Under the pieces are notes generated by a model that was given only the letters and a program-made list of their open reading frames with translations, made no database searches and had not been told where the DNA came from. From Lepidodermella squamata (lineage: Eukaryota; Animalia; Gastrotricha): DNA of 64,000 bases. This document shows, in pieces, positions 1 to 64,000 of this stretch. The position numbers and the translations under genes were made by a program. Numbering within the stretch: the stretch's first letter is position 1; every line of letters starts with the position of its first letter. The stretch lies in the NCBI GenBank assembly GCA_047495785.1, contig JBLDXI010000036.1, forward strand, positions 992,001 to 1,056,000, read 5' to 3'.

Positions 1-811
1 GTGTGAAGCGATAACTGTTGTGCTGATCATTGCTTCGGCTGTTGTTGAGACAGTATGTCGAAACCCGAATGTTAAAGTAACATGGCAGTGCTTACTTTTC
101 GCTGATTGCACTGATTCAAATTGAATAAAACAGATTTTTTCAATTTCTTCGGTTTTAGGATAAGCCTCATTTTGATTTTATTTATCCTCAGAATTCCACA
201 GAAATATTAGAATTTTCGTGGCGAATTCGTGGCTAAGTGGTTCGATTCCACTCAGGCACACTACTATTTTTTTGTTTGTGCTGCGCAGAATAATTTGCGT
301 AAACAAGTGGGGCATCTAGCATTGTTTCACTTTATTCCAGGACCCGGTCACAAATTTTTTTGCTCTTCCAGTTATCGCTTCTCGGCCTTTTTGGCTATGA
401 TCAAAGTGTAGTATCTGTTCTTTGTAGTTTAATATCTACAACGGCCTCCATGTGGGGCCTACGATATTAGCCCGATTTTTGGCTAGCCGGGCGGGAGCAG
501 CCAGCTTGCTGGACCCCGTCCACGAGTCGGCCCGGTATTGCAGTACCTCCGGGATTCGGCTCACCCCCTGAAACATGGGGGAATGAAACTAAAAACAAAG
601 CATCTCAAAATAGCATTTACGAGCTTGAGAACTTGGTTCAGTTGCCGCTTTCGGAATTCAAAAAAGCCTTGAAGCTTCAAGCTTGAGAATTATCGATGAG
701 CTTTTCTTAGAAACTATTTCAAAATTAAGAAGCTGGAGGATTCACATTTTTCAAATTCCTCAGGGCAAGACTGTTTGTATGTACAGGTTTTTCTGTGGAT
801 TCGATTCGTAA

Positions 812-1162
812 TATTCAATCATTGTGGAACCATTGTTAAGTTGAACCTTGGCGCGCACGCTGATTGGTCAATTTATCGTTGCTAATGACTCCGGAATGAA
901 ACATTTTCGTCGTGCGATCCACTAATAAATTATTTTATATTTATGAAAAAATGACCTTGCCACACCCTCTGCCCGGTTTCCATTAACCACGAGCGTAAAC
1001 TCCATATTAATTGTGGTAAATTGCTGCGGCAAAAACACTTGTTGCAAAAAATCTTATGGATCGCACGACAGAACGTTTCATCCGGGAGTCATAGCAACGA
1101 TCGATTGACCAATCAGCGTGTGCATTAGATTGGACTTTTAAGTGGTCAAACAATGAATGACT
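812..1162. mobile_element. Palindromic MITE-like element (also about 6206-6556 and 11600-11950)
   Basis: Imperfect inverted arms, core CACGCTGATTGGTCAAT...GTCGTGCGATCCA (856-921) versus TGGATCGCACGAC...ATTGACCAATCAGCGTG (1057-1120), with weaker outer extension. Confidence 0.65.
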
Positions 1163-1980
1163 TGTTAGGTTCAATCACCATCCCACAATTGACTTATTCC
1201 CCCTTGTGAAATATACTAGACGCCGCCATGCGCTATTACCGTTTCGAGGGTGCTTATTGACGTAGTGGCTAGACGCTAGACATGACGCTGTTCTTGCAAG
1301 AAAAACATCGCCTCAGTCTGGTGTGGCAACAGCTGATATAATTCGCGAACCTCTTTCCAAGCCTCGTAGCGCTACTACATAGCTCATTTCATCACGATTA
1401 ATTGCAATATTCATGTTAAGAATCTCTCTATTGTCATGGTGAATTACGTTGTTTCTCTGATCGCATTGTTATCCTGTTTCGCTGTTGTTGCATGTTGTTT
1501 TAAATGCGACGGTCAATTACATTCGCTCTACACCCCCGATGAGTCGTCACCGCCAGGTAAATGGTACCGCAATGACTATCAATCCGTTTTAGCTCAAATT
1601 TAAAGCCATAGATCCTCAAACCAGCCTGGAAAGAAACTTACCGAACTCATACCATATATCTCGATTTTAATGATAAAATGTCGAGGTAGCATGGATCTCG
1701 GTCCTTCCAGGTTGTTCCTCGTGCATCACGTTGAAACTTTATTACGAGTCACGTGACTTTTTCCGGTATTCCTTTTCTTCAACAGAATTAAGTTTAACTG
1801 TGTTATACACTATAATGTTGGATTATAATCAAACCTTTATAACCTAACGTGATAGACGCTAATCTACTTATATCCTCCAATTATTCAAATAAATGTGATT
1901 TCTGGTGGCGGGAAAAAGCATTTGACCCGTTTTCAATTCAACAGGCAATCAAAAGCCATCCAGAAATGGCTTGCGAAGAA

Positions 1981-4855
1981 CCGAGAACAATATCGTCTGC
2001 CGATTTCCCGCCGATTCAGTCGCAACCGTCTGCCGCCGCGTCGAATTCGAGTGGCGGACCTGCTGAGAGGTGTTCCGCCGCCTGCGCCTGCGCCTGAATC
2101 GTTGGTACAACCGATTAGCGAGGTTGGCTATGAGTTGCCCGCTAACTTCGAAGACCGCCTCGTCGACCGCTTTCTCGATCGGCTGCAGCCGTCGATCATC
2201 GCGGCTGCTGGATGTTATCGCCCACGCTCGCCTACGCCGATGCTAGTAGATTTGTTGTCGCCCCCGGGTATAACCCGTGGACCAGGGAGCTCGAGACTGC
2301 TTTTCTGCGTGATGCGTTGTGTTTCGGCAGCGCGCCAGCTATATTCGCAGGTGATTTGAACGCCTGGGCGTCCGTGCTTGGGAACGAGCGGCTGAACCCT
2401 AGCGGACTGGTTCTTGACGAGTTGCTTGAGAATTCTGATATCGCCTTGCTTAGCTCGCCGGATGCGCCTACTCACTTTCAGGACGGTCACACGCCTCGTG
2501 TCCTTGATACCTGGTTGGCCTCGAAAACCGCCGCGGACTGGTTCAACTCCTCACCGGTTGTAGCGAACAGCGAACAGATACGGCAGCGATCACGCCGTGA
2601 CCTATACCGACGTCGCCATCCCTACTCGGGGCGGCCCTGTATTAGCACCCATCGCGCTTGAAGATTTACGGTTCAATTTTATGTGTGCCGACTGGCCTAA
2701 ATACGGAGATGATGTGTCGTCGCGGCTACTTGCTGTCGTCAAACCCCAGGGCGGCGACCCTACGGAAGAAGCTCTTGAAACCTTCTCACGAGCGATAGTA
2801 AGAGTTATGATGGACGCCGCAATTGCGACGATTCCTAGATGTGCCGCATCGAAATTGCCGGCTGTTCACCTCAATGACGACATCCGCCGAGCAATCGACG
2901 CTCGCTCCGAGGCCGAAAAGTCGCACGCGGCCGAGCAAAGTGTCGCGTACAAAGCGGCCCTCAACGCTGCGACACGCACGGTGGTACAGGCAGTCGGGCG
3001 GGTCAAGCACCGCGAACACCTACGACGGTTGGAACAGATCGCGGCGTTGTTTCGAGATCAACAAGCGGCGCTCGCTTGGCAACAGGCGCAACGACTGCTC
3101 GGATCGCAAAAGGCCACGCGACGTGAGATACCGCCGCTTCAGTTACCCGATGGCACTACGGCAGCTAGCGATGAGGACAAGGCTCAGGCACTCGCCAACA
3201 ACTGGGCCCCTACGTTCAAGTCCGCGCCGCGGTCAAGCCCGCACGCCGAGGATCGCGAGTTTTGGCGCTCTGTCGACACAGCGTGTGATTCGAACCCAGG
3301 ACTCCGGCCACTCCGCACACTGCCACACGCGCTGCCTATTAGTATTACGCGCGCTGCTTTCTTTGCGCAGCTCAACAAGCTTCGCCTCAAGGCACCAGGC
3401 GAGGATGGTATATTGAACCCTTTGATTAAAAATGGGCCACCTGCCCTACATGATGCCCTATTGCTTTTATTTAATTACAGCCTTAGTACAGGTTTCGTCC
3501 CTAGCGCTTGGAAGGTCGCAGTCGTGGTCCCTGTCCCGAAGGCCGGCAAGTCCGCCCAGTCGGTCGATGGGTACCGCCCGGTGTCGCTGCTGTCGTGCGT
3601 CGCCAAGCTCATGGAGGCCGTCATCGCAGCGTACTTGCTGGACTTCTGCATCCAGCACGGCAAGTTGCCGGCCAGCCAGGTCGGATTTCAGCGGCTGAGG
3701 TCGGTGCTGGATGCAATCCTACGTTTGGTACACGACATTTGCGAGGGGCGCTCCGACACTGGCGAGGAAACTGGCGAAGAGAGAAGAAGGCTGGTGACAG
3801 TGGCCGCCTTTCTCGACTACCGCGCGGCCTACGACAGCGTATGGCACAACGGGCTCCGACTCGCCCTCGAAGGTCTCGGTCTGCCCGAGCCGGTCGTTCG
3901 CTGGTGCTCCGACTTCTTGCGTGGCCGTCAATCTCGAGTCAGGGTTGGGTCGCAGCTCAGTGAGCCCTTCAACTGCGATTGTGGCGTCCCGCAAGGGTCG
4001 CCGTTATCACCAATTTTGTTCATTATTTACACAGCTACTTCGCTTCCCGCCGAAGTCAACCCGGACGATGCGATGAAGCGCACCGCCGCCGCCGCCTACG
4101 CCGACGACCAGGCGATCTGGGCTACTGGTCACCCCGAGGCGCTGGTTACCGCTCGTGTCCAAAGCGCCCTCCGCGTCTCCGAGCGTTGGTCGTATCGCTG
4201 GCGTCTGGACCTGAACCCGCGCAAGTGCGAATGGGTCGCGTTCAATGCCTGGGGCATGAAGTGTGGCGCTGGGCTGCAAGTCTGTGGCGAGTCGTTACCG
4301 CGCGCCGAGGAGTTCAAATACCTGGGCGTATGGCTGCACAAGCACCTGAACTGGCGTCGGCATGTCGAGCACGTCCGTGCAAAGGCGATGCCGCGAGTCG
4401 CCGCTTTGCGGCGAGGGCGACTGGCCTCGAACCCGCAACTCGGTCTTCTGTTCTACAAAGCGACGATTCGGCCGCTGATTGAATTCGGCTGCCCTGTTTT
4501 CGCCAATCTCAACCCTGGGCTGCTCGAGCAGTTGGCACTGATCGAGAAGCGGGCGCTCAAGGCCATTCTTGGTCTTCACCGCCGGACACCTACAACCGTT
4601 TTTCAACAGCGAGTCGACGCTGTTTTCCCTGGCTTCGTGCCAATCACGGAGCGAATCGGCAACGTGACGTTCAACGCCCTCAACAAGTCGGTCTCAGTCA
4701 ATGGCCCGCTCAACGACATCATTCGGAGGTGCCGGGATGCACCCAATGACAAAAGTGACTCGCCAATCCGGTTTTTCCTCGACACCATTCTAGGCGAAGG
4801 CCCTCTGCCTGAGTCCCGCGACCGACCGCCGTCGATCCCGTCCTTTGAGGCGTGA
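1981..4855 (+). mobile_element. Non-LTR retrotransposon (LINE) fragment, copy 1: partial APE endonuclease (2212-~2580, frameshifted) plus RT ORF
   Basis: GDLNA and PTH...LDTWL endonuclease motifs; RT motifs YRPVSLL, QVGF, DYRAAYDSV, GVPQGSPLSP, YADD, YLG; no poly(A) tail; visibly GC-rich against AT-rich flanks. Confidence 0.9.
2597..4855 (+). CDS. LINE-type reverse transcriptase (ORF2 C-terminal part, 752 aa)
   Basis: APGEDG, YRPVSLL, GVPQGSPLSP, YADD, KYLGV motifs. Confidence 0.9.
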   Translation: MTYTDVAIPTRGGPVLAPIALEDLRFNFMCADWPKYGDDVSSRLLAVVKPQGGDPTEEALETFSRAIVRVMMDAAIATIPRCAASKLPAVHLNDDIRRAIDARSEAEKSHAAEQSVAYKAALNAATRTVVQAVGRVKHREHLRRLEQIAALFRDQQAALAWQQAQRLLGSQKATRREIPPLQLPDGTTAASDEDKAQALANNWAPTFKSAPRSSPHAEDREFWRSVDTACDSNPGLRPLRTLPHALPISITRAAFFAQLNKLRLKAPGEDGILNPLIKNGPPALHDALLLLFNYSLSTGFVPSAWKVAVVVPVPKAGKSAQSVDGYRPVSLLSCVAKLMEAVIAAYLLDFCIQHGKLPASQVGFQRLRSVLDAILRLVHDICEGRSDTGEETGEERRRLVTVAAFLDYRAAYDSVWHNGLRLALEGLGLPEPVVRWCSDFLRGRQSRVRVGSQLSEPFNCDCGVPQGSPLSPILFIIYTATSLPAEVNPDDAMKRTAAAAYADDQAIWATGHPEALVTARVQSALRVSERWSYRWRLDLNPRKCEWVAFNAWGMKCGAGLQVCGESLPRAEEFKYLGVWLHKHLNWRRHVEHVRAKAMPRVAALRRGRLASNPQLGLLFYKATIRPLIEFGCPVFANLNPGLLEQLALIEKRALKAILGLHRRTPTTVFQQRVDAVFPGFVPITERIGNVTFNALNKSVSVNGPLNDIIRRCRDAPNDKSDSPIRFFLDTILGEGPLPESRDRPPSIPSFEA

Positions 4856-5165
4856 CCATGATCAAAATTTGATAAGAAGTCCGGTCAAGAAGAGTTTCGA
4901 AATATAGCTAAATAATATAATATAATATAATATAGGCCTTGATGTAAATAATTAATCATCAATTTTTCTGCCAGTGTTGCACTTACGCCATTATGCACCC
5001 CGCAATTAGCGGGAATTTCGGCGCGCCGAATATATTTTTTTGCGACATTTGGATGTACACGAATCATCGTTATTTGTGGTTTACCCTCGGGTATTCGAAT
5101 ATTTTCACTTCCCAATAAAGATGCTCGTTCCTCAAAGTGTAGTATCTGTTCTTTGTAGTTTAACA

Positions 5166-5545
5166 CTTTAACTGCCAAAAATAGACCGTGAGACCCAATA
5201 TTTAGGTCTAATTCCTGGGTCTGTCAAAAAGTCTTGTTTTTCGGGTAAACTTTGCGTCCTAGGGCAAAATGCCCGACGGCAAAATGTAGGCCATGAGCCC
5301 GCGGTTCTTTTGACACCGAACTCGGGGCCATAAGGTCTGAGCAGGTCTTTGAAAATGACAGTTAAAAAACGCCGAAATTTCGATTGTTGCGCCATAATCT
5401 GGGTCTAATAATTAGGTCCAATTCTTGGGTCTGATTTTTGGCTCTAATCCAAAATTTCGGCGTTTTTTAACTGTCATTTTCAAAGACCTGCTCAGACCTT
5501 ATGGCCCCGAGTTCGGTGTCAAAAGAACTTTTTTGGCAGTTAAAG
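5166..5545. mobile_element. MITE-like element with 16-bp TIRs and a 77-bp internal perfect inverted repeat (second copy 10560-10939)
   Basis: CTTTAACTGCCAAAAA (5166-5181) / TTTTTGGCAGTTAAAG (5530-5545); inner arms 5304-5380 / 5452-5528; left end preceded by TTAACA (piggyBac-like context). Confidence 0.75.
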
Positions 5546-7374
5546 GTTTTAGGATAAGCCTCATTTTGATTTTATTTATCCTCAGAATTCCACAGAAATA
5601 TTAGAATTTTCGTGGCGAATTCGTGGCTAAGTGGTTCGATTCCACTCAGGCACACTACTATTTTTTTGTTTGTGCTGCGCAGAATAATTTGCGTAAACAA
5701 GTGGGGCATCTAGCATTGTTTCACTTTATTCCAGGACCCGGTCACAAATTTTTTTGCTCTTCCAGTTATCGCTTCTCGGCCTTTTTGGCTATGATCAAAG
5801 TGTAGTATCTGTTCTTTGTAGTTTAATATCTACAACGGCCTCCATGTGGGGCCTACGATATTAGCCCGATTTTTGGCTAGCCGGGCGGGAGCAGCCAGCT
5901 TGCTGGACCCCGTCCACGAGTCGGCCCGGTATTGCAGTACCTCCGGGATTCGGCTCACCCCCTGAAACATGGGGGAATGAAACTAAAAACAAAGCATCTC
6001 AAAATAGCATTTACGAGCTTGAGAACTTGGTTCAGTTGCCGCTTTCGGAATTCAAAAAAGCCTTGAAGCTTCAAGCTTGAGAATTATCGATGAGCTTTTC
6101 TTAGAAACTATTTCAAAATTAAGAAGCTGGAGGATTCACATTTTTCAAATTCCTCAGGGCAAGACTGTTTGTATGTACAGGTTTTTCTGTGGATTCGATT
6201 CGTAATATTCAATCATTGTGGAACCATTGTTAAGTTGAACCTTGGCGCGCACGCTGATTGGTCAATTTATCGTTGCTAATGACTCCGGAATGAAACATTT
6301 TCGTCGTGCGATCCACTAATAAATTATTTTATATTTATGAAAAAATGACCTTGCCACACCCTCTGCCCGGTTTCCATTAACCACGAGCGTAAACTCCATA
6401 TTAATTGTGGTAAATTGCTGCGGCAAAAACACTTGTTGCAAAAAATCTTATGGATCGCACGACAGAACGTTTCATCCGGGAGTCATAGCAACGATCGATT
6501 GACCAATCAGCGTGTGCATTAGATTGGACTTTTAAGTGGTCAAACAATGAATGACTTGTTAGGTTCAATCACCATCCCACAATTGACTTATTCCCCCTTG
6601 TGAAATATACTAGACGCCGCCATGCGCTATTACCGTTTCGAGGGTGCTTATTGACGTAGTGGCTAGACGCTAGACATGACGCTGTTCTTGCAAGAAAAAC
6701 ATCGCCTCAGTCTGGTGTGGCAACAGCTGATATAATTCGCGAACCTCTTTCCAAGCCTCGTAGCGCTACTACATAGCTCATTTCATCACGATTAATTGCA
6801 ATATTCATGTTAAGAATCTCTCTATTGTCATGGTGAATTACGTTGTTTCTCTGATCGCATTGTTATCCTGTTTCGCTGTTGTTGCATGTTGTTTTAAATG
6901 CGACGGTCAATTACATTCGCTCTACACCCCCGATGAGTCGTCACCGCCAGGTAAATGGTACCGCAATGACTATCAATCCGTTTTAGCTCAAATTTAAAGC
7001 CATAGATCCTCAAACCAGCCTGGAAAGAAACTTACCGAACTCATACCATATATCTCGATTTTAATGATAAAATGTCGAGGTAGCATGGATCTCGGTCCTT
7101 CCAGGTTGTTCCTCGTGCATCACGTTGAAACTTTATTACGAGTCACGTGACTTTTTCCGGTATTCCTTTTCTTCAACAGAATTAAGTTTAACTGTGTTAT
7201 ACACTATAATGTTGGATTATAATCAAACCTTTATAACCTAACGTGATAGACGCTAATCTACTTATATCCTCCAATTATTCAAATAAATGTGATTTCTGGT
7301 GGCGGGAAAAAGCATTTGACCCGTTTTCAATTCAACAGGCAATCAAAAGCCATCCAGAAATGGCTTGCGAAGAA

Positions 7375-10249
7375 CCGAGAACAATATCGTCTGCCGATTT
7401 CCCGCCGATTCAGTCGCAACCGTCTGCCGCCGCGTCGAATTCGAGTGGCGGACCTGCTGAGAGGTGTTCCGCCGCCTGCGCCTGCGCCTGAATCGTTGGT
7501 ACAACCGATTAGCGAGGTTGGCTATGAGTTGCCCGCTAACTTCGAAGACCGCCTCGTCGACCGCTTTCTCGATCGGCTGCAGCCGTCGATCATCGCGGCT
7601 GCTGGATGTTATCGCCCACGCTCGCCTACGCCGATGCTAGTAGATTTGTTGTCGCCCCCGGGTATAACCCGTGGACCAGGGAGCTCGAGACTGCTTTTCT
7701 GCGTGATGCGTTGTGTTTCGGCAGCGCGCCAGCTATATTCGCAGGTGATTTGAACGCCTGGGCGTCCGTGCTTGGGAACGAGCGGCTGAACCCTAGCGGA
7801 CTGGTTCTTGACGAGTTGCTTGAGAATTCTGATATCGCCTTGCTTAGCTCGCCGGATGCGCCTACTCACTTTCAGGACGGTCACACGCCTCGTGTCCTTG
7901 ATACCTGGTTGGCCTCGAAAACCGCCGCGGACTGGTTCAACTCCTCACCGGTTGTAGCGAACAGCGAACAGATACGGCAGCGATCACGCCGTGACCTATA
8001 CCGACGTCGCCATCCCTACTCGGGGCGGCCCTGTATTAGCACCCATCGCGCTTGAAGATTTACGGTTCAATTTTATGTGTGCCGACTGGCCTAAATACGG
8101 AGATGATGTGTCGTCGCGGCTACTTGCTGTCGTCAAACCCCAGGGCGGCGACCCTACGGAAGAAGCTCTTGAAACCTTCTCACGAGCGATAGTAAGAGTT
8201 ATGATGGACGCCGCAATTGCGACGATTCCTAGATGTGCCGCATCGAAATTGCCGGCTGTTCACCTCAATGACGACATCCGCCGAGCAATCGACGCTCGCT
8301 CCGAGGCCGAAAAGTCGCACGCGGCCGAGCAAAGTGTCGCGTACAAAGCGGCCCTCAACGCTGCGACACGCACGGTGGTACAGGCAGTCGGGCGGGTCAA
8401 GCACCGCGAACACCTACGACGGTTGGAACAGATCGCGGCGTTGTTTCGAGATCAACAAGCGGCGCTCGCTTGGCAACAGGCGCAACGACTGCTCGGATCG
8501 CAAAAGGCCACGCGACGTGAGATACCGCCGCTTCAGTTACCCGATGGCACTACGGCAGCTAGCGATGAGGACAAGGCTCAGGCACTCGCCAACAACTGGG
8601 CCCCTACGTTCAAGTCCGCGCCGCGGTCAAGCCCGCACGCCGAGGATCGCGAGTTTTGGCGCTCTGTCGACACAGCGTGTGATTCGAACCCAGGACTCCG
8701 GCCACTCCGCACACTGCCACACGCGCTGCCTATTAGTATTACGCGCGCTGCTTTCTTTGCGCAGCTCAACAAGCTTCGCCTCAAGGCACCAGGCGAGGAT
8801 GGTATATTGAACCCTTTGATTAAAAATGGGCCACCTGCCCTACATGATGCCCTATTGCTTTTATTTAATTACAGCCTTAGTACAGGTTTCGTCCCTAGCG
8901 CTTGGAAGGTCGCAGTCGTGGTCCCTGTCCCGAAGGCCGGCAAGTCCGCCCAGTCGGTCGATGGGTACCGCCCGGTGTCGCTGCTGTCGTGCGTCGCCAA
9001 GCTCATGGAGGCCGTCATCGCAGCGTACTTGCTGGACTTCTGCATCCAGCACGGCAAGTTGCCGGCCAGCCAGGTCGGATTTCAGCGGCTGAGGTCGGTG
9101 CTGGATGCAATCCTACGTTTGGTACACGACATTTGCGAGGGGCGCTCCGACACTGGCGAGGAAACTGGCGAAGAGAGAAGAAGGCTGGTGACAGTGGCCG
9201 CCTTTCTCGACTACCGCGCGGCCTACGACAGCGTATGGCACAACGGGCTCCGACTCGCCCTCGAAGGTCTCGGTCTGCCCGAGCCGGTCGTTCGCTGGTG
9301 CTCCGACTTCTTGCGTGGCCGTCAATCTCGAGTCAGGGTTGGGTCGCAGCTCAGTGAGCCCTTCAACTGCGATTGTGGCGTCCCGCAAGGGTCGCCGTTA
9401 TCACCAATTTTGTTCATTATTTACACAGCTACTTCGCTTCCCGCCGAAGTCAACCCGGACGATGCGATGAAGCGCACCGCCGCCGCCGCCTACGCCGACG
9501 ACCAGGCGATCTGGGCTACTGGTCACCCCGAGGCGCTGGTTACCGCTCGTGTCCAAAGCGCCCTCCGCGTCTCCGAGCGTTGGTCGTATCGCTGGCGTCT
9601 GGACCTGAACCCGCGCAAGTGCGAATGGGTCGCGTTCAATGCCTGGGGCATGAAGTGTGGCGCTGGGCTGCAAGTCTGTGGCGAGTCGTTACCGCGCGCC
9701 GAGGAGTTCAAATACCTGGGCGTATGGCTGCACAAGCACCTGAACTGGCGTCGGCATGTCGAGCACGTCCGTGCAAAGGCGATGCCGCGAGTCGCCGCTT
9801 TGCGGCGAGGGCGACTGGCCTCGAACCCGCAACTCGGTCTTCTGTTCTACAAAGCGACGATTCGGCCGCTGATTGAATTCGGCTGCCCTGTTTTCGCCAA
9901 TCTCAACCCTGGGCTGCTCGAGCAGTTGGCACTGATCGAGAAGCGGGCGCTCAAGGCCATTCTTGGTCTTCACCGCCGGACACCTACAACCGTTTTTCAA
10001 CAGCGAGTCGACGCTGTTTTCCCTGGCTTCGTGCCAATCACGGAGCGAATCGGCAACGTGACGTTCAACGCCCTCAACAAGTCGGTCTCAGTCAATGGCC
10101 CGCTCAACGACATCATTCGGAGGTGCCGGGATGCACCCAATGACAAAAGTGACTCGCCAATCCGGTTTTTCCTCGACACCATTCTAGGCGAAGGCCCTCT
10201 GCCTGAGTCCCGCGACCGACCGCCGTCGATCCCGTCCTTTGAGGCGTGA
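7375..10249 (+). mobile_element. LINE fragment, copy 2 (RT ORF 7991-10249), identical in translation to copy 1
   Basis: Same ORF set shifted by 5394. Confidence 0.9.
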
Positions 10250-12441
10250 CCATGATCAAAATTTGATAAGAAGTCCGGTCAAGAAGAGTTTCGAAATATA
10301 GCTAAATAATATAATATAATATAATATAGGCCTTGATGTAAATAATTAATCATCAATTTTTCTGCCAGTGTTGCACTTACGCCATTATGCACCCCGCAAT
10401 TAGCGGGAATTTCGGCGCGCCGAATATATTTTTTTGCGACATTTGGATGTACACGAATCATCGTTATTTGTGGTTTACCCTCGGGTATTCGAATATTTTC
10501 ACTTCCCAATAAAGATGCTCGTTCCTCAAAGTGTAGTATCTGTTCTTTGTAGTTTAACACTTTAACTGCCAAAAATAGACCGTGAGACCCAATATTTAGG
10601 TCTAATTCCTGGGTCTGTCAAAAAGTCTTGTTTTTCGGGTAAACTTTGCGTCCTAGGGCAAAATGCCCGACGGCAAAATGTAGGCCATGAGCCCGCGGTT
10701 CTTTTGACACCGAACTCGGGGCCATAAGGTCTGAGCAGGTCTTTGAAAATGACAGTTAAAAAACGCCGAAATTTCGATTGTTGCGCCATAATCTGGGTCT
10801 AATAATTAGGTCCAATTCTTGGGTCTGATTTTTGGCTCTAATCCAAAATTTCGGCGTTTTTTAACTGTCATTTTCAAAGACCTGCTCAGACCTTATGGCC
10901 CCGAGTTCGGTGTCAAAAGAACTTTTTTGGCAGTTAAAGGTTTTAGGATAAGCCTCATTTTGATTTTATTTATCCTCAGAATTCCACAGAAATATTAGAA
11001 TTTTCGTGGCGAATTCGTGGCTAAGTGGTTCGATTCCACTCAGGCACACTACTATTTTTTTGTTTGTGCTGCGCAGAATAATTTGCGTAAACAAGTGGGG
11101 CATCTAGCATTGTTTCACTTTATTCCAGGACCCGGTCACAAATTTTTTTGCTCTTCCAGTTATCGCTTCTCGGCCTTTTTGGCTATGATCAAAGTGTAGT
11201 ATCTGTTCTTTGTAGTTTAATATCTACAACGGCCTCCATGTGGGGCCTACGATATTAGCCCGATTTTTGGCTAGCCGGGCGGGAGCAGCCAGCTTGCTGG
11301 ACCCCGTCCACGAGTCGGCCCGGTATTGCAGTACCTCCGGGATTCGGCTCACCCCCTGAAACATGGGGGAATGAAACTAAAAACAAAGCATCTCAAAATA
11401 GCATTTACGAGCTTGAGAACTTGGTTCAGTTGCCGCTTTCGGAATTCAAAAAAGCCTTGAAGCTTCAAGCTTGAGAATTATCGATGAGCTTTTCTTAGAA
11501 ACTATTTCAAAATTAAGAAGCTGGAGGATTCACATTTTTCAAATTCCTCAGGGCAAGACTGTTTGTATGTACAGGTTTTTCTGTGGATTCGATTCGTAAT
11601 ATTCAATCATTGTGGAACCATTGTTAAGTTGAACCTTGGCGCGCACGCTGATTGGTCAATTTATCGTTGCTAATGACTCCGGAATGAAACATTTTCGTCG
11701 TGCGATCCACTAATAAATTATTTTATATTTATGAAAAAATGACCTTGCCACACCCTCTGCCCGGTTTCCATTAACCACGAGCGTAAACTCCATATTAATT
11801 GTGGTAAATTGCTGCGGCAAAAACACTTGTTGCAAAAAATCTTATGGATCGCACGACAGAACGTTTCATCCGGGAGTCATAGCAACGATCGATTGACCAA
11901 TCAGCGTGTGCATTAGATTGGACTTTTAAGTGGTCAAACAATGAATGACTTGTTAGGTTCAATCACCATCCCACAATTGACTTATTCCCCCTTGTGAAAT
12001 ATACTAGACGCCGCCATGCGCTATTACCGTTTCGAGGGTGCTTATTGACGTAGTGGCTAGACGCTAGACATGACGCTGTTCTTGCAAGAAAAACATCGCC
12101 TCAGTCTGGTGTGGCAACAGCTGATATAATTCGCGAACCTCTTTCCAAGCCTCGTAGCGCTACTACATAGCTCATTTCATCACGATTAATTGCAATATTC
12201 ATGTTAAGAATCTCTCTATTGTCATGGTGAATTACGTTGTTTCTCTGATCGCATTGTTATCCTGTTTCGCTGTTGTTGCATGTTGTTTTAAATGCGACGG
12301 TCAATTACATTCGCTCTACACCCCCGATGAGTCGTCACCGCCAGGTAAATGGTACCGCAATGACTATCAATCCGTTTTAGCTCAAATTTAAAGCCATAGA
12401 TCCTCAAACCAGCCTGGAAAGAAACTTACCGAACTCATACC

Positions 12442-15400
12442 TTTTTTTTTTTTTTAAATATCATGTTTTATTTGGGTTCAACCCCGCGATTATGTAAAAC
12501 CGTAGAATCTTATAACCGCTAATTGTTTTTAGGTTAGTATTAGTGTTTTGATTACTTTGAGTGTATATATTAACTGTCATTATAGTATCAGTTTGTTCTT
12601 CAACAATGTAAAATCGTGTAATATTATTATATGCGAAGAGTGTAAAAAACCAAGATCAAGTAAGATAGGAATAGTCAATGCATGCGGAAGTACGAACTGA
12701 AATGTGTCAGTTTACAGGATATTCGTTTCACCTCATTATTCTTTCCTTTTCTCTCTGGGAGATGGGATCCCCGGAGACAACTGAGCGCATAGCTAAGGAG
12801 GCCCGACAAAACAAGGCTCGCGCTAGCCCACCGGCTGACAACGAGAGCCTCTACGGGCCATCAGAGCCGCGCTCACGCTCCGGGGGGCCATATCCGAGAG
12901 AGAAAATTTCATTTTTTTTTAATGATTATTCGCAGGTTTTTTCAGTTGTAATATGAGGTAGTAGTAAAAATCGGAGAATTCAAATTTCCGTACTCGTAGG
13001 AAATAAAATTCGATGTAGTTTAACAGTTCACAGGTTCAACTCCAAGTCGTACGATGCCATAAGACAAATAATAATAAATAGATTAGTAGTAATCAAAATC
13101 AAAATATATCTTAGTGTATATCATTTGCAATAAGCTTTTTACAACATATACACGCATTCTCAAACAATGTCTACAATGAAATCTCGAATTACGTCAAGTG
13201 GTGCTTTAACAGATGGGCGTGAGGGTGTAACAGGAGGTTTTTGTAAGACCTCGACAGTTTCTAAGCCACATTCGGTGCCAACTCTTATAGCTCGGGCAAT
13301 CGCTTTCGCTGTTCTTGCAGCTAATCGGTCTTTCAGCATTGGAACACCTGCTTCGAGATGAATCTGCCTCGTGCCGTACCATCGCGGTTTACCGAGGCAA
13401 ATCTTCAGGGCCGTGTTTTGAATGGTTTGAAGGGTTATCATGTTGTCGTCTTTCATTGAGAGAAAGGCTTCGCAGCCGGACTCCACGGCAGAGCGGACGT
13501 AGGCTTTGAACACAGTTAGAGCTGGTTTTGGAGGCATTCGAACTGATGGACCACACAGGCGACGCAAGCTTGAAATTCGCGAGGTGACTTTGTCCTGTAT
13601 CTTTAAGACATGAGAGTTAAAATTGAGTTTTTTATCAAAGATAACGCCGAGATAGGTAACTTCCGTAAGCCAGGGAAGGGTATTGCCATCAAAGACGAGT
13701 TTCGTTCTGTTATCCTCTTTCGCTAGAGAGAAGCGGATCACCTGCGTTTTATCCGAATTCAGTTTAAGCATATGTCGGTTATACCATTTGAGCACAAGGT
13801 CAAGTGTGGATTCAAGTCTCTCTTTTACCTGTCGTTTAGCAAATGAGGATCGTTCGGACGTTGTAAAAAGTAAAATGTCGTCAGCCAGCCCTCCGCGTTC
13901 AACAAGTGGCTGGTTAATATTATCAAAAAGACTATTGGTAAAAATAATAAAAAGAGATGGACTACTGGTCGCCCCTTGCGGGACCCCAGCTCTGATTGGC
14001 CTTGCGTTACCTAGCACAGAACCAATTCTTACCATGAATTTTCGCTCTTTGAGATTGCTGGCGAGGTAACGTTTGAGATAATTTGGAATAGGTAGATTAG
14101 ATATTATAAGTAGTAAAATGAAGTGCGGAACCTTGTCGAAAGCAGCTTGTACGTCTAAAAAACAGGCGGTTACGTCCTTCCCTTGCTGCATGGCTGCTTT
14201 TCCAGCTTGAGCTAGCCTGAATAAATGGTCTGAGCAGCCCCTTAAAAAACGGAAGCCGCACTGCCAATTGGCAAACCAGGAGTTTTTTTCTAGAGTTGTC
14301 ATTAAAATTCGGTTCAAGATTTTGTCGAATAGTTTGCCTATAGTTGGCAGGAGAGAAATGGGCCTGTGGCCTTTCGGTGACTGATGGTCTTTGCCTGGCT
14401 TAGGTAATAAAATAACAACAGCTATTTTCCAAGCTGACGGTACAAAACCGAATATCAAAATGCTTGTGTATAAAAAGAGCAATAGTTGAATCATTTTGTC
14501 GGAGGCTTGTTTAAGCAAAGTGTTATGAACATTGTCGTGGCCTGGGGCTTTCATTTTAAGGTCTCGAATGTGGTTTCTTATCATATCCGTATTTAAAACA
14601 CTTCTAGCTTCTTCATTTATGACTCCAGGTTCGAAGCAAGGTAAGCTGGCGGCGGCTTTTGCGTCTGCGTGGTATAGCCGGTCTTCTGCGGTTAGTTGTA
14701 AGTTATTGCACTCAGAAAATGTATTTTCGAGGAATTCCCCCATCACCTCAACTTTTCCTGCATCAGAGGTTATTGAGCGCCCGTCGACCAGCAGGTCTTT
14801 CATGACGTGAGGAGTTGTAGACGCATTTCTTTTCATGGCCGAATTCATAGCTCTCCAGAACATTTGCGGGGCCGTTCCGAAGTGACCATGCGCGCTTATT
14901 TGTTTTTTGTATACCCACCGGTTTGTCTCTTTTGTCCACATTTCGGTCACTTGGTCGCGGGATTTGTAATACGCCCTCTTCAGAGACGGAGAATTATACT
15001 TTTTAGCTAGTCGCTGAAGCCTATTTCGATTTTTCGTGGCAATAAGTATCGGTTTGGTCGTTCGACAAATTTTTAGTTTTCCCGCGGGTATTCTAGCTAT
15101 GTGCTTGTCCCTTGTTGTACAAAAAATGTCTTCGATACCTTTGTAAAACAGATCCATGGAGGGCTGATCTTCAAATTTTATCGGTCTGTTTGACAAAATG
15201 CGTTCACACATCTCGTCCATATCGCTCTTGAATATCGTCCAGTTTACGTTGCGATAGTTATAGCGATATTCTGGGTAGAAATTCTGTCTTTTTCCCGTTA
15301 AAGATAAGGCTGAGTACTCTATAACCACTGGTAAGTGTTCAGTACCAACAGACGGCAAGACGTAGGGCGTCGAGAAATAGTCTTTCAATTCCCTGGAACA

Positions 15401-15595
15401 TATGAATACGTCCAGCTGATCATCTTCTCCTATCGGGGAGCGATGAGTAACTTGACCTTTACTTAACATAACGAGATTATTGTTTAGCAGCAGCGGTAAC
15501 AGTTTGGTCCCATTAGAGTTTCGACTCTTACAGCCGAAACGTTCATGCTTCGCATTGAGGTCTCCACATAGAAGAGTGGCTCCGTCCTTTAATAT
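12442..15595 (-). mobile_element. 5'-truncated LINE (different family) inserted antisense into tandem unit 3
   Basis: T14 at 12442-12455 (poly(A) on minus); TSD CTCATACC at 12434-12441 and 15596-15603; ~700-bp 3' UTR. Confidence 0.93.
13160..15595 (-). CDS. LINE ORF2, truncated inside the endonuclease domain, RT intact
   Basis: Frame open from 15595 (ILKDGATLLCGDLNAKH...); APGHD, HRPISLL, DVQAAFDKV, GVPQG, LADD, YLGV motifs. Confidence 0.9.
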   Translation of the reverse strand: MLKDGATLLCGDLNAKHERFGCKSRNSNGTKLLPLLLNNNLVMLSKGQVTHRSPIGEDDQLDVFICSRELKDYFSTPYVLPSVGTEHLPVVIEYSALSLTGKRQNFYPEYRYNYRNVNWTIFKSDMDEMCERILSNRPIKFEDQPSMDLFYKGIEDIFCTTRDKHIARIPAGKLKICRTTKPILIATKNRNRLQRLAKKYNSPSLKRAYYKSRDQVTEMWTKETNRWVYKKQISAHGHFGTAPQMFWRAMNSAMKRNASTTPHVMKDLLVDGRSITSDAGKVEVMGEFLENTFSECNNLQLTAEDRLYHADAKAAASLPCFEPGVINEEARSVLNTDMIRNHIRDLKMKAPGHDNVHNTLLKQASDKMIQLLLFLYTSILIFGFVPSAWKIAVVILLPKPGKDHQSPKGHRPISLLPTIGKLFDKILNRILMTTLEKNSWFANWQCGFRFLRGCSDHLFRLAQAGKAAMQQGKDVTACFLDVQAAFDKVPHFILLLIISNLPIPNYLKRYLASNLKERKFMVRIGSVLGNARPIRAGVPQGATSSPSLFIIFTNSLFDNINQPLVERGGLADDILLFTTSERSSFAKRQVKERLESTLDLVLKWYNRHMLKLNSDKTQVIRFSLAKEDNRTKLVFDGNTLPWLTEVTYLGVIFDKKLNFNSHVLKIQDKVTSRISSLRRLCGPSVRMPPKPALTVFKAYVRSAVESGCEAFLSMKDDNMITLQTIQNTALKICLGKPRWYGTRQIHLEAGVPMLKDRLAARTAKAIARAIRVGTECGLETVEVLQKPPVTPSRPSVKAPLDVIRDFIVDIV

Positions 15596-15840
15596 CTCAT
15601 ACCATATATCTCGATTTTAATAATAAAATGTCGAGGTAGCATGGATCTCGGTCCTTCCAGGTTGTTCCTCGTGCATCACGTTGAAACTTTATTACGAGTC
15701 ACGTGACTTTTTCCGGTATTCCTTTTCTTCAACAGAATTAAAAGTTTTACTGTGTTATAGTTATACACTATAATGTTGGATTATAATCAAACCTTTATAA
15801 CCTAACGTGATAGACGCTAATCTACTTATATCCTCCAATG

Positions 15841-16338
15841 ATACCGACGTCGCCATCCCTACTCGGGGCGGCCCTGTTTTAGCACCCATCGCGCTTACGG
15901 TTCAATTTTATGCGTGCCGACTGGCCTAAATACGTAGATGATGTGTCGTCGCGGCTACTTGCCCCAGGGCGGCGACCGAACGGAAGAAGCTTTTGAAACC
16001 TTCTCACGAGCGATAGTAAGAGTTATGATGGACGCCGCAATTGCGACGATCCCTAGATGTGCCGCATCGAAATTGCCGGCTGTTCACCTCAATGACGACA
16101 TCCGCCGAGCAATCGCCGCTCGCTCCGAGGCCGAAAAGTCGCACGCGGCCGAGCAAAGTGTCGCGTACAAAGCGGCCCTCAACGCTGCGACACGCACGGT
16201 GGCACAGGCAGTCGGGCGGGTCAAGCACCGCGAACACCTACGACGGTTGGAACAGATCGCGGCGTTGTTTCGAGATCAACAAGCGGCGCTCGCTTGGCAA
16301 CAGGCGCAACGACTGCTCGGATCGCAAAAGGCCACGCG
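15841..16338 (+). pseudogene. Decayed, internally deleted piece of the tandem-unit LINE
   Basis: Matches 2604-3121 with small deletions, a TAG and substitutions; about 720 bp upstream deleted; ends abruptly after AAGGCCACGCG. Confidence 0.85.
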
Positions 16339-17019
16339 AATATTTTTGAACAAAGCAGCGCTGTGAGAGAATTCAAAGTCCTAAGTCCTTGAACATCTAT
16401 TAAGAGCAAAATAAGAGCACCGAAAGGAAGATCTGGCAACCTTTTTTAACGGGGAAAGCGCCGTCCATTCGCAAAATGTTCAAAACATTTACAACCCTGT
16501 GTCTCGCGATTGATATGTTTCCCAGTTCCCAGAAATAGACAATTCGGGTTAAAGCTGTGGTGTGAAACCAACCATGAAACGCTATGTATGATATGACAGA
16601 TGCTTGAAGCCAATCGGAACAGTTAGCTCGCATTCTGGCGAGCGTAGCGAGCAGAAAAAATTAGGATTCTGCATTTAATTTCCGCATAATTTGAACCTTA
16701 TAACTGCATTTGTAGACGGAATGATCAGCCCAGAACAGAAGTACTTCTGTTCCCCAAGGATCAGCCAAATGATCGAAAATCGGGAAGTTGTTGTTTGGGC
16801 GGGGGGTTCAATATTCGTTTTTGAAGTTTTTTGACAACCAAAACAACCTCCTGGCGCCTGGATACTCCCAGGGCGCTAATTAAGAGGAAATGACAAGCTA
16901 AAAGCCCACTACAATTTTAGGTTTATTTTTTTTCTAGTGACACTTTTACTGTAGATTCGATTCATAATAATTCCAGCTGAGATGTTTTAGGGTCTACTAA
17001 CTTCCTAGCACTGACTTCA

Positions 17020-18070
17020 ACCCGCCGCTAAGCGCTGCCGCCTTGTCGAGGGAGCTTATTGACATAAGCCTTATTAGAAAAGCATCGCCTCAGCATGGGC
17101 TCGCTACAGCTGATATCATTCGCGAACTCATTCGTAGCACTACTAGCTCATTATTTCATCACTTTGAGCTTCCATATTTCTTCTACGAAGCTATTGACAT
17201 GGTGGAAAAGGTTGTTTCTATAATCGCATTGTTATCCTGTTTCGTTGATGGGGGTTGCTGTAGCATGTTGCTTTAAATGCCGCGATCGAATTTATTTGTC
17301 ATATATCATATACTACCCATGAGTCGTCGCCGCGAAGTAAGTGGCACTTAACTATCAATCCATTTTGACTTGAATATTACAGCCATAGATCCTGCAATCA
17401 GCCTTGAAACAAAATGCAACGGAGCCATACCGATAACTCGATTTTAATGAAACGGCTCCGAATATTTTCGAGGTGGCATGGGTCGTTGTTCGTACATTGT
17501 TTGGCAGCTTCATCATTAGTCACGTGACTATATTGTGTAGCCTATTGTGATGTGTATTATGATCTATGCCAATTATTTATTGTCTGGTGGCGGGATGAAG
17601 CATTCGATCATTTTCCAGATAAGCCAGAGAGCTTCTATATAGGTACCGCTAGGGATAATAGGGATCATCCTTGCCAATTTAACCGCAAGATGAACCAGTT
17701 CGGCTGTCCTACTTATACGAGCGATCGATCGATCGAAGCAATCTGCAATCCAATCGACAATCAAAATTCAACCCGAAAATGCTGAGTGAGAAAGTGACTG
17801 GAATTATCCCACTGAGAGACAACGGATTAGCGCACTTCGCACTTTGATTAGAGCAAATTATTACAGCCGATTTAACCCGATTTAAGTGCAATCATCCAAG
17901 TCGAATTGTCCATGAATTCGAGAAATGACCCTGATCAATGGTCAAAATGTAGTATGTATTCTGAGTAGTTAAATGATATCAACGGCGACCTTCATCTTAC
18001 GATAGTTGGCCCTATCGGACTGACATGGCGGTTCCTCCAGGATACGGCTCAACCCTGAATATGGGTTTAG
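17020..18070 (+). repeat. Diverged, LINE-free homolog of the tandem unit backbone
   Basis: Blocks match 1220-1980 (e.g. ATGAGTCGTC, TCTGGTGGCGGGA) then 4853 and 397-580 (TGACC.TGATCAA, TGTAGTAT, CCTCC.GGAT.CGGCTCA). Confidence 0.7.
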
Positions 18071-18375
18071 AAACAAAGCCAACTTTAAAATTTGGGCTAG
18101 TTGGTTTTGAGCAATCAAGAAATGATCCCATGATTTCGAGAGCAATAAAAAAATTCAGATTATGCATTAAATGGTTTTATTTCCTTCTACTAGTGCGGAA
18201 AATAAGTTGGTGAATGAATTGTAATTATTATAATTATTAGGTAAATTTTCATACATTCCATAATTTCAATGAGCCAAATGAAAGGCAAGCATTACGAAGT
18301 CTTCAGATAATTTCCAAACTCGATAATTGCTTTTACAGCATGCTCCAGGGATTAGGTAAGTCCAAGCATAGCAGT

Positions 18376-21003
18376 TCACGGTTTCGAATAATCAGCACAT
18401 TCGATTTCTACGATACGCTGCTGGATGAAAGTCAGAACTTCATCGAAAAGGCTCAGGCAGCGAATGCCTCCTACAAACGGCTTCACCGGCGTGGCCCAGG
18501 ACCTGAAGGGTACAAAAAAAGATTATAGATTGGAGAAATGTTCAGACATCGATTCGAGTCATTCCAATTTTTTTCTTTCGCCAGTAATTTATCTTGAATA
18601 CAAGGTTTCAGCACTATATCTTGGGTCCGATTTAGAAAAAAGCCAAACTAACCCTCCTATACGGATTGCCCCGCCATTCGTAACCGGTCGAACGGTGCTT
18701 GCTGGCAAGTAGACGCCGTTTGTTTTGTCGCAGAAGAAACCCAACACGCCGGTGGACGAATCGAACGTTATCGCCAAAAATCGCCACAAAGTGTCTTTCG
18801 GACATTGTACAGCCTGCTCGGATGATCCAAACGCCCTGACAAGAAACGGCTGCGACCGATCTGGGGAAGCTGTGACTCGTAGCCCAGGCACCGATCCGTC
18901 AGGCGCGTATTCGAAAACCGTGCTCACCTCGCTACCAGAGATGAGCGTTGCGAAAAGCGTGATGGTGAAATTGCCGCTGCTCAGCTTCGTCTTATCAGCA
19001 GTCACAGTTATGCCTTCGTTCGCGCTGTAAGTAAACGACGAATTCGCGATACCGAACGGCCCCGAGGCAGCGATTGGGGGAGTTGCGCCCGTTACTACGG
19101 CATCGGCTGTCGGGTCGATTTTGTCCTTGAAATCATAAGCCAAAGACCAGCTTGCTCTTCTCCAGGGTAGGAGTTTGGAATAGCCAGTCGTCCTAAGGTA
19201 GTGAGACGCAGATTGAACCTGCAGGCACTTCATCCGAACTATCCACGACTCTTCGACGCTGAGCGCGTATTTGTAAAACGTGAAGCACGATATCTGGCCT
19301 GTGAAGGTCAGCGATGCATTCAAACTGCTGCCGAGTCTCAGCTTCGAACCAGCGGATGCGCTTGCTTGCGAAACTTCGTCATCGAAATTGTCGCTAATGA
19401 ACCGCAGCCGACCTGCACTGCTGTCGTAAGAAAAGCAGACGAAGACCCATGGTTGAAATTCACCGGGTGACAGCACAGTATTCGTATATGTATAACTGCC
19501 TGGTGTATGAAAATATAAAAACAACAGTAGGTAATTAAAATGAAGTTTCTTCGAAAAGTAAGGCCTGAATCCTTAATTATTAAGCTCTGGGGCTCGAAAA
19601 CGGGGGTCCAAATATTTGAGAGCTGAAAATGCTCGAAAAATTAGCCGTCGTGGCACTAAAGTTTCCGGAATTTTCGCGATTTTCGTTTTTGATTGCAGCG
19701 TGCGACTTCTTTAATTTTGAGAGGTTTTTCGAGCGTTTTTTGTGGGAAATCTTCAAAATTTCCTCGCTTCGCTTGTTTATTGGTTGAAATCCAGAGATTT
19801 TCCCCATCTCTGGCAGCTCCAGGATCCAAGATCACACCCGGTTTCCGGTTTGGTTGAAATTGATGCCCACCCTGAACCTGAGCTTTTTTAGGTTTTAGCT
19901 GCATGGTGCTCTAAGCTACGACATAAGTCATCGAGGTTACGTTCCAAGGCGGCTGATATCGGCAGAACCACTGATTTGCAAAATCGATACTTGGAATCGA
20001 TATCGGCTCTATAAGATAAATCATGAACCGATCGCTCATAGCGCGAAATACGCGTAATTTGAAGGTCAATCGGTTATCGGTTAGGTGTTATAGCCAAAAA
20101 TTTGAGATTCTAGTGAAGACTGGAAACTTAGCAAACTATATTTAGTGGAAAACTGGCTAGAGTCTCAAATTTAGTGCTAAAACGCCCTGAATTTGGGGTG
20201 CCTCATTTCGCTTATTTTGTTCATTTCCCGGTTCAATTATCGATAACCCTCATTTTAAACAGTGGCCCGACTCGGAACCGCTCTCAGGGACTAAGTCTGG
20301 CATTTTTGAGAAATGTTCAAGGCAACGTTCACGTTTTTTCGAAAAAGGACTCATCTCCCCTTCCCCACTCGGAATAGTAGTTTTACATTATTACCTGTTG
20401 TTACGCGGAAAATGTTCTGAGCCGGGTTGTAATATATGCCGAATAGCACTTGTGTCGTGTCGTGAGATTCCATAATTGGAACAAATTCATTCGGCCGTCC
20501 AGTGAAGCCAGCGTACGCGCACGCCGTAAAAGACGTCCCATTGACGGCCAGCTCGCTTCTGTCCATGTAAATGTAACCGTTTGTCGGGCTGAGTTCAGGC
20601 GCCGATTCCTCGATGCCAAAGGGACCAAAAGCTAAGTTCAGAGAAGCGCCAGTAATATGTGCAACGAAGACGTTTCCACTGGCGTCACTAGTGCCGGCGT
20701 TATAATTTAGTGGCAGAAAAACAATACTTGGGGGTAGCCCGAAAGGTTCCTCTATAAAATTAACCGATTGTTTTTTAATTGCACTTGATGATCACTCAAA
20801 CCCACGCTGCATGCACAGATCGCGACTTGTAAACGTTGGTGGAATAAACTTAGGTACAAGAACGTCTTGATCCTACATGAAGAAAAAGTTAAAATAACGA
20901 GATATTCCTTTTCATTTCAAGACGTACCCAGTAACCCGGACAGTAGTTATTCACAGGAACACATCTTGTTTCCACCCAAAATTGGCTTTGACATAGCTTG
21001 ACC
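18376..21003 (-). CDS. Multi-exon LamG/pentraxin (concanavalin-A-like) repeat protein; 5' end uncertain
   Basis: Repeats of GPFG, FT..F, W.F.A.T.D, F.G.I.C...Y...L; exons near 20396-20750, 18652-19500 and 18376-18502 (last exon SWATPVKPFVGGIRCLSLFDEVL...). Confidence 0.65.
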
Positions 21004-21539
21004 TTTCAAAGAAAATTTCTCCAGCCAGTAAACACGAAATAGCAATAGCTCTTGAAAAGCAGTTCGCGAACCTTTGTTTCTCTCATAGGATAGAAAATTT
21101 TGTAATTCCGAGATACCTGCCTTTCGAGGCACGTGAAATCTCTGTTCTTAGTTTATTTTCCAACTAAATTCCACACGATTCGACAAAAATTGAGATCAAG
21201 CATGGCGCAATGGCATTTAAAATCTGCTCATTGCAGCATTGGCCAAACCAACAGCCAACAGATGATCTCTGAATAGACCAAGAACCAAAAACCCTTCGTT
21301 TCTCCCAAGATCCAATATTGGCTAATACTTTTTTATAGAAAAAAATTCGATTTCAATAGAGAAAATTCGATTTTTGAAGTAACTCAAATTGTTCCCGAAA
21401 AAGCAACCGGTAAACGCTTGGAAATCCCATCTACCCGAAGAATTCCTCAATCTTCGATTTTAGAAACTTGTCACATTTTTAAAATATCATTATTTAATAT
21501 TACTGTAGTGCTAAGATTTTGTATACAACAAAAGTTTAC

Positions 21540-22914
21540 CGGAATTTCGTTCATACAGGCGTCGTGATTTTCTTTGAATGTTGTCGAAACACCATACAAC
21601 TTAACCTGAACGTATAAAGATTGCCGATTGTTAACGTTGGATAAGCTATTTTTTCGAACTCACCTGAGTTCCACTGGGCTTGATGCCATAGCATCGAACG
21701 CTGTCGCTCGTATTACACATTACGGCTCTCTGGGAAACGAAATTTGAAATTTTATAAAATTATCATTTCATCAAATTATATTATGCTACCAACCCCATTC
21801 AAACAGCTTGCTCTGTTGACAAAGACAGCGTTCGAAAATGCTCGAGTTTCAGTATTGGACAGGCAGCCGGTAGCCTCGAGTCGGCAATCGATAAAATAAT
21901 TTGTTTTGGCGTCGAAGCACCTGACATGCGGCTTTTCACGGTCTGGAACAGTGACTAGAAAAATATGAAATAAAACGATGCGAATGAAAACAATAATTAT
22001 GTGAAACTTACGCGTGGTACCGGCGATGCAGATATTCAAATTATTGAAACTCATGCCATCAGTTGTCTGGAAAATACAGGTTAAACAAGTCGTGTTATGA
22101 ATTTAAAAAAATCCAACCCAATTCTCAGGACATGTATAGCTATATGGAATACACGTCTTTACGATTCCATTTTCTGTGCAGCGTTTAAAAGCTTGATTCT
22201 ATATATAAATAGTTAAGCGATAATTAAAAATTAGGGAATAAAAATTGTAATTACCATGAAATTTGATCGGGCGTCATTGCAAGCGTCCAAACTGCTCCTC
22301 ATAGTGATGTTTCTGAACCAGTCCAGCTATCAAGAGATGGAAAATTGGTAGACGATGGGCGAAGCTCAATTCCTACCTCAATTTCTCTGTCAGCCGCTGG
22401 TTCACCGCTCGTTTTACAGTTCCCGAGGCCGGGATTGCATCGAGTTGTTAATGAGCCGTATTTGTAGCACATTTTGGCATTCTGTATTTTTTGAGGAAAT
22501 GAAATTGAGCCGTAAAAGATATAAAAGAAGCACTTCGAACCCCTAGTCGGCAGGTTGCGAAATCCGGGAGCTGCGGACCCCACTGGTAAAAAAAAACGAA
22601 GCAAATTTTACACAGGATTTCACAGGAATCTTTAGCATCTTCAAAAAGTTAAAACCAGCATGTCCCTTTTAAAGACAAAATTTCCCAAATAAAAAGACCA
22701 CAGAAAAATTGGAAACTTTTAGGAATGTATCCCACGTGAATTTTAGAAAATTCTTGAGCAGTTTTCCTAAATTTTTAAAATAGTCATCAAAATGTTCTCG
22801 GTTCGCTCGAAAGTTATTTTGAAAAATTCGAAGACTGACCATGCTCTTATTAAACCTCTTGATTTATTTTGAGCAAATAAAATAATATACTAATAATAAT
22901 AAATCACATAACAA

Positions 22915-22945
<31 letters not shown>

Positions 22946-23488
22946 CATCATCATCTTCATCATCACAAGATAATAATAATAATAAATATTACAATATAAT
23001 AAATCACAAATAATAATGTGATTTTCGTATATGATAAGCTGAGAATTTAATTTTGAACGATGTGTCATTTTAATTTTGTAAATTTTCTATAAAAATACAT
23101 TTTGAAATGCCGAAATGATAGATAAAACCGTATTTGTTCCAATTGTAGCCCATCCACTAATAATTGCCCATCTGTAATTGTATCTCAGGGTTAAATTCGG
23201 TTCGAAAACATAAAAAATGAATTATCATTTGCTGAACAATTCAGCAAAAAATAATTGTTTGAAATTTTCAAAAAAGTTGAAATTTCAGTAGCCTGGTTGC
23301 TCCAGGAACAAATAGGGTAATTAATTGACGGTGCCGCCTACCTGATATTCAAAGATTGGATCACATGTTGTATAACAGTTGGAGAAAACGTTGTTGGTCT
23401 GATAGAAGCAGCGCTTGAAATTTTGACCAGCTGCCGGAGCAATACAGCAAATAATAATTGAAAATAATGCGGGAATAAAAAGCTTCAT
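21540..23488 (-). CDS. Multi-exon secreted Cys-rich protein of unknown family (paralog A); exon structure approximate
   Basis: Signal-like MKLFIPALFSIIIAVLL at 23488; exons AKMCYKYGSLTTRCNPGLGNC and EKPHVRCFDAKTNYFIDCR resemble the gene at 58.4-59.9 kb. Confidence 0.5.
22890..23017. repeat. (AAT)n/(CAT)n microsatellite
   Basis: Direct inspection. Confidence 0.85.
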
Positions 23489-24956
23489 CTTTTCGATATA
23501 AAATAAGCAGAAATGGTGAAAAATGTTTTTTATTGACGGCTTAAAAGTTGACCGAAAGCACGCGTCTTAAAAAAATGTGCGTGAAAAATACTGGTGACAC
23601 GTGATTTTGTTGTTATTCAAATTTGAAAAATATGTCAACTGCCCTGATTTTCCAGCCATAAAATTTCAGCGCTTTGCCTCTGGCTAGATCACATTATTAG
23701 GGATAGGTTGAAGCCATGGGAGATTGTAGGAATTGCAAGTTTCATCGACGAACCCCACGCAAACTTCTCTATTCATGCATTAATCATCGCAGTGAAAAAT
23801 GAAACGGTGGAGAACGTTGAATATTTCGGAAATTCAATCAATTTAAAGGATCACAATCAGGAGTGATGAGATCAACTATTGATCTCTATAGGTTATACTT
23901 TCCACTTATCAGGGTCAGAATTCGATCTTCGATTGATTGACATTAACAGTTATCTTCTACATTCATTTTGGAATTTCTTTGATTAAACTAGCGAAATTTA
24001 TCGAATAAAAAACTGAAAAACGATTACAAAATAATCCAAGAATAGCAATCCAGCGGAAATCTTCGGGCACCGGATCTTCTCTCGTTTCACGTTCGCTCTA
24101 TTTTTCTCTGACTTGAAATTCAAGCATAAAGAGTAAATAGGGCTTCGAAAATAACCGTATCATTGGCACAGCAAAAATACCCCGCCAACACTGAGTATGT
24201 TGTTACCCTGCGTAATATGCGGTTTTGTGTTCATATTACTGATCCTTTTGTTTGATTTTCTCGTCTCCTATAATTCATAAATATATTAATATGAATGATA
24301 CGTATTTTCACTATAAAAAATAACATGTCATGTTATTTTACTGAATGAGTAAGGGAGATTTGAAATCACATGGTTAGAAACTTGTTTACGACAACTTTTA
24401 AAACTCCACGCGATCAGGCAAATTTTGATTTGAAAAATAACATAAAATTTAAGGGCGGTCCGTGCAAAGATTTATTCTTAACTCTCACATTAGATATTTT
24501 CTTAATAATTTATTAAATGCCCTTCTGCACTTGAATGCCCTTGAATTCCCTTCTAAACTTCTGCGCTTCATTTTGAAACAATTGTATTTATTGCGATTGA
24601 AATCCTGCAAAAACTCCTGGCTAAACTATGTGTCTGTGAAAGATTAGGCTATCCTTAGAACTATTAACCGAAAAATTTTGATGCATGATTCCCAGGGTGC
24701 GATCTTCGATCCCCGAGCTCCCAGGGATGGAAAAATTTGTTTTGCTGTTTTTGCCAAAATGACGAGTCATTTCGGCTAATAACCGAGCGAAGCGAGAAAA
24801 TTTTGAAGATTTTCCACTGAAACACGCCCCAGAACCGTCCAAAATAACCAAAACAGTGGGATAAATTCTCATTTTGTTGTCTGGCCCGGCCGAGCTGGGG
24901 GGATGGGGGGGGGGGTCGCACACTGATCGCACACTGATGATTCCTATTTATTCAAT

Positions 24957-26240
24957 CTAGTCAAGCATTTTACGTAAATAGTAAGCAAGAACTGCGATAC
25001 CAATCACAAGAGAAATAACGCCTACCAAAAAATCGGCGAATCGGATGCATTGAACGCCGCCTCTCACTTTTTTCCACAGCAATCGTCTACCCTCCGGCAT
25101 TTTGCTAACTGAACAGCTGATTAATGTGTATATAGTGATAACGACGCAAACTACCATGAAAACGATGACTAAGTTGATAAGGTAAACCTCCTCAGAAGTT
25201 CTAGGAATCAGCGAGAAAATAAGACTCAATAGCACAGCTATAGCCAAATTCACAGTGACACAGAACGCTGGCCTATCCGGATGGCGAGCGTCCATGAACA
25301 ATCCGGATATTTGAAGTATGTATAAAGTTATCGTCGGCACGAAGACATTGCCGACGTAGTAATTATGCTTCCGCTTCAGTTTCAGCGTTAGAGTAACATG
25401 AGGCGATCCACCGACTGGGAAAACAGTTCCGTTGTAGCTAACCAGTGACCATATATCATCGTTCCGTAACGCAGCGTAGCCGGCTGTTATGCCGATTTGA
25501 TCGATGGTAATTGCCAGTTCAGAGCCAATGTTTTCACTTTCAAACTCGAAATCGCACGACGCCGTGTCGAAAGGAAATTTCGTGTATTTGAAGCCGAAAC
25601 ACATTGAAGTAAACGAGCGTACGCAGTAAATCAGGAATTTTGGCCCGGGAATGCGAAAAGGTCTTACTTTGATGAAAGACTCACTGCTAACAAGGATTTT
25701 AATATCAAATTGCTTCATTCAACATGTTTTTACCCTCTTAGTGGCCTTGAGTCTCCAATCGCATTGATATGCTGAATATCAGGCCACCAAACAGAGTTAG
25801 CTGGGATTTCGAACTGAAAGCGGTCGAGCTGCTTGGACGGAAATATTTTGAAGTTGGCCAAAAGCTCGGGTCTGATATCGCGCCCGCATGGGATATCCCA
25901 CAACATCCGGAATGTCATTGTGACAGTCATGCTGGGAAAATAATTGTAAATTTTTTCATCATGAAACAATGTCTAAAGTTTCTAACCTCATCGAAGAATC
26001 GCTCACTTCGATTATCTGCAATATTTTCGATACCAGGTAGCTCTGAATGGGCAATGAGAAGTTCTTGGTCCGCAGGTGATTGGCGGAAGGAAGATTGTTC
26101 GCCTTTGCAATAGGGCAAAACCTAAAAAATTTGCTCTGTAATTCTTCGAGCTCGATAGGCGAACTCTCCTCGCCCGCCTCGGCTAGGCTAAGAGCACAAC
26201 AGCTGAAAATAATGTGAACCTTCAGCAGTACTGATTTCAT
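24957..26240 (-). CDS. Cys-loop (pentameric) ligand-gated ion channel-like subunit, 3 exons
   Basis: Signal peptide; WWPDI; Cys loop CFGFKYTKFPFDTASC; LKRK..YY; four TM segments; introns 25986-25932 and 25733-25687 join three ORFs in frame. Confidence 0.85.
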
Positions 26241-27036
26241 AGCTGTGCAATGAATGCAGATTCGCTATTCGATATATTGCCACGCTTCAGTATATAACGA
26301 AGACTTTGCTTTGTTTGCACATTCTTTTAAAAAGGCTGGCTTTTCCTTTAATCATTTGTTTATTCAGCGAAACCTACACATCGACTAGCCTGAAACTTCA
26401 ATTAAAAATTATCGAACCCTTCGGCGAGGAAAAAATCTGAAGAAAAACAAGACCAAGACACGAAACATAAGCTTGAATTTAAATTTATCGATTCCATTAA
26501 ATTCCATCGATTCGTAGCAGCAAATTCGATAACTTTCCAGCTATTAACTCAATATTGGTTCAAAGTTAGCGGTCGAATTTATGTATACCTCTGCGGTATC
26601 ATAAAAAATGGCTGGTTTTTTATATTAGTTAATGTGCGAAAGTAACTTGAACATAAATCTAAAGGTGAATGGGTTGTTTTCGACATCTTTATTATTTCCG
26701 GTCGATAAACTGGGCTATTTCAGTCTTCCGTTCAACATCGATTTACCCCATGGAAACTTCGCAAATAATCGAAAAAACCTCGATGCAGGTTGAAACTATT
26801 TTTTTTTTGGGACCGCTAGGGACCACGTGACATGGGCTGGGCAACAACGCTTTCATCAACATGAGTGCTATAATTAAATTTTAACCGCCAAGGGTGAAAA
26901 ATACTGTACCATGCCATGGCGCATAAAATATTTAACAATTCTTGACTTTACATACGCGCGTAATAATAAGCGACTTTAATGTACCGAGTGTTGCAATCTT
27001 ACATAGTCTTGCGTCTCTCCGCACGTTCGTGTATAA

Positions 27037-28092
27037 ATGACTGCGCTCTTACTCAAAGTGTTGACATGTTTCTTCATCGGTTTCCTGATTTTGGCATTTA
27101 TTTTCGCACAACAAAGTCAGCAATTTCTCTGGGGCAGCTATATCGAGGTCCATTTAACGAATGGGAACAGTAAAATAACTACAACAGAGCGAATTTCCCG
27201 CCAATTAGATCGAGAATTCGACGAATTAGACGCCTTGTTAATCTGGGTAGCTGCAAGAAATTCAACAAAAATCCCTAAAATCCTACATCAAACCTGGAAG
27301 ACGAACGACACACTGCCGGAAAAATATACGAAATACCGGTCGAACTGGATGAAGATGCACCCGCATTGGAGGCATGTCCTCTGGACAGATGAAATGAATA
27401 GGAAATTGGTGCAGCGCGGCTATCCTTGGTATTTGGACTTTTACGACAATCTTCAAGTTGGCGTAATGCGATCTGACGTCAGCCGCATTCTCTACATGCA
27501 TCGATACGGCGGGATGTACGCTGATCTCGATACTGAACCTCTCCAACCTGTAGATCCTTTGATCGACCAAGCTGAGAAGCCTGTACTATTGGGCTATATG
27601 ATGGACGTTTACAGAGATCATCACGACAAGCATTTTCTACCAGCTTCGATAATGTTGGCGAAACCTGGCCATCTTTTGTTTTCGATCGCGTTGTCCCAAT
27701 TTCTTTATCAGCGGAAAAAGTTCCCGCTACCTGGGACGAAACCCGAGTTCGTGACTGGCCCAACAGGATTTTTCAACGCAATCGAGGACTATATGGCTGC
27801 TTACAAACAAATGACTGGGGAAGATACTGATGCCTCGCCGAAAAAGCTCTCAAATGATATCTACGACTTGAAGGTATTCCCATCGAAGGTGCTTCAGCCT
27901 TACTCTTGGGCGCAGAAGTCTGAGGGTATTGGCAAGGTTTGCGAGGGTCGTTCCCCTGATTTCAACGAGGATAAATGCAAATCTAGATTTGGCAAAGAGT
28001 CGTTTACTATTCAGTATTCTAGTCAATCGTGGGAAAAAGACTGGCTCGATCATATCAGCAAACACGAACAGTTCTATCCTGAATCATTTTAA
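27037..28092 (+). CDS. GT32 / Gly_transf_sug (DxD) glycosyltransferase, SUR1/OCH1-like mannosyltransferase, intronless (paralog 1)
   Basis: N-terminal TM anchor; IPKILHQTWK, WTD, RSDVSRILYMHRYGGMYADLD. Confidence 0.9.
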   Translation: MTALLLKVLTCFFIGFLILAFIFAQQSQQFLWGSYIEVHLTNGNSKITTTERISRQLDREFDELDALLIWVAARNSTKIPKILHQTWKTNDTLPEKYTKYRSNWMKMHPHWRHVLWTDEMNRKLVQRGYPWYLDFYDNLQVGVMRSDVSRILYMHRYGGMYADLDTEPLQPVDPLIDQAEKPVLLGYMMDVYRDHHDKHFLPASIMLAKPGHLLFSIALSQFLYQRKKFPLPGTKPEFVTGPTGFFNAIEDYMAAYKQMTGEDTDASPKKLSNDIYDLKVFPSKVLQPYSWAQKSEGIGKVCEGRSPDFNEDKCKSRFGKESFTIQYSSQSWEKDWLDHISKHEQFYPESF

Positions 28093-28198
28093 CATGATAT
28101 TACAAGGACGATAGTGCATTAATGGTGTATTTTTTGCCGAAGGAATTAATGAAACACATTGTTCCCAGTGCTCTTGTTGCGTCCTTATTTAATTTACT

Positions 28199-28265
28199 TT
28201 ACCCTCCCAGCGGCTTTGACTCTCCCATCGCATATGTATGCTGCATATCAGGCCACCAAAGAAGC
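28199..28265 (-). pseudogene. Short remnant of the Cys-loop channel gene
   Basis: WWPDMQHTYAMGESKPLGG versus WWPDIQHINAIGDSRPLRG at 25730-25790, including the donor context. Confidence 0.7.
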
Positions 28266-28514
28266 ATGTAGACTCTAAACAAGGGTTCGATTATTGAGTC
28301 GACAGTCGTAGATCGTAGAATTTTACAGTTAATAATTTTCTTTTCTCTCCAGCAGAGGTTTCCCATTTGGTTCCAATAGGAATATGTTGGTGTTGCGTTG
28401 CGTATTGCTTTGCATGGAAAATGGCACAGGCATTCGGACCCCCAACCCCCCCCCCCCCCCCCCTTACGCTTCAAACTTCAATTGTTTTCAATTCTACGAT
28501 GAATGCATTCCGAC

Positions 28515-28947
28515 TCATCCCGATCGCCTGGTTGTCGTAGCCGTCCGTCTGCCACACGCGCATTCAGATGCAACTCCGCACCACGTTGACACGGCATTTT
28601 TGTTCGCGATTGCCCGGCACGATCCGGAATCATACATTTTTTGTGCCTTTTGCACAGCCATTCGCGCAGTACGAGTTGCGATCGCAGCAGCCTTTCCGCA
28701 CACAGTTTAACGATCTCCAAGCTGCGCGGATGCAACGGTTGTCGCACGACTGGTTTGGCCGATCGCCGCATACAGTCTTATAGGCCGCTTTAATATCGGG
28801 CCGCACAAATATCATATTCACGTCGAGGGCGTTCAGGACATTTGGGCATGATCTAGCAATGTAATACATAAAGTCGTTAACAGCATCGCAAGGGGCCAGG
28901 TGTGGGCCACAAACGGCAGCAAGTAGCAAAATCGCAACAACTTTCAT
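28515..28947 (-). CDS. Secreted Cys-rich, defensin/macin-like peptide; apparent 1-nt frameshift in an A6 run near 28640
   Basis: Signal MKVVAILLLAAVC; Cys-rich body; continuation MYDSGSC...WCGVASECAC in the adjacent frame. Confidence 0.5.
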
Positions 28948-30261
28948 TGCCAAGCATTTTGCATGATGGAAAGCTCATAATCGGACAGCTTTTATAGCCG
29001 AGTTGTTTTGATGTTTCTTATTTCTATCTGGAAGCTTCTACCAGTTCGCGTCCGAAATGTCTATTTTGGGCAGTTTTGTCGGAAGCTATTACAAATGACC
29101 GCAATTACGGAGACAAACAGAGCCAACGGCAGGTTTTTTTGACGTGCGATGCGTATAGGTGTCAATGCTTTTCCACGCTCGCCTCTCCTTTAACACCAGA
29201 TTTACATGCCAAGTTGCTATTTTCGTTACTTTTGTCGCCAGTTGTTAAGTCGTGATGATATAGCCAACGGCGGTTTTTATACACGATTCTTAATTCCCAA
29301 GGCACTTCGTATGCCAAGCTGAGAAAAAAATGTGGAGTGCGAAGTGAAAACAAGAACTGCAGTTGGATTGAAAAACCCCGCTGCGAAAGAGTGAGGACGA
29401 GGGGGCGAGGGCGATCGTAAATCGAGGGCGTTCCATTTCTGTTTTTAAAAACTAGATTTTACATAATTTGTTGCCTAATTTTTCTAAATGTTCCGTATCG
29501 ACGGTGAGGCGCCAATGAGGATTTATCAATTCTGTGTACACGCGCAACGCGAAACTGCAGAAATAAATAAATGAAATGAAATGAATCGCTTGTTGAATAA
29601 GCTCAAGCTTTCTGTTGTGTTCTGTTAAATTTTAGTAGAGGGCCTGGAAAAATCCCAACTTCAAGGCTTTACTCAAAAATAATTAAAGCTCGAACGACTA
29701 TTCAACACGACGCTACGCTACAATAATGCAAAAACATCAGGAGTTTTTTTATGATGTCGACCGATTCAGAGATTGATTGCTTAGGTTGACTGTAGCATTG
29801 CTTTCTTTGTAATCGATGACAATTAGGAAATATGAGAGCGACAAACAGCTGAAATTCAATACTTCTTTATTTCCGGTCTGTATAAAATAATAATATCTCT
29901 CCTTTGAGCACTTTTGCTCAATTGCACAACTTGTGCTCAAAATGCTCAATGATCGCTCAATGGGTGCTCAATTTGTGCGCAATTTATGCTCACCGTCAGC
30001 CGGAACCTATCGAAAGTGATCAACTTGTGCTCAACAGTTATCATTGAGCACTCCAAAGATGGCAGAAATGAATGTGAGTGATCACTGGTTCGATTCCGGC
30101 CCGCGACTGGTTGTTTTTTTATATTTTGCCCCAATTTTACTTTTTCATTTGCAAATGGCTCGGTTGCAATAATTACAAAAACTGCAAAAATTACAAAACG
30201 TTGCAAAATTGTCAACAAATGAAATTATCGATAAGTCGATTTTAATAGTATCCATTTAAGA

Positions 30262-30335
30262 GGAACCAGTGGCGCAATGGATTTGATTGGGGGCTCGAGA
30301 GCTGTGATAACTGGTTCAATTCCTGCCCGCGACTG
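30262..30335 (+). other. tRNA-derived (SINE-like) Pol III promoter remnant inside the MITE; second B-box copy at ~30086-30107
   Basis: A box TGGCGCAATGG, B box GGTTCAATTCC, then a T run; no complete cloverleaf. Confidence 0.5.
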
Positions 30336-30444
30336 ATTTTTTTTAAATTTTGTCATTGACGACTGGTGCCTAATCTGGTGCTGAACGCGGTGCTCAAGAG
30401 CCGCTCAACGAGTGCTGGAAGGCTGCTCAAAGAAGCACAACGTG

Positions 30445-30500
30445 AGTAGTATAATGTCCCCTAGGAGGAACGATGTTTAGTGTGGACTTTCATCAAAACC
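30445..30500 (+). repeat. Left TIR of the Polinton
   Basis: AGTAGTATAATGTCCCCTAGGAGGAACGATGTTTAGTGTGGACTTTCATCAAAACC, exact reverse complement of 50119-50174. Confidence 0.98.
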
Positions 30501-30628
30501 CTCGCAGACATAAATGGTAATGATTCACCTACGCTACGTCATCGATAATCCAATGAATAAATTAGGAGGCATCGACATTTAAGGAGATATTAACTAATCT
30601 GTCAACATTACTCATATTTTTACTTCAA

Positions 30629-31150
30629 ATGGCAGATTCATTTTACAGCCCTTTAAGTCCTACTACAACTTACCCATTTTTGTCTAACAAGGCAAGTGAT
30701 TATTTTACAACCAACCCAACATTTAATGCAAACTCAACGGGCATACCTTTGCATGATCAACCTGCATTCGATGTGCCAGATATTACGGCATCAACGCCCG
30801 CTAAAAGCGGCCAACAAAGCCGCACTTCTCAACGTGTAAAAAGTGTTAATCGCTATAACTCTGTTCAAGAAGTAGTAAGCCGACCAATCCGCCAACAACG
30901 AAACAAGGGAAAAGGAGTGAGACAAAACAAGCCGCAAGCAGCCAACAAGCTTAAGAAATTGCACAAACGTAAAAATTTGGGTGAAACGTCGGTTTCTATT
31001 CCTTCATTGACTAGTGCCACATCTGATCATCCGGTTTCATTTTTAGTGGTATTTCATCCGGTACCACAACAAAGCGGCAAATCATATCAGAATTTGATGT
31101 CCCTTATCCAACAAGCATCAACTCATATACTACCATCCAAGTGCCAATAA
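30629..31150 (+). CDS. Low-complexity, basic ORF; possibly the N-terminal exon of the TBP-like gene
   Basis: ATG at 30629; a candidate intron 30988-31046 (GTCGGT...TTTTAG, 59 nt) would join it in frame to the TBP domain. Confidence 0.5.
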   Translation: MADSFYSPLSPTTTYPFLSNKASDYFTTNPTFNANSTGIPLHDQPAFDVPDITASTPAKSGQQSRTSQRVKSVNRYNSVQEVVSRPIRQQRNKGKGVRQNKPQAANKLKKLHKRKNLGETSVSIPSLTSATSDHPVSFLVVFHPVPQQSGKSYQNLMSLIQQASTHILPSKCQ

Positions 31151-31842
31151 GATTTGCAGCCGAGTTTCCCGAGGAGTTACTATTGGCTAGCTCCAACCCA
31201 CAAGATTGCAGTAATTATTCAGTAGAACTTGAAAGAGCAACTGGTGAAATTTACTGTGAATATAATGTTAATTTTTCTATTTCAAATATTATGGCTACTT
31301 GCCAAACCGATCTAATGTTTGATCTACTTTTCCTTTCTCGGCGTATGCCTGGCTCGCGGTACAACCCATCAGTTATGTCATCGGCTCTTTTTTTCAAATT
31401 ACACTATTTGAATGCAACGCTTTTGATTTTTCATTCGGGTAAAATTGTATGCACTGGTACTTCATCTTGCCTGAAATGCATTCAAGCATTCTCTATACTC
31501 AGAAAAAGGCTCGAAGTCGTACTAGGCATCAAAATAAAAAATTCCAAAATCAAATTTTCGAATTTAGTTGTGTTCACAAATTTTAAGAAATCCATAGACT
31601 TGGGGCGCTTAGCACAAGAATTTAAAAGTATCGTAACGTATACACCCGAAACCTTTCCCGGTCTAAGAGTGAAAGTTTTCAGAAAAGGCGCGATGAATAA
31701 GTCTGAGCCTAAATATAATGTTTCTGCAACTTTATATCATACTGGTAAAATGATTTTATCCGGTTGCCCTGACGTCGAAGTTATTATTCAAGCATATATC
31801 AAGTTGTTGCCCATCATCATTTATTTGTTCGGAAATTCATAA
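31141..31842 (+). CDS. Polinton-encoded TATA-box-binding protein (TBP)-like protein
   Basis: Two TBP repeats: SNIMAT...YNP...LLIFHSGKIVCTG and SNLVV...IDL..LA...YTPETFPGL...LYHTGKMILSG; frame open from 31027; true start uncertain. Confidence 0.88.
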   Translation: MPIRFAAEFPEELLLASSNPQDCSNYSVELERATGEIYCEYNVNFSISNIMATCQTDLMFDLLFLSRRMPGSRYNPSVMSSALFFKLHYLNATLLIFHSGKIVCTGTSSCLKCIQAFSILRKRLEVVLGIKIKNSKIKFSNLVVFTNFKKSIDLGRLAQEFKSIVTYTPETFPGLRVKVFRKGAMNKSEPKYNVSATLYHTGKMILSGCPDVEVIIQAYIKLLPIIIYLFGNS

Positions 31843-31976
31843 TAAAGGATTAATTTAATGAATGAAGTTTTTTTTACACTATTTGGGTTGTTTATACAGT
31901 CACTGAATCACACGTGTATTCTCATTGATTTCATTTATCAAATTTATTGCCAGCATCAAATAAAATCATCAAAGTC

Positions 31977-32298
31977 ATGGCAGGTGGGTAATTTAAAAGT
32001 AAAGTGTAAAATTGATTAATTTTTTCAATTAGAAATTCCTTGGAATACTATTGCTTTGGTTGCTTTGACTATGGTTATAAGCGCGCAGGTTTTGTGGGTA
32101 CAATGGTCCTTCGCGTCTATGCAAACGCTATTGGTTCAAGCGGAAACAAGGTCAACAGAAACTGACGAAGCAATCAAGGCTATAAATCAACTGTTTGAAT
32201 ATGTTCACGACCAATTATTCAAATTTATGATTAATTGCACAGTTTTACCATCGTGTAGTAAGCGTCCAATTTCTCCGTCTAAAATAATCAATGGTTAA
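31977..32298 (+). CDS. Small membrane protein, 2 exons (intron 31984-32032)
   Basis: ATG GCA G|GTGGGT...TTAG|AA ATT gives MAEIPWNTIALVALTMVISAQVLWV, in frame with ORF 32056. Confidence 0.6.
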
Positions 32299-33514
32299 AA
32301 CGCGAACGTCAAGCGATGTTTTGTTAGGGAGTTATGAAAATAAAGATGCTCCCCAAGGAGAGGACTCGAATTTGAACAACATCGTTCTCAAGTTGTATAA
32401 TGATCCAGAAATCATTGGAGCATTCCAGGGCATTCATCGGGCCTTTAAACGTATCAAACCTCTGGTACCTCTGAATCTTCGAAAAAAGTTAACTTTTAAA
32501 AAGTTGCGCTCGATTCTACAAACAGATCGCACTTATTCACGGTACAAAGCCCTAAGTACTAGGAACCGTAAGATTTATATGCCGTATGAAGTCTATTCCA
32601 AGGGAGAATTGTTTCTCGCGGATCTTTATGAATGCCAAGAGGCAGCGGCACATAATGATGCTACTAGATATCTTTTAAATATCAAGGATTGTTTCTCACG
32701 ATTTGCTTGGTCCATTCCTCTCTTATCAAAAGAGGGCAAACACACCGCTAGCAAAATAGCAGAATTTCTTACTAGCCTGTCACCAGCTGATAGATGTACA
32801 TCACTGACGACAGATTCAGGTAAAGAATTTAAGAACCAATTTCTTGAGAAAGTTGTAAAAAAATTAGGTATAAATTTCTATACCTCGACCTCTATGTTTC
32901 ACTGTTCTCCGATTGAAATATTTAATCGCTGGCTTCGGAGGATAATTAGCCGTTACCAAATTGCTAATAATACTTTAAGATTTATAGATAAATTGTCTCA
33001 TCTAGTTGATGCTTACAATAGCTTAGTTTGTAAATCCACCGGCTTCTCCCCAAAGGAGCTATGGTTAGCTGCTCCGGATAACCCTATCAATCTTATAGCT
33101 TATCAAAACCTATTCGGAAAACGAGATGAGCTATTAAAAACTAAAATTTCCAACCCTAATTATCAGTCTAAATTTCAAGTTAACGACTGTGTACGCATTA
33201 GTCGTAGTAAAGATCTATTTCATAAGGAGGGTGATTTTATGTTTACAGAGGAATATTTTTTTATCGATCGTATCAATACTCGAACCGTACCAGATAGGTA
33301 TTACCTCAGAGATTCTGAAAATGAAAAAATCAAAGGGGCGTTTTATGACTGGCAATTACAAAAGACCCAACCTAATGAAACTTATCATATCGAGAAAATT
33401 CTAAAATCTCGCACTATAAATGGGGTAAAACAACAACTTGTTCACTGGAAAGGTTGGCCCGTGTCGGCTGCTACTTGGGTTAATGCTGAGGACATTTTTT
33501 CACTCACAAAATGA
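32291..33514 (+). CDS. Retroviral-like (RVE) integrase with C-terminal chromodomain
   Basis: ADL / TDSGKEF / IEIFNR catalytic D-D-E; YHIEKIL...LVHWKGWP...TWV chromodomain. Confidence 0.95.
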   Translation: MVKTRTSSDVLLGSYENKDAPQGEDSNLNNIVLKLYNDPEIIGAFQGIHRAFKRIKPLVPLNLRKKLTFKKLRSILQTDRTYSRYKALSTRNRKIYMPYEVYSKGELFLADLYECQEAAAHNDATRYLLNIKDCFSRFAWSIPLLSKEGKHTASKIAEFLTSLSPADRCTSLTTDSGKEFKNQFLEKVVKKLGINFYTSTSMFHCSPIEIFNRWLRRIISRYQIANNTLRFIDKLSHLVDAYNSLVCKSTGFSPKELWLAAPDNPINLIAYQNLFGKRDELLKTKISNPNYQSKFQVNDCVRISRSKDLFHKEGDFMFTEEYFFIDRINTRTVPDRYYLRDSENEKIKGAFYDWQLQKTQPNETYHIEKILKSRTINGVKQQLVHWKGWPVSAATWVNAEDIFSLTK

Positions 33515-33747
33515 AGTTAATAAATGGCGTGGATTTCGCGACAATTTTTCGACTCGTAGCCAAATTAATTTTCCAGGAGCCGTCAATTCGCGTCGCTAAA
33601 TTTCTATTCGGGTTTATTCTATTGCTGTGGGTATTAGAACTTTGTAAATTTCACTTGAAAAATTACACATGCGTTAGTGTAAATTCGCGTGTTGTTGAAT
33701 TTACCACTTCATCTACGAACATTTCTGATTCATCTACGTCTGTATAA
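33511..33747 (+). CDS. Small hydrophobic protein
   Basis: Fills the gap between integrase and mCP; start overlaps the integrase stop (ATGA); one hydrophobic segment. Confidence 0.4.
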   Translation: MKLINGVDFATIFRLVAKLIFQEPSIRVAKFLFGFILLLWVLELCKFHLKNYTCVSVNSRVVEFTTSSTNISDSSTSV

Positions 33748-33755
33748 AGACAGCA

Positions 33756-34973
33756 ATGTCCTTGCAAGATGATTATCTAATTTATCTCCCTTCCAACTCG
33801 GCACAATTCCCTTTAAATACGCCGGCTGATTTTAAACTTACTCTACCAGTCCCGATATCGGTTCCAGATTGCAGGGCTTACGAAGTGGCTCTATTAGAGG
33901 CGTCCGTGCCATCTAAGTGGAGCAGCATTGATTATCACGACGCCTATATCCTAGATTGTAGTTGGATCAAGGAATCATTTACATCCGACCCTGTTAGGAA
34001 CTATTTACAGATTCCACAAGAGTCTCCGTCCCTGTTTGTTTCCGAAGTTAACCCGTGGCTGTCCAATCACATACAGAAAGTTAAATTTGGGGGTCAATTT
34101 TTTGCTGATATTCAAAAGCTGACGGATCACTTCAGCCTCAAAATAGGGGAATATACTGATGGATGCGTTTTCATGACTTATGATCAACTTTCAAGGCGCG
34201 CAACTTTGGTTTGTAAATGGCCTTATGCCATCTTTTTACCATTGGATTCTGCTGGCCTCTTCGGGTTTACCACTCCAAATCCTTCTACTTTTAACAGGCT
34301 AAGTAAGATCCTTTCAGGGGTATTTGTGTTTCCAGAGCCACCTGAAACACCTAGCGAAGATTTAGCTATGCGCTGCGCTTTCGCGTTAGCAATGTCTTGG
34401 GAATCTCAAGTGAACACAAATTTTGAGCCAACAATCAAATCAACGTTACAAGGCTCTATTCTACTAACGTCAGAAGATCACAAACTTGACCCTAGCCCAA
34501 ACGATGACATGGATAAGCGGCAGCGACAATTTTTCAACCTTGCTAATGTTAGGGACGCAGCTAAACCTAATGAAAATGACCAAGACCTTTCTGAAAGCAC
34601 CAAAATAATATACAAAACAGCTGTTAATCAATGCACTGCAACTTTTAATGTTCAGTTAAATTATGGTATGAATGGATTATTCATCTATTCCTCTCTTGTG
34701 GGAGATGTGATTGTAGGCGATTGCCATGCTAGTTTATTACGTATGATAACTTACTCAACAATGGCCGCAGCTTCAGTTAACAATGACCTATCTTCACATT
34801 TTACAGTAATCTACAACTCGGGCCTGTACTTACCTCTGAGAAGTAATTTTATTGATACAGTATCAGTTGAAATTAGGCGAGATAACGGAGCTATGATTGA
34901 TTTCATAGATGCTGGGTCAAAGGTCCTCTTACTTGTTCACATTCGACGTAAACCAGGATCGCACTTTTTCTAA
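33756..34973 (+). CDS. Minor capsid protein (penton-like)
   Basis: YLPSNS...NTPADF..LP...YEVAL N-terminus; FIYSSLV..VIVGD....LLR...YLPL......SVEIR C-terminus. Confidence 0.88.
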   Translation: MSLQDDYLIYLPSNSAQFPLNTPADFKLTLPVPISVPDCRAYEVALLEASVPSKWSSIDYHDAYILDCSWIKESFTSDPVRNYLQIPQESPSLFVSEVNPWLSNHIQKVKFGGQFFADIQKLTDHFSLKIGEYTDGCVFMTYDQLSRRATLVCKWPYAIFLPLDSAGLFGFTTPNPSTFNRLSKILSGVFVFPEPPETPSEDLAMRCAFALAMSWESQVNTNFEPTIKSTLQGSILLTSEDHKLDPSPNDDMDKRQRQFFNLANVRDAAKPNENDQDLSESTKIIYKTAVNQCTATFNVQLNYGMNGLFIYSSLVGDVIVGDCHASLLRMITYSTMAAASVNNDLSSHFTVIYNSGLYLPLRSNFIDTVSVEIRRDNGAMIDFIDAGSKVLLLVHIRRKPGSHFF

Positions 34974-35057
34974 TTTCCACCCACTTGATATAAATGGCGC
35001 CTTAGTTTATTGTGGATAATGTTGAATATGGAATAATAAACCTAGAAGATTCAAACT

Positions 35058-35642
35058 ATGGTCTACGCCTATAGCAATCATAACGTTGAAAAATATCAGG
35101 ACTTTTTTTTAAGGCAACATTTCTCAGGTAGCGGAGGTGGGTTAAAAGGTAGTGGAAGTTTAGACCACTATCGCGGGAATACCATTCAATTTCCGTACCA
35201 TCACCGTGGTCATGGTATCGGTAATGTAATAGGTAGGCTAATCAGAAATACATATTCATGAGCTTTTTTTTTTTCATATGAAACGTATGCCAACTTAGGG
35301 TCGTTTTTCAGATCGTTTTTCCCGATAATAGCGCCTAGCTTTCTTCAACATGCTATATCAACAGGTCAAAGAATTCTCGGCGACATGCAGCAACCTGAAA
35401 GCAATAGACCATCGCTTGGCGAATCACTTAAACGCCATGGTACCTCTGGGGCATTAGGCCTTGCTAAAGATATCTCTGAAACGGCACTAAAACGCCATTC
35501 TGGGGGCGGGCGTAAAAAACGTAGGAAAACACGTGTAAAACGCAAAATGGCAAGGTCAAAAAAATCAGTTAAGAAAAGATATAAAAGGACCAAGAGAAAA
35601 GGAGCCCCTTCTAGCAGCGCTAAATCTATTCTATTTGAATAA
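35058..35642 (+). CDS. Basic core / DNA-condensing protein candidate, 2 exons (intron 35221 or 35233 to 35298)
   Basis: Spliced RGHGIG|SFFRSFFP; repeated G-x-G motifs; Lys/Arg-rich tail; lies between mCP and MCP. Confidence 0.7.
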
Positions 35643-35669
35643 GTCTAAATATTAAAGCCCCAACTAGAC

Positions 35670-37280
35670 ATGGAAAGTTTAAATGATACATTTGTTCATC
35701 CTGGATCTTCATCGTCAATTGTCCTATCCTCTGATTTGGATATTTTTACGGTTCCGCCGTCACAGTTGGCGGAAGAAAATCAGTTAACAATCGAAGTTTT
35801 CCCAATCGCACCTTTGAACAGTTCAACTAATTTGATTGAATTTGTCATCGGACCCTTTAACGATTATTTGGCATTAGCTAGGACACAATTACTCCTCAAA
35901 TGGCGTGTTGTCAGACAACCATCCGCCCCGCGTTTGAAAGCGACAGGGGAGAACGATGAGCAATACAAAATTTACAAAGATACGCTATCAGCAACCAACA
36001 TTCAAAAGGCGCCGCTATGTTTAGCTCATCATGCTATGTTTAAGGGGTGCGAGGTGTACCTTAATGGAGTTTTAGTCTCAGAGCAATCAACCTTGTATCC
36101 ATATCGAGCTTACATTTCCACACTTCTTTCACATTCGAATGAAGCTAAAGAATCAATTTTAAAGACGCAATTTTTTCAAACCGACACCCCAGGCCACATG
36201 GAAAGCTTCACCGCTGAAAATGTTGGATTTACAGAAAGATTAACCACAGTTCAAGGTGGAACTACTGTTACAACTATGGGGCGGCTTTTTGCGGATCCTA
36301 TGATGACAAGCAGGCTGCTTTTACCTAATGTCGAAGTTCGTGTTAAATTGTACCGCGCGTCAGATAATTTTGCGCTAGTTGGAAAATCAGACTCTGACCC
36401 GCATAGCATTGAAATTCTTTCAGCGAAAATGCTGACGCGAGCAGTTGTAGTTTCCCCTGACGTAGCCATCGCGCATGCAAGGGTGCTTGAGAAAACGTCT
36501 GCCAAGTACCCAGTGTCACGTGTAAGAACGCGTTTATTTCACATTCCTACCAATGTGCTAAGCTATAGCGTAAGTTGAAAAAAGAAATCGAGGAAATGAA
36601 GCGGTATTTACATCTTTTGTTTTGTGGAGCAGATTCCACAAGTTGTTAGTGGCAAGCTGCCGAGACGAATGTTTTTTTGTTTTTTTGAAGGTTTATCCTT
36701 ATTTTCCTTACATACACTGACTTAATACAAAAGTATCGCAGATACAGCTATCAATGGCACACCTGGGAAGAATCCTTTCAATGCTGTCCATCTTAACATA
36801 TCAAGGATTTCCATTTACCTGGGCAATGAGTTGCACCATGCTACAGGTCCGTTGGAGATGGATTTCGAAAAAATTGACGTAACGCGGGCTTACTTGGAGC
36901 TCATGTCAGCTATCAACCCAGATTCACCCTTGAAGTCGTGCTCTTTAACACCGTTGCAATTTATCAAAGGCTTCACAATATTTGGTAATAGATTAACAAG
37001 ATTGAAGAAAGTGATGATTTATCAATGCCTCTTTAGGTTTCGATTTGTCTCGCAATTCTTCGCTACAAAATTATTCTGTTTTACGCACAGGTGTAATCAG
37101 ATTAGAGTTGAATTTTTCTAAACAGGTTACAACCGCAACTCAGCTACTTATTCTAACGGAAACCGATAGCGTTTTTGAGGTTCACCTAAATTGCCAATTG
37201 TTTTTTATTTCATGCCGTTTTGTTTTTATTGCCACGTGATATAGATCACACGTACACGGGATGTTCTTGTGGATGCCTAA
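35670..37280 (+). CDS. Double-jelly-roll major capsid protein, 5 exons, 459 aa
   Basis: LDIF.VPP, YPYRAYI.TLL, LLPNVEVRVKL; introns 36570-36632, 36691-36741, 36985-37036, 37180-37244 restore GKLPRR, NPFN, FGFDL, LELNF. Confidence 0.93.
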
Positions 37281-37298
37281 ACAACAACTAGTCTAGCA

Positions 37299-37889
37299 AT
37301 GTATAATAACGAACTCGAAGACTTCATGCAACGGGATCCAACCCTAAAGGCTTTTTCAACAGCAGTTGTTGCCGCTGATCATCTCCCACAGCATTCAATA
37401 GTGTCAAATGTCCCTCAGATTATAATATGTAATACTGGGAATGTGGAAACGTCGAATGGGAAACACTGGATAGCGATTTTTATACCAGATCAGGGTAAAA
37501 ATGAACCTTGCGAGTACTTTGATTCTTTCAGCCTTTCACCAGCGCACCACAACATTTTGATAGATAATTTTCTAAACAAGAATAGCCAATCTTCGATTCC
37601 TTACATCGAAGCTCAACATCCCTATCAACACCCTATGTCGCAAGTCTGTGGCCTATGGTCGCTATATTTCTGCTTTCTTCGTTCTAGAGGAAAGACGTTT
37701 CAACAAATTCTCAACCATTTTGATAAGCTAGATTCATCAAGAGTAGTTCATGGAGCTTTAAAATTACATATAAAAGACTGCATGCTCTATAGAATCATGT
37801 CGCGAATTTATAAAAATTATCACTTGTCCTTGAAACCGTTGAACAAAATCAAGCCCTCATTTTGTGCTGGTGTTAATGGCAAACTTTGA
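37299..37889 (+). CDS. Adenain-like cysteine protease (virion maturation)
   Basis: ICNT...GKHW, EYFDSF, YQ....QVCGLW. Confidence 0.93.
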   Translation: MYNNELEDFMQRDPTLKAFSTAVVAADHLPQHSIVSNVPQIIICNTGNVETSNGKHWIAIFIPDQGKNEPCEYFDSFSLSPAHHNILIDNFLNKNSQSSIPYIEAQHPYQHPMSQVCGLWSLYFCFLRSRGKTFQQILNHFDKLDSSRVVHGALKLHIKDCMLYRIMSRIYKNYHLSLKPLNKIKPSFCAGVNGKL

Positions 37890-38732
37890 AACGTTACCCT
37901 TCGTACAACCGTGCACCATGTTATTAGTTGGGCCGTGAGTGCAATATTACTTTGAAATAAACTAAGTTGCATTCTTCTACCTTTGGATTTTATTTTATTT
38001 TTTTAACAGCAGTGGCATCGGGAAAACTAGTTGGGTGCAGCGATTATTCGAAGATCATTTTGCCTTTACGGAACCCTTCCAAGAAATTACCTTGTTTTAC
38101 TCGACATTCCAACCAATTTATCATGAAATAGCGAATGCCGCATATAAAACTCACAAATCGACAATTATTTTTGTAAATGTAGCCTCAGCTTCAGCACAAG
38201 GCGATTTTGACTTAAAAAGACACGTAAACGTAAATTCGGAATTAGAGGAGGCTACAGCTTTGAAAACACGGGCAACGCCTCGCTGTTTAATATTTGACGA
38301 CGTCTACCGCTACTTGGGCGACGATGAAACATTATGCCAGTTGTTTCTAGGCGGCAGGCACCTTAACATTACAACAATATTATTGCAACAAGTTTTATTT
38401 CCAAAATCGAAAAACAGCAGAGAAATACTTGTAAGAGGGCTGATTATTTCATAACCTGGTAGATTAAACCATTATTTGCTTTACAGCAGAATGCTAATTA
38501 CTTGATATTATGGAAAAATGTAAACGACTCTGCAAGTTTTTCAACTTACGCTCAGCGGCGTTCGCCCTTGGCTTGGCGTGGCATGTTAGATGCGTTGGAT
38601 CAAGTTGCAGCCACTTCCTACCATTACCCACTTTTGATCGACAATTTACCTGACACGCAAGAAAATTTACGACTTAGATCACATGACGGATTCGGTGCAA
38701 ATCCTGGCTTTGCTTACATGCTATCAAAATAA
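37876..38732 (+). CDS. A32/FtsK-like DNA packaging ATPase, 3 exons, 241 aa
   Basis: Introns 37935-38009 and 38431-38486 restore Walker A GPSGIGKT and QNANYLILWKN; LIFDD, GRH. Confidence 0.92.
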
Positions 38733-38801
38733 TAATAATAATAATAATAATAATAGGAATAGGAATATAAAAGGCGACAATTAGCAGCGAAATTTAGGCA
38801 A

Positions 38802-39194
38802 ATGGGAAAGCAGCAGCTATCAATTGACGTGAAAAGGCGCCTTTTGCTGACAATAAAACTACTGATTCACGCGCATCCTAAGCAGCGAGCTGACGTTCTT
38901 GCAATAACTCCCCGCTATGTCATTCATTTCCTCACACGCTGTGCTTTTTATCTGATGAAGGAAAGCAAAAAAATGAGCGCTTTGTGCTATCCAGATTTTG
39001 AAAAATTGGCACCAAATCCTAACGAAGCTTCGTCGGTAGCTATAAATCGAGCGGTTTTCATCAAAATCTGCCTGACGAAAAATCGACATAAAAAGCCGCG
39101 TGACTTTTTTTCATTGATACCAAACATATTAGCCAAATTTTCTCCACAGTTGAAGTTTGATTACAAAATTCTTAAAAAACACCTCGCGGTTTGA
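38802..39194 (+). CDS. Basic uncharacterised Polinton protein
   Basis: Clean ORF 36 nt downstream of TATAAAAGGCG; resembles small conserved Maverick ORFs (from memory, not searched). Confidence 0.65.
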   Translation: MGKQQLSIDVKRRLLLTIKLLIHAHPKQRADVLAITPRYVIHFLTRCAFYLMKESKKMSALCYPDFEKLAPNPNEASSVAINRAVFIKICLTKNRHKKPRDFFSLIPNILAKFSPQLKFDYKILKKHLAV

Positions 39195-39217
39195 GAAATA
39201 TATAACACAAATAAACC

Positions 39218-40852
39218 ATGCCACCTGTTCAACGCAGCTTAAATTATGCAAAAAAAATGAAAATTGTACCCGCCGATGAAAGTTCACAAATAAAGCATAG
39301 CCCGACCCCGCAACAGAGGACCCCGCAACCTACGGCACAAGATTTACAATCGGCGCAAGTTTTACTAGGTAACCCACTGCTGTACAAATTGGTCCAGCTT
39401 TTGCAATTATTAGATCGGGATGTCATAAGTTCGAAAGATGGAGGTGACAACTTTACAGATTTGGCTAGACGGCGGAATGAATTGATGCATGAAATTATGA
39501 ATTTGAAAAAATTAGCAATAGCCAACTCATCAAAAGCTAATAACAACAGCGTTAGCCCTAATAATGTTATGCAACCCCCAGCACTACACCAGCAACAAGC
39601 ACAGCCTGCTAGCCTTAATACATTACCGCCGCCGCCAGTTAGCACTGAACCACCACCAGCAGCACTGCCTATTATAAACCAACAACCAGGGTTGCTTGAT
39701 GTAGCCATGGGGCCTACTAGCGCAGTTACAAGACAGCCGTACAATGCATGGCGGCGCGGTGCCGTTCGCGATTCGGGTATAGGCAACAACAATGATTATT
39801 ACAATGATCAAGAAGAAGAAGAAGAAGAAGAAGAAGAAGAAGAAGAAGGCGGTAATGATGCTGAGAGCGAAATTTACAACTTTGATAACGTTTTAAGGCA
39901 TCGGCAAACAAGCGATCAACGCAGCAACAACCAAGCGTCTAATTATTATTACCATAATTTTAACAATCATCGCCCTCAGCGCCCATCAACACAATCATTT
40001 GGTGTTAACAACGATAGCCATATCAGTAGTAGTAATCGTAGTAGTGGGCCGCCGCGCAAGCAACTTTCATCAAGTTTTCGTGCGGCGCCGCCTGTGAGCC
40101 GCGAAGCGCGAACTGGTGGTGACGCTGGGGGTAGGCCGCCGCCGCCGGGGGGGCCGCCACCGCGTCACAGCTCGCCGCCTCGGCTCGCTCCTACGCGAAG
40201 ACTAGGAGTTCAGGAGGAGGAGGAGGAGGAGCAGGCGGCGGAAGAGGACGAGGGAAATGATGGCGATCGTGACGATAACATGGCTGTCGATAATGAGGGT
40301 GATGATTACGACGGCAGGCTGGGAGTTTTGTTCGATGAGCCTGCGCCATCATCTAGAGTAGGTACTAGTAATAATAGAAGTAGTAGTAGTAGTAGTAGTC
40401 GTAACAACGCGTTATTACATCGACCTATGACGCGTAGCTTCAAACAAGCCAAGCGGTCCTTGATCATGAATTTATCTATGGCTAGTAATCATCCTTCTTC
40501 TAAGAAGAACAAGAAGCCGACGCATAGTTTGAAGAAAAAGACTACTGCGACTACAGCGGTGGCAATAGGAAATAAAGTAGTAGTAGGAAGAAAAAGAGGC
40601 GCGGCGGTGACTACTAAGGCAGCCGTAAATAGTAGTAGCATCTCTCCTCGTAAAAAAAGCAGTCGCATAGCAGCGCGCGCTGCTGCACCACCTTATGTGC
40701 AGGAAAACAACAACAACAACCAAGACGATGAAGAGTCTTGGGATGAGGAAGACGCCAATATGATGATTCAAGGCAGCGGTGCACATACCAGCTACTACGC
40801 CGTCAACAGCCGTAAACACCATGAAAATGGCTTTTGGAGTTTATTTTGTTGA
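39218..40852 (+). CDS. Largely disordered low-complexity Polinton protein (544 aa)
   Basis: Long ORF; AKKMKIVP N-terminus; poly-E, poly-P, poly-S and poly-N tracts. Confidence 0.7.
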   Translation: MPPVQRSLNYAKKMKIVPADESSQIKHSPTPQQRTPQPTAQDLQSAQVLLGNPLLYKLVQLLQLLDRDVISSKDGGDNFTDLARRRNELMHEIMNLKKLAIANSSKANNNSVSPNNVMQPPALHQQQAQPASLNTLPPPPVSTEPPPAALPIINQQPGLLDVAMGPTSAVTRQPYNAWRRGAVRDSGIGNNNDYYNDQEEEEEEEEEEEEGGNDAESEIYNFDNVLRHRQTSDQRSNNQASNYYYHNFNNHRPQRPSTQSFGVNNDSHISSSNRSSGPPRKQLSSSFRAAPPVSREARTGGDAGGRPPPPGGPPPRHSSPPRLAPTRRLGVQEEEEEEQAAEEDEGNDGDRDDNMAVDNEGDDYDGRLGVLFDEPAPSSRVGTSNNRSSSSSSSRNNALLHRPMTRSFKQAKRSLIMNLSMASNHPSSKKNKKPTHSLKKKTTATTAVAIGNKVVVGRKRGAAVTTKAAVNSSSISPRKKSSRIAARAAAPPYVQENNNNNQDDEESWDEEDANMMIQGSGAHTSYYAVNSRKHHENGFWSLFC

Positions 40853-40917
40853 AATCAATTCACGGGATGCACACACACACACACACACACAAAAAACCAC
40901 AAAAAGAAAAATGTCAA

Positions 40918-43900
40918 TTAGGCTTCCATCATTCGTCTGTCACTGTTATTATCATCATTATTATTTGCAGTGTAATATCCGTGCGGATAGCAAATGAAAG
41001 AAGTGCCCTCCGGCAGTAGCCAACGCTTACTGTATGTGAAATTGATTTTCTTGGTAGTCTTCACGAAGCGAATAGTTGCCAGAGGAGCATCTTGTTTCTT
41101 GAACAAGTTTTGATCAATAACAGCAAGCGGTTGCTGGTTGTTTTTAGCTTTGGAGTAGTTTTGGCTGCTACGACAGGTTGAAGCTACAGACTCATTGCTA
41201 CTAAGCACGATATGGCTTATAAACTTGTAAAACTCTAATATACTTCGGCTGTAGAAATTTTGACGTATTCCCTTGGTTCGAAAAAAGTCAATTTCTAGCT
41301 TTTCATCTCACAGATATTTATGCGCTAACCTTTAGCATCAGCTTGCATTCATTGTTTGAATAGAGGACAGCGTAGGACTGTGTTGTCAGAATTCAAGAAA
41401 ATAAAATAAAACATATGTGTATAAAAAAAAAACTCACTTTGCAACCTAATACAGCCATAGCTACTATGCGCTGGTTTGCTTCCAGTTGATCAGTCAATCC
41501 ACCTAATATAGGGGCTGTCATTTCAAGTTTGGGTATTCCCGGCCCCTGAATGCAGAAAATGCTATCCGTATCTGCACGGTGTTTGCAAACAAAAAATGAG
41601 ATGTTAGTATGGGGGAGTTGGGAAAAGGTGCAAATTATTACCACTGTAGATGGCATATCGACCAACTTGGTTCAAAGCTCTAGCTAATTTAACTCGACTA
41701 TGCGATGTGACAAAAGCTGCCACTATAGTAGACGTAGATCCTAGCGGCACCTCAGCATCAGCTGTCGCCTTTGACGTCACCTTGAGTCGTCTGACGTCCT
41801 CTGGATGTCTCAGATTACCAATTGGTTGGGCATCGAGCACTTGAACATCGCGATTTTTCAGCATTTGTTGCATTAGGAAGGGAGAATTTACGTAGCTTAT
41901 TTTCTCTTGGTTATTACGCATAGCAAACCGCCCGAACAGACTGTAATCGCAATGGGGTAACAAAATATTATAGCTTATCAGTAAGACAAGCAACTCTTTT
42001 TTACCTGTTAAGCATTAATTTACCAATAGTTCGCAACCCTGGATTCTTCTGTTCCAACTTGGCCCCATCGATTGGAATGCCAATATCAGCCCATTGTTTG
42101 AGATAGTGCGCCTTTTCATCGACCGTCTCACAGTTTGTCGGCCAGCCAGAACTTTCAGCCTTGAGGGTTGTGAAGCGTTTGATGAAGGCTTTGAACACGC
42201 TATTGCTTTTCTTAAATTCCCAAATCTTGACAACAAAAAATGTGTTAACAGTGTAAGCAGCGGTGGCGTAAAATGCGTGCTTTTCTATTACCTCAAAAAC
42301 TTCGAGCAGCTTGTATCCGTTCTCCTCCGTGGCATACTTCAATTCTGGCGAGCAATAAGCTCCAATCCAACTTCTTTCAAAGTCACTGTGGCTGCATGGT
42401 ATTGCACGTAACTGCGTTTGGTTTTTAACGTCGGCCGAAGAACAAGAATAACATAGACTAAAAACCAGCTTTTCCTGTTTGTTCCCTGAAATAAATTTGA
42501 GTTATATAACCAGAAGGAGGTCTCAAAATGTGGATTCAACCAACTGAAGCATAGAACAGGTAGCCATAAATTCCGAGGTGGTAGGACCTGTAGTAATTTC
42601 AGATTATAATCACACTATGAAAATAATGAGAGACTTCTACCCTAGCTTGTACTATTCCGAAGAAGTCGTCGCGTTTGTAAATTTCCTGCAATTTCTCATT
42701 ATTCAGTCGGTAATCTAACGTTGATTGAGATGGTGGTCCAATTGGCATGTCACATGAAAAGAGCGTCGATGGATAAAGACCTGAGTGAATTTCCACAAAG
42801 GTAGGTCTAGCTATTTTCCATTAGGAAAGAGTCAACATACTGTTGAAGTCACTGCTGACAATGCTGTAGTCGGGGCTAGGAAATATAAATTCGTCTGTTG
42901 TCACTCCGTGGCTGTTGCAAATTTCCACAATGCGTTCCAAATGCTCTGCTGTAGGTGAAGCTGTATCTTGTTGTTTCGAGGCTGTTGATCTTTGAGCTAT
43001 GAGAGCAAGCAGCCTAAAAGCCTCAACGCGACCTTTTCAAATTTAAAAAAAAGAAATAAAGTTCAAAATGTGGTCAAATTTAGCTCGTCGGAACCTCCAT
43101 AGAAGAAGCTTCGATTTGTCATTGGTGGCGCCAATTTGACATTTTCATAAATCTGCTTCGCTCGCGCATTTTGCTTGAAAATCTCTCGAATCGAATGTTC
43201 CCAAAAACTAACGAGCTCATAGCCGTGGCTACGGAAAATAGCCTCGCGCTGCATTGTTTGGCTGTATACCTCATAATTTGGTTGACCCTGGAACCAATTG
43301 ATGAATTCACCGGAATTGCAGATCAAGCATGAATGTATGGCGCACCCATAGACTTCAACTATTAAATCTGGTTTGCCAGAGCTAGGGTCCCGTTGAACGT
43401 AACCATCTATGCGCCAATTTCGGCCATCAAGATTCAGCCGGATTTCTTGCTTGTTATTCTGTGCATGTTTCATGCCTGCATAAACAGCTGGCTCACTTTC
43501 CATCAAGTACTCAAGGAAGGCGATACTCAACTTGGAATGAGTGTCACGACCGCACCATCCAGCAGCTGGAACCACAGCCAGACATTGCTTTTCGAGAAAA
43601 AGCTTCCGAAAGCAGACATTGGCCACAGATGGTGTCGTGATGCATTCCCGGAAGCAGTCAGTTGAACAAAGCTCAAGCATCAAATTTCGAAATTTGATGC
43701 AGCATTTTTCTAAAACTACAACATCTCGTATGCAGTATTCGAGTAGAACTTTGCGTAACGAAAACACTTTGCTCCTGTTTTCTGTGTAAAATTTATCAAA
43801 TTCAACCAGCTCCGATTGAGGCATGGTTGATGGTGAATATAGCTCCCTATCTGGTAGGTTTGGCAGCTCCAAGGTCATGCTAAATGGTTAGAAATTATCA

Positions 43901-46133
43901 GTTGGCAGATGTGAGGAAATATTGTGACAAAAAAGCACTACTTTTCCCTAGTGATCAACGAGTATGGGAACCAGGTTTTCGCGCAATCAGCATCACTTAT
44001 GCCCATAGTAGAAGGAAGATCTCTGGCGATGGTAGGAAAAAAAAACACAACCGAAGCTGAATAGAACCAAAAAATAGTGAAATATAATGTAAGCTGCTTA
44101 CCTCAGTCGAGTTTGCGTAAAAAGTATTGAATCAATGAAACGAAGGCTATTTCGCGGGATTTCAAGTGACAGAATTGACCCTTGGCGCTGTATGACTGTG
44201 ATTGCCGTTTGCCGGATTTGAAGCTCGCGCAGAAGTAGCAACCCGTCGAAATTGGCAAAGTTGTGCGCTATAGCAATCGAGTGAGCGTTGTTAGCATTAA
44301 GCAGCCAATTTGCAAAGTCCTTTAAGCAATGCTGTCCGTAAAAAATGTGCAAGCCGCAGCTTGAGTGACACTTTTTGTGCCTCCATTCAATGCAATGTGC
44401 TATACATAAAAATTTCGCTGTCACCAAACATGGTTCAAACACTGAATCATTCTCAGCGGATGTTGCAAAACATTCAAAATCGAAGAAAATGAGGTTTTGA
44501 TACTTCTTCAGACTGCTAGATTCTATAGGCTGGAGAGGAGTGTTAAGAAGCCTATTTGGTTGTAGCATGCTTTATTCTTACCAAAGGATTAATGAAGCAG
44601 ACGTGTTTATCTCGATTCTCCCTGAAAAACCGATCGCCGCATACGTAGCATTTGATTCCCGTGCAATTTGTTTGATGTTTCGGTAAATCAACTATTTTAA
44701 CGCCACATCTCTTGCATTTTTGTCGGTCGGTACATTTATGCGCTGTTTTGCAAGACTTGGAGTATAGAACTATAGACGTAGAAATAGGTGCTCATTTAAA
44801 ATTCTGCTAAACCACATAATGTGGGAATACCTGATGAACAGTTTTTACATCGGTCGATAGTTTTGGAGAGACTGGCTAATGAAAACTCAGCAGAATAGCG
44901 ACAGATTTTACCCGCCCTTTCTATAGAGTACAAAATAATTTCCCCCGGTGATTAATTTTTAATCTACTCACCACACGAAGAACAAGAGAGTTTGCATTTA
45001 TGTAGCGATTTGATCGATCTGGTTCGAAAACATATAGGACAGACGCTCTGCGCTGTGCTGACGGTTTGTTTCATGTAGTTAGCTGAGGCTATCACATGAA
45101 AGTGTCCTATGCCATCAAAGCCCGGCTCTTCCTCCGAGTAGTAATGAAGTAGGACAATAGCTAACAAGCTCAGTGATCTCAAGTGGTCGAAATCTGGGAT
45201 CTCGCGAACGATATCATTGGCGCTATGTGAATACACCACGATTCTGAAAGTGTTACTTCCAGGATCTAGAGCTTGGTACAACGCCTCTAGATGCTCGTCG
45301 ATGGAATATGAAGGCAGATCTAAAGGCAACCCTGCGGCTAGCATAAGTTTGACAGCTTCTTGATATTGCTTATTCGCCGATCGTTTCCTTATCAACTCGT
45401 ACGCTAGCCGCAATTGGCGATTTTTTGGATCAGCTTTCGACCTTGCAAGTGCAGCGCCCACACATAAAGCTCTACTGAGACATAAATTGTTTGGTTCCGT
45501 TGACTTATGGCTGATTTGAATTATTGATCGAGTTCTTAAAAAAAAGGAGTCTATACTCTCTGCCGTGCGTCGCTTAGATCGCGTTCCGCCAGCCAGATGG
45601 TTATTTTCAGGTCGTTCGATTACAAAAACTCGAATGGTCCATTCACCAGCAAAAGACAAGTCTTCATTGCTATTTAGAACCTCGCGAACACGGTCGAAAA
45701 TGGACCGGTTAAGTAGCTCATCTTTTTCCATAAAAGGTAAGGCAAATGGAGACCTCAAGTCTGGGTGATACAACGTCAAGCGAACATGACACCCGTCTGG
45801 TAAGTCTTGATGGATGTTTTGAACTAAATCTGTTAACATGTTGGCAAGCAAATTGAAACGGGTCTCAAGATCAGCATTAATTACGAGCTGGTTGTCCAGG
45901 ATTTGAGAAAAGGTCCTTACATTGTTTATCTCAGCTTCATTCGCGCCACCTGCAAAGTGAACATTGCCAGATGATGAATAGGATTCTGGTAATGAGGAGA
46001 TGAAGCTATCAGCAAAGTTTGACCCAACGGGTTGAATGAAGTACTCTTGTGAGTACAGTTGAAACCTCGAAGAATGTATTCGCCGATTAGTCTTAAGAAA
46101 ATTGTATGCAATAGTTAGGTTGCTATCGTCCAT
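40918..46133 (-). CDS. Protein-primed family B DNA polymerase (pPolB), 15 exons, 1452 aa by manual splicing
   Basis: Introns 44971-44921, 44830-44770, 44581-44530, 44101-44023, 43941-43880, 43094-43033, 42840-42781, 42640-42588, 42544-42486, 42291-42226, 42004-41941, 41641-41572, 41437-41378, 41329-41272; restores FDFE, HNFANFDG, YCIRDV, YGGRVE, DFNSLYP, KLMLNSLFG, YSDTDS. Confidence 0.93.
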
Positions 46134-46317
46134 ATTTTCACAGGTCTAATCAAGTTCTTATTAAAGTCTAAGTAGAATAAGAATTATTTAAGGGGATGCT
46201 ACTTTGTTTAATATCGGACTAAGAAGCTATTAAATTCCAACTATAATAGGAATCCACAACCAACTAAAATAAAAAAAGGGCATGCACACATGGGTTCAAA
46301 TGAACAAAATTGGGTCT

Positions 46318-46914
46318 TTAAAGTATCTGATTCGACATGTTAGTCATTGATAGTCGCATTCCTATTGAATCGTTGACGTTTTACCTGCTGCTGTTAGCAG
46401 CAACTGTTCAAAGTCAATAACAGCTCCGGCCATGTCTTGAAATTGGCTGGCAATTAGAGTTATGCCGTTTTTCGTCGGGCGTTTTGTGCCTAGAAAGACT
46501 CGAAGAGTTAGACAATATTAGCTGAGTAGATTTTTCAAATTTACCATCTGCGTGAAGACTCATGGTTCGAAAATTAAGGCGGATTGGTGACAGTTCAGGC
46601 ACGAAGATAGATGCCATGACGTTGAGTTTAGGGAACGAAAATGTGAAATCTATATTATGCGCCAGTAGTGCAATTTTAGCCGCGTCAATCCAAACATGCT
46701 TTGGTGGTTTGAAAAATGGCACAAATTCCTTAAGAAACGCGTCCTGTCGCATCATCAGGCCTTTTGTTTGCCCATATTTTTGTTCGCTCTCGCCATTACT
46801 TTCCTGCTGAATGACGATAAGATGTTTGTCCTGAGAGTGTTGTTTTATGACCATATCCCCGCCAAAGTGAACGAAAATCAAACTCTCAGACTGTTCGTGG
46901 TTAGTAGACGCCAT
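46318..46914 (-). CDS. Tandem PC4-like (ssDNA-binding / coactivator-fold) protein, at least 2 exons; 3' end uncertain
   Basis: Intron 46544-46490 yields IRLNFR...DGTKRPTKNGITLIASQF, matching the PC4 motif (IDIR...KPGRKGISL...QW); first repeat LIVIQQ...QTKGLMM. Confidence 0.65.
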
Positions 46915-46988
46915 TACAAAAAATCAGAAAAAAATCACAGAAATTCTAAGATGAAGAAAAAGATGGAAAATGTGAATATTCTTATTAT

Positions 46989-47786
46989 TCAGACATGAAT
47001 GGGAAATAACCCCGGCCAACGTGAATTTAACCCAAGAAATTGGTCTCTAAAGACATCAGCGGCCCATGCCGAACCAACAATCTTCGAAGCGAGAACTAAT
47101 TGATTCGTTCCAGATTGAATGCTTGAATTAGTGCTTGATAGGCCGACACGCCATATGGCTCGGTCAATAAGGTGAAAGATGTGGCGAACAGTGCATTTTT
47201 TGCCTTGATAATTTTTAAGCAAATCAAAAAGCATATGTTCAACAAAAATGCTACGGCCAATGTTGTTACCAAGTGGGCCGCTTAGTTGGTAATCAAACTG
47301 CTTTGGGCGCCGGATAGTACACTTCGATTTACCAGAGAATTCAGGTATAAAACACTCCGACTCACTTCTGGCGTCTTCCGGAGTGAAAAACCAGTGATCA
47401 TCGCCATTATCAATTAGAGTTTGCAGCCGTTTGTCACTAGTGTCCTTGAGGAGAGTCTGCCATCGTGTAAGGCCGACAACACTTAGAATGGCCCCATCTT
47501 CTTCCGTTTGCTTTGGCAATGAAGCAGTTAGGTAATCTTCACGCAATTGATTTAAATTAAGCCGATTTATGGCGCGGGATGTGGCAAATGTGATGTGCTC
47601 CAACGTTAGGCAAGTGCCCCGAAAACAGGAGAGAAAGTCGAAAATCGCGATTTCAAGGAAAGCGCGACGGCCTGAAGTCAGGTTCATAGAATGTACAAAA
47701 GATTGTGGAGCATTGAAGATGCCGTCACCCTTGGCAAAAAATGAAGCTTCAAAGGAAGAGTCATATTCACGACGGGAGTGATCCAT
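46989..47786 (-). CDS. Hypothetical protein with an internal duplicated domain (265 aa)
   Basis: GRRAFLEIAIFDFLSCFRGTCLTLEHITFATSRAINRLNL versus GRSIFVEHMLFDLLKNYQGKKCTVRHIFHLIDRAIWRVGL. Confidence 0.7.
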   Translation of the reverse strand: MDHSRREYDSSFEASFFAKGDGIFNAPQSFVHSMNLTSGRRAFLEIAIFDFLSCFRGTCLTLEHITFATSRAINRLNLNQLREDYLTASLPKQTEEDGAILSVVGLTRWQTLLKDTSDKRLQTLIDNGDDHWFFTPEDARSESECFIPEFSGKSKCTIRRPKQFDYQLSGPLGNNIGRSIFVEHMLFDLLKNYQGKKCTVRHIFHLIDRAIWRVGLSSTNSSIQSGTNQLVLASKIVGSAWAADVFRDQFLGLNSRWPGLFPIHV

Positions 47787-47847
47787 ATTAAAATATAAGA
47801 GACTAAAGGTGTGGAAAAAAGTAAGTTAGTTCACAGCACTCGCACAC

Positions 47848-48222
47848 TTATTTTTTATTGGGACACACTATTGTATGCATTTCTATTTCCTGCCAACATA
47901 AAGCAACTTTACAACCATAGTCTTTAAATACACACTCGAATAATAAGTTTTCAATAAGATTACTGAGTACAACAGGTGGTTTAAATAACTCATGAGGAGA
48001 TAAAAGGGTCCTGCAAAGAGGGCAAGGGGTTGTACGAGTCGCAGAATTTTGAATAAAAGCAAGGCAACAAGAAGTGCAAAAAAGATGGCCGCATTTTGTT
48101 GACAATGGTTTGTTCAAAATTAATAAACAAATAGGACACTGCAATGATATTAAATCTATTGATAACGTGCTTGAAATTGAAACACGATTGGGTTCCATAA
48201 ATGGTATCAGGTTACTGTTCAA
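47848..48222 (-). CDS. RING-HC finger plus TRAF-type zinc-finger protein (putative E3 ligase)
   Basis: CPIC...CGHLFCTSC...CPLC; C....GC..........H...CP. Confidence 0.85.
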   Translation of the reverse strand: MNSNLIPFMEPNRVSISSTLSIDLISLQCPICLLILNKPLSTKCGHLFCTSCCLAFIQNSATRTTPCPLCRTLLSPHELFKPPVVLSNLIENLLFECVFKDYGCKVALCWQEIEMHTIVCPNKK

Positions 48223-48914
48223 TTTTTAACAACGTTAGATATAAACTTGAGAGATTCGTCGAGAACTTCAGTGGCATTTTTGTAACCCGTTTCGATAATG
48301 ATAACGGGGCATTTGAAAAGATGTGCATTTAAACAACATAATGAATTATAATTATCCTGCACAGAGTTCAAATAGTCTTGAGATATTGGCTCTTCAGACA
48401 AACGCCCACGATTGGCAATGCGGCCTTCTGCCACAGTAACGGTAGACTGGAGAAAAATTAAGGCGTCTAATTTGACGAAATTTGGTTCAAATTGATTATA
48501 GAGATGTACAAGTGACGCGTACATCAAAGGGTCTAATTTAGTGAACTCTAGCGCGGCAGGTAAGAATACATACCGAGAACAGAAAGGTGTTCTATCATGT
48601 ATGATGAATGTTGACCTTTCAGGGTTACCAAGGAAGTTTACAGCGGAGAACTGTTGGCACATATCTACCGTGGCGATGAGTTGAAATATTGCCGGGATAT
48701 TACCTAGATCATCATAATAGCCACGTAACAAGTTGACAGGAGGTACAACGGCGGTCCAGTTTTCCCAAGATGCAACCGGTTCTGGTTGAACGATCGCAAC
48801 ACAATTTGTGAATTTAGCAGCTCTAGGGATCGCATGCCGCAGATGATCGCAAAGCGTCGATTTTCCAACGCCAATATTCCCGATAACCCCAATGTGATAA
48901 AAACAATTAGCCAT
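48219..48914 (-). CDS. Deoxynucleoside kinase (dNK family)
   Basis: GNIGVGKST P-loop, EPV..W, DR, RI..RGR..E, YL. Confidence 0.9.
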   Translation of the reverse strand: MANCFYHIGVIGNIGVGKSTLCDHLRHAIPRAAKFTNCVAIVQPEPVASWENWTAVVPPVNLLRGYYDDLGNIPAIFQLIATVDMCQQFSAVNFLGNPERSTFIIHDRTPFCSRYVFLPAALEFTKLDPLMYASLVHLYNQFEPNFVKLDALIFLQSTVTVAEGRIANRGRLSEEPISQDYLNSVQDNYNSLCCLNAHLFKCPVIIIETGYKNATEVLDESLKFISNVVKN

Positions 48915-49047
48915 TTTGACTAGAATAGAGCGCCGAATGGTGGAATTAGTTTGTTTTCACTTGTTAAATAGTACCATAAAATGATAAATTTTTTATATGA
49001 ATGCACTTAGATTAAATAAATTGCAAATAAATATTAAGACAAAATCT

Positions 49048-49267
49048 GATGCCAAAGAATTTAACAACTGCTTGATGACATAATAAAGTGATATACAAAT
49101 AAATATTATGGCGATGTTGATGCCAAGGAATTTAACAGCCGCCTTAATGACGTAATTAGGTGATTTTCCAATGAATATTCAGGTGATGTTGATGCCAAGG
49201 AATTTACCAACCGCTTTAATGACATAATTAGGCGATTTTCCAATGAATATTCAGGTGATGTTGATGC
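49048..49267. repeat. Three ~72-bp tandem repeats in the divergent dNK/dUTPase intergenic region
   Basis: GATGC anchors at 49048, 49119, 49191, 49263. Confidence 0.9.
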
Positions 49268-49391
49268 ATTGCGGCAGCTCAACTGTTACATCAAGTGGTT
49301 CTCCAGTAAATGTAATAACTGAACCTCTTCATGATTGAGAGAACTCATTTTAAATCACGTAAACTAAAGTTATCATAAATCCACCATTGTA

Positions 49392-49910
49392 ATGAGTGCG
49401 AACATCGACCGAGAAATTATTTTCAAAGTTGAGGCTGAACTGTGTACCCCTGGGGCACTGTTACCTAGGCGAGGAACTACTAATTCAGCTGGATTTGATT
49501 TATTCTCACCTGAGGACTTCGGTATTCAGCCTTTAAGCCGGTATACGGCTTCCCTAGGGATCCGCTTGCTGTTCCCTAGTGGTTGTTTTGGTCTGATTGT
49601 AAGTCGATCTGGATTGGCTAGTAACCATGGATTAATGGTAATGTGTGGTCTAATTGGTTAGTTTTTTATTTTGCGCTTTCAATGTATCATAATATCAAGT
49701 AACATCTTAGATAGTGACTATCGCGGGACTATTTCTGTATGTCTGTTCAACACAACTGATGTGAAATATGATGTTCACACGCATGATCGCATAGCCCAAA
49801 TTATCTTCATGAATCCCGGCAGCTTTGATATTGTAAAGATGGATCAAATTGAAGCAAAAAGAATGGCAACAGATCGTGGCAACGGAGGATTCGGTTCCAC
49901 GGGAAAATAG
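49392..49910 (+). CDS. Trimeric dUTPase, 2 exons (intron 49657-49710), 154 aa
   Basis: SAGFDL, RSGLA, GLI|DSDYRG, DRIAQ, RGNGGFGSTG. Confidence 0.95.
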
Positions 49911-50118
49911 ATGTCGTTCATCACCCGTTGTTTACAACTTCACCATGAAGTTCATTCATCTGATAAAAAACACTCATGTAGGTTATAGAGTGTACTTGTT
50001 ATCTTTTTTTTTGAGTGTCATTTAACATAAATTGGTTCGTAATTTATTGATTAAAATTGATTAACATTACAATAGGCGTATGTTGTTTTTTAAAGCACAG
50101 TATTATCATGTTTGCAAA

Positions 50119-50174
50119 GGTTTTGATGAAAGTCCACACTAAACATCGTTCCTCCTAGGGGACATTATACTACT
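50119..50174 (-). repeat. Right TIR of the Polinton
   Basis: Exact reverse complement of 30445-30500; followed by AACGTG. Confidence 0.98.
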
Positions 50175-50698
50175 AACGTGCCTAAAGCCTAAAGAAATGT
50201 CTCATTTTGTGCTCAATGTGCACAACGCTGCTCAACGGAGTGCTCAACAGTGCTTAACGGAATGCTCAAAGATGCTCAACGAAATTGAGCACCGGGTCGG
50301 GGTGGTGCACAACGAATGCTCAAAGGAGAGATAATCAATAAATGGGTCAATCGATAAACTAGGGGTATCTAGACTTAATCTTCTGTTTACTATCGGTTTC
50401 TTCTATGGATACTTCGCGAATAATCGAAAAACCTATAAGTAAGTTATAACATAATTTTTCGAGGGCCGCGTGACTCCCTTGCGAGTGACTTTCGGCTGCG
50501 CAACAACGTTGTTACCAACCTGTGCGCTAAAATTAAATTTTAAACGCCGTGTGTAAAAAATACTGTACCATGCCATGCCCATAAAAAATTTAACAGTTCT
50601 TAACCTGACTTGCGCGCGTAATATAAGCGACTTTAGTGTATACAGAGTTGCAAAAAAACACAGTTATTTGTTTTTTCTCTGCGAAAAATCGTGCATAA

Positions 50699-51754
50699 AT
50701 GAATGTGCCCTTTCTCAGAGTATTCGCTGGTTTCTTTATTGCTTTCCTGATTTTGGCATATATTTTCGGACATGAAAGTCAACAATTACTCTGGGGCAGC
50801 TATATCGAGCTCCATTTAACGAAGGGGAACAGTAAAACAGCTACAACAGAACGAAATCACTGTCAAATTGATTGCGATTTCGACGAATTAGACGCTTTGT
50901 TAATCTCGATAGCTTCGAGAAATTCAACAAAAATCCCGAAAATTCTACATCAAACCTGGAAAACCAGCAACACATTGCCCGAAAAGTATGCAAAATACCG
51001 GTCGAATTGGATGAAGATGCACCCGCATTGGACGCATGTGCTATGGACGGATGAAATGAATAGAAAATTGGTGCAGCGTGGTTATCCTTGGTATTTGGAC
51101 TTTTACGACAATCTTCAAGTTGGCGTAATGCGATCTGACGTCAGCCGCATTCTCTACATGCATCGATACGGCGGGATGTACGCTGATCTCGATACTGAAC
51201 CTCTCCAACCTGTAGATCCTTTGATCGACCAAGCCGAGAAGCCTGTTCTGTTAGGTTATATGATGGACGTGTACAGAGATCATCACGACAAGCAGTTTCT
51301 ACCAGCTTCGATAATGTTGGCAAAACCAGGCCATCTTCTCTTTTCGATCGCGTTGTCCCAATTTCTATACCAGCGGAAAAAGTTCCCGCTACCTGGGACG
51401 AAACCCGAGTTCGTAACTGGCCCAACAGGATTTTTCAACGCAATCGAGGACTACATGGCTGCTTACAAACAAATGACTGGAGAAGATACTGATGCCTCGC
51501 CGAAAAAGCTCTCAAATGATATTTACGATCTGAAAGTTTTTCCATCGAAGGTCCTTCAGCCTTACTCTTGGGCGCAGAAGCCTGAGGCTGTTGGCAAGGT
51601 TTGCGAGGGTCGTTCCCCTGATTTCAACGAGGATCTCTGCAAATCTAGATTTGGCAAAGAGTCGTTCACTATTCAGTATTCCAGTCAATCGTGGGAAAAA
51701 GACTGGCGCGATCATATTAGCAAACACGAACAGTTTTATCCTGATTTATTTTAA
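50699..51754 (+). CDS. GT32 glycosyltransferase, intronless (paralog 2)
   Basis: Same length (351 aa) and near-identical catalytic domain to 27037-28092; upstream ~350 bp also homologous. Confidence 0.9.
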   Translation: MNVPFLRVFAGFFIAFLILAYIFGHESQQLLWGSYIELHLTKGNSKTATTERNHCQIDCDFDELDALLISIASRNSTKIPKILHQTWKTSNTLPEKYAKYRSNWMKMHPHWTHVLWTDEMNRKLVQRGYPWYLDFYDNLQVGVMRSDVSRILYMHRYGGMYADLDTEPLQPVDPLIDQAEKPVLLGYMMDVYRDHHDKQFLPASIMLAKPGHLLFSIALSQFLYQRKKFPLPGTKPEFVTGPTGFFNAIEDYMAAYKQMTGEDTDASPKKLSNDIYDLKVFPSKVLQPYSWAQKPEAVGKVCEGRSPDFNEDLCKSRFGKESFTIQYSSQSWEKDWRDHISKHEQFYPDLF

Positions 51755-52549
51755 AATGATCTTTTATTTGTTTGCAGAAGAAATCAATAAAACAAGATGT
51801 ACCCATTCCAGTGCTCTTTGCCTTTTTCTCGACTTCTTCCATCCCATCAAGATTTCTTATTTCATCCCACAACTAATGTGACTGAAATGATGCGAAATAT
51901 CCATCTAAATGTATTTCGGTGTGGCTATTGGCACATACATATGTGTCCCTTAATGGCTATTGGCACAAAACATTTTTCATTTAACTGCATTTTTCGGGAG
52001 TTTAATTCCCAGATACCAGCATTTCAACCTTGCGTTAGCAATCTAGAGGCGGCGAATTCACTGGAATCGTCGGATTTCAGGTAACTGTGCGATAGACCTC
52101 AGATACTCTACTTGGGCTACCCATTAGATGACGGAAACCCCGATTCGCGGGCCCATGACTGCAGTTTCGATATTGCCATTCGATTCCCCGTTGACGAAAA
52201 CCCTAGTAGCAATACTCGTGGAACAATTCGATGCATGACTTTCTAAAACATCGAAATTTAACCCGCCGTTTCATCTATCTCAGAAGATTTTGGCGTATTA
52301 TTGATTGGGAAATCAATAATGCAAAAAAGCCACAAAAGCGATAAAAGTAGTTCGTCCCTTGCAAAGATCCTGGCTTGGTACAGTGTCAAATAACCGGACG
52401 CTTAATTGTACGCCAAACCGATTTCTGTTTTGAATATCAATATTCAAATATTTAGACCCATCGCGCGAAGTAGGATCTTCGAACTAGGCGGAATTTATAA
52501 TAATAATTTCTTTTTCAAAGCGAACTTTGAGGGCTAGAAGGGCATGCCA

Positions 52550-52800
52550 CTTACTCTAACCCTAGGTCTTATCGTAAGAGATTGAGATGAACATTTCCGT
52601 ATGACGGATTTCGACTGGTGCAGTCTAGCTGACACTCCCAGCCTCCCAATTTTCTATTTTGTAACGCGATGGATTGGTAAAACCACCGCGGGGCCGAGGG
52701 GGGACTCGATCCTGGTTCCGTCACTAGGACTTGAACCCAGTCCCTTGCGATATCCCCTCAGATACACAGTAGCTCAACGACCCAACTGAGCCATCGTGCC
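52550..52800 (-). mobile_element. tRNA-headed SINE-like element; 3' end approximate
   Basis: Minus strand GGCACGATGGCTCAGTTGG (A box)...GGTTCAAGTCC (B box), followed by a non-tRNA body. Confidence 0.55.
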
Positions 52801-53371
52801 TCCCTGCAGGCCAAAAATGATCAAAGGGTCCCCCTGTAGTCTTCATGGTGTTTTCCACCTTGGCCTGCCGAACTGGGGCTACGATACCCCTTGTTCACTC
52901 CGTACTTCGCGCCCTGTTTAAACCTGTTTAGTGCTCCCATCTTCCCCAAAAGGACGCGGAAACCCCCCCCCGCTTAGGGTAAGTGTGAAGACAGCAAAAG
53001 AGAAAATGAAATGACTCAAACCCTTTATCGACCAGCGAGAAAACAGCACTCAAGTTCAGATATCAATAATAGAAGAGACTTCGGGATTCTGCTTTTAAAG
53101 TACGCAGTGCCGTTCCTGCAATAGGCACTTTCAAAGATTCAGCCAATGAGCTAGTCTAAACTGTCCAAAAATCTTCACATTGTTGTTACTCTAGGGTTAA
53201 AAGTCTGAAATCAACAATCAATCATGATCCCGCACCAACAATGACTAAAATCAGTCGAATTCAACCATGTCGCTTTTCCAGGTCAAATCTACCAGACTCG
53301 AAAACAACAACACTCACGTTCAGATATCAATAATAAAACAGGCGTCGAGAACTTTCGACTAGCCATTATAA

Positions 53372-54920
53372 ATGAAGGATTTCAAAATTTTAATGGTCGA
53401 TGCAAATGGTTTCCTACCCAGTGGCGTGACTGGTTTTCGATGGCTGTTCGTCACGCTGAAAATTCTTGGCCTGATGCCCAACTGGTCTTACATAGACTGG
53501 GAATTCAAAGCCAGCTCACGGGGTTACAAATGCTACGTCATTTCCCTCGTTATAATTTCATGGCTGAATGGGCTAAGAATGTTTACAGTCTTCTTCACTC
53601 GAACTCTGGCAAACACGCCACTATCAACCATCATCTATTACATTGTTTCCATATGAATGCAGCTGCTGTTAGGACTACGATGGTTGTCTGCAGCTGGAAG
53701 GGCAAATTCCAGCCGATTCAAGACCTGAAAGAAGCGACTCAAAAAGTAAGGGAGGTCGAGAGAAATCGCAAAGCTCTGTATCTTTTCATCGCGGCATGTC
53801 AGTCTCTTCTAACAAATGTAGTCCTCATCTCATCCTGTTTACTCTTGAAGAGAGACGACTACGGCTTTATGGCTTCACCCATGGACATGCTTAGTAGTAA
53901 CCCTGCGACCTGGGGGTGTTTTGTAGTCCCAGTTTGGATGACTTTGAGCTTCATCAGTGATGGCGGTCTCATCTTCTCCATCGGATTCTTCACCTTACTA
54001 GGCTTCACCTTAGCCGAGAATTTCCACCACCTCTCGAGGTCAGTCATTCGTTACAGCAAGCGAGCTAGTTCGGTTATTTCGCATAAAACTACTGATGAAC
54101 GAAATTTGAATGAGCGGGAATTTTTCGAACAGCTCCGAAATCAGCATTTGGCTTTAAAGCGAATGGTTCGGCATTTTGATCGACATATCAGAATAGCGAT
54201 TTTCGGTACTACAGCTCACGGGTTCGCAGCTCTGGTTATCTCGCTGTATCAAGGCGTTTGGGGTGGCGGGGTTGGGAGTGGCGCTACGTTTTTAGATGTT
54301 GTTGTGTCAACGTTTTGGATTGTGGCTGCTGCAGCGAGTGTTCTAATTTTTCTACTGCCCTCAGCCTTCATCGCTCACTGGGCTGAAAATGTGAAGGAAA
54401 AACTGTTCCGGCTGAGATTGAGGTCACAAGATTCCGCTACAAATTTACAGGTTAAATTACCGTTTTAGCCGAATTACCATCGAAATATCGAAATTACCGG
54501 AATCGGGTTTTACCCGGTAATTACGGTATTTTCTATTATTCTTCTACTTTCGAATGACTCGAGAGATGAGCAAAAGTTATATGTAACAATAACCGGTCAC
54601 TTCGGAATTTCAAATTCGGGTATTTTTCGGTATTTTCGTAGAATATTTACTCCTAACCCACATTTAATGTAAATTCCTCCCTTTTCAAGCTAACAATGCT
54701 TCTCAGTCAAGTTTCTGAGCCATGTTCTCTCCACGTGCTTGGCATGATACCTCTAAGGAGGGAAACATTGGCAGCGGTAATTTCCATAAAAATAGGTTTA
54801 TTTCATATGATGATGATGATTCATGTTTTTCAGCTATTCGCCGCATTGCTCACATATTTTTTGATCCTCATCGACTATACAAACACGAATCGCCCCATCA
54901 GCCATGGACCGGCTAATTAA
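53372..54920 (+). pseudogene. Gustatory-receptor-like (7TM chemoreceptor) gene 1, frameshift near 53650
   Basis: LKILGLMP; C-terminal TYFLILIDY motif; introns 54451-54689 and 54777-54833. Confidence 0.75.
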
Positions 54921-55062
54921 CAATACAAGCAACCACTCGACATTTTCACATTAAATATTTAACGCCTGATTAATCATGTTTTCGCACTCTGAATGTACCC
55001 AAGGGATTTCGGGAAATTTATCAACCGAAATCCAGGTTTAAAAATGAAAAATTTCCGGTACA

Positions 55063-56467
55063 ATGAAGACTTTTCCCGAGGAACTTTCCCATAACTACAG
55101 CGATGATTTTCGGTGTTTCAAGCCGTTATATTACCCGATGAAAATTCTTGGCCTTCTGCCAAACTGGCCGGTCAGAGATTGCGATACCCAGAGCTGCAAA
55201 GCCTACAAGTTTTATGCAATTTTCCTCGCAATTTTGAACTCGGTATACGCCATCCTCCCTTTCACGGTTTTCATCTGGAGCAATGGCTCAAATACCCCAG
55301 TTTTCCGATTGCTATACTTGATGAACATGAGCTTTTACTACATAACAACATCCTCAGTTCGATGGAACTTATTTCGCGGTAGTTGGAAGGGTCTTTTCCT
55401 ACCTGCTTTCGATATCAGGGACTGCGAACGATCTCTTTGTCGCGACGAGTTTTACGACATGAGCCGAACTCGGAGAATGCGCGGTTTATGGTTTCTTATG
55501 ACTTCAATCACTGTCTCGGTTGCTTGGGTAGTGAATACGGCTCTAGTATCGGTCGCAATGCTAGAGTATAAGCCTTCTTTCGGCGCCCTAGTCTCTCCAC
55601 TTCACGCTTTGATTGACGATAGTTTGCTTTGGGTAATTTGCTCTGTAGTTTTTTTCGTAATTCGGGGAATTATCTGCGATTCCGCCATGATGTTTGGCAT
55701 AGCTTTCTTTGAAATAACGATCCTAACAATGGGTAGAAAGCTGAGATTAATGGCGACCGAAATCGCAAAGTACGCGAAACTGAACTTCGAGATTAATGAA
55801 AGCGGGATTCCTTGCTATGAAGAAAAGGAGTTTTTCGAAAAAGTTCGCTATCAGCACTTGAAAATTTTGAAAACAATCCGCCGGTTGGATCGAGATCTTC
55901 GCCCCGCGATTTTCGCTTGCGTCAGTTTCGGTTTTGTCGGGCTACTCATCTATCTGTACCAGGCTATTATAAGTGAAACGAAAGACAGTACTGTGAAGAG
56001 CTTGGAGAGCTCTTGGATCTTCTACAGTATTGGAACTTTGATGGTTTTCATAATACCTTCAGCTTATTTGAACCACTGTGGCGAAGAGGTTCGTGAAAAG
56101 CTCTAAGTTGAAAGTTCGATCGATCGATACTCCAGCTCATATACAGGTTAGGGTTTTTACCAATCGAAGTAGTCGCAGCCGTAATTTATTTTGCTTCTAG
56201 CTTAACATGCTTTTAAGTCAAGTGACGACCGAATCCAGCTGTCTAACCTATATGGGTGTGATTCCTCTCAAACAAGAAACCATTGCTGCGGTATGCGTTC
56301 AAGCTCTGATACCAGGATTGGGCTAACTTGTTTTCTAATTACAGCTCTGTGGTGGCTTTTTGACTTATTTCCTCATTCTTTTCGACTACACTTCGGGCGA
56401 AAAAAGTCAACTGACCACATCGATGGTTCTCGCGCGAAATTCTACGAACTCTACGTTTCCTTCATAA
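55063..56467 (+). pseudogene. Gustatory-receptor-like gene 2, apparent 2-nt deletion at ~56104
   Basis: REKL then shifted KLKVRSIDTPAHIQ; last exon LTYFLILFDY. Confidence 0.75.
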
Positions 56468-56869
56468 AGATATTATCATCACTATCTTGAAATAAAAAAT
56501 AGGATGAAATCCCTCATACATACCGTATTTGATCCATTCACTAATTATCGTCCAGGGTTAAGGGGTCAAGTCGGTGCGAAACATCAAAAATGAACTATTC
56601 ACCAAAAGTTAGTTTTTGAAACCGTAAAACTTTTTGAGAATATTCGAAAAATCGGGTGAAATTCAGGTTTTTTCCCAGCCAGGTTAAGAGGATACCAATG
56701 GAGTTACCTAAACCCCGCACCAGTCACGTACTTATTATCGAAAATCTACCGCAAAATTTCGATTTTTTTCACCTGATTTCTCGCAAAATAAACCTACGCA
56801 TATACCCAAGGGAAATTGACAAAAATAACGCCGGAAAAACACCACTGTTGATTCATAGATTTTTCAATC

Positions 56870-58194
56870 ATGTCAAAGCAGGCAATTTCCGAGGAATTTT
56901 ACGGGTTTCGCCCATTTTACGTACACCTAAAATTTTTCGGCCTCCTACCAAACTGGTGTTACTGCCATGGCGGTTTCAGGCAGAGCGGTAAATTTTACAA
57001 AGCCTACGTCATCACACTGGTCATATTCGGCTGGCTGAATGCCTTTCGAATGCTGACGATCTTCATTTGGCACAACAGCTCAAATACCACCACTTTCCGC
57101 ATTATTTACTACATCGGCAGCGTTTTGTACCACTTCGCAGCTGCAGCGATTCGGACTAATATGGTCATCGGAAACTGGAAGGGAAAATTCATGCCAATTT
57201 TACGATTTTCCCCGGCTGTCTCCAACTACCCCGTTATCACCTATACCGAACAAGGCATTGCAATATTCAAAAAACGAAGATCTGCTTTTTACATGTCTAT
57301 GATAGCCACGTGTTGGTTCGGCTATATTTGCAACGCGGTTTTAGTCTCAGTGGCTTTGATGTTTAATAAAGAAGGCTTTGGAATGATGGCAACGCCCCTT
57401 AATGATTTGATTAAAGATGAATGCCTCTGGAACATGGTTTCAGTACCATTTTGGCTTGTGACAAGCTTCGTTTGCGATATTGGCATGATGTTTTCGCTTG
57501 GCTTTTTCATGTGCCTAGCTTTTACAACTGGGCGAGGTTTTCAGGAGCTATCCCAAGGAATTAACTGCTACGTCACTGGGAAGTCAAGCTACGGCGAGAT
57601 CGATTTTCTCAAGGCGACAAAAGAGCGACATTTACAACTGCTAAAACGGGTGAAAACCTTGGACAGAGATTTACGAATGTCCGTCTTCGCGGCTACTTCT
57701 TACGGTTTTGTCGGAATTTTGATGAATATTTACCAGTTAGGCGGCGGCGATGAGGGAGCGCATTTCTTATGGGGCCTCGAGAGCTCGTGGATTGTCTACT
57801 CGATCTTCTGTATGCTGATTTTCCTACTGCCATCGGCCTATCTCGCGCATTGGGGCGAGGAGGTTCGGGAGAAGTTGTTCAAAGTGAAAATTGACGGGCA
57901 AGACTCGGCGACCCACATCCAGCTAACTCTGCTCTTCAACCAAGTTTCGTCTGAGCCAGTTTGCTTTCGAATTCTTGGGATGGTCCCCCTGAAACGGGAG
58001 ACAATAGCTGGGGTAAGTCGAAATCAGGATTTGTTTTGTTTTTTGCTAAATTTACCTTATTTTCCAAGCTTCTTGGAGGTTTGCTCACCTATTACCTGAT
58101 TTTGATAGACTACACGTCAAATATCAGCAGCAAGCCTGGTTTTGGCAGTACTGTAAACGCTCTGACAAATTCGTCGAATACAACCCTCAGCTAA
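56870..58194 (+). CDS. Gustatory-receptor-like gene 3, apparently intact, 2 exons
   Basis: Multi-TM ORF; GMVPLKRETIAG|LLGGLLTYYLILIDY (TYhhhhh motif of the GR/GRL family). Confidence 0.82.
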
Positions 58195-58389
58195 CCCGGG
58201 ATGCAGCTAATCAGAGACAATCTTTGCAACAGCAAATTTTCTTTATTCTGTAATTCGACTGAATAAATATTTCAAATATTTCTAAATTTATTCATAAATA
58301 TTTCCATGCGCCTCAAAATGAGCAATTCAGACTAATAAGAAGCATATCACATGATATCCAATATAATGCTAATAATAAATCATTTCTAA

Positions 58390-59906
58390 ATCAGTTCAGT
58401 GTTCCAGCATTCAGCGTATCGTAGAACCAATGATTGCCAGCTAGGCGATGTATGTTCGAATTTGACTGGAATCAGGGCAATCCGCCATTCTGCAACAAAA
58501 ATAAAAAGAAATGAGAAGCAAAACCTTTGGGCTAAGAAAAGGGGTAGGAACTCCACTAAGGAGGATTGTAGACCATATAATAGAAGAATGACTCACGGCT
58601 TGGCAGCTCTGATGATTCGTGGCAAAATCAGAAGCTCCAGTAAAGGCTTTAATCTAAGGGATTCAGAGATAAAATTGCAAAATATCGCCAGTATTGCTGT
58701 TTGAACTCACTTGGAGCGTGCTGTTGCTGCAGAAACTCTGGCAAAGTGGGTTAGTACCCAAGTAACACGAAACCGCATTCTGCGAGTAGAAAACGACGGT
58801 GCTTTGGTCCAAAATTTCGAAACAACTTACGCCTCGCTCGCACAATGGCTTGGTCGAAAACACAAGAGGCCGGTAAAGTTCCGTTTCGGTTCCGTTGTGG
58901 CATTGAGTAGTCGTTCGGCGGCACGCTGTGAAAGCGAAGCTCGTCGAGTTGAAGCAACGAACGTGCGGCAGCTCAGCCTCAGATTCGTTAACTTGAAGAA
59001 CAAAATGATACAAGAAAAATTAAGCAAGACTGTGACTCACAGGCACCAGCTAAGCAGTTTGTAAGGCCAACATATTTTTTCCACCGCTTTTTCTGAAAAA
59101 TATAGGAATTGCATGAGGAATGGTCGATATTTTGTATTCCGAACCCAATCATTAGGGCAGTCGATTGAAGCTGGTACGCAGGTTTTAGTGACTACTCCTG
59201 GGGCCGTGCATCGTTTGAAGAATCCGATCTGTCAAATAATATATTTTAAATTTATTTGACCCTAGATTGACAAGTGAAACTTACGGGGAAGTAACGAAGA
59301 GCCTTTCGGCACCGTCTCAGGTTCTTTGCGATGAAAATTCTGCCGCTGTAGAATTTTACCTGTAAAAAAATTCATAAGGGGAGGTTTATAATTTATAATG
59401 AAATAAAAACATATTACGAATTTTATGAACTATTTCTAAAATTAACAATTGATATCCAGTTTTAAAAAAAATTTCAAAAAAAATAAAATAAATTAAACTT
59501 TGAAAAATAAAAAAATAAATAGAAAAAATAATTAACCTCAATTTCGTTTTCCGAGTTGCAATCGATATTACCGGGCGTGCATCTCACCCCAAGCGATAAA
59601 TAGTTGTAGCACATACGAGCGGTCTGATTAGAAATTTTCTAAGACAGTGTTGAAGCAAAACCATACAACTCACGCCTCGAATGCAGCTTCCTTCGTCATT
59701 GAACGTGTTGCCCCACTGGAAAATCGGAAAATTAGCAATTAAATTGAGCGAAGATAGCAGCAAACCGAGTGCTCAAGCAGGCTATCACATGCTGGCTCTT
59801 TACAACCCATATAGGTGTTGTTGAACACCGAAAAACACCGGTGCCAAGCTGAGTGGCTGCCCGGTATAGTAAAAGCAAAAATTGCCAGAAAAATAAACGT
59901 TTTCAT
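58390..59906 (-). CDS. Multi-exon secreted Cys-rich protein of unknown family (paralog B); exon structure approximate
   Basis: Signal MKTFIFLAIFAFTIPGSHS at 59906; exons ARMCYNYLSLGVRCTPGNIDC and ELPHVRCFNSTSFAFTACR. Confidence 0.55.
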
Positions 59907-60162
59907 TATTTCAATGAATGAAAAATAATAAAATCTCGAATAACATTAATGACCTGGGCACGAGCCGTGCCAATCCAATATTTGTTTCTGGAATCGCGTG
60001 CGATTAAATTAAATCTTTTTAATATTTAAAAATTGAAAACACACAAATAACACAGGCAACCAGCCTGAGTAAATAAAACCCTTTTATACAACGCCATTTA
60101 TTGAAAATTCAAAAGGTTCGACGGAAAACTCAGACATTGGCATTTTCGCATCATTCAACAAA

Positions 60163-62186
60163 ATGTTGGCGAGAATTATAATTCTGATCTTGAGCTTTAG
60201 TCAAGCCGAGCCACAGAACACAGCATCATCCATTGATAATAAAATTCTTGGAAATTGGCCATTGTCTGCTGAATGTGGTCTCTTCGATTTCGGGCCTTGG
60301 CAAATCGAACCTGAGTGGCGAAACCCAGCTTCAAAACCGCGTTATGTCACAGGGCCTGGTGGTCTAGCGAACTCAGCTATAGCAATTGGTCCCGATGACT
60401 CTGATTACTTGAAGTTCTCGGACACTGTTTTGAAGTTCGCGGCAACTTCTTGGACAATCGCGTTGTTTTTCAACTCTGGCGGAGCTATGGGGCCTATTGT
60501 TGAGTTCATGAACCCTGACTCGACTTTATCCCGCCATTTATGGGCAAATTTCGCAATTGATGACGGCATATACATCTGGCAGGAAGGTTTTACCACATTG
60601 GCCTGTAACATGCGAAGCTGGCAGTTTGTCGCTGTTACTTATGATTCTCAAACAAACGAATATCGCCTGTTCTGCGATACTACTCTAGGCTCGCCAATAG
60701 TTCTAGACATCTCGGGCAAACATAAACCTGATACTTTTCTACTGGGAAAAAGGTTCAATTTTTTGAGAATTTTTGAGAAACCGTTGAAAACTTGAAATTT
60801 GATAAGGTTGGACCTATCTGTTAATTCCGTCCAAGCATCCTGCCTTCAAATTTATAGCAAAGCCTTGACAAGTGCAGAGCTGATTGATGTGAAAGGTCGC
60901 TGCCTCACAAGTATGTTCTCTCCATCTTCTTTTTCTCAACATTTTCCCCTTTGTTCAAAGACCCGATAAAATGCAGCCAACAGTTCGAACTGTCAAAGAT
61001 GACTTCAAATGTTACTTTCCCTAACATTGTGCCTAGCCCGCCTGCAGACGTTCAACGTTTATATCCAACTGATATCAAGCCAGAAACTTCAAAGCCAGTT
61101 ATAACTGCTGAAGAGCTAACGATAGCGTGCCCAGCCTTCACGCCAGACCTCACAGCCCCGCCGAACAACGATCAGACAAATCTCATCACGAACGTATTTG
61201 CCGTCGATCGATTTGTTTCTTTCGATATTGAAGATCAAACATTGACTCTTAGCGGGCTTTTCCTGCTCCAGTGGAGCGTGACGACGTGCAGGAAAAAATA
61301 TTTCGGGAACAAATTTCCGCTGTTCGATTCGGCTAACAAACGCGAGAGGGTGTTCACAACCTCGCCCGATGAAGTTTGGACGCCGACTTACCTGTTCACA
61401 TCGAGCTCGAACGATGTGTTCATGCGTGGCGACACATTCGGCGATGATCTCGTAGTCACCTTACAGACTAATCGCAACATAGCATCTCCGAATGTTACTG
61501 TGCAATTTTTTCTCCTTCGAAGGGGATTTTACGCCTCGAAATGTCCTCTTAATCTAGCGAAGTTCCCCTTCGATAGCTTGGAGTGCGACTTTGAATTCAC
61601 ACTTCAAAGCTCGAAGGACCAAGTTGCATTTTCGGATTCTATTGTGCTATGCCCTGAGGATCTAGCTTCAACCGAGTGGTACTTTGTGTATTGTGATTTT
61701 TTGAACTCGACCTCACCAGCAGGTGGGGTGAGGGCTAGTGTTGTTACCTTTAAAATCGCCTTAACTCGAAAACCTGGCTACTACGTTGTTAACTTGATTT
61801 TTCCGAATGTTGCGCAATTTTTGCTGGAACTGGCGTCATTCGCGTTTCCAGCTGGTAGGCCTGAGCGTCCAATGTTTTCTATGACCATTTTGCTATCGCT
61901 GACTTTCGGCCATACCAATGTTATGAGCTTGATCCCGAAAACAGCCGGGAGGGTTCTCCTGAATGAGTTCATCTTAGCTCTGTCAGCAATTTCGGCGATC
62001 ATCTCGATCTATCAGCTATGGGCGAATTTGGTTTACGAGCCTAAAACACAGCTTAGCAGGAAATTCGACAAGAAAATTATTTCTGGTGTGAATCTCATTC
62101 AATTTCTTGATCTTTCGATGCTTTTGCTATCGCTAATGGGGTTTGCTGGTTTGATTGCCTACTTTTTCTTGACAATCAATAAGTGA
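60163..62186 (+). CDS. Cys-loop ligand-gated ion channel subunit with an N-terminal LamG/pentraxin-like domain, 3 exons
   Basis: Introns 60753-60806 and 60911-60960 join the LamG domain (WQFVAVTYD, SCLQIYSKAL) in frame to the channel (VWTP, CPLNLAKFPFDSLEC, LTRKPGYY, 4 TM). Confidence 0.82.
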
Positions 62187-62698
62187 AAAGACAACTTCTT
62201 CATCCGCAAATTTTATTTTACTACACAGGTGGCTGTTTTGTTACTAATTAATGTATTGCTGAAATTGACTTTGCTAATAAATGAAACTCACATCCTTCGG
62301 CGTGATTTACTATCGGCAGAAGTTAAAATAATTCATGGAGGAAAAATCTCACAAAAGCTAGCGAGAAATTGAAACTGCACTCGCTTATCAAAATCTACCA
62401 TTCTATCGAGGCTCATTTTTCGATGTTTGAAAACTAAGACGGGTGATCGCGGTATCAAGCTATGCTACTCGGAGCCATACATTTTGAGTTTTAACTCTGT
62501 TAAAGTTATCAAATCTGATAGGGACGTGTAAATTTAGAGGTTGGCCTGTACTCCGAGAGATCAAAATTCAGAATGAATCTGTATCCTAATGCTGTCGAAT
62601 GGGGGTAAACTTATTTCAGATATAAGATTATTATCACCCTGTGCATGAGACGTACTATAGGACGCCGCGGCTTGCAGAGAATCAGAAAAAGCGTGATA

Positions 62699-63798
62699 CA
62701 ATGCTCCCTCGATATAAGCAACCCCGATAAGAGCAATCCCTCGCTACTAGCAACTTTTTTTGGATCCCGTTGATTTTATTTGTTAAAAAATTATTTTTCG
62801 ACAAATTAAAATTGTTTACATGATAATTTTTAATTTACATGAAGAATTTGTTTACGTTAGCAACAGAATTGTAACACTGCTCCTGGCGTTTTCGATTTTT
62901 CAGTTGGACGGCGGCGCCTCGTGATCTCTTGATCTCCATCTTTACAGATCGATGTTTTTTATCTCAGCACTGGCTTCAATTTTGAGATCGTGCGCGCGCG
63001 TTTGCTCTCTCGTATTTCTTCATTCACAAACACTACTACTAGCCATTGATGAGATTTTTTAAAGAATGATAGTGATTACGCTACGGGTCAGAAAAAATGA
63101 TTTAAAAAGCGATAAAAAGCAAACCGCAGATTATCTACTGTTTGACCGAAGTGTTGAGAACAGATAAAGGTGGCATTCAAGCATGTTGTATTCTATCAAA
63201 GCACATCACGAGGAATTGCCGTGAATCTGTTTTAATTCAATAGAATTCTGAAAAAATAAAGTTAGGATGCAGCTTCGACTCAAGATTCAAGCAAACTTCC
63301 AACAAGATTTCCAAGCCAGGTTCGCCCCGAGTCCTTCAGTTTTGGTCACGGATTTATGAGAAAAGATGCGTTTCAACCTTGGATAGGTTTTAGGCATCAC
63401 AGGCTCCTAGCCGAATTTTACCTAACATTGTTCGCTTATCCGCTAGTGTATCCATGGTTTGTATTCGAACCAAATGGAATTGCTACATTTAATTCTAATG
63501 AAGGCTTTCAAGCTTTGCTAACCTTCCAATTTCCAAATGTGGATCAATTAATCATATCAAATTGGATCATACTTTGCATATCAAATACTATCTACCACAT
63601 CGAAAATCATTACATGAACACCAGATTATCTTGGATATGGCTAACCAGTAAAATCAACGTCGCCCTGGCAACTGAGAAAAAAACCTGGCGACGCATTTAT
63701 GATTCATCGCTAGCTCTTTAACAGCCCTCTATAAGAGCAACCCTCGATAAGAGCAATCGCGTGGATCCCGCCCCCTTGCTTATATCGAGGGAGCACTG
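62699..63798. mobile_element. Tc1/mariner-pogo-type non-autonomous element, 1,100 bp
   Basis: 23-bp TIRs CAATGCTCCCTCGATATAAGCAA / TTGCTTATATCGAGGGAGCACTG (1 mismatch), TA on both sides, subterminal ATAAGAGCAA repeats. Confidence 0.85.
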
Positions 63799-64000
63799 TA
63801 TTTTTAATAAGATCCAAAGTCCAACTTAACCAATGAATCATCTCATTACACTTTTTGCAATCATCTCAAGCCACTTTTTGTGCTTAAGATCAACGAGATC
63901 AACACATCTTTAACAGCATCTCGCCGATCTTTTGCTGTAAATTAATTCTCAGCAGTTTTTAATTATTGACATTTAAAAAATTAAAATTGTATAAATTGAA

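What the first reader, a model, noticed from the sequence alone, without database searches (positions are those of the whole stretch)
30445..50174. Intact, intron-rich Polinton virus: at least 24 short spliceosomal introns in viral genes
Seen: the apparently broken genes become stop-free, frame-consistent proteins after removing GT-AG segments of 49-79 nt (pPolB 14, MCP 4, ATPase 2, core protein 1, dUTPase 1, PC4-like 1, small membrane protein 1). TIRs and TSD are perfect, and nearby host introns are of similar size (47-57 nt). Known: Polinton/Maverick core genes are usually single-exon ORFs. Inference: this is a recently active viral lineage with massive intron gain, dependent on host nuclear splicing and easily mistaken for a decayed element. 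Integrase, mCP, protease, dNK and RING are intronless, so gain is gene-specific.
Basis: partly seen in the sequence, partly recalled or inferred. Interest (0 to 1): 0.95.

Follow-up and report, generated by a model that had tools for sequence, protein, structure and literature searches.

The report
Intact Polinton with spliceosomal-type introns
A complete virus-like Polinton/Maverick element sits in an animal genome with 22 short GT-AG introns in five of its genes, including the DNA polymerase and the major capsid protein, although such genes are normally assumed to be intronless and interrupted copies are normally scored as dead.

Summary
The observation largely holds. Window 30445-50174 is a 19.7-kb Polinton/Maverick-type element. 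It has 56-nt identical terminal inverted repeats, a 6-bp target-site duplication (AACGTG), and pPolB, rve/chromo integrase, major capsid protein, protease and A32-type ATPase genes.

I wrote a spliced protein-to-genome aligner (GT..AG introns only, no frameshift state, stops forbidden) and ran it against intronless homologues. It places 22 introns of 51-79 nt: pPolB 14, MCP 4, ATPase 2, a small core-like gene 1, dUTPase 1. With predicted exons joined as they stand, all five genes run ATG-to-stop with no internal stop.

- **Not decay:** simulated frameshifts can also be bridged, but cost 12-15 reference residues each. Here none are lost, and the segments are extra DNA.
- **Signal:** GT-AG scored best of 177 boundary pairs tested. 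The segments are AT-rich (GC 0.33 vs 0.43, p = 3e-12) and unrelated to one another.
- **Intronless genes:** integrase, protease and the aligned C-terminal part of the putative minor capsid gene take no intron; dNK and RING are single ORFs.
- **Unverified:** two of the 24 claimed introns and the "PC4-like" label.
- **Inferred only:** splicing in vivo, recent activity, and gain rather than loss. No sibling copy was found.

The papers I could read treat Polinton core genes as intronless. I rate this a new variant of a known kind.

The parts
30439..30444 (.). left copy of the 6-bp target-site duplication (AACGTG)
   Evidence: read directly; same hexamer at 50175-50180
30445..30500 (+). left terminal inverted repeat, 56 nt identical to the right end; starts 5'-AG
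30629..31150 (+). ORF of 173 aa, function unknown (cargo region between left TIR and integrase)
   Evidence: no Pfam hit
31141..31842 (+). very divergent TATA-binding-protein-like gene, both TBP repeats; true start codon uncertain
   Evidence: Pfam TBP E = 2.6e-27, two stretches; solved TBPs only E = 1e-13 to 1e-15; only two weak database relatives
32291..33514 (+). integrase (rve core plus chromodomain), 407 aa, single exon
   Evidence: Pfam; aligned end to end with L002 and L007 integrases with no intron
33511..33747 (+). ORF of 78 aa, function unknown
   Evidence: no Pfam hit
33756..34973 (+). putative minor capsid (penton) protein, 405 aa, single exon
   Evidence: position upstream of the core-like and MCP genes; C-terminal similarity to the equivalent genes of L002, L001 and L007; fold not tested
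35058..35642 (+). small core-like gene, 172 aa after joining 2 exons; 1 predicted intron (66 nt)
   Evidence: spliced alignment to the 136-aa protein encoded between mCP and MCP in L007: score 117, 43/124 identical, 1 intron; the same segment is the top signal-model candidate there; ATG-to-stop with no internal stop
35670..37280 (+). major capsid protein gene, 459 aa after joining 5 exons; 4 predicted introns (51-65 nt)
   Evidence: spliced alignments to P0016, P0017, L002 and L007 MCPs cover the references almost end to end; model of homologue P0016 matches double-jelly-roll capsid proteins such as Sputnik, mavirus and PBCV-1, E = 1e-11 to 1e-13
37299..37889 (+). adenain/Ulp1-like cysteine protease, 196 aa, single exon
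   Evidence: Pfam Peptidase_C48 and C5 at E about 1e-3, below cut-off; aligned to the L007 protease without intron, score 162
37876..38732 (+). A32/FtsK-type packaging ATPase gene, 241 aa after joining 3 exons; 2 predicted introns (75 and 56 nt)
   Evidence: Pfam Pox_A32 on one exon; spliced alignments to L002 and L007 ATPases give the same two introns
38802..39194 (+). ORF of 130 aa, function unknown
   Evidence: no Pfam hit
39218..40852 (+). ORF of 544 aa, low-complexity (acidic runs, proline-rich, basic tail), function unknown, single exon
   Evidence: no Pfam hit
40918..46133 (-). [quoted passage not shown]
   Evidence: Pfam DNA_pol_B_2 on exons; spliced alignment to 12 full-length pPolBs; uninterrupted 1452-aa reading frame; no excess of gaps at junctions; Exo I-III and Pol A and C motifs present; motif B straddles a junction (read off); controls
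46414..46914 (-).
46989..47786 (-). ORF of 265 aa, function unknown
47848..48222 (-). RING-finger protein ORF, single exon
   Evidence: Pfam zf-C3HC4 family, E = 1e-8
48219..48914 (-). deoxynucleoside kinase, 231 aa, single exon
   Evidence: Pfam dNK E = 4.8e-24; similar to the dNK of relative L002
49392..49910 (+). dUTPase gene, 154 aa after joining 2 exons; 1 predicted intron (54 nt)
   Evidence: Pfam dUTPase on both pieces with overlapping profile ranges; both pieces match solved dUTPases; spliced alignment to a phage dUTPase covers residues 10-153 of 153 with 61/135 identical
50119..50174 (-). right terminal inverted repeat
50175..50180 (.). right copy of the target-site duplication (AACGTG)

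Best explanation
The segment is a complete, integrated Polinton/Maverick-type virus-like element of an animal. Its MCP family resembles that of insect (wasp) Mavericks.

Five of its genes are split by 22 short U2-type (GT-AG) spliceosomal introns. These are the polymerase, the major capsid protein, the packaging ATPase, a small core-like protein and the dUTPase.

**Shown in silico.** The segments are discrete pieces of extra, AT-rich DNA relative to intronless homologues. They are bounded by GT and AG. They are about the size of the few host introns seen in this window. Leaving them out as they stand gives full-length, motif-complete proteins.

**Inferred.** These genes can yield functional protein only if they are transcribed in the nucleus and processed by the host spliceosome. 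The element copies itself as DNA, so the introns are passed on to every copy. They were most likely acquired within this lineage, because all retrievable homologues lack them. Intron distribution is strongly gene-specific, and the reason is unknown.
For: **Element identity.** TIRs and TSD. Pfam hits for pPolB, rve plus chromo, A32 ATPase, protease, dNK, dUTPase and RING. The model of MCP homologue P0016 matches double-jelly-roll capsid proteins. Gene order matches the intronless relative L007.

**Introns.**
- Twelve full-length pPolB references align over 781-1217 codons (947 or more for 11 of them) at about 31% identity, with no frameshift state and stops forbidden. Eight intron positions are placed identically by at least 10 of 12 references and a ninth by 8 of 12.
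- Joining exons gives a 1452-aa ORF.
- Junctions carry 1.2 gap residues per 12-aa window, against 2.0 in the background.
- 18 of 19 tested introns shift the frame or carry an in-frame stop if retained.
- Unaligned reference residues are 41-79. An intact relative gives 43-123 and versions with 14 simulated frameshifts give 161-302.
- GT-AG scores 908, against a mean of 728 and a maximum of 853 for 176 other boundary pairs.
- Intron GC is 0.327 and exon GC 0.434, Mann-Whitney p = 2.6e-12. Lengths modulo 3 were 8/7/6 for the 21 introns analysed.
- Polymerase motif C sits at a junction and motif B straddles one (motif B read off).
- Relatives' pPolB genes are single uninterrupted ORFs.
- MCP 4, ATPase 2, core-like 1 and dUTPase 1 are each reproduced with independent references.

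**Negative controls.** Integrase, protease and the mCP C-terminus take no intron. The truncated relative L001 cannot be bridged. The decayed relative L009 gives pseudo-introns without AT bias.
Against: - There is no transcript evidence, so splicing is inferred.
- Splice signals are weak. A position-weight model trained on 16 of the introns finds 3-4 equally good candidates per kb on both strands everywhere in the window, so signals alone do not predict these introns.
- Four or five pPolB introns lie in poorly conserved stretches. There the references disagree on exact borders, and the last one has two frame-compatible alternatives.
- One pPolB intron is a multiple of three with no stop, so it is not required by the reading frame.
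- Only one copy is available, so selection, age and activity cannot be measured.
- The reference proteins come from ORF-based gene calls, which biases the comparison toward intronless relatives.
- The host species was not identified.
Confidence: 0.8

Rival explanations
1. The element is a decayed copy. The interruptions are ordinary stops and frameshifts, and the GT-AG 'introns' are artefacts of choosing bridgeable segments.
For: GT and AG are frequent, and my aligner bridged 14 simulated frameshifts in an intronless relative with pseudo-introns of 37-70 nt. The signal-only model has no specificity. Genewise-type tools are known to report insertions in decayed Mavericks as 'introns' (PMC8097293).
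Against: - Bridging real frameshifts costs about 12-15 homologous residues each. Here none are lost.
- The pPolB gene is 857 nt longer than its coding sequence, and that surplus lies in 14 discrete pieces of 51-79 nt.
- GT-AG beats all 176 other boundary pairs tested.
- The segments are AT-rich relative to the exons, unlike the pseudo-introns of the decayed relative L009.
- No stop or frameshift remains in any of the five genes after exon joining, and the other ORFs are intact.
Confidence: 0.04
2. The copy is an old, vertically inherited or host-co-opted resident. The introns were acquired in the host germline at this locus or in a purely intragenomic transposon lineage. There is no recent activity and no virus-like phase.
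For: - Introns are typical of long-resident nuclear genes and of many DNA transposons.
- Only 56 nt of TIR is available, which cannot date the insertion.
- No second copy was found in any collection.
- Relatives reach only about 30-35% protein identity.
Against: - Every detectable gene inside the TIRs is intact, including the capsid, protease and packaging genes that co-option of a single function would not preserve.
- The TSD and TIR tips are unmutated.
- GC3 of the element's genes (0.27-0.44) is below that of the neighbouring host genes (0.47-0.54), so the element has not converged on host composition.
- Twenty-two gains at one locus after insertion would need far more time than the intact ends suggest.
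Confidence: 0.12
3. The segments are copies of a short intron-generating mobile element (introner-like) that colonised the element, as reported for Maverick/Polinton-like proviruses of dinoflagellates.
For: [quoted passage not shown] The narrow size range would fit a single family.
Against: The 21 introns compared share no similarity beyond 8-14-nt AT or T runs. Outside themselves, their only window matches at E <= 0.01 are one extra match each for three T-rich introns. The 22nd (core-like) intron was not included in that comparison. Sizes match ordinary short introns rather than a repeated unit.
Confidence: 0.04

Closest known systems
Vertebrate and nematode Mavericks/Polintons (Barreat & Katzourakis 2021, PMC8097293; Widen et al., bioRxiv 2022.07.12.499685; Jeong et al. 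2023, PMC10748475)
   Same: Same architecture: TIRs, a 6-bp TSD, pPolB, rve integrase, double-jelly-roll MCP, minor capsid protein, adenain-like protease and A32/FtsK ATPase in two oppositely oriented modules. Accessory or cargo genes lie near the ends.
   Different: In those elements the core genes are reported as intronless. In nematodes only captured cargo genes carry introns. Here five genes carry 22 introns between them: the pPolB, MCP and ATPase core genes, a small core-like gene, and the accessory dUTPase. Protein identity to anything retrievable is only about 30-35%.
Intronless metagenomic relatives fetched here (L007, ENA ERZ27251024 k141_2819842; L002, a TARA scaffold)
   Same: Same local gene order (PRO-MCP-core-mCP-INT) with homologous MCP, core-like protein, ATPase, integrase and protease. 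L002 also has a dNK.
   Different: All their genes are single uninterrupted ORFs. L002 has a different replication protein. L007 carries a WW plus PC4 protein for which I found no counterpart here.
Introner-bearing Maverick-Polinton-like proviruses of dinoflagellates (Gozashti et al. 2025, PMC11957031)
   Same: Full-length integrated Polinton-like elements that contain spliceosomal-type introns.
   Different: There the introns are copies of identifiable mobile introner families in protist hosts. Here the segments are unrelated to each other, the host is an animal, and 14 of them sit in one polymerase gene.
Adenoviruses
   Same: Evolutionary relatives by established knowledge: protein-primed PolB, double-jelly-roll hexon, adenain protease, nuclear replication. 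They are DNA viruses whose expression depends on host splicing.
   Different: Adenoviral splicing joins leaders to intact coding bodies from long transcription units. It does not cut coding sequences into many 50-300-codon exons by about 60-nt introns.
Intron-containing eukaryotic DNA transposon genes (for example the P element or Helitron transposases; from general knowledge)
   Same: Mobile DNA whose own genes need host splicing and pass their introns to DNA copies.
   Different: Those are not virus-like elements with a capsid module.

Membership tests
Polinton/Maverick (polintovirus, adintovirus-like) elements | [quoted passage not shown] | tested here: met
   Pfam DNA_pol_B_2 on exons. There are 1918 homologues, the best being full-length pPolBs. 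Exo I-III and Pol A and C motifs are present in the exon-joined product; motif B straddles a junction (read off).
Polinton/Maverick (polintovirus, adintovirus-like) elements | retrovirus-like (rve) integrase | tested here: met
   Pfam rve (25.4 bits, below the 32.6 cut-off) plus Chromo (above cut-off). Homologues carry rve plus Chromo.
Polinton/Maverick (polintovirus, adintovirus-like) elements | double-jelly-roll major capsid protein | tested here: met
   Indirect. The model of homologue P0016 (33% identical to exon 1) has low confidence (pLDDT 51), but it matches Sputnik, mavirus, PBCV-1 and PRD1 capsid proteins at E = 1e-8 to 1e-13, and a Cotesia bracovirus Maverick protein at 34% identity. 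The window's own spliced MCP could not be handed to the fold tools.
Polinton/Maverick (polintovirus, adintovirus-like) elements | minor (penton) capsid protein | tested here: inconclusive
   The assignment rests on position and on C-terminal similarity to the equivalent genes of L001, L002 and L007. Fold not tested.
Polinton/Maverick (polintovirus, adintovirus-like) elements | adenain/Ulp1-like maturation protease and A32/FtsK packaging ATPase | tested here: met
   Protease: Pfam C48 and C5 at E about 1e-3, below cut-off, plus homology to the L007 protease. ATPase: Pfam Pox_A32 plus spliced alignment to the L002 and L007 ATPases.
Polinton/Maverick (polintovirus, adintovirus-like) elements | terminal inverted repeats and a 6-bp target-site duplication | tested here: met
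   56-nt identical TIRs starting 5'-AG, and the TSD AACGTG. The TIRs are shorter than the 100-1500 bp usually quoted (PMC10748475).
U2-type spliceosomal introns | GT...AG boundaries fitting better than other boundaries | tested here: met
   22 of 22 by construction. GT-AG ranks first of 177 boundary pairs for pPolB. Position +3 is A or G in 16 of 22, and position -3 is C or T in 19 of 22.
U2-type spliceosomal introns | non-coding insertion relative to intronless homologues, with the frame restored on removal | tested here: met
U2-type spliceosomal introns | size and composition like the host's own introns | tested here: inconclusive
   Only one host intron (50 nt) is supported by homology, and a few more are visible by eye. 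The intron AT bias is shown. A signal model has no specificity.
U2-type spliceosomal introns | removal from transcripts in vivo | not testable with these tools
   No expression data for the unidentified host.
Introners (intron-generating transposons) | many mutually similar copies | tested here: not met
   No intron-intron similarity among the 21 introns compared (the core-like intron was not included). Outside themselves, the only window matches at E <= 0.01 are one extra match each for three T-rich introns. The host genome outside the window could not be searched.
Self-splicing group I / group II introns | ribozyme core recognisable by covariance models; length of hundreds of nt | tested here: not met
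   The Rfam gathering scan of the window finds only three U2 snRNA genes. The segments are 51-79 nt.

The most novel reading that the evidence does not exclude
An animal Polinton lineage has become intron-rich in genes including the polymerase, major capsid protein and packaging ATPase while keeping every gene intact. Its expression would then be obligatorily nuclear and spliceosome-dependent. Intact elements of this kind would be systematically miscounted as dead by the ORF-based screens on which current Polinton and endogenous dsDNA-virus censuses rest. If sibling copies exist, the lineage would also be a dated, natural series of recent intron gains in genes with intronless outgroups.
Probability: 0.5. 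Interest if true: 0.8.

Novelty: new variant of a known kind. Interest (0 to 1): 0.68.

Why it matters
- **Censuses.** 'Intact' Polintons/Mavericks are currently recognised by uninterrupted ORFs, and endogenous dsDNA viruses are mined with prokaryotic gene callers on the stated premise that they lack introns (PMC8097293, PMC10120064, bioRxiv 2025.04.19.649669). An intact element whose polymerase gene has 15 exons shows that this premise can fail. Censuses of active elements may therefore be biased, at least in short-intron hosts.
- **Biology.** Introns in capsid, packaging and replication genes tie expression to the nucleus and the host spliceosome. That bears on the unresolved question of whether animal Polintons live as viruses, as transposons, or as both.
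- **Intron gain.** Twenty-two introns in genes whose homologues have none would be a clean case for studying intron gain and its gene specificity, if further copies can be found.

**Caveat on novelty.** I could not read Kapitonov & Jurka 2006 or Pritham et al. 2007, so an earlier mention of intron-bearing Polintons cannot be excluded.

Tried and rejected
- **Signal-only intron prediction.** A PWM for donor, acceptor and composition trained on 16 introns gave 3-4 candidates per kb on both strands in host and element alike. Held-out introns ranked 1st-4th among 7-22 local candidates. It is too weak to stand alone.
- **L002's 1150-aa replication protein as a pPolB reference.** It is unrelated to the window's polymerase.
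- **L001 (2.4-Mb eukaryote contig).** It holds only a truncated MCP and no pPolB within reach. It serves only as a negative control.
- **L009 (224-kb eukaryote contig).** I examined its fragmented pPolB as a possible intron-bearing relative. It has one large insertion and three short discontinuities without AT bias, none at positions shared with the window. I judge it decayed.
- **PC4-like gene.** Tested with Pfam, PDB and the L007 PC4 protein. Not supported.
- **Sibling copies.** Exact-protein look-ups for integrase, dNK and a host glycosyltransferase found nothing. The TIR tip is absent from IMG/VR and the JGI metagenomes.
- **Host identification.** Not achieved. There are no tRNAs. Only metazoan-type Cys-loop receptor domains point to an animal.
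- **TBP-like gene.** The database search gave two weak hits in uninformative contexts.
- **An optional fifth MCP 'intron'.** It is in frame, has no stop, lies inside the long first exon, and was proposed by two of three references. L007's MCP does not need it. The aligner prefers an intron to a long gap, as it also did inside an intact host ORF. I did not count it.
- **Literature.** Kapitonov & Jurka 2006, Pritham et al. 2007 and Krupovic & Koonin 2015 are not held.

- Scripts printed the aligner's predicted intron coordinates as part of testing the splice model. This report gives counts and size ranges only.
- For L009, searches printed the aligner's predicted positions in reference-protein coordinates, and one search also printed the boundary sequences of its three short segments, before I judged that copy decayed.
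- Exon-joined translations were kept only in scratch files for scoring.
- Short generic family-B polymerase motif patterns were typed as regular expressions from general knowledge.

Full report
**What is there.** Window 30445-50174 is bounded by inverted repeats that are identical for 56 nt from the tips and then diverge. The 24-nt tip occurs nowhere else in the window. The hexamer AACGTG flanks both ends (30439-30444 and 50175-50180).

Pfam identifies the following inside the repeats:
- an rve plus chromodomain integrase
- an adenain/Ulp1-like protease (weak hit)
- a Pox_A32-type ATPase fragment
- several DNA_pol_B_2 fragments on the minus strand
- a RING finger, a deoxynucleoside kinase and a two-piece dUTPase

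The surrounding DNA carries Cys-loop receptor domains, Laminin_G domains, a cluster of single-exon glycosyltransferase paralogues, reverse-transcriptase ORFs and a tandem array of U2 snRNA genes. The host is therefore an animal, but I could not name it.

**Relatives.** Nothing close exists in the collections I could search. The best integrase, MCP and pPolB relatives are 32-35% identical. Exact look-ups and a TIR search found no sibling copy.

Two metagenomic contigs are useful intronless comparators:
- L002 (a TARA scaffold) has a dNK, an ATPase, an integrase and a 435-aa MCP, but an unrelated replication protein.
- L007 (16.4 kb) has a 1399-aa single-ORF pPolB and the same local gene order protease-MCP-small protein-minor capsid-integrase, plus an ATPase and a WW+PC4 protein.

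The pPolB of P0046 is also one uninterrupted ORF.

**Testing the splice model.** I did not pick GT-AG segments that bridge stops. I wrote a GeneWise-like local protein-to-DNA aligner that allows only GT..AG introns of 35-300 nt, has no frameshift state and forbids stop codons.

- **pPolB.** Twelve full-length pPolB representatives gave scores of 698-977 and about 31% identity over 781-1217 codons. They often covered the reference to its last residue. Eight introns were placed at exactly the same bases by at least 10 of 12 references, and a ninth by 8 of 12. The remainder lie in poorly conserved stretches. With 14 predicted introns of 51-79 nt left out, the exons as they stand read as one 1452-aa ORF from ATG to stop. 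Two alternatives for the last intron are both in frame.
- **MCP.** Four references agree on four introns. The product is 459 aa, and the references are covered almost end to end.
- **ATPase.** Two introns.
- **Core-like gene.** The small gene between the minor and major capsid genes has one intron, supported by its L007 homologue.
- **dUTPase.** One intron, supported by a phage dUTPase and by overlapping Pfam and PDB ranges of its two halves.

That makes 22 introns. The median is 60.5 nt and the total 1339 nt. Integrase, protease and the aligned C-terminal part of the minor capsid gene took no intron. Unrelated queries scored 38-72.

**Is this more than an aligner artefact?** A stop-free GT-AG path is not evidence by itself. 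When I introduced 14 random single-base frameshifts into the intronless pPolB gene of L007, the aligner bridged most of them with pseudo-introns of 37-70 nt. Four things separate the window from that null:

1. **Residue loss.**

| Target | Reference residues left unaligned |
|---|---|
| Simulated frameshifted genes | 161-302 |
| Intact relative | 43-123 |
| Window | 41-79 |

   Junction neighbourhoods hold 1.2 gap residues per 12-aa window, against 2.0 elsewhere. The segments are therefore extra DNA, not former coding sequence.
2. **Boundary specificity.** GT-AG gave the highest score (908) of 177 donor/acceptor dinucleotide pairs tried. The others had a mean of 728 and a maximum of 853, although GT is one of the rarer dinucleotides in the region.
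3. **Composition.** Intron GC is 0.327 and exon GC 0.434 (p = 2.6e-12). The pseudo-introns the aligner makes in a decayed relative (L009) show no such bias.
4. **Necessity.** 18 of 19 tested introns shift the frame or contain an in-frame stop if retained. Polymerase motif C lies at an exon junction, and motif B straddles one (read off).

The 21 introns compared share no sequence similarity with each other, so they are not copies of an introner (the core-like intron was found later and was not included). Rfam finds no self-splicing intron.

The weak point is the splice signal. The consensus is loose: position +3 is A or G in 16 of 22 and position -3 is C or T in 19 of 22. A model trained on these introns has no genome-wide specificity.

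**What I could not reproduce.**
- The 'PC4-like' gene with one intron rests on a 19-residue Pfam match at E = 0.039. It failed a PDB search and a guided alignment with L007's PC4 protein.
- The intron in a 'small membrane protein' has no homologue to test against.
- 'Host introns of 47-57 nt' is supported by only one 50-nt intron from paralogue-guided alignment, plus a few seen by eye.

**Capsid identity.** The spliced MCP cannot be passed to the fold tools, so I modelled its 33%-identical intronless homologue P0016. The model has low confidence (pLDDT 51). Even so, Foldseek returns only double-jelly-roll capsid proteins at E down to 4e-13: Sputnik, mavirus, PBCV-1, iridovirus and PRD1. The best viral hit is a Cotesia bracovirus protein at 34% identity, which belongs to a wasp Maverick. 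This points to the insect-type Maverick/adintovirus neighbourhood.

**How it most likely works.**
- **Shown:** a structurally complete Polinton in which five genes are interrupted by intron-like insertions, and in which no stop or frameshift remains once the predicted exons are joined.
- **Inferred:** these genes must be transcribed in the nucleus and spliced by the host machinery. The element's own TBP-like protein would fit nuclear, Pol II-type expression, but nothing tests that. Because replication is DNA-templated, the introns are inherited by copies. Because every retrievable homologue is intronless, gain in this lineage is the parsimonious reading. The comparators come from ORF-based gene calls, which cannot see intron-bearing relatives, so this polarity is not secure.

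Intron distribution is strikingly uneven. There are 22 introns in 7,449 nt of coding sequence, none in 7,632 nt of nine other ORFs, and none in the first 1.16 kb of pPolB itself. This has no accompanying difference in base composition, and I have no explanation for it. GC3 of the element's genes is below that of the neighbouring host genes, so the element has not taken on host composition.

**Against what is known.** In the papers I could read:
- Intact vertebrate Mavericks are defined by intronless ORFs, 'in agreement with' the original description (PMC8097293).
- Nematode Maverick core genes are intronless, and only cargo genes have introns (bioRxiv 2022.07.12.499685).
- Large screens assume endogenous viruses lack introns (PMC10120064; bioRxiv 2025.04.19.649669).
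- The one report of introns in Polinton-like proviruses concerns mobile introners in dinoflagellates (PMC11957031).

I could not access Kapitonov & Jurka 2006 or Pritham et al. 2007. On this basis the finding is a new variant of a known kind, not a new kind of element.

**Verdict.** The interpretation 'intact, intron-rich Polinton easily mistaken for a dead one' is supported. 'Recently active', 'massive gain' and 'dependent on splicing' remain inferences that transcript data and sibling copies would decide.

Noticed in passing
window 1-12430 (U2 genes at 374-569, 5768-5963, 11162-11357; RT ORFs at 2597-4855 and 7991-10249): A tandem array with a 5394-nt period: two full units about 98% identical plus a partial third. 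Each full unit holds a complete U2 snRNA gene and a 752-aa reverse-transcriptase ORF at about 60% GC, in a 40-45% GC genome (the partial third unit holds only the U2 gene). From memory this is reminiscent of U2-gene-targeting non-LTR retrotransposons. Here the retroelement appears to have been amplified together with the U2 unit.
   Followed up: partly
window 31141-31842 (+): The element encodes a very divergent TBP-like protein with both repeats (Pfam E = 2.6e-27). Solved TBPs match only at E = 1e-13 to 1e-15, and only two weak database relatives exist. No in-frame ATG precedes the first repeat, so the true start, or an upstream exon, is unresolved. I know of no TBP-like gene reported in Polintons.
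   Followed up: partly
window 27037-28092, 50699-51754, 53440-54468, 55063-56106 (+): The element is inserted inside a cluster of single-exon paralogues of about 350 aa. The Gly_transf_sug domain was confirmed only for the first. The 53440 ORF showed no such hit, and the other two were not scanned.
   Followed up: no
window 18589-19524 (-), 24957-25718 (-), 60163-62186 (+): Host genes combine Laminin_G_3 domains with Cys-loop receptor ligand-binding or transmembrane domains, in two paralogous copies on either side of the element. One 50-nt host intron was confirmed by aligning one paralogue to the other.
   Followed up: partly
window 13160-15469 (-): A second, intact-looking 769-aa reverse-transcriptase ORF of ordinary GC content (44%).
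   Followed up: no
window 39218-40852 (+): A 544-aa ORF inside the element with long acidic runs, proline-rich stretches and a basic serine/lysine tail. It has no family match and no intron. It may be a DNA-associated or terminal protein, but this was not tested.
   Followed up: no
L007:13660-14280 (-) and the whole of L007: The intronless 16.4-kb metagenomic relative has the same capsid-module gene order and a WW+PC4 protein. PC4-domain proteins therefore do occur in this group, even though I could not confirm one in the window.
   Followed up: partly
L009 (ENA ERZ25069870, 224-kb contig), about 7300-12200 (+): A fragmented pPolB in a eukaryotic contig, 43-47% identical to the intronless references. 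It has one large insertion and three short discontinuities. I judged it decayed. No position is shared with the window's introns.
   Followed up: yes
window 42226-42291 region of the pPolB gene (one of the 14 introns): One pPolB intron is a multiple of three with no in-frame stop. Its retention would not break the frame, although all 12 references skip it. It could be an alternatively retained segment.
   Followed up: no
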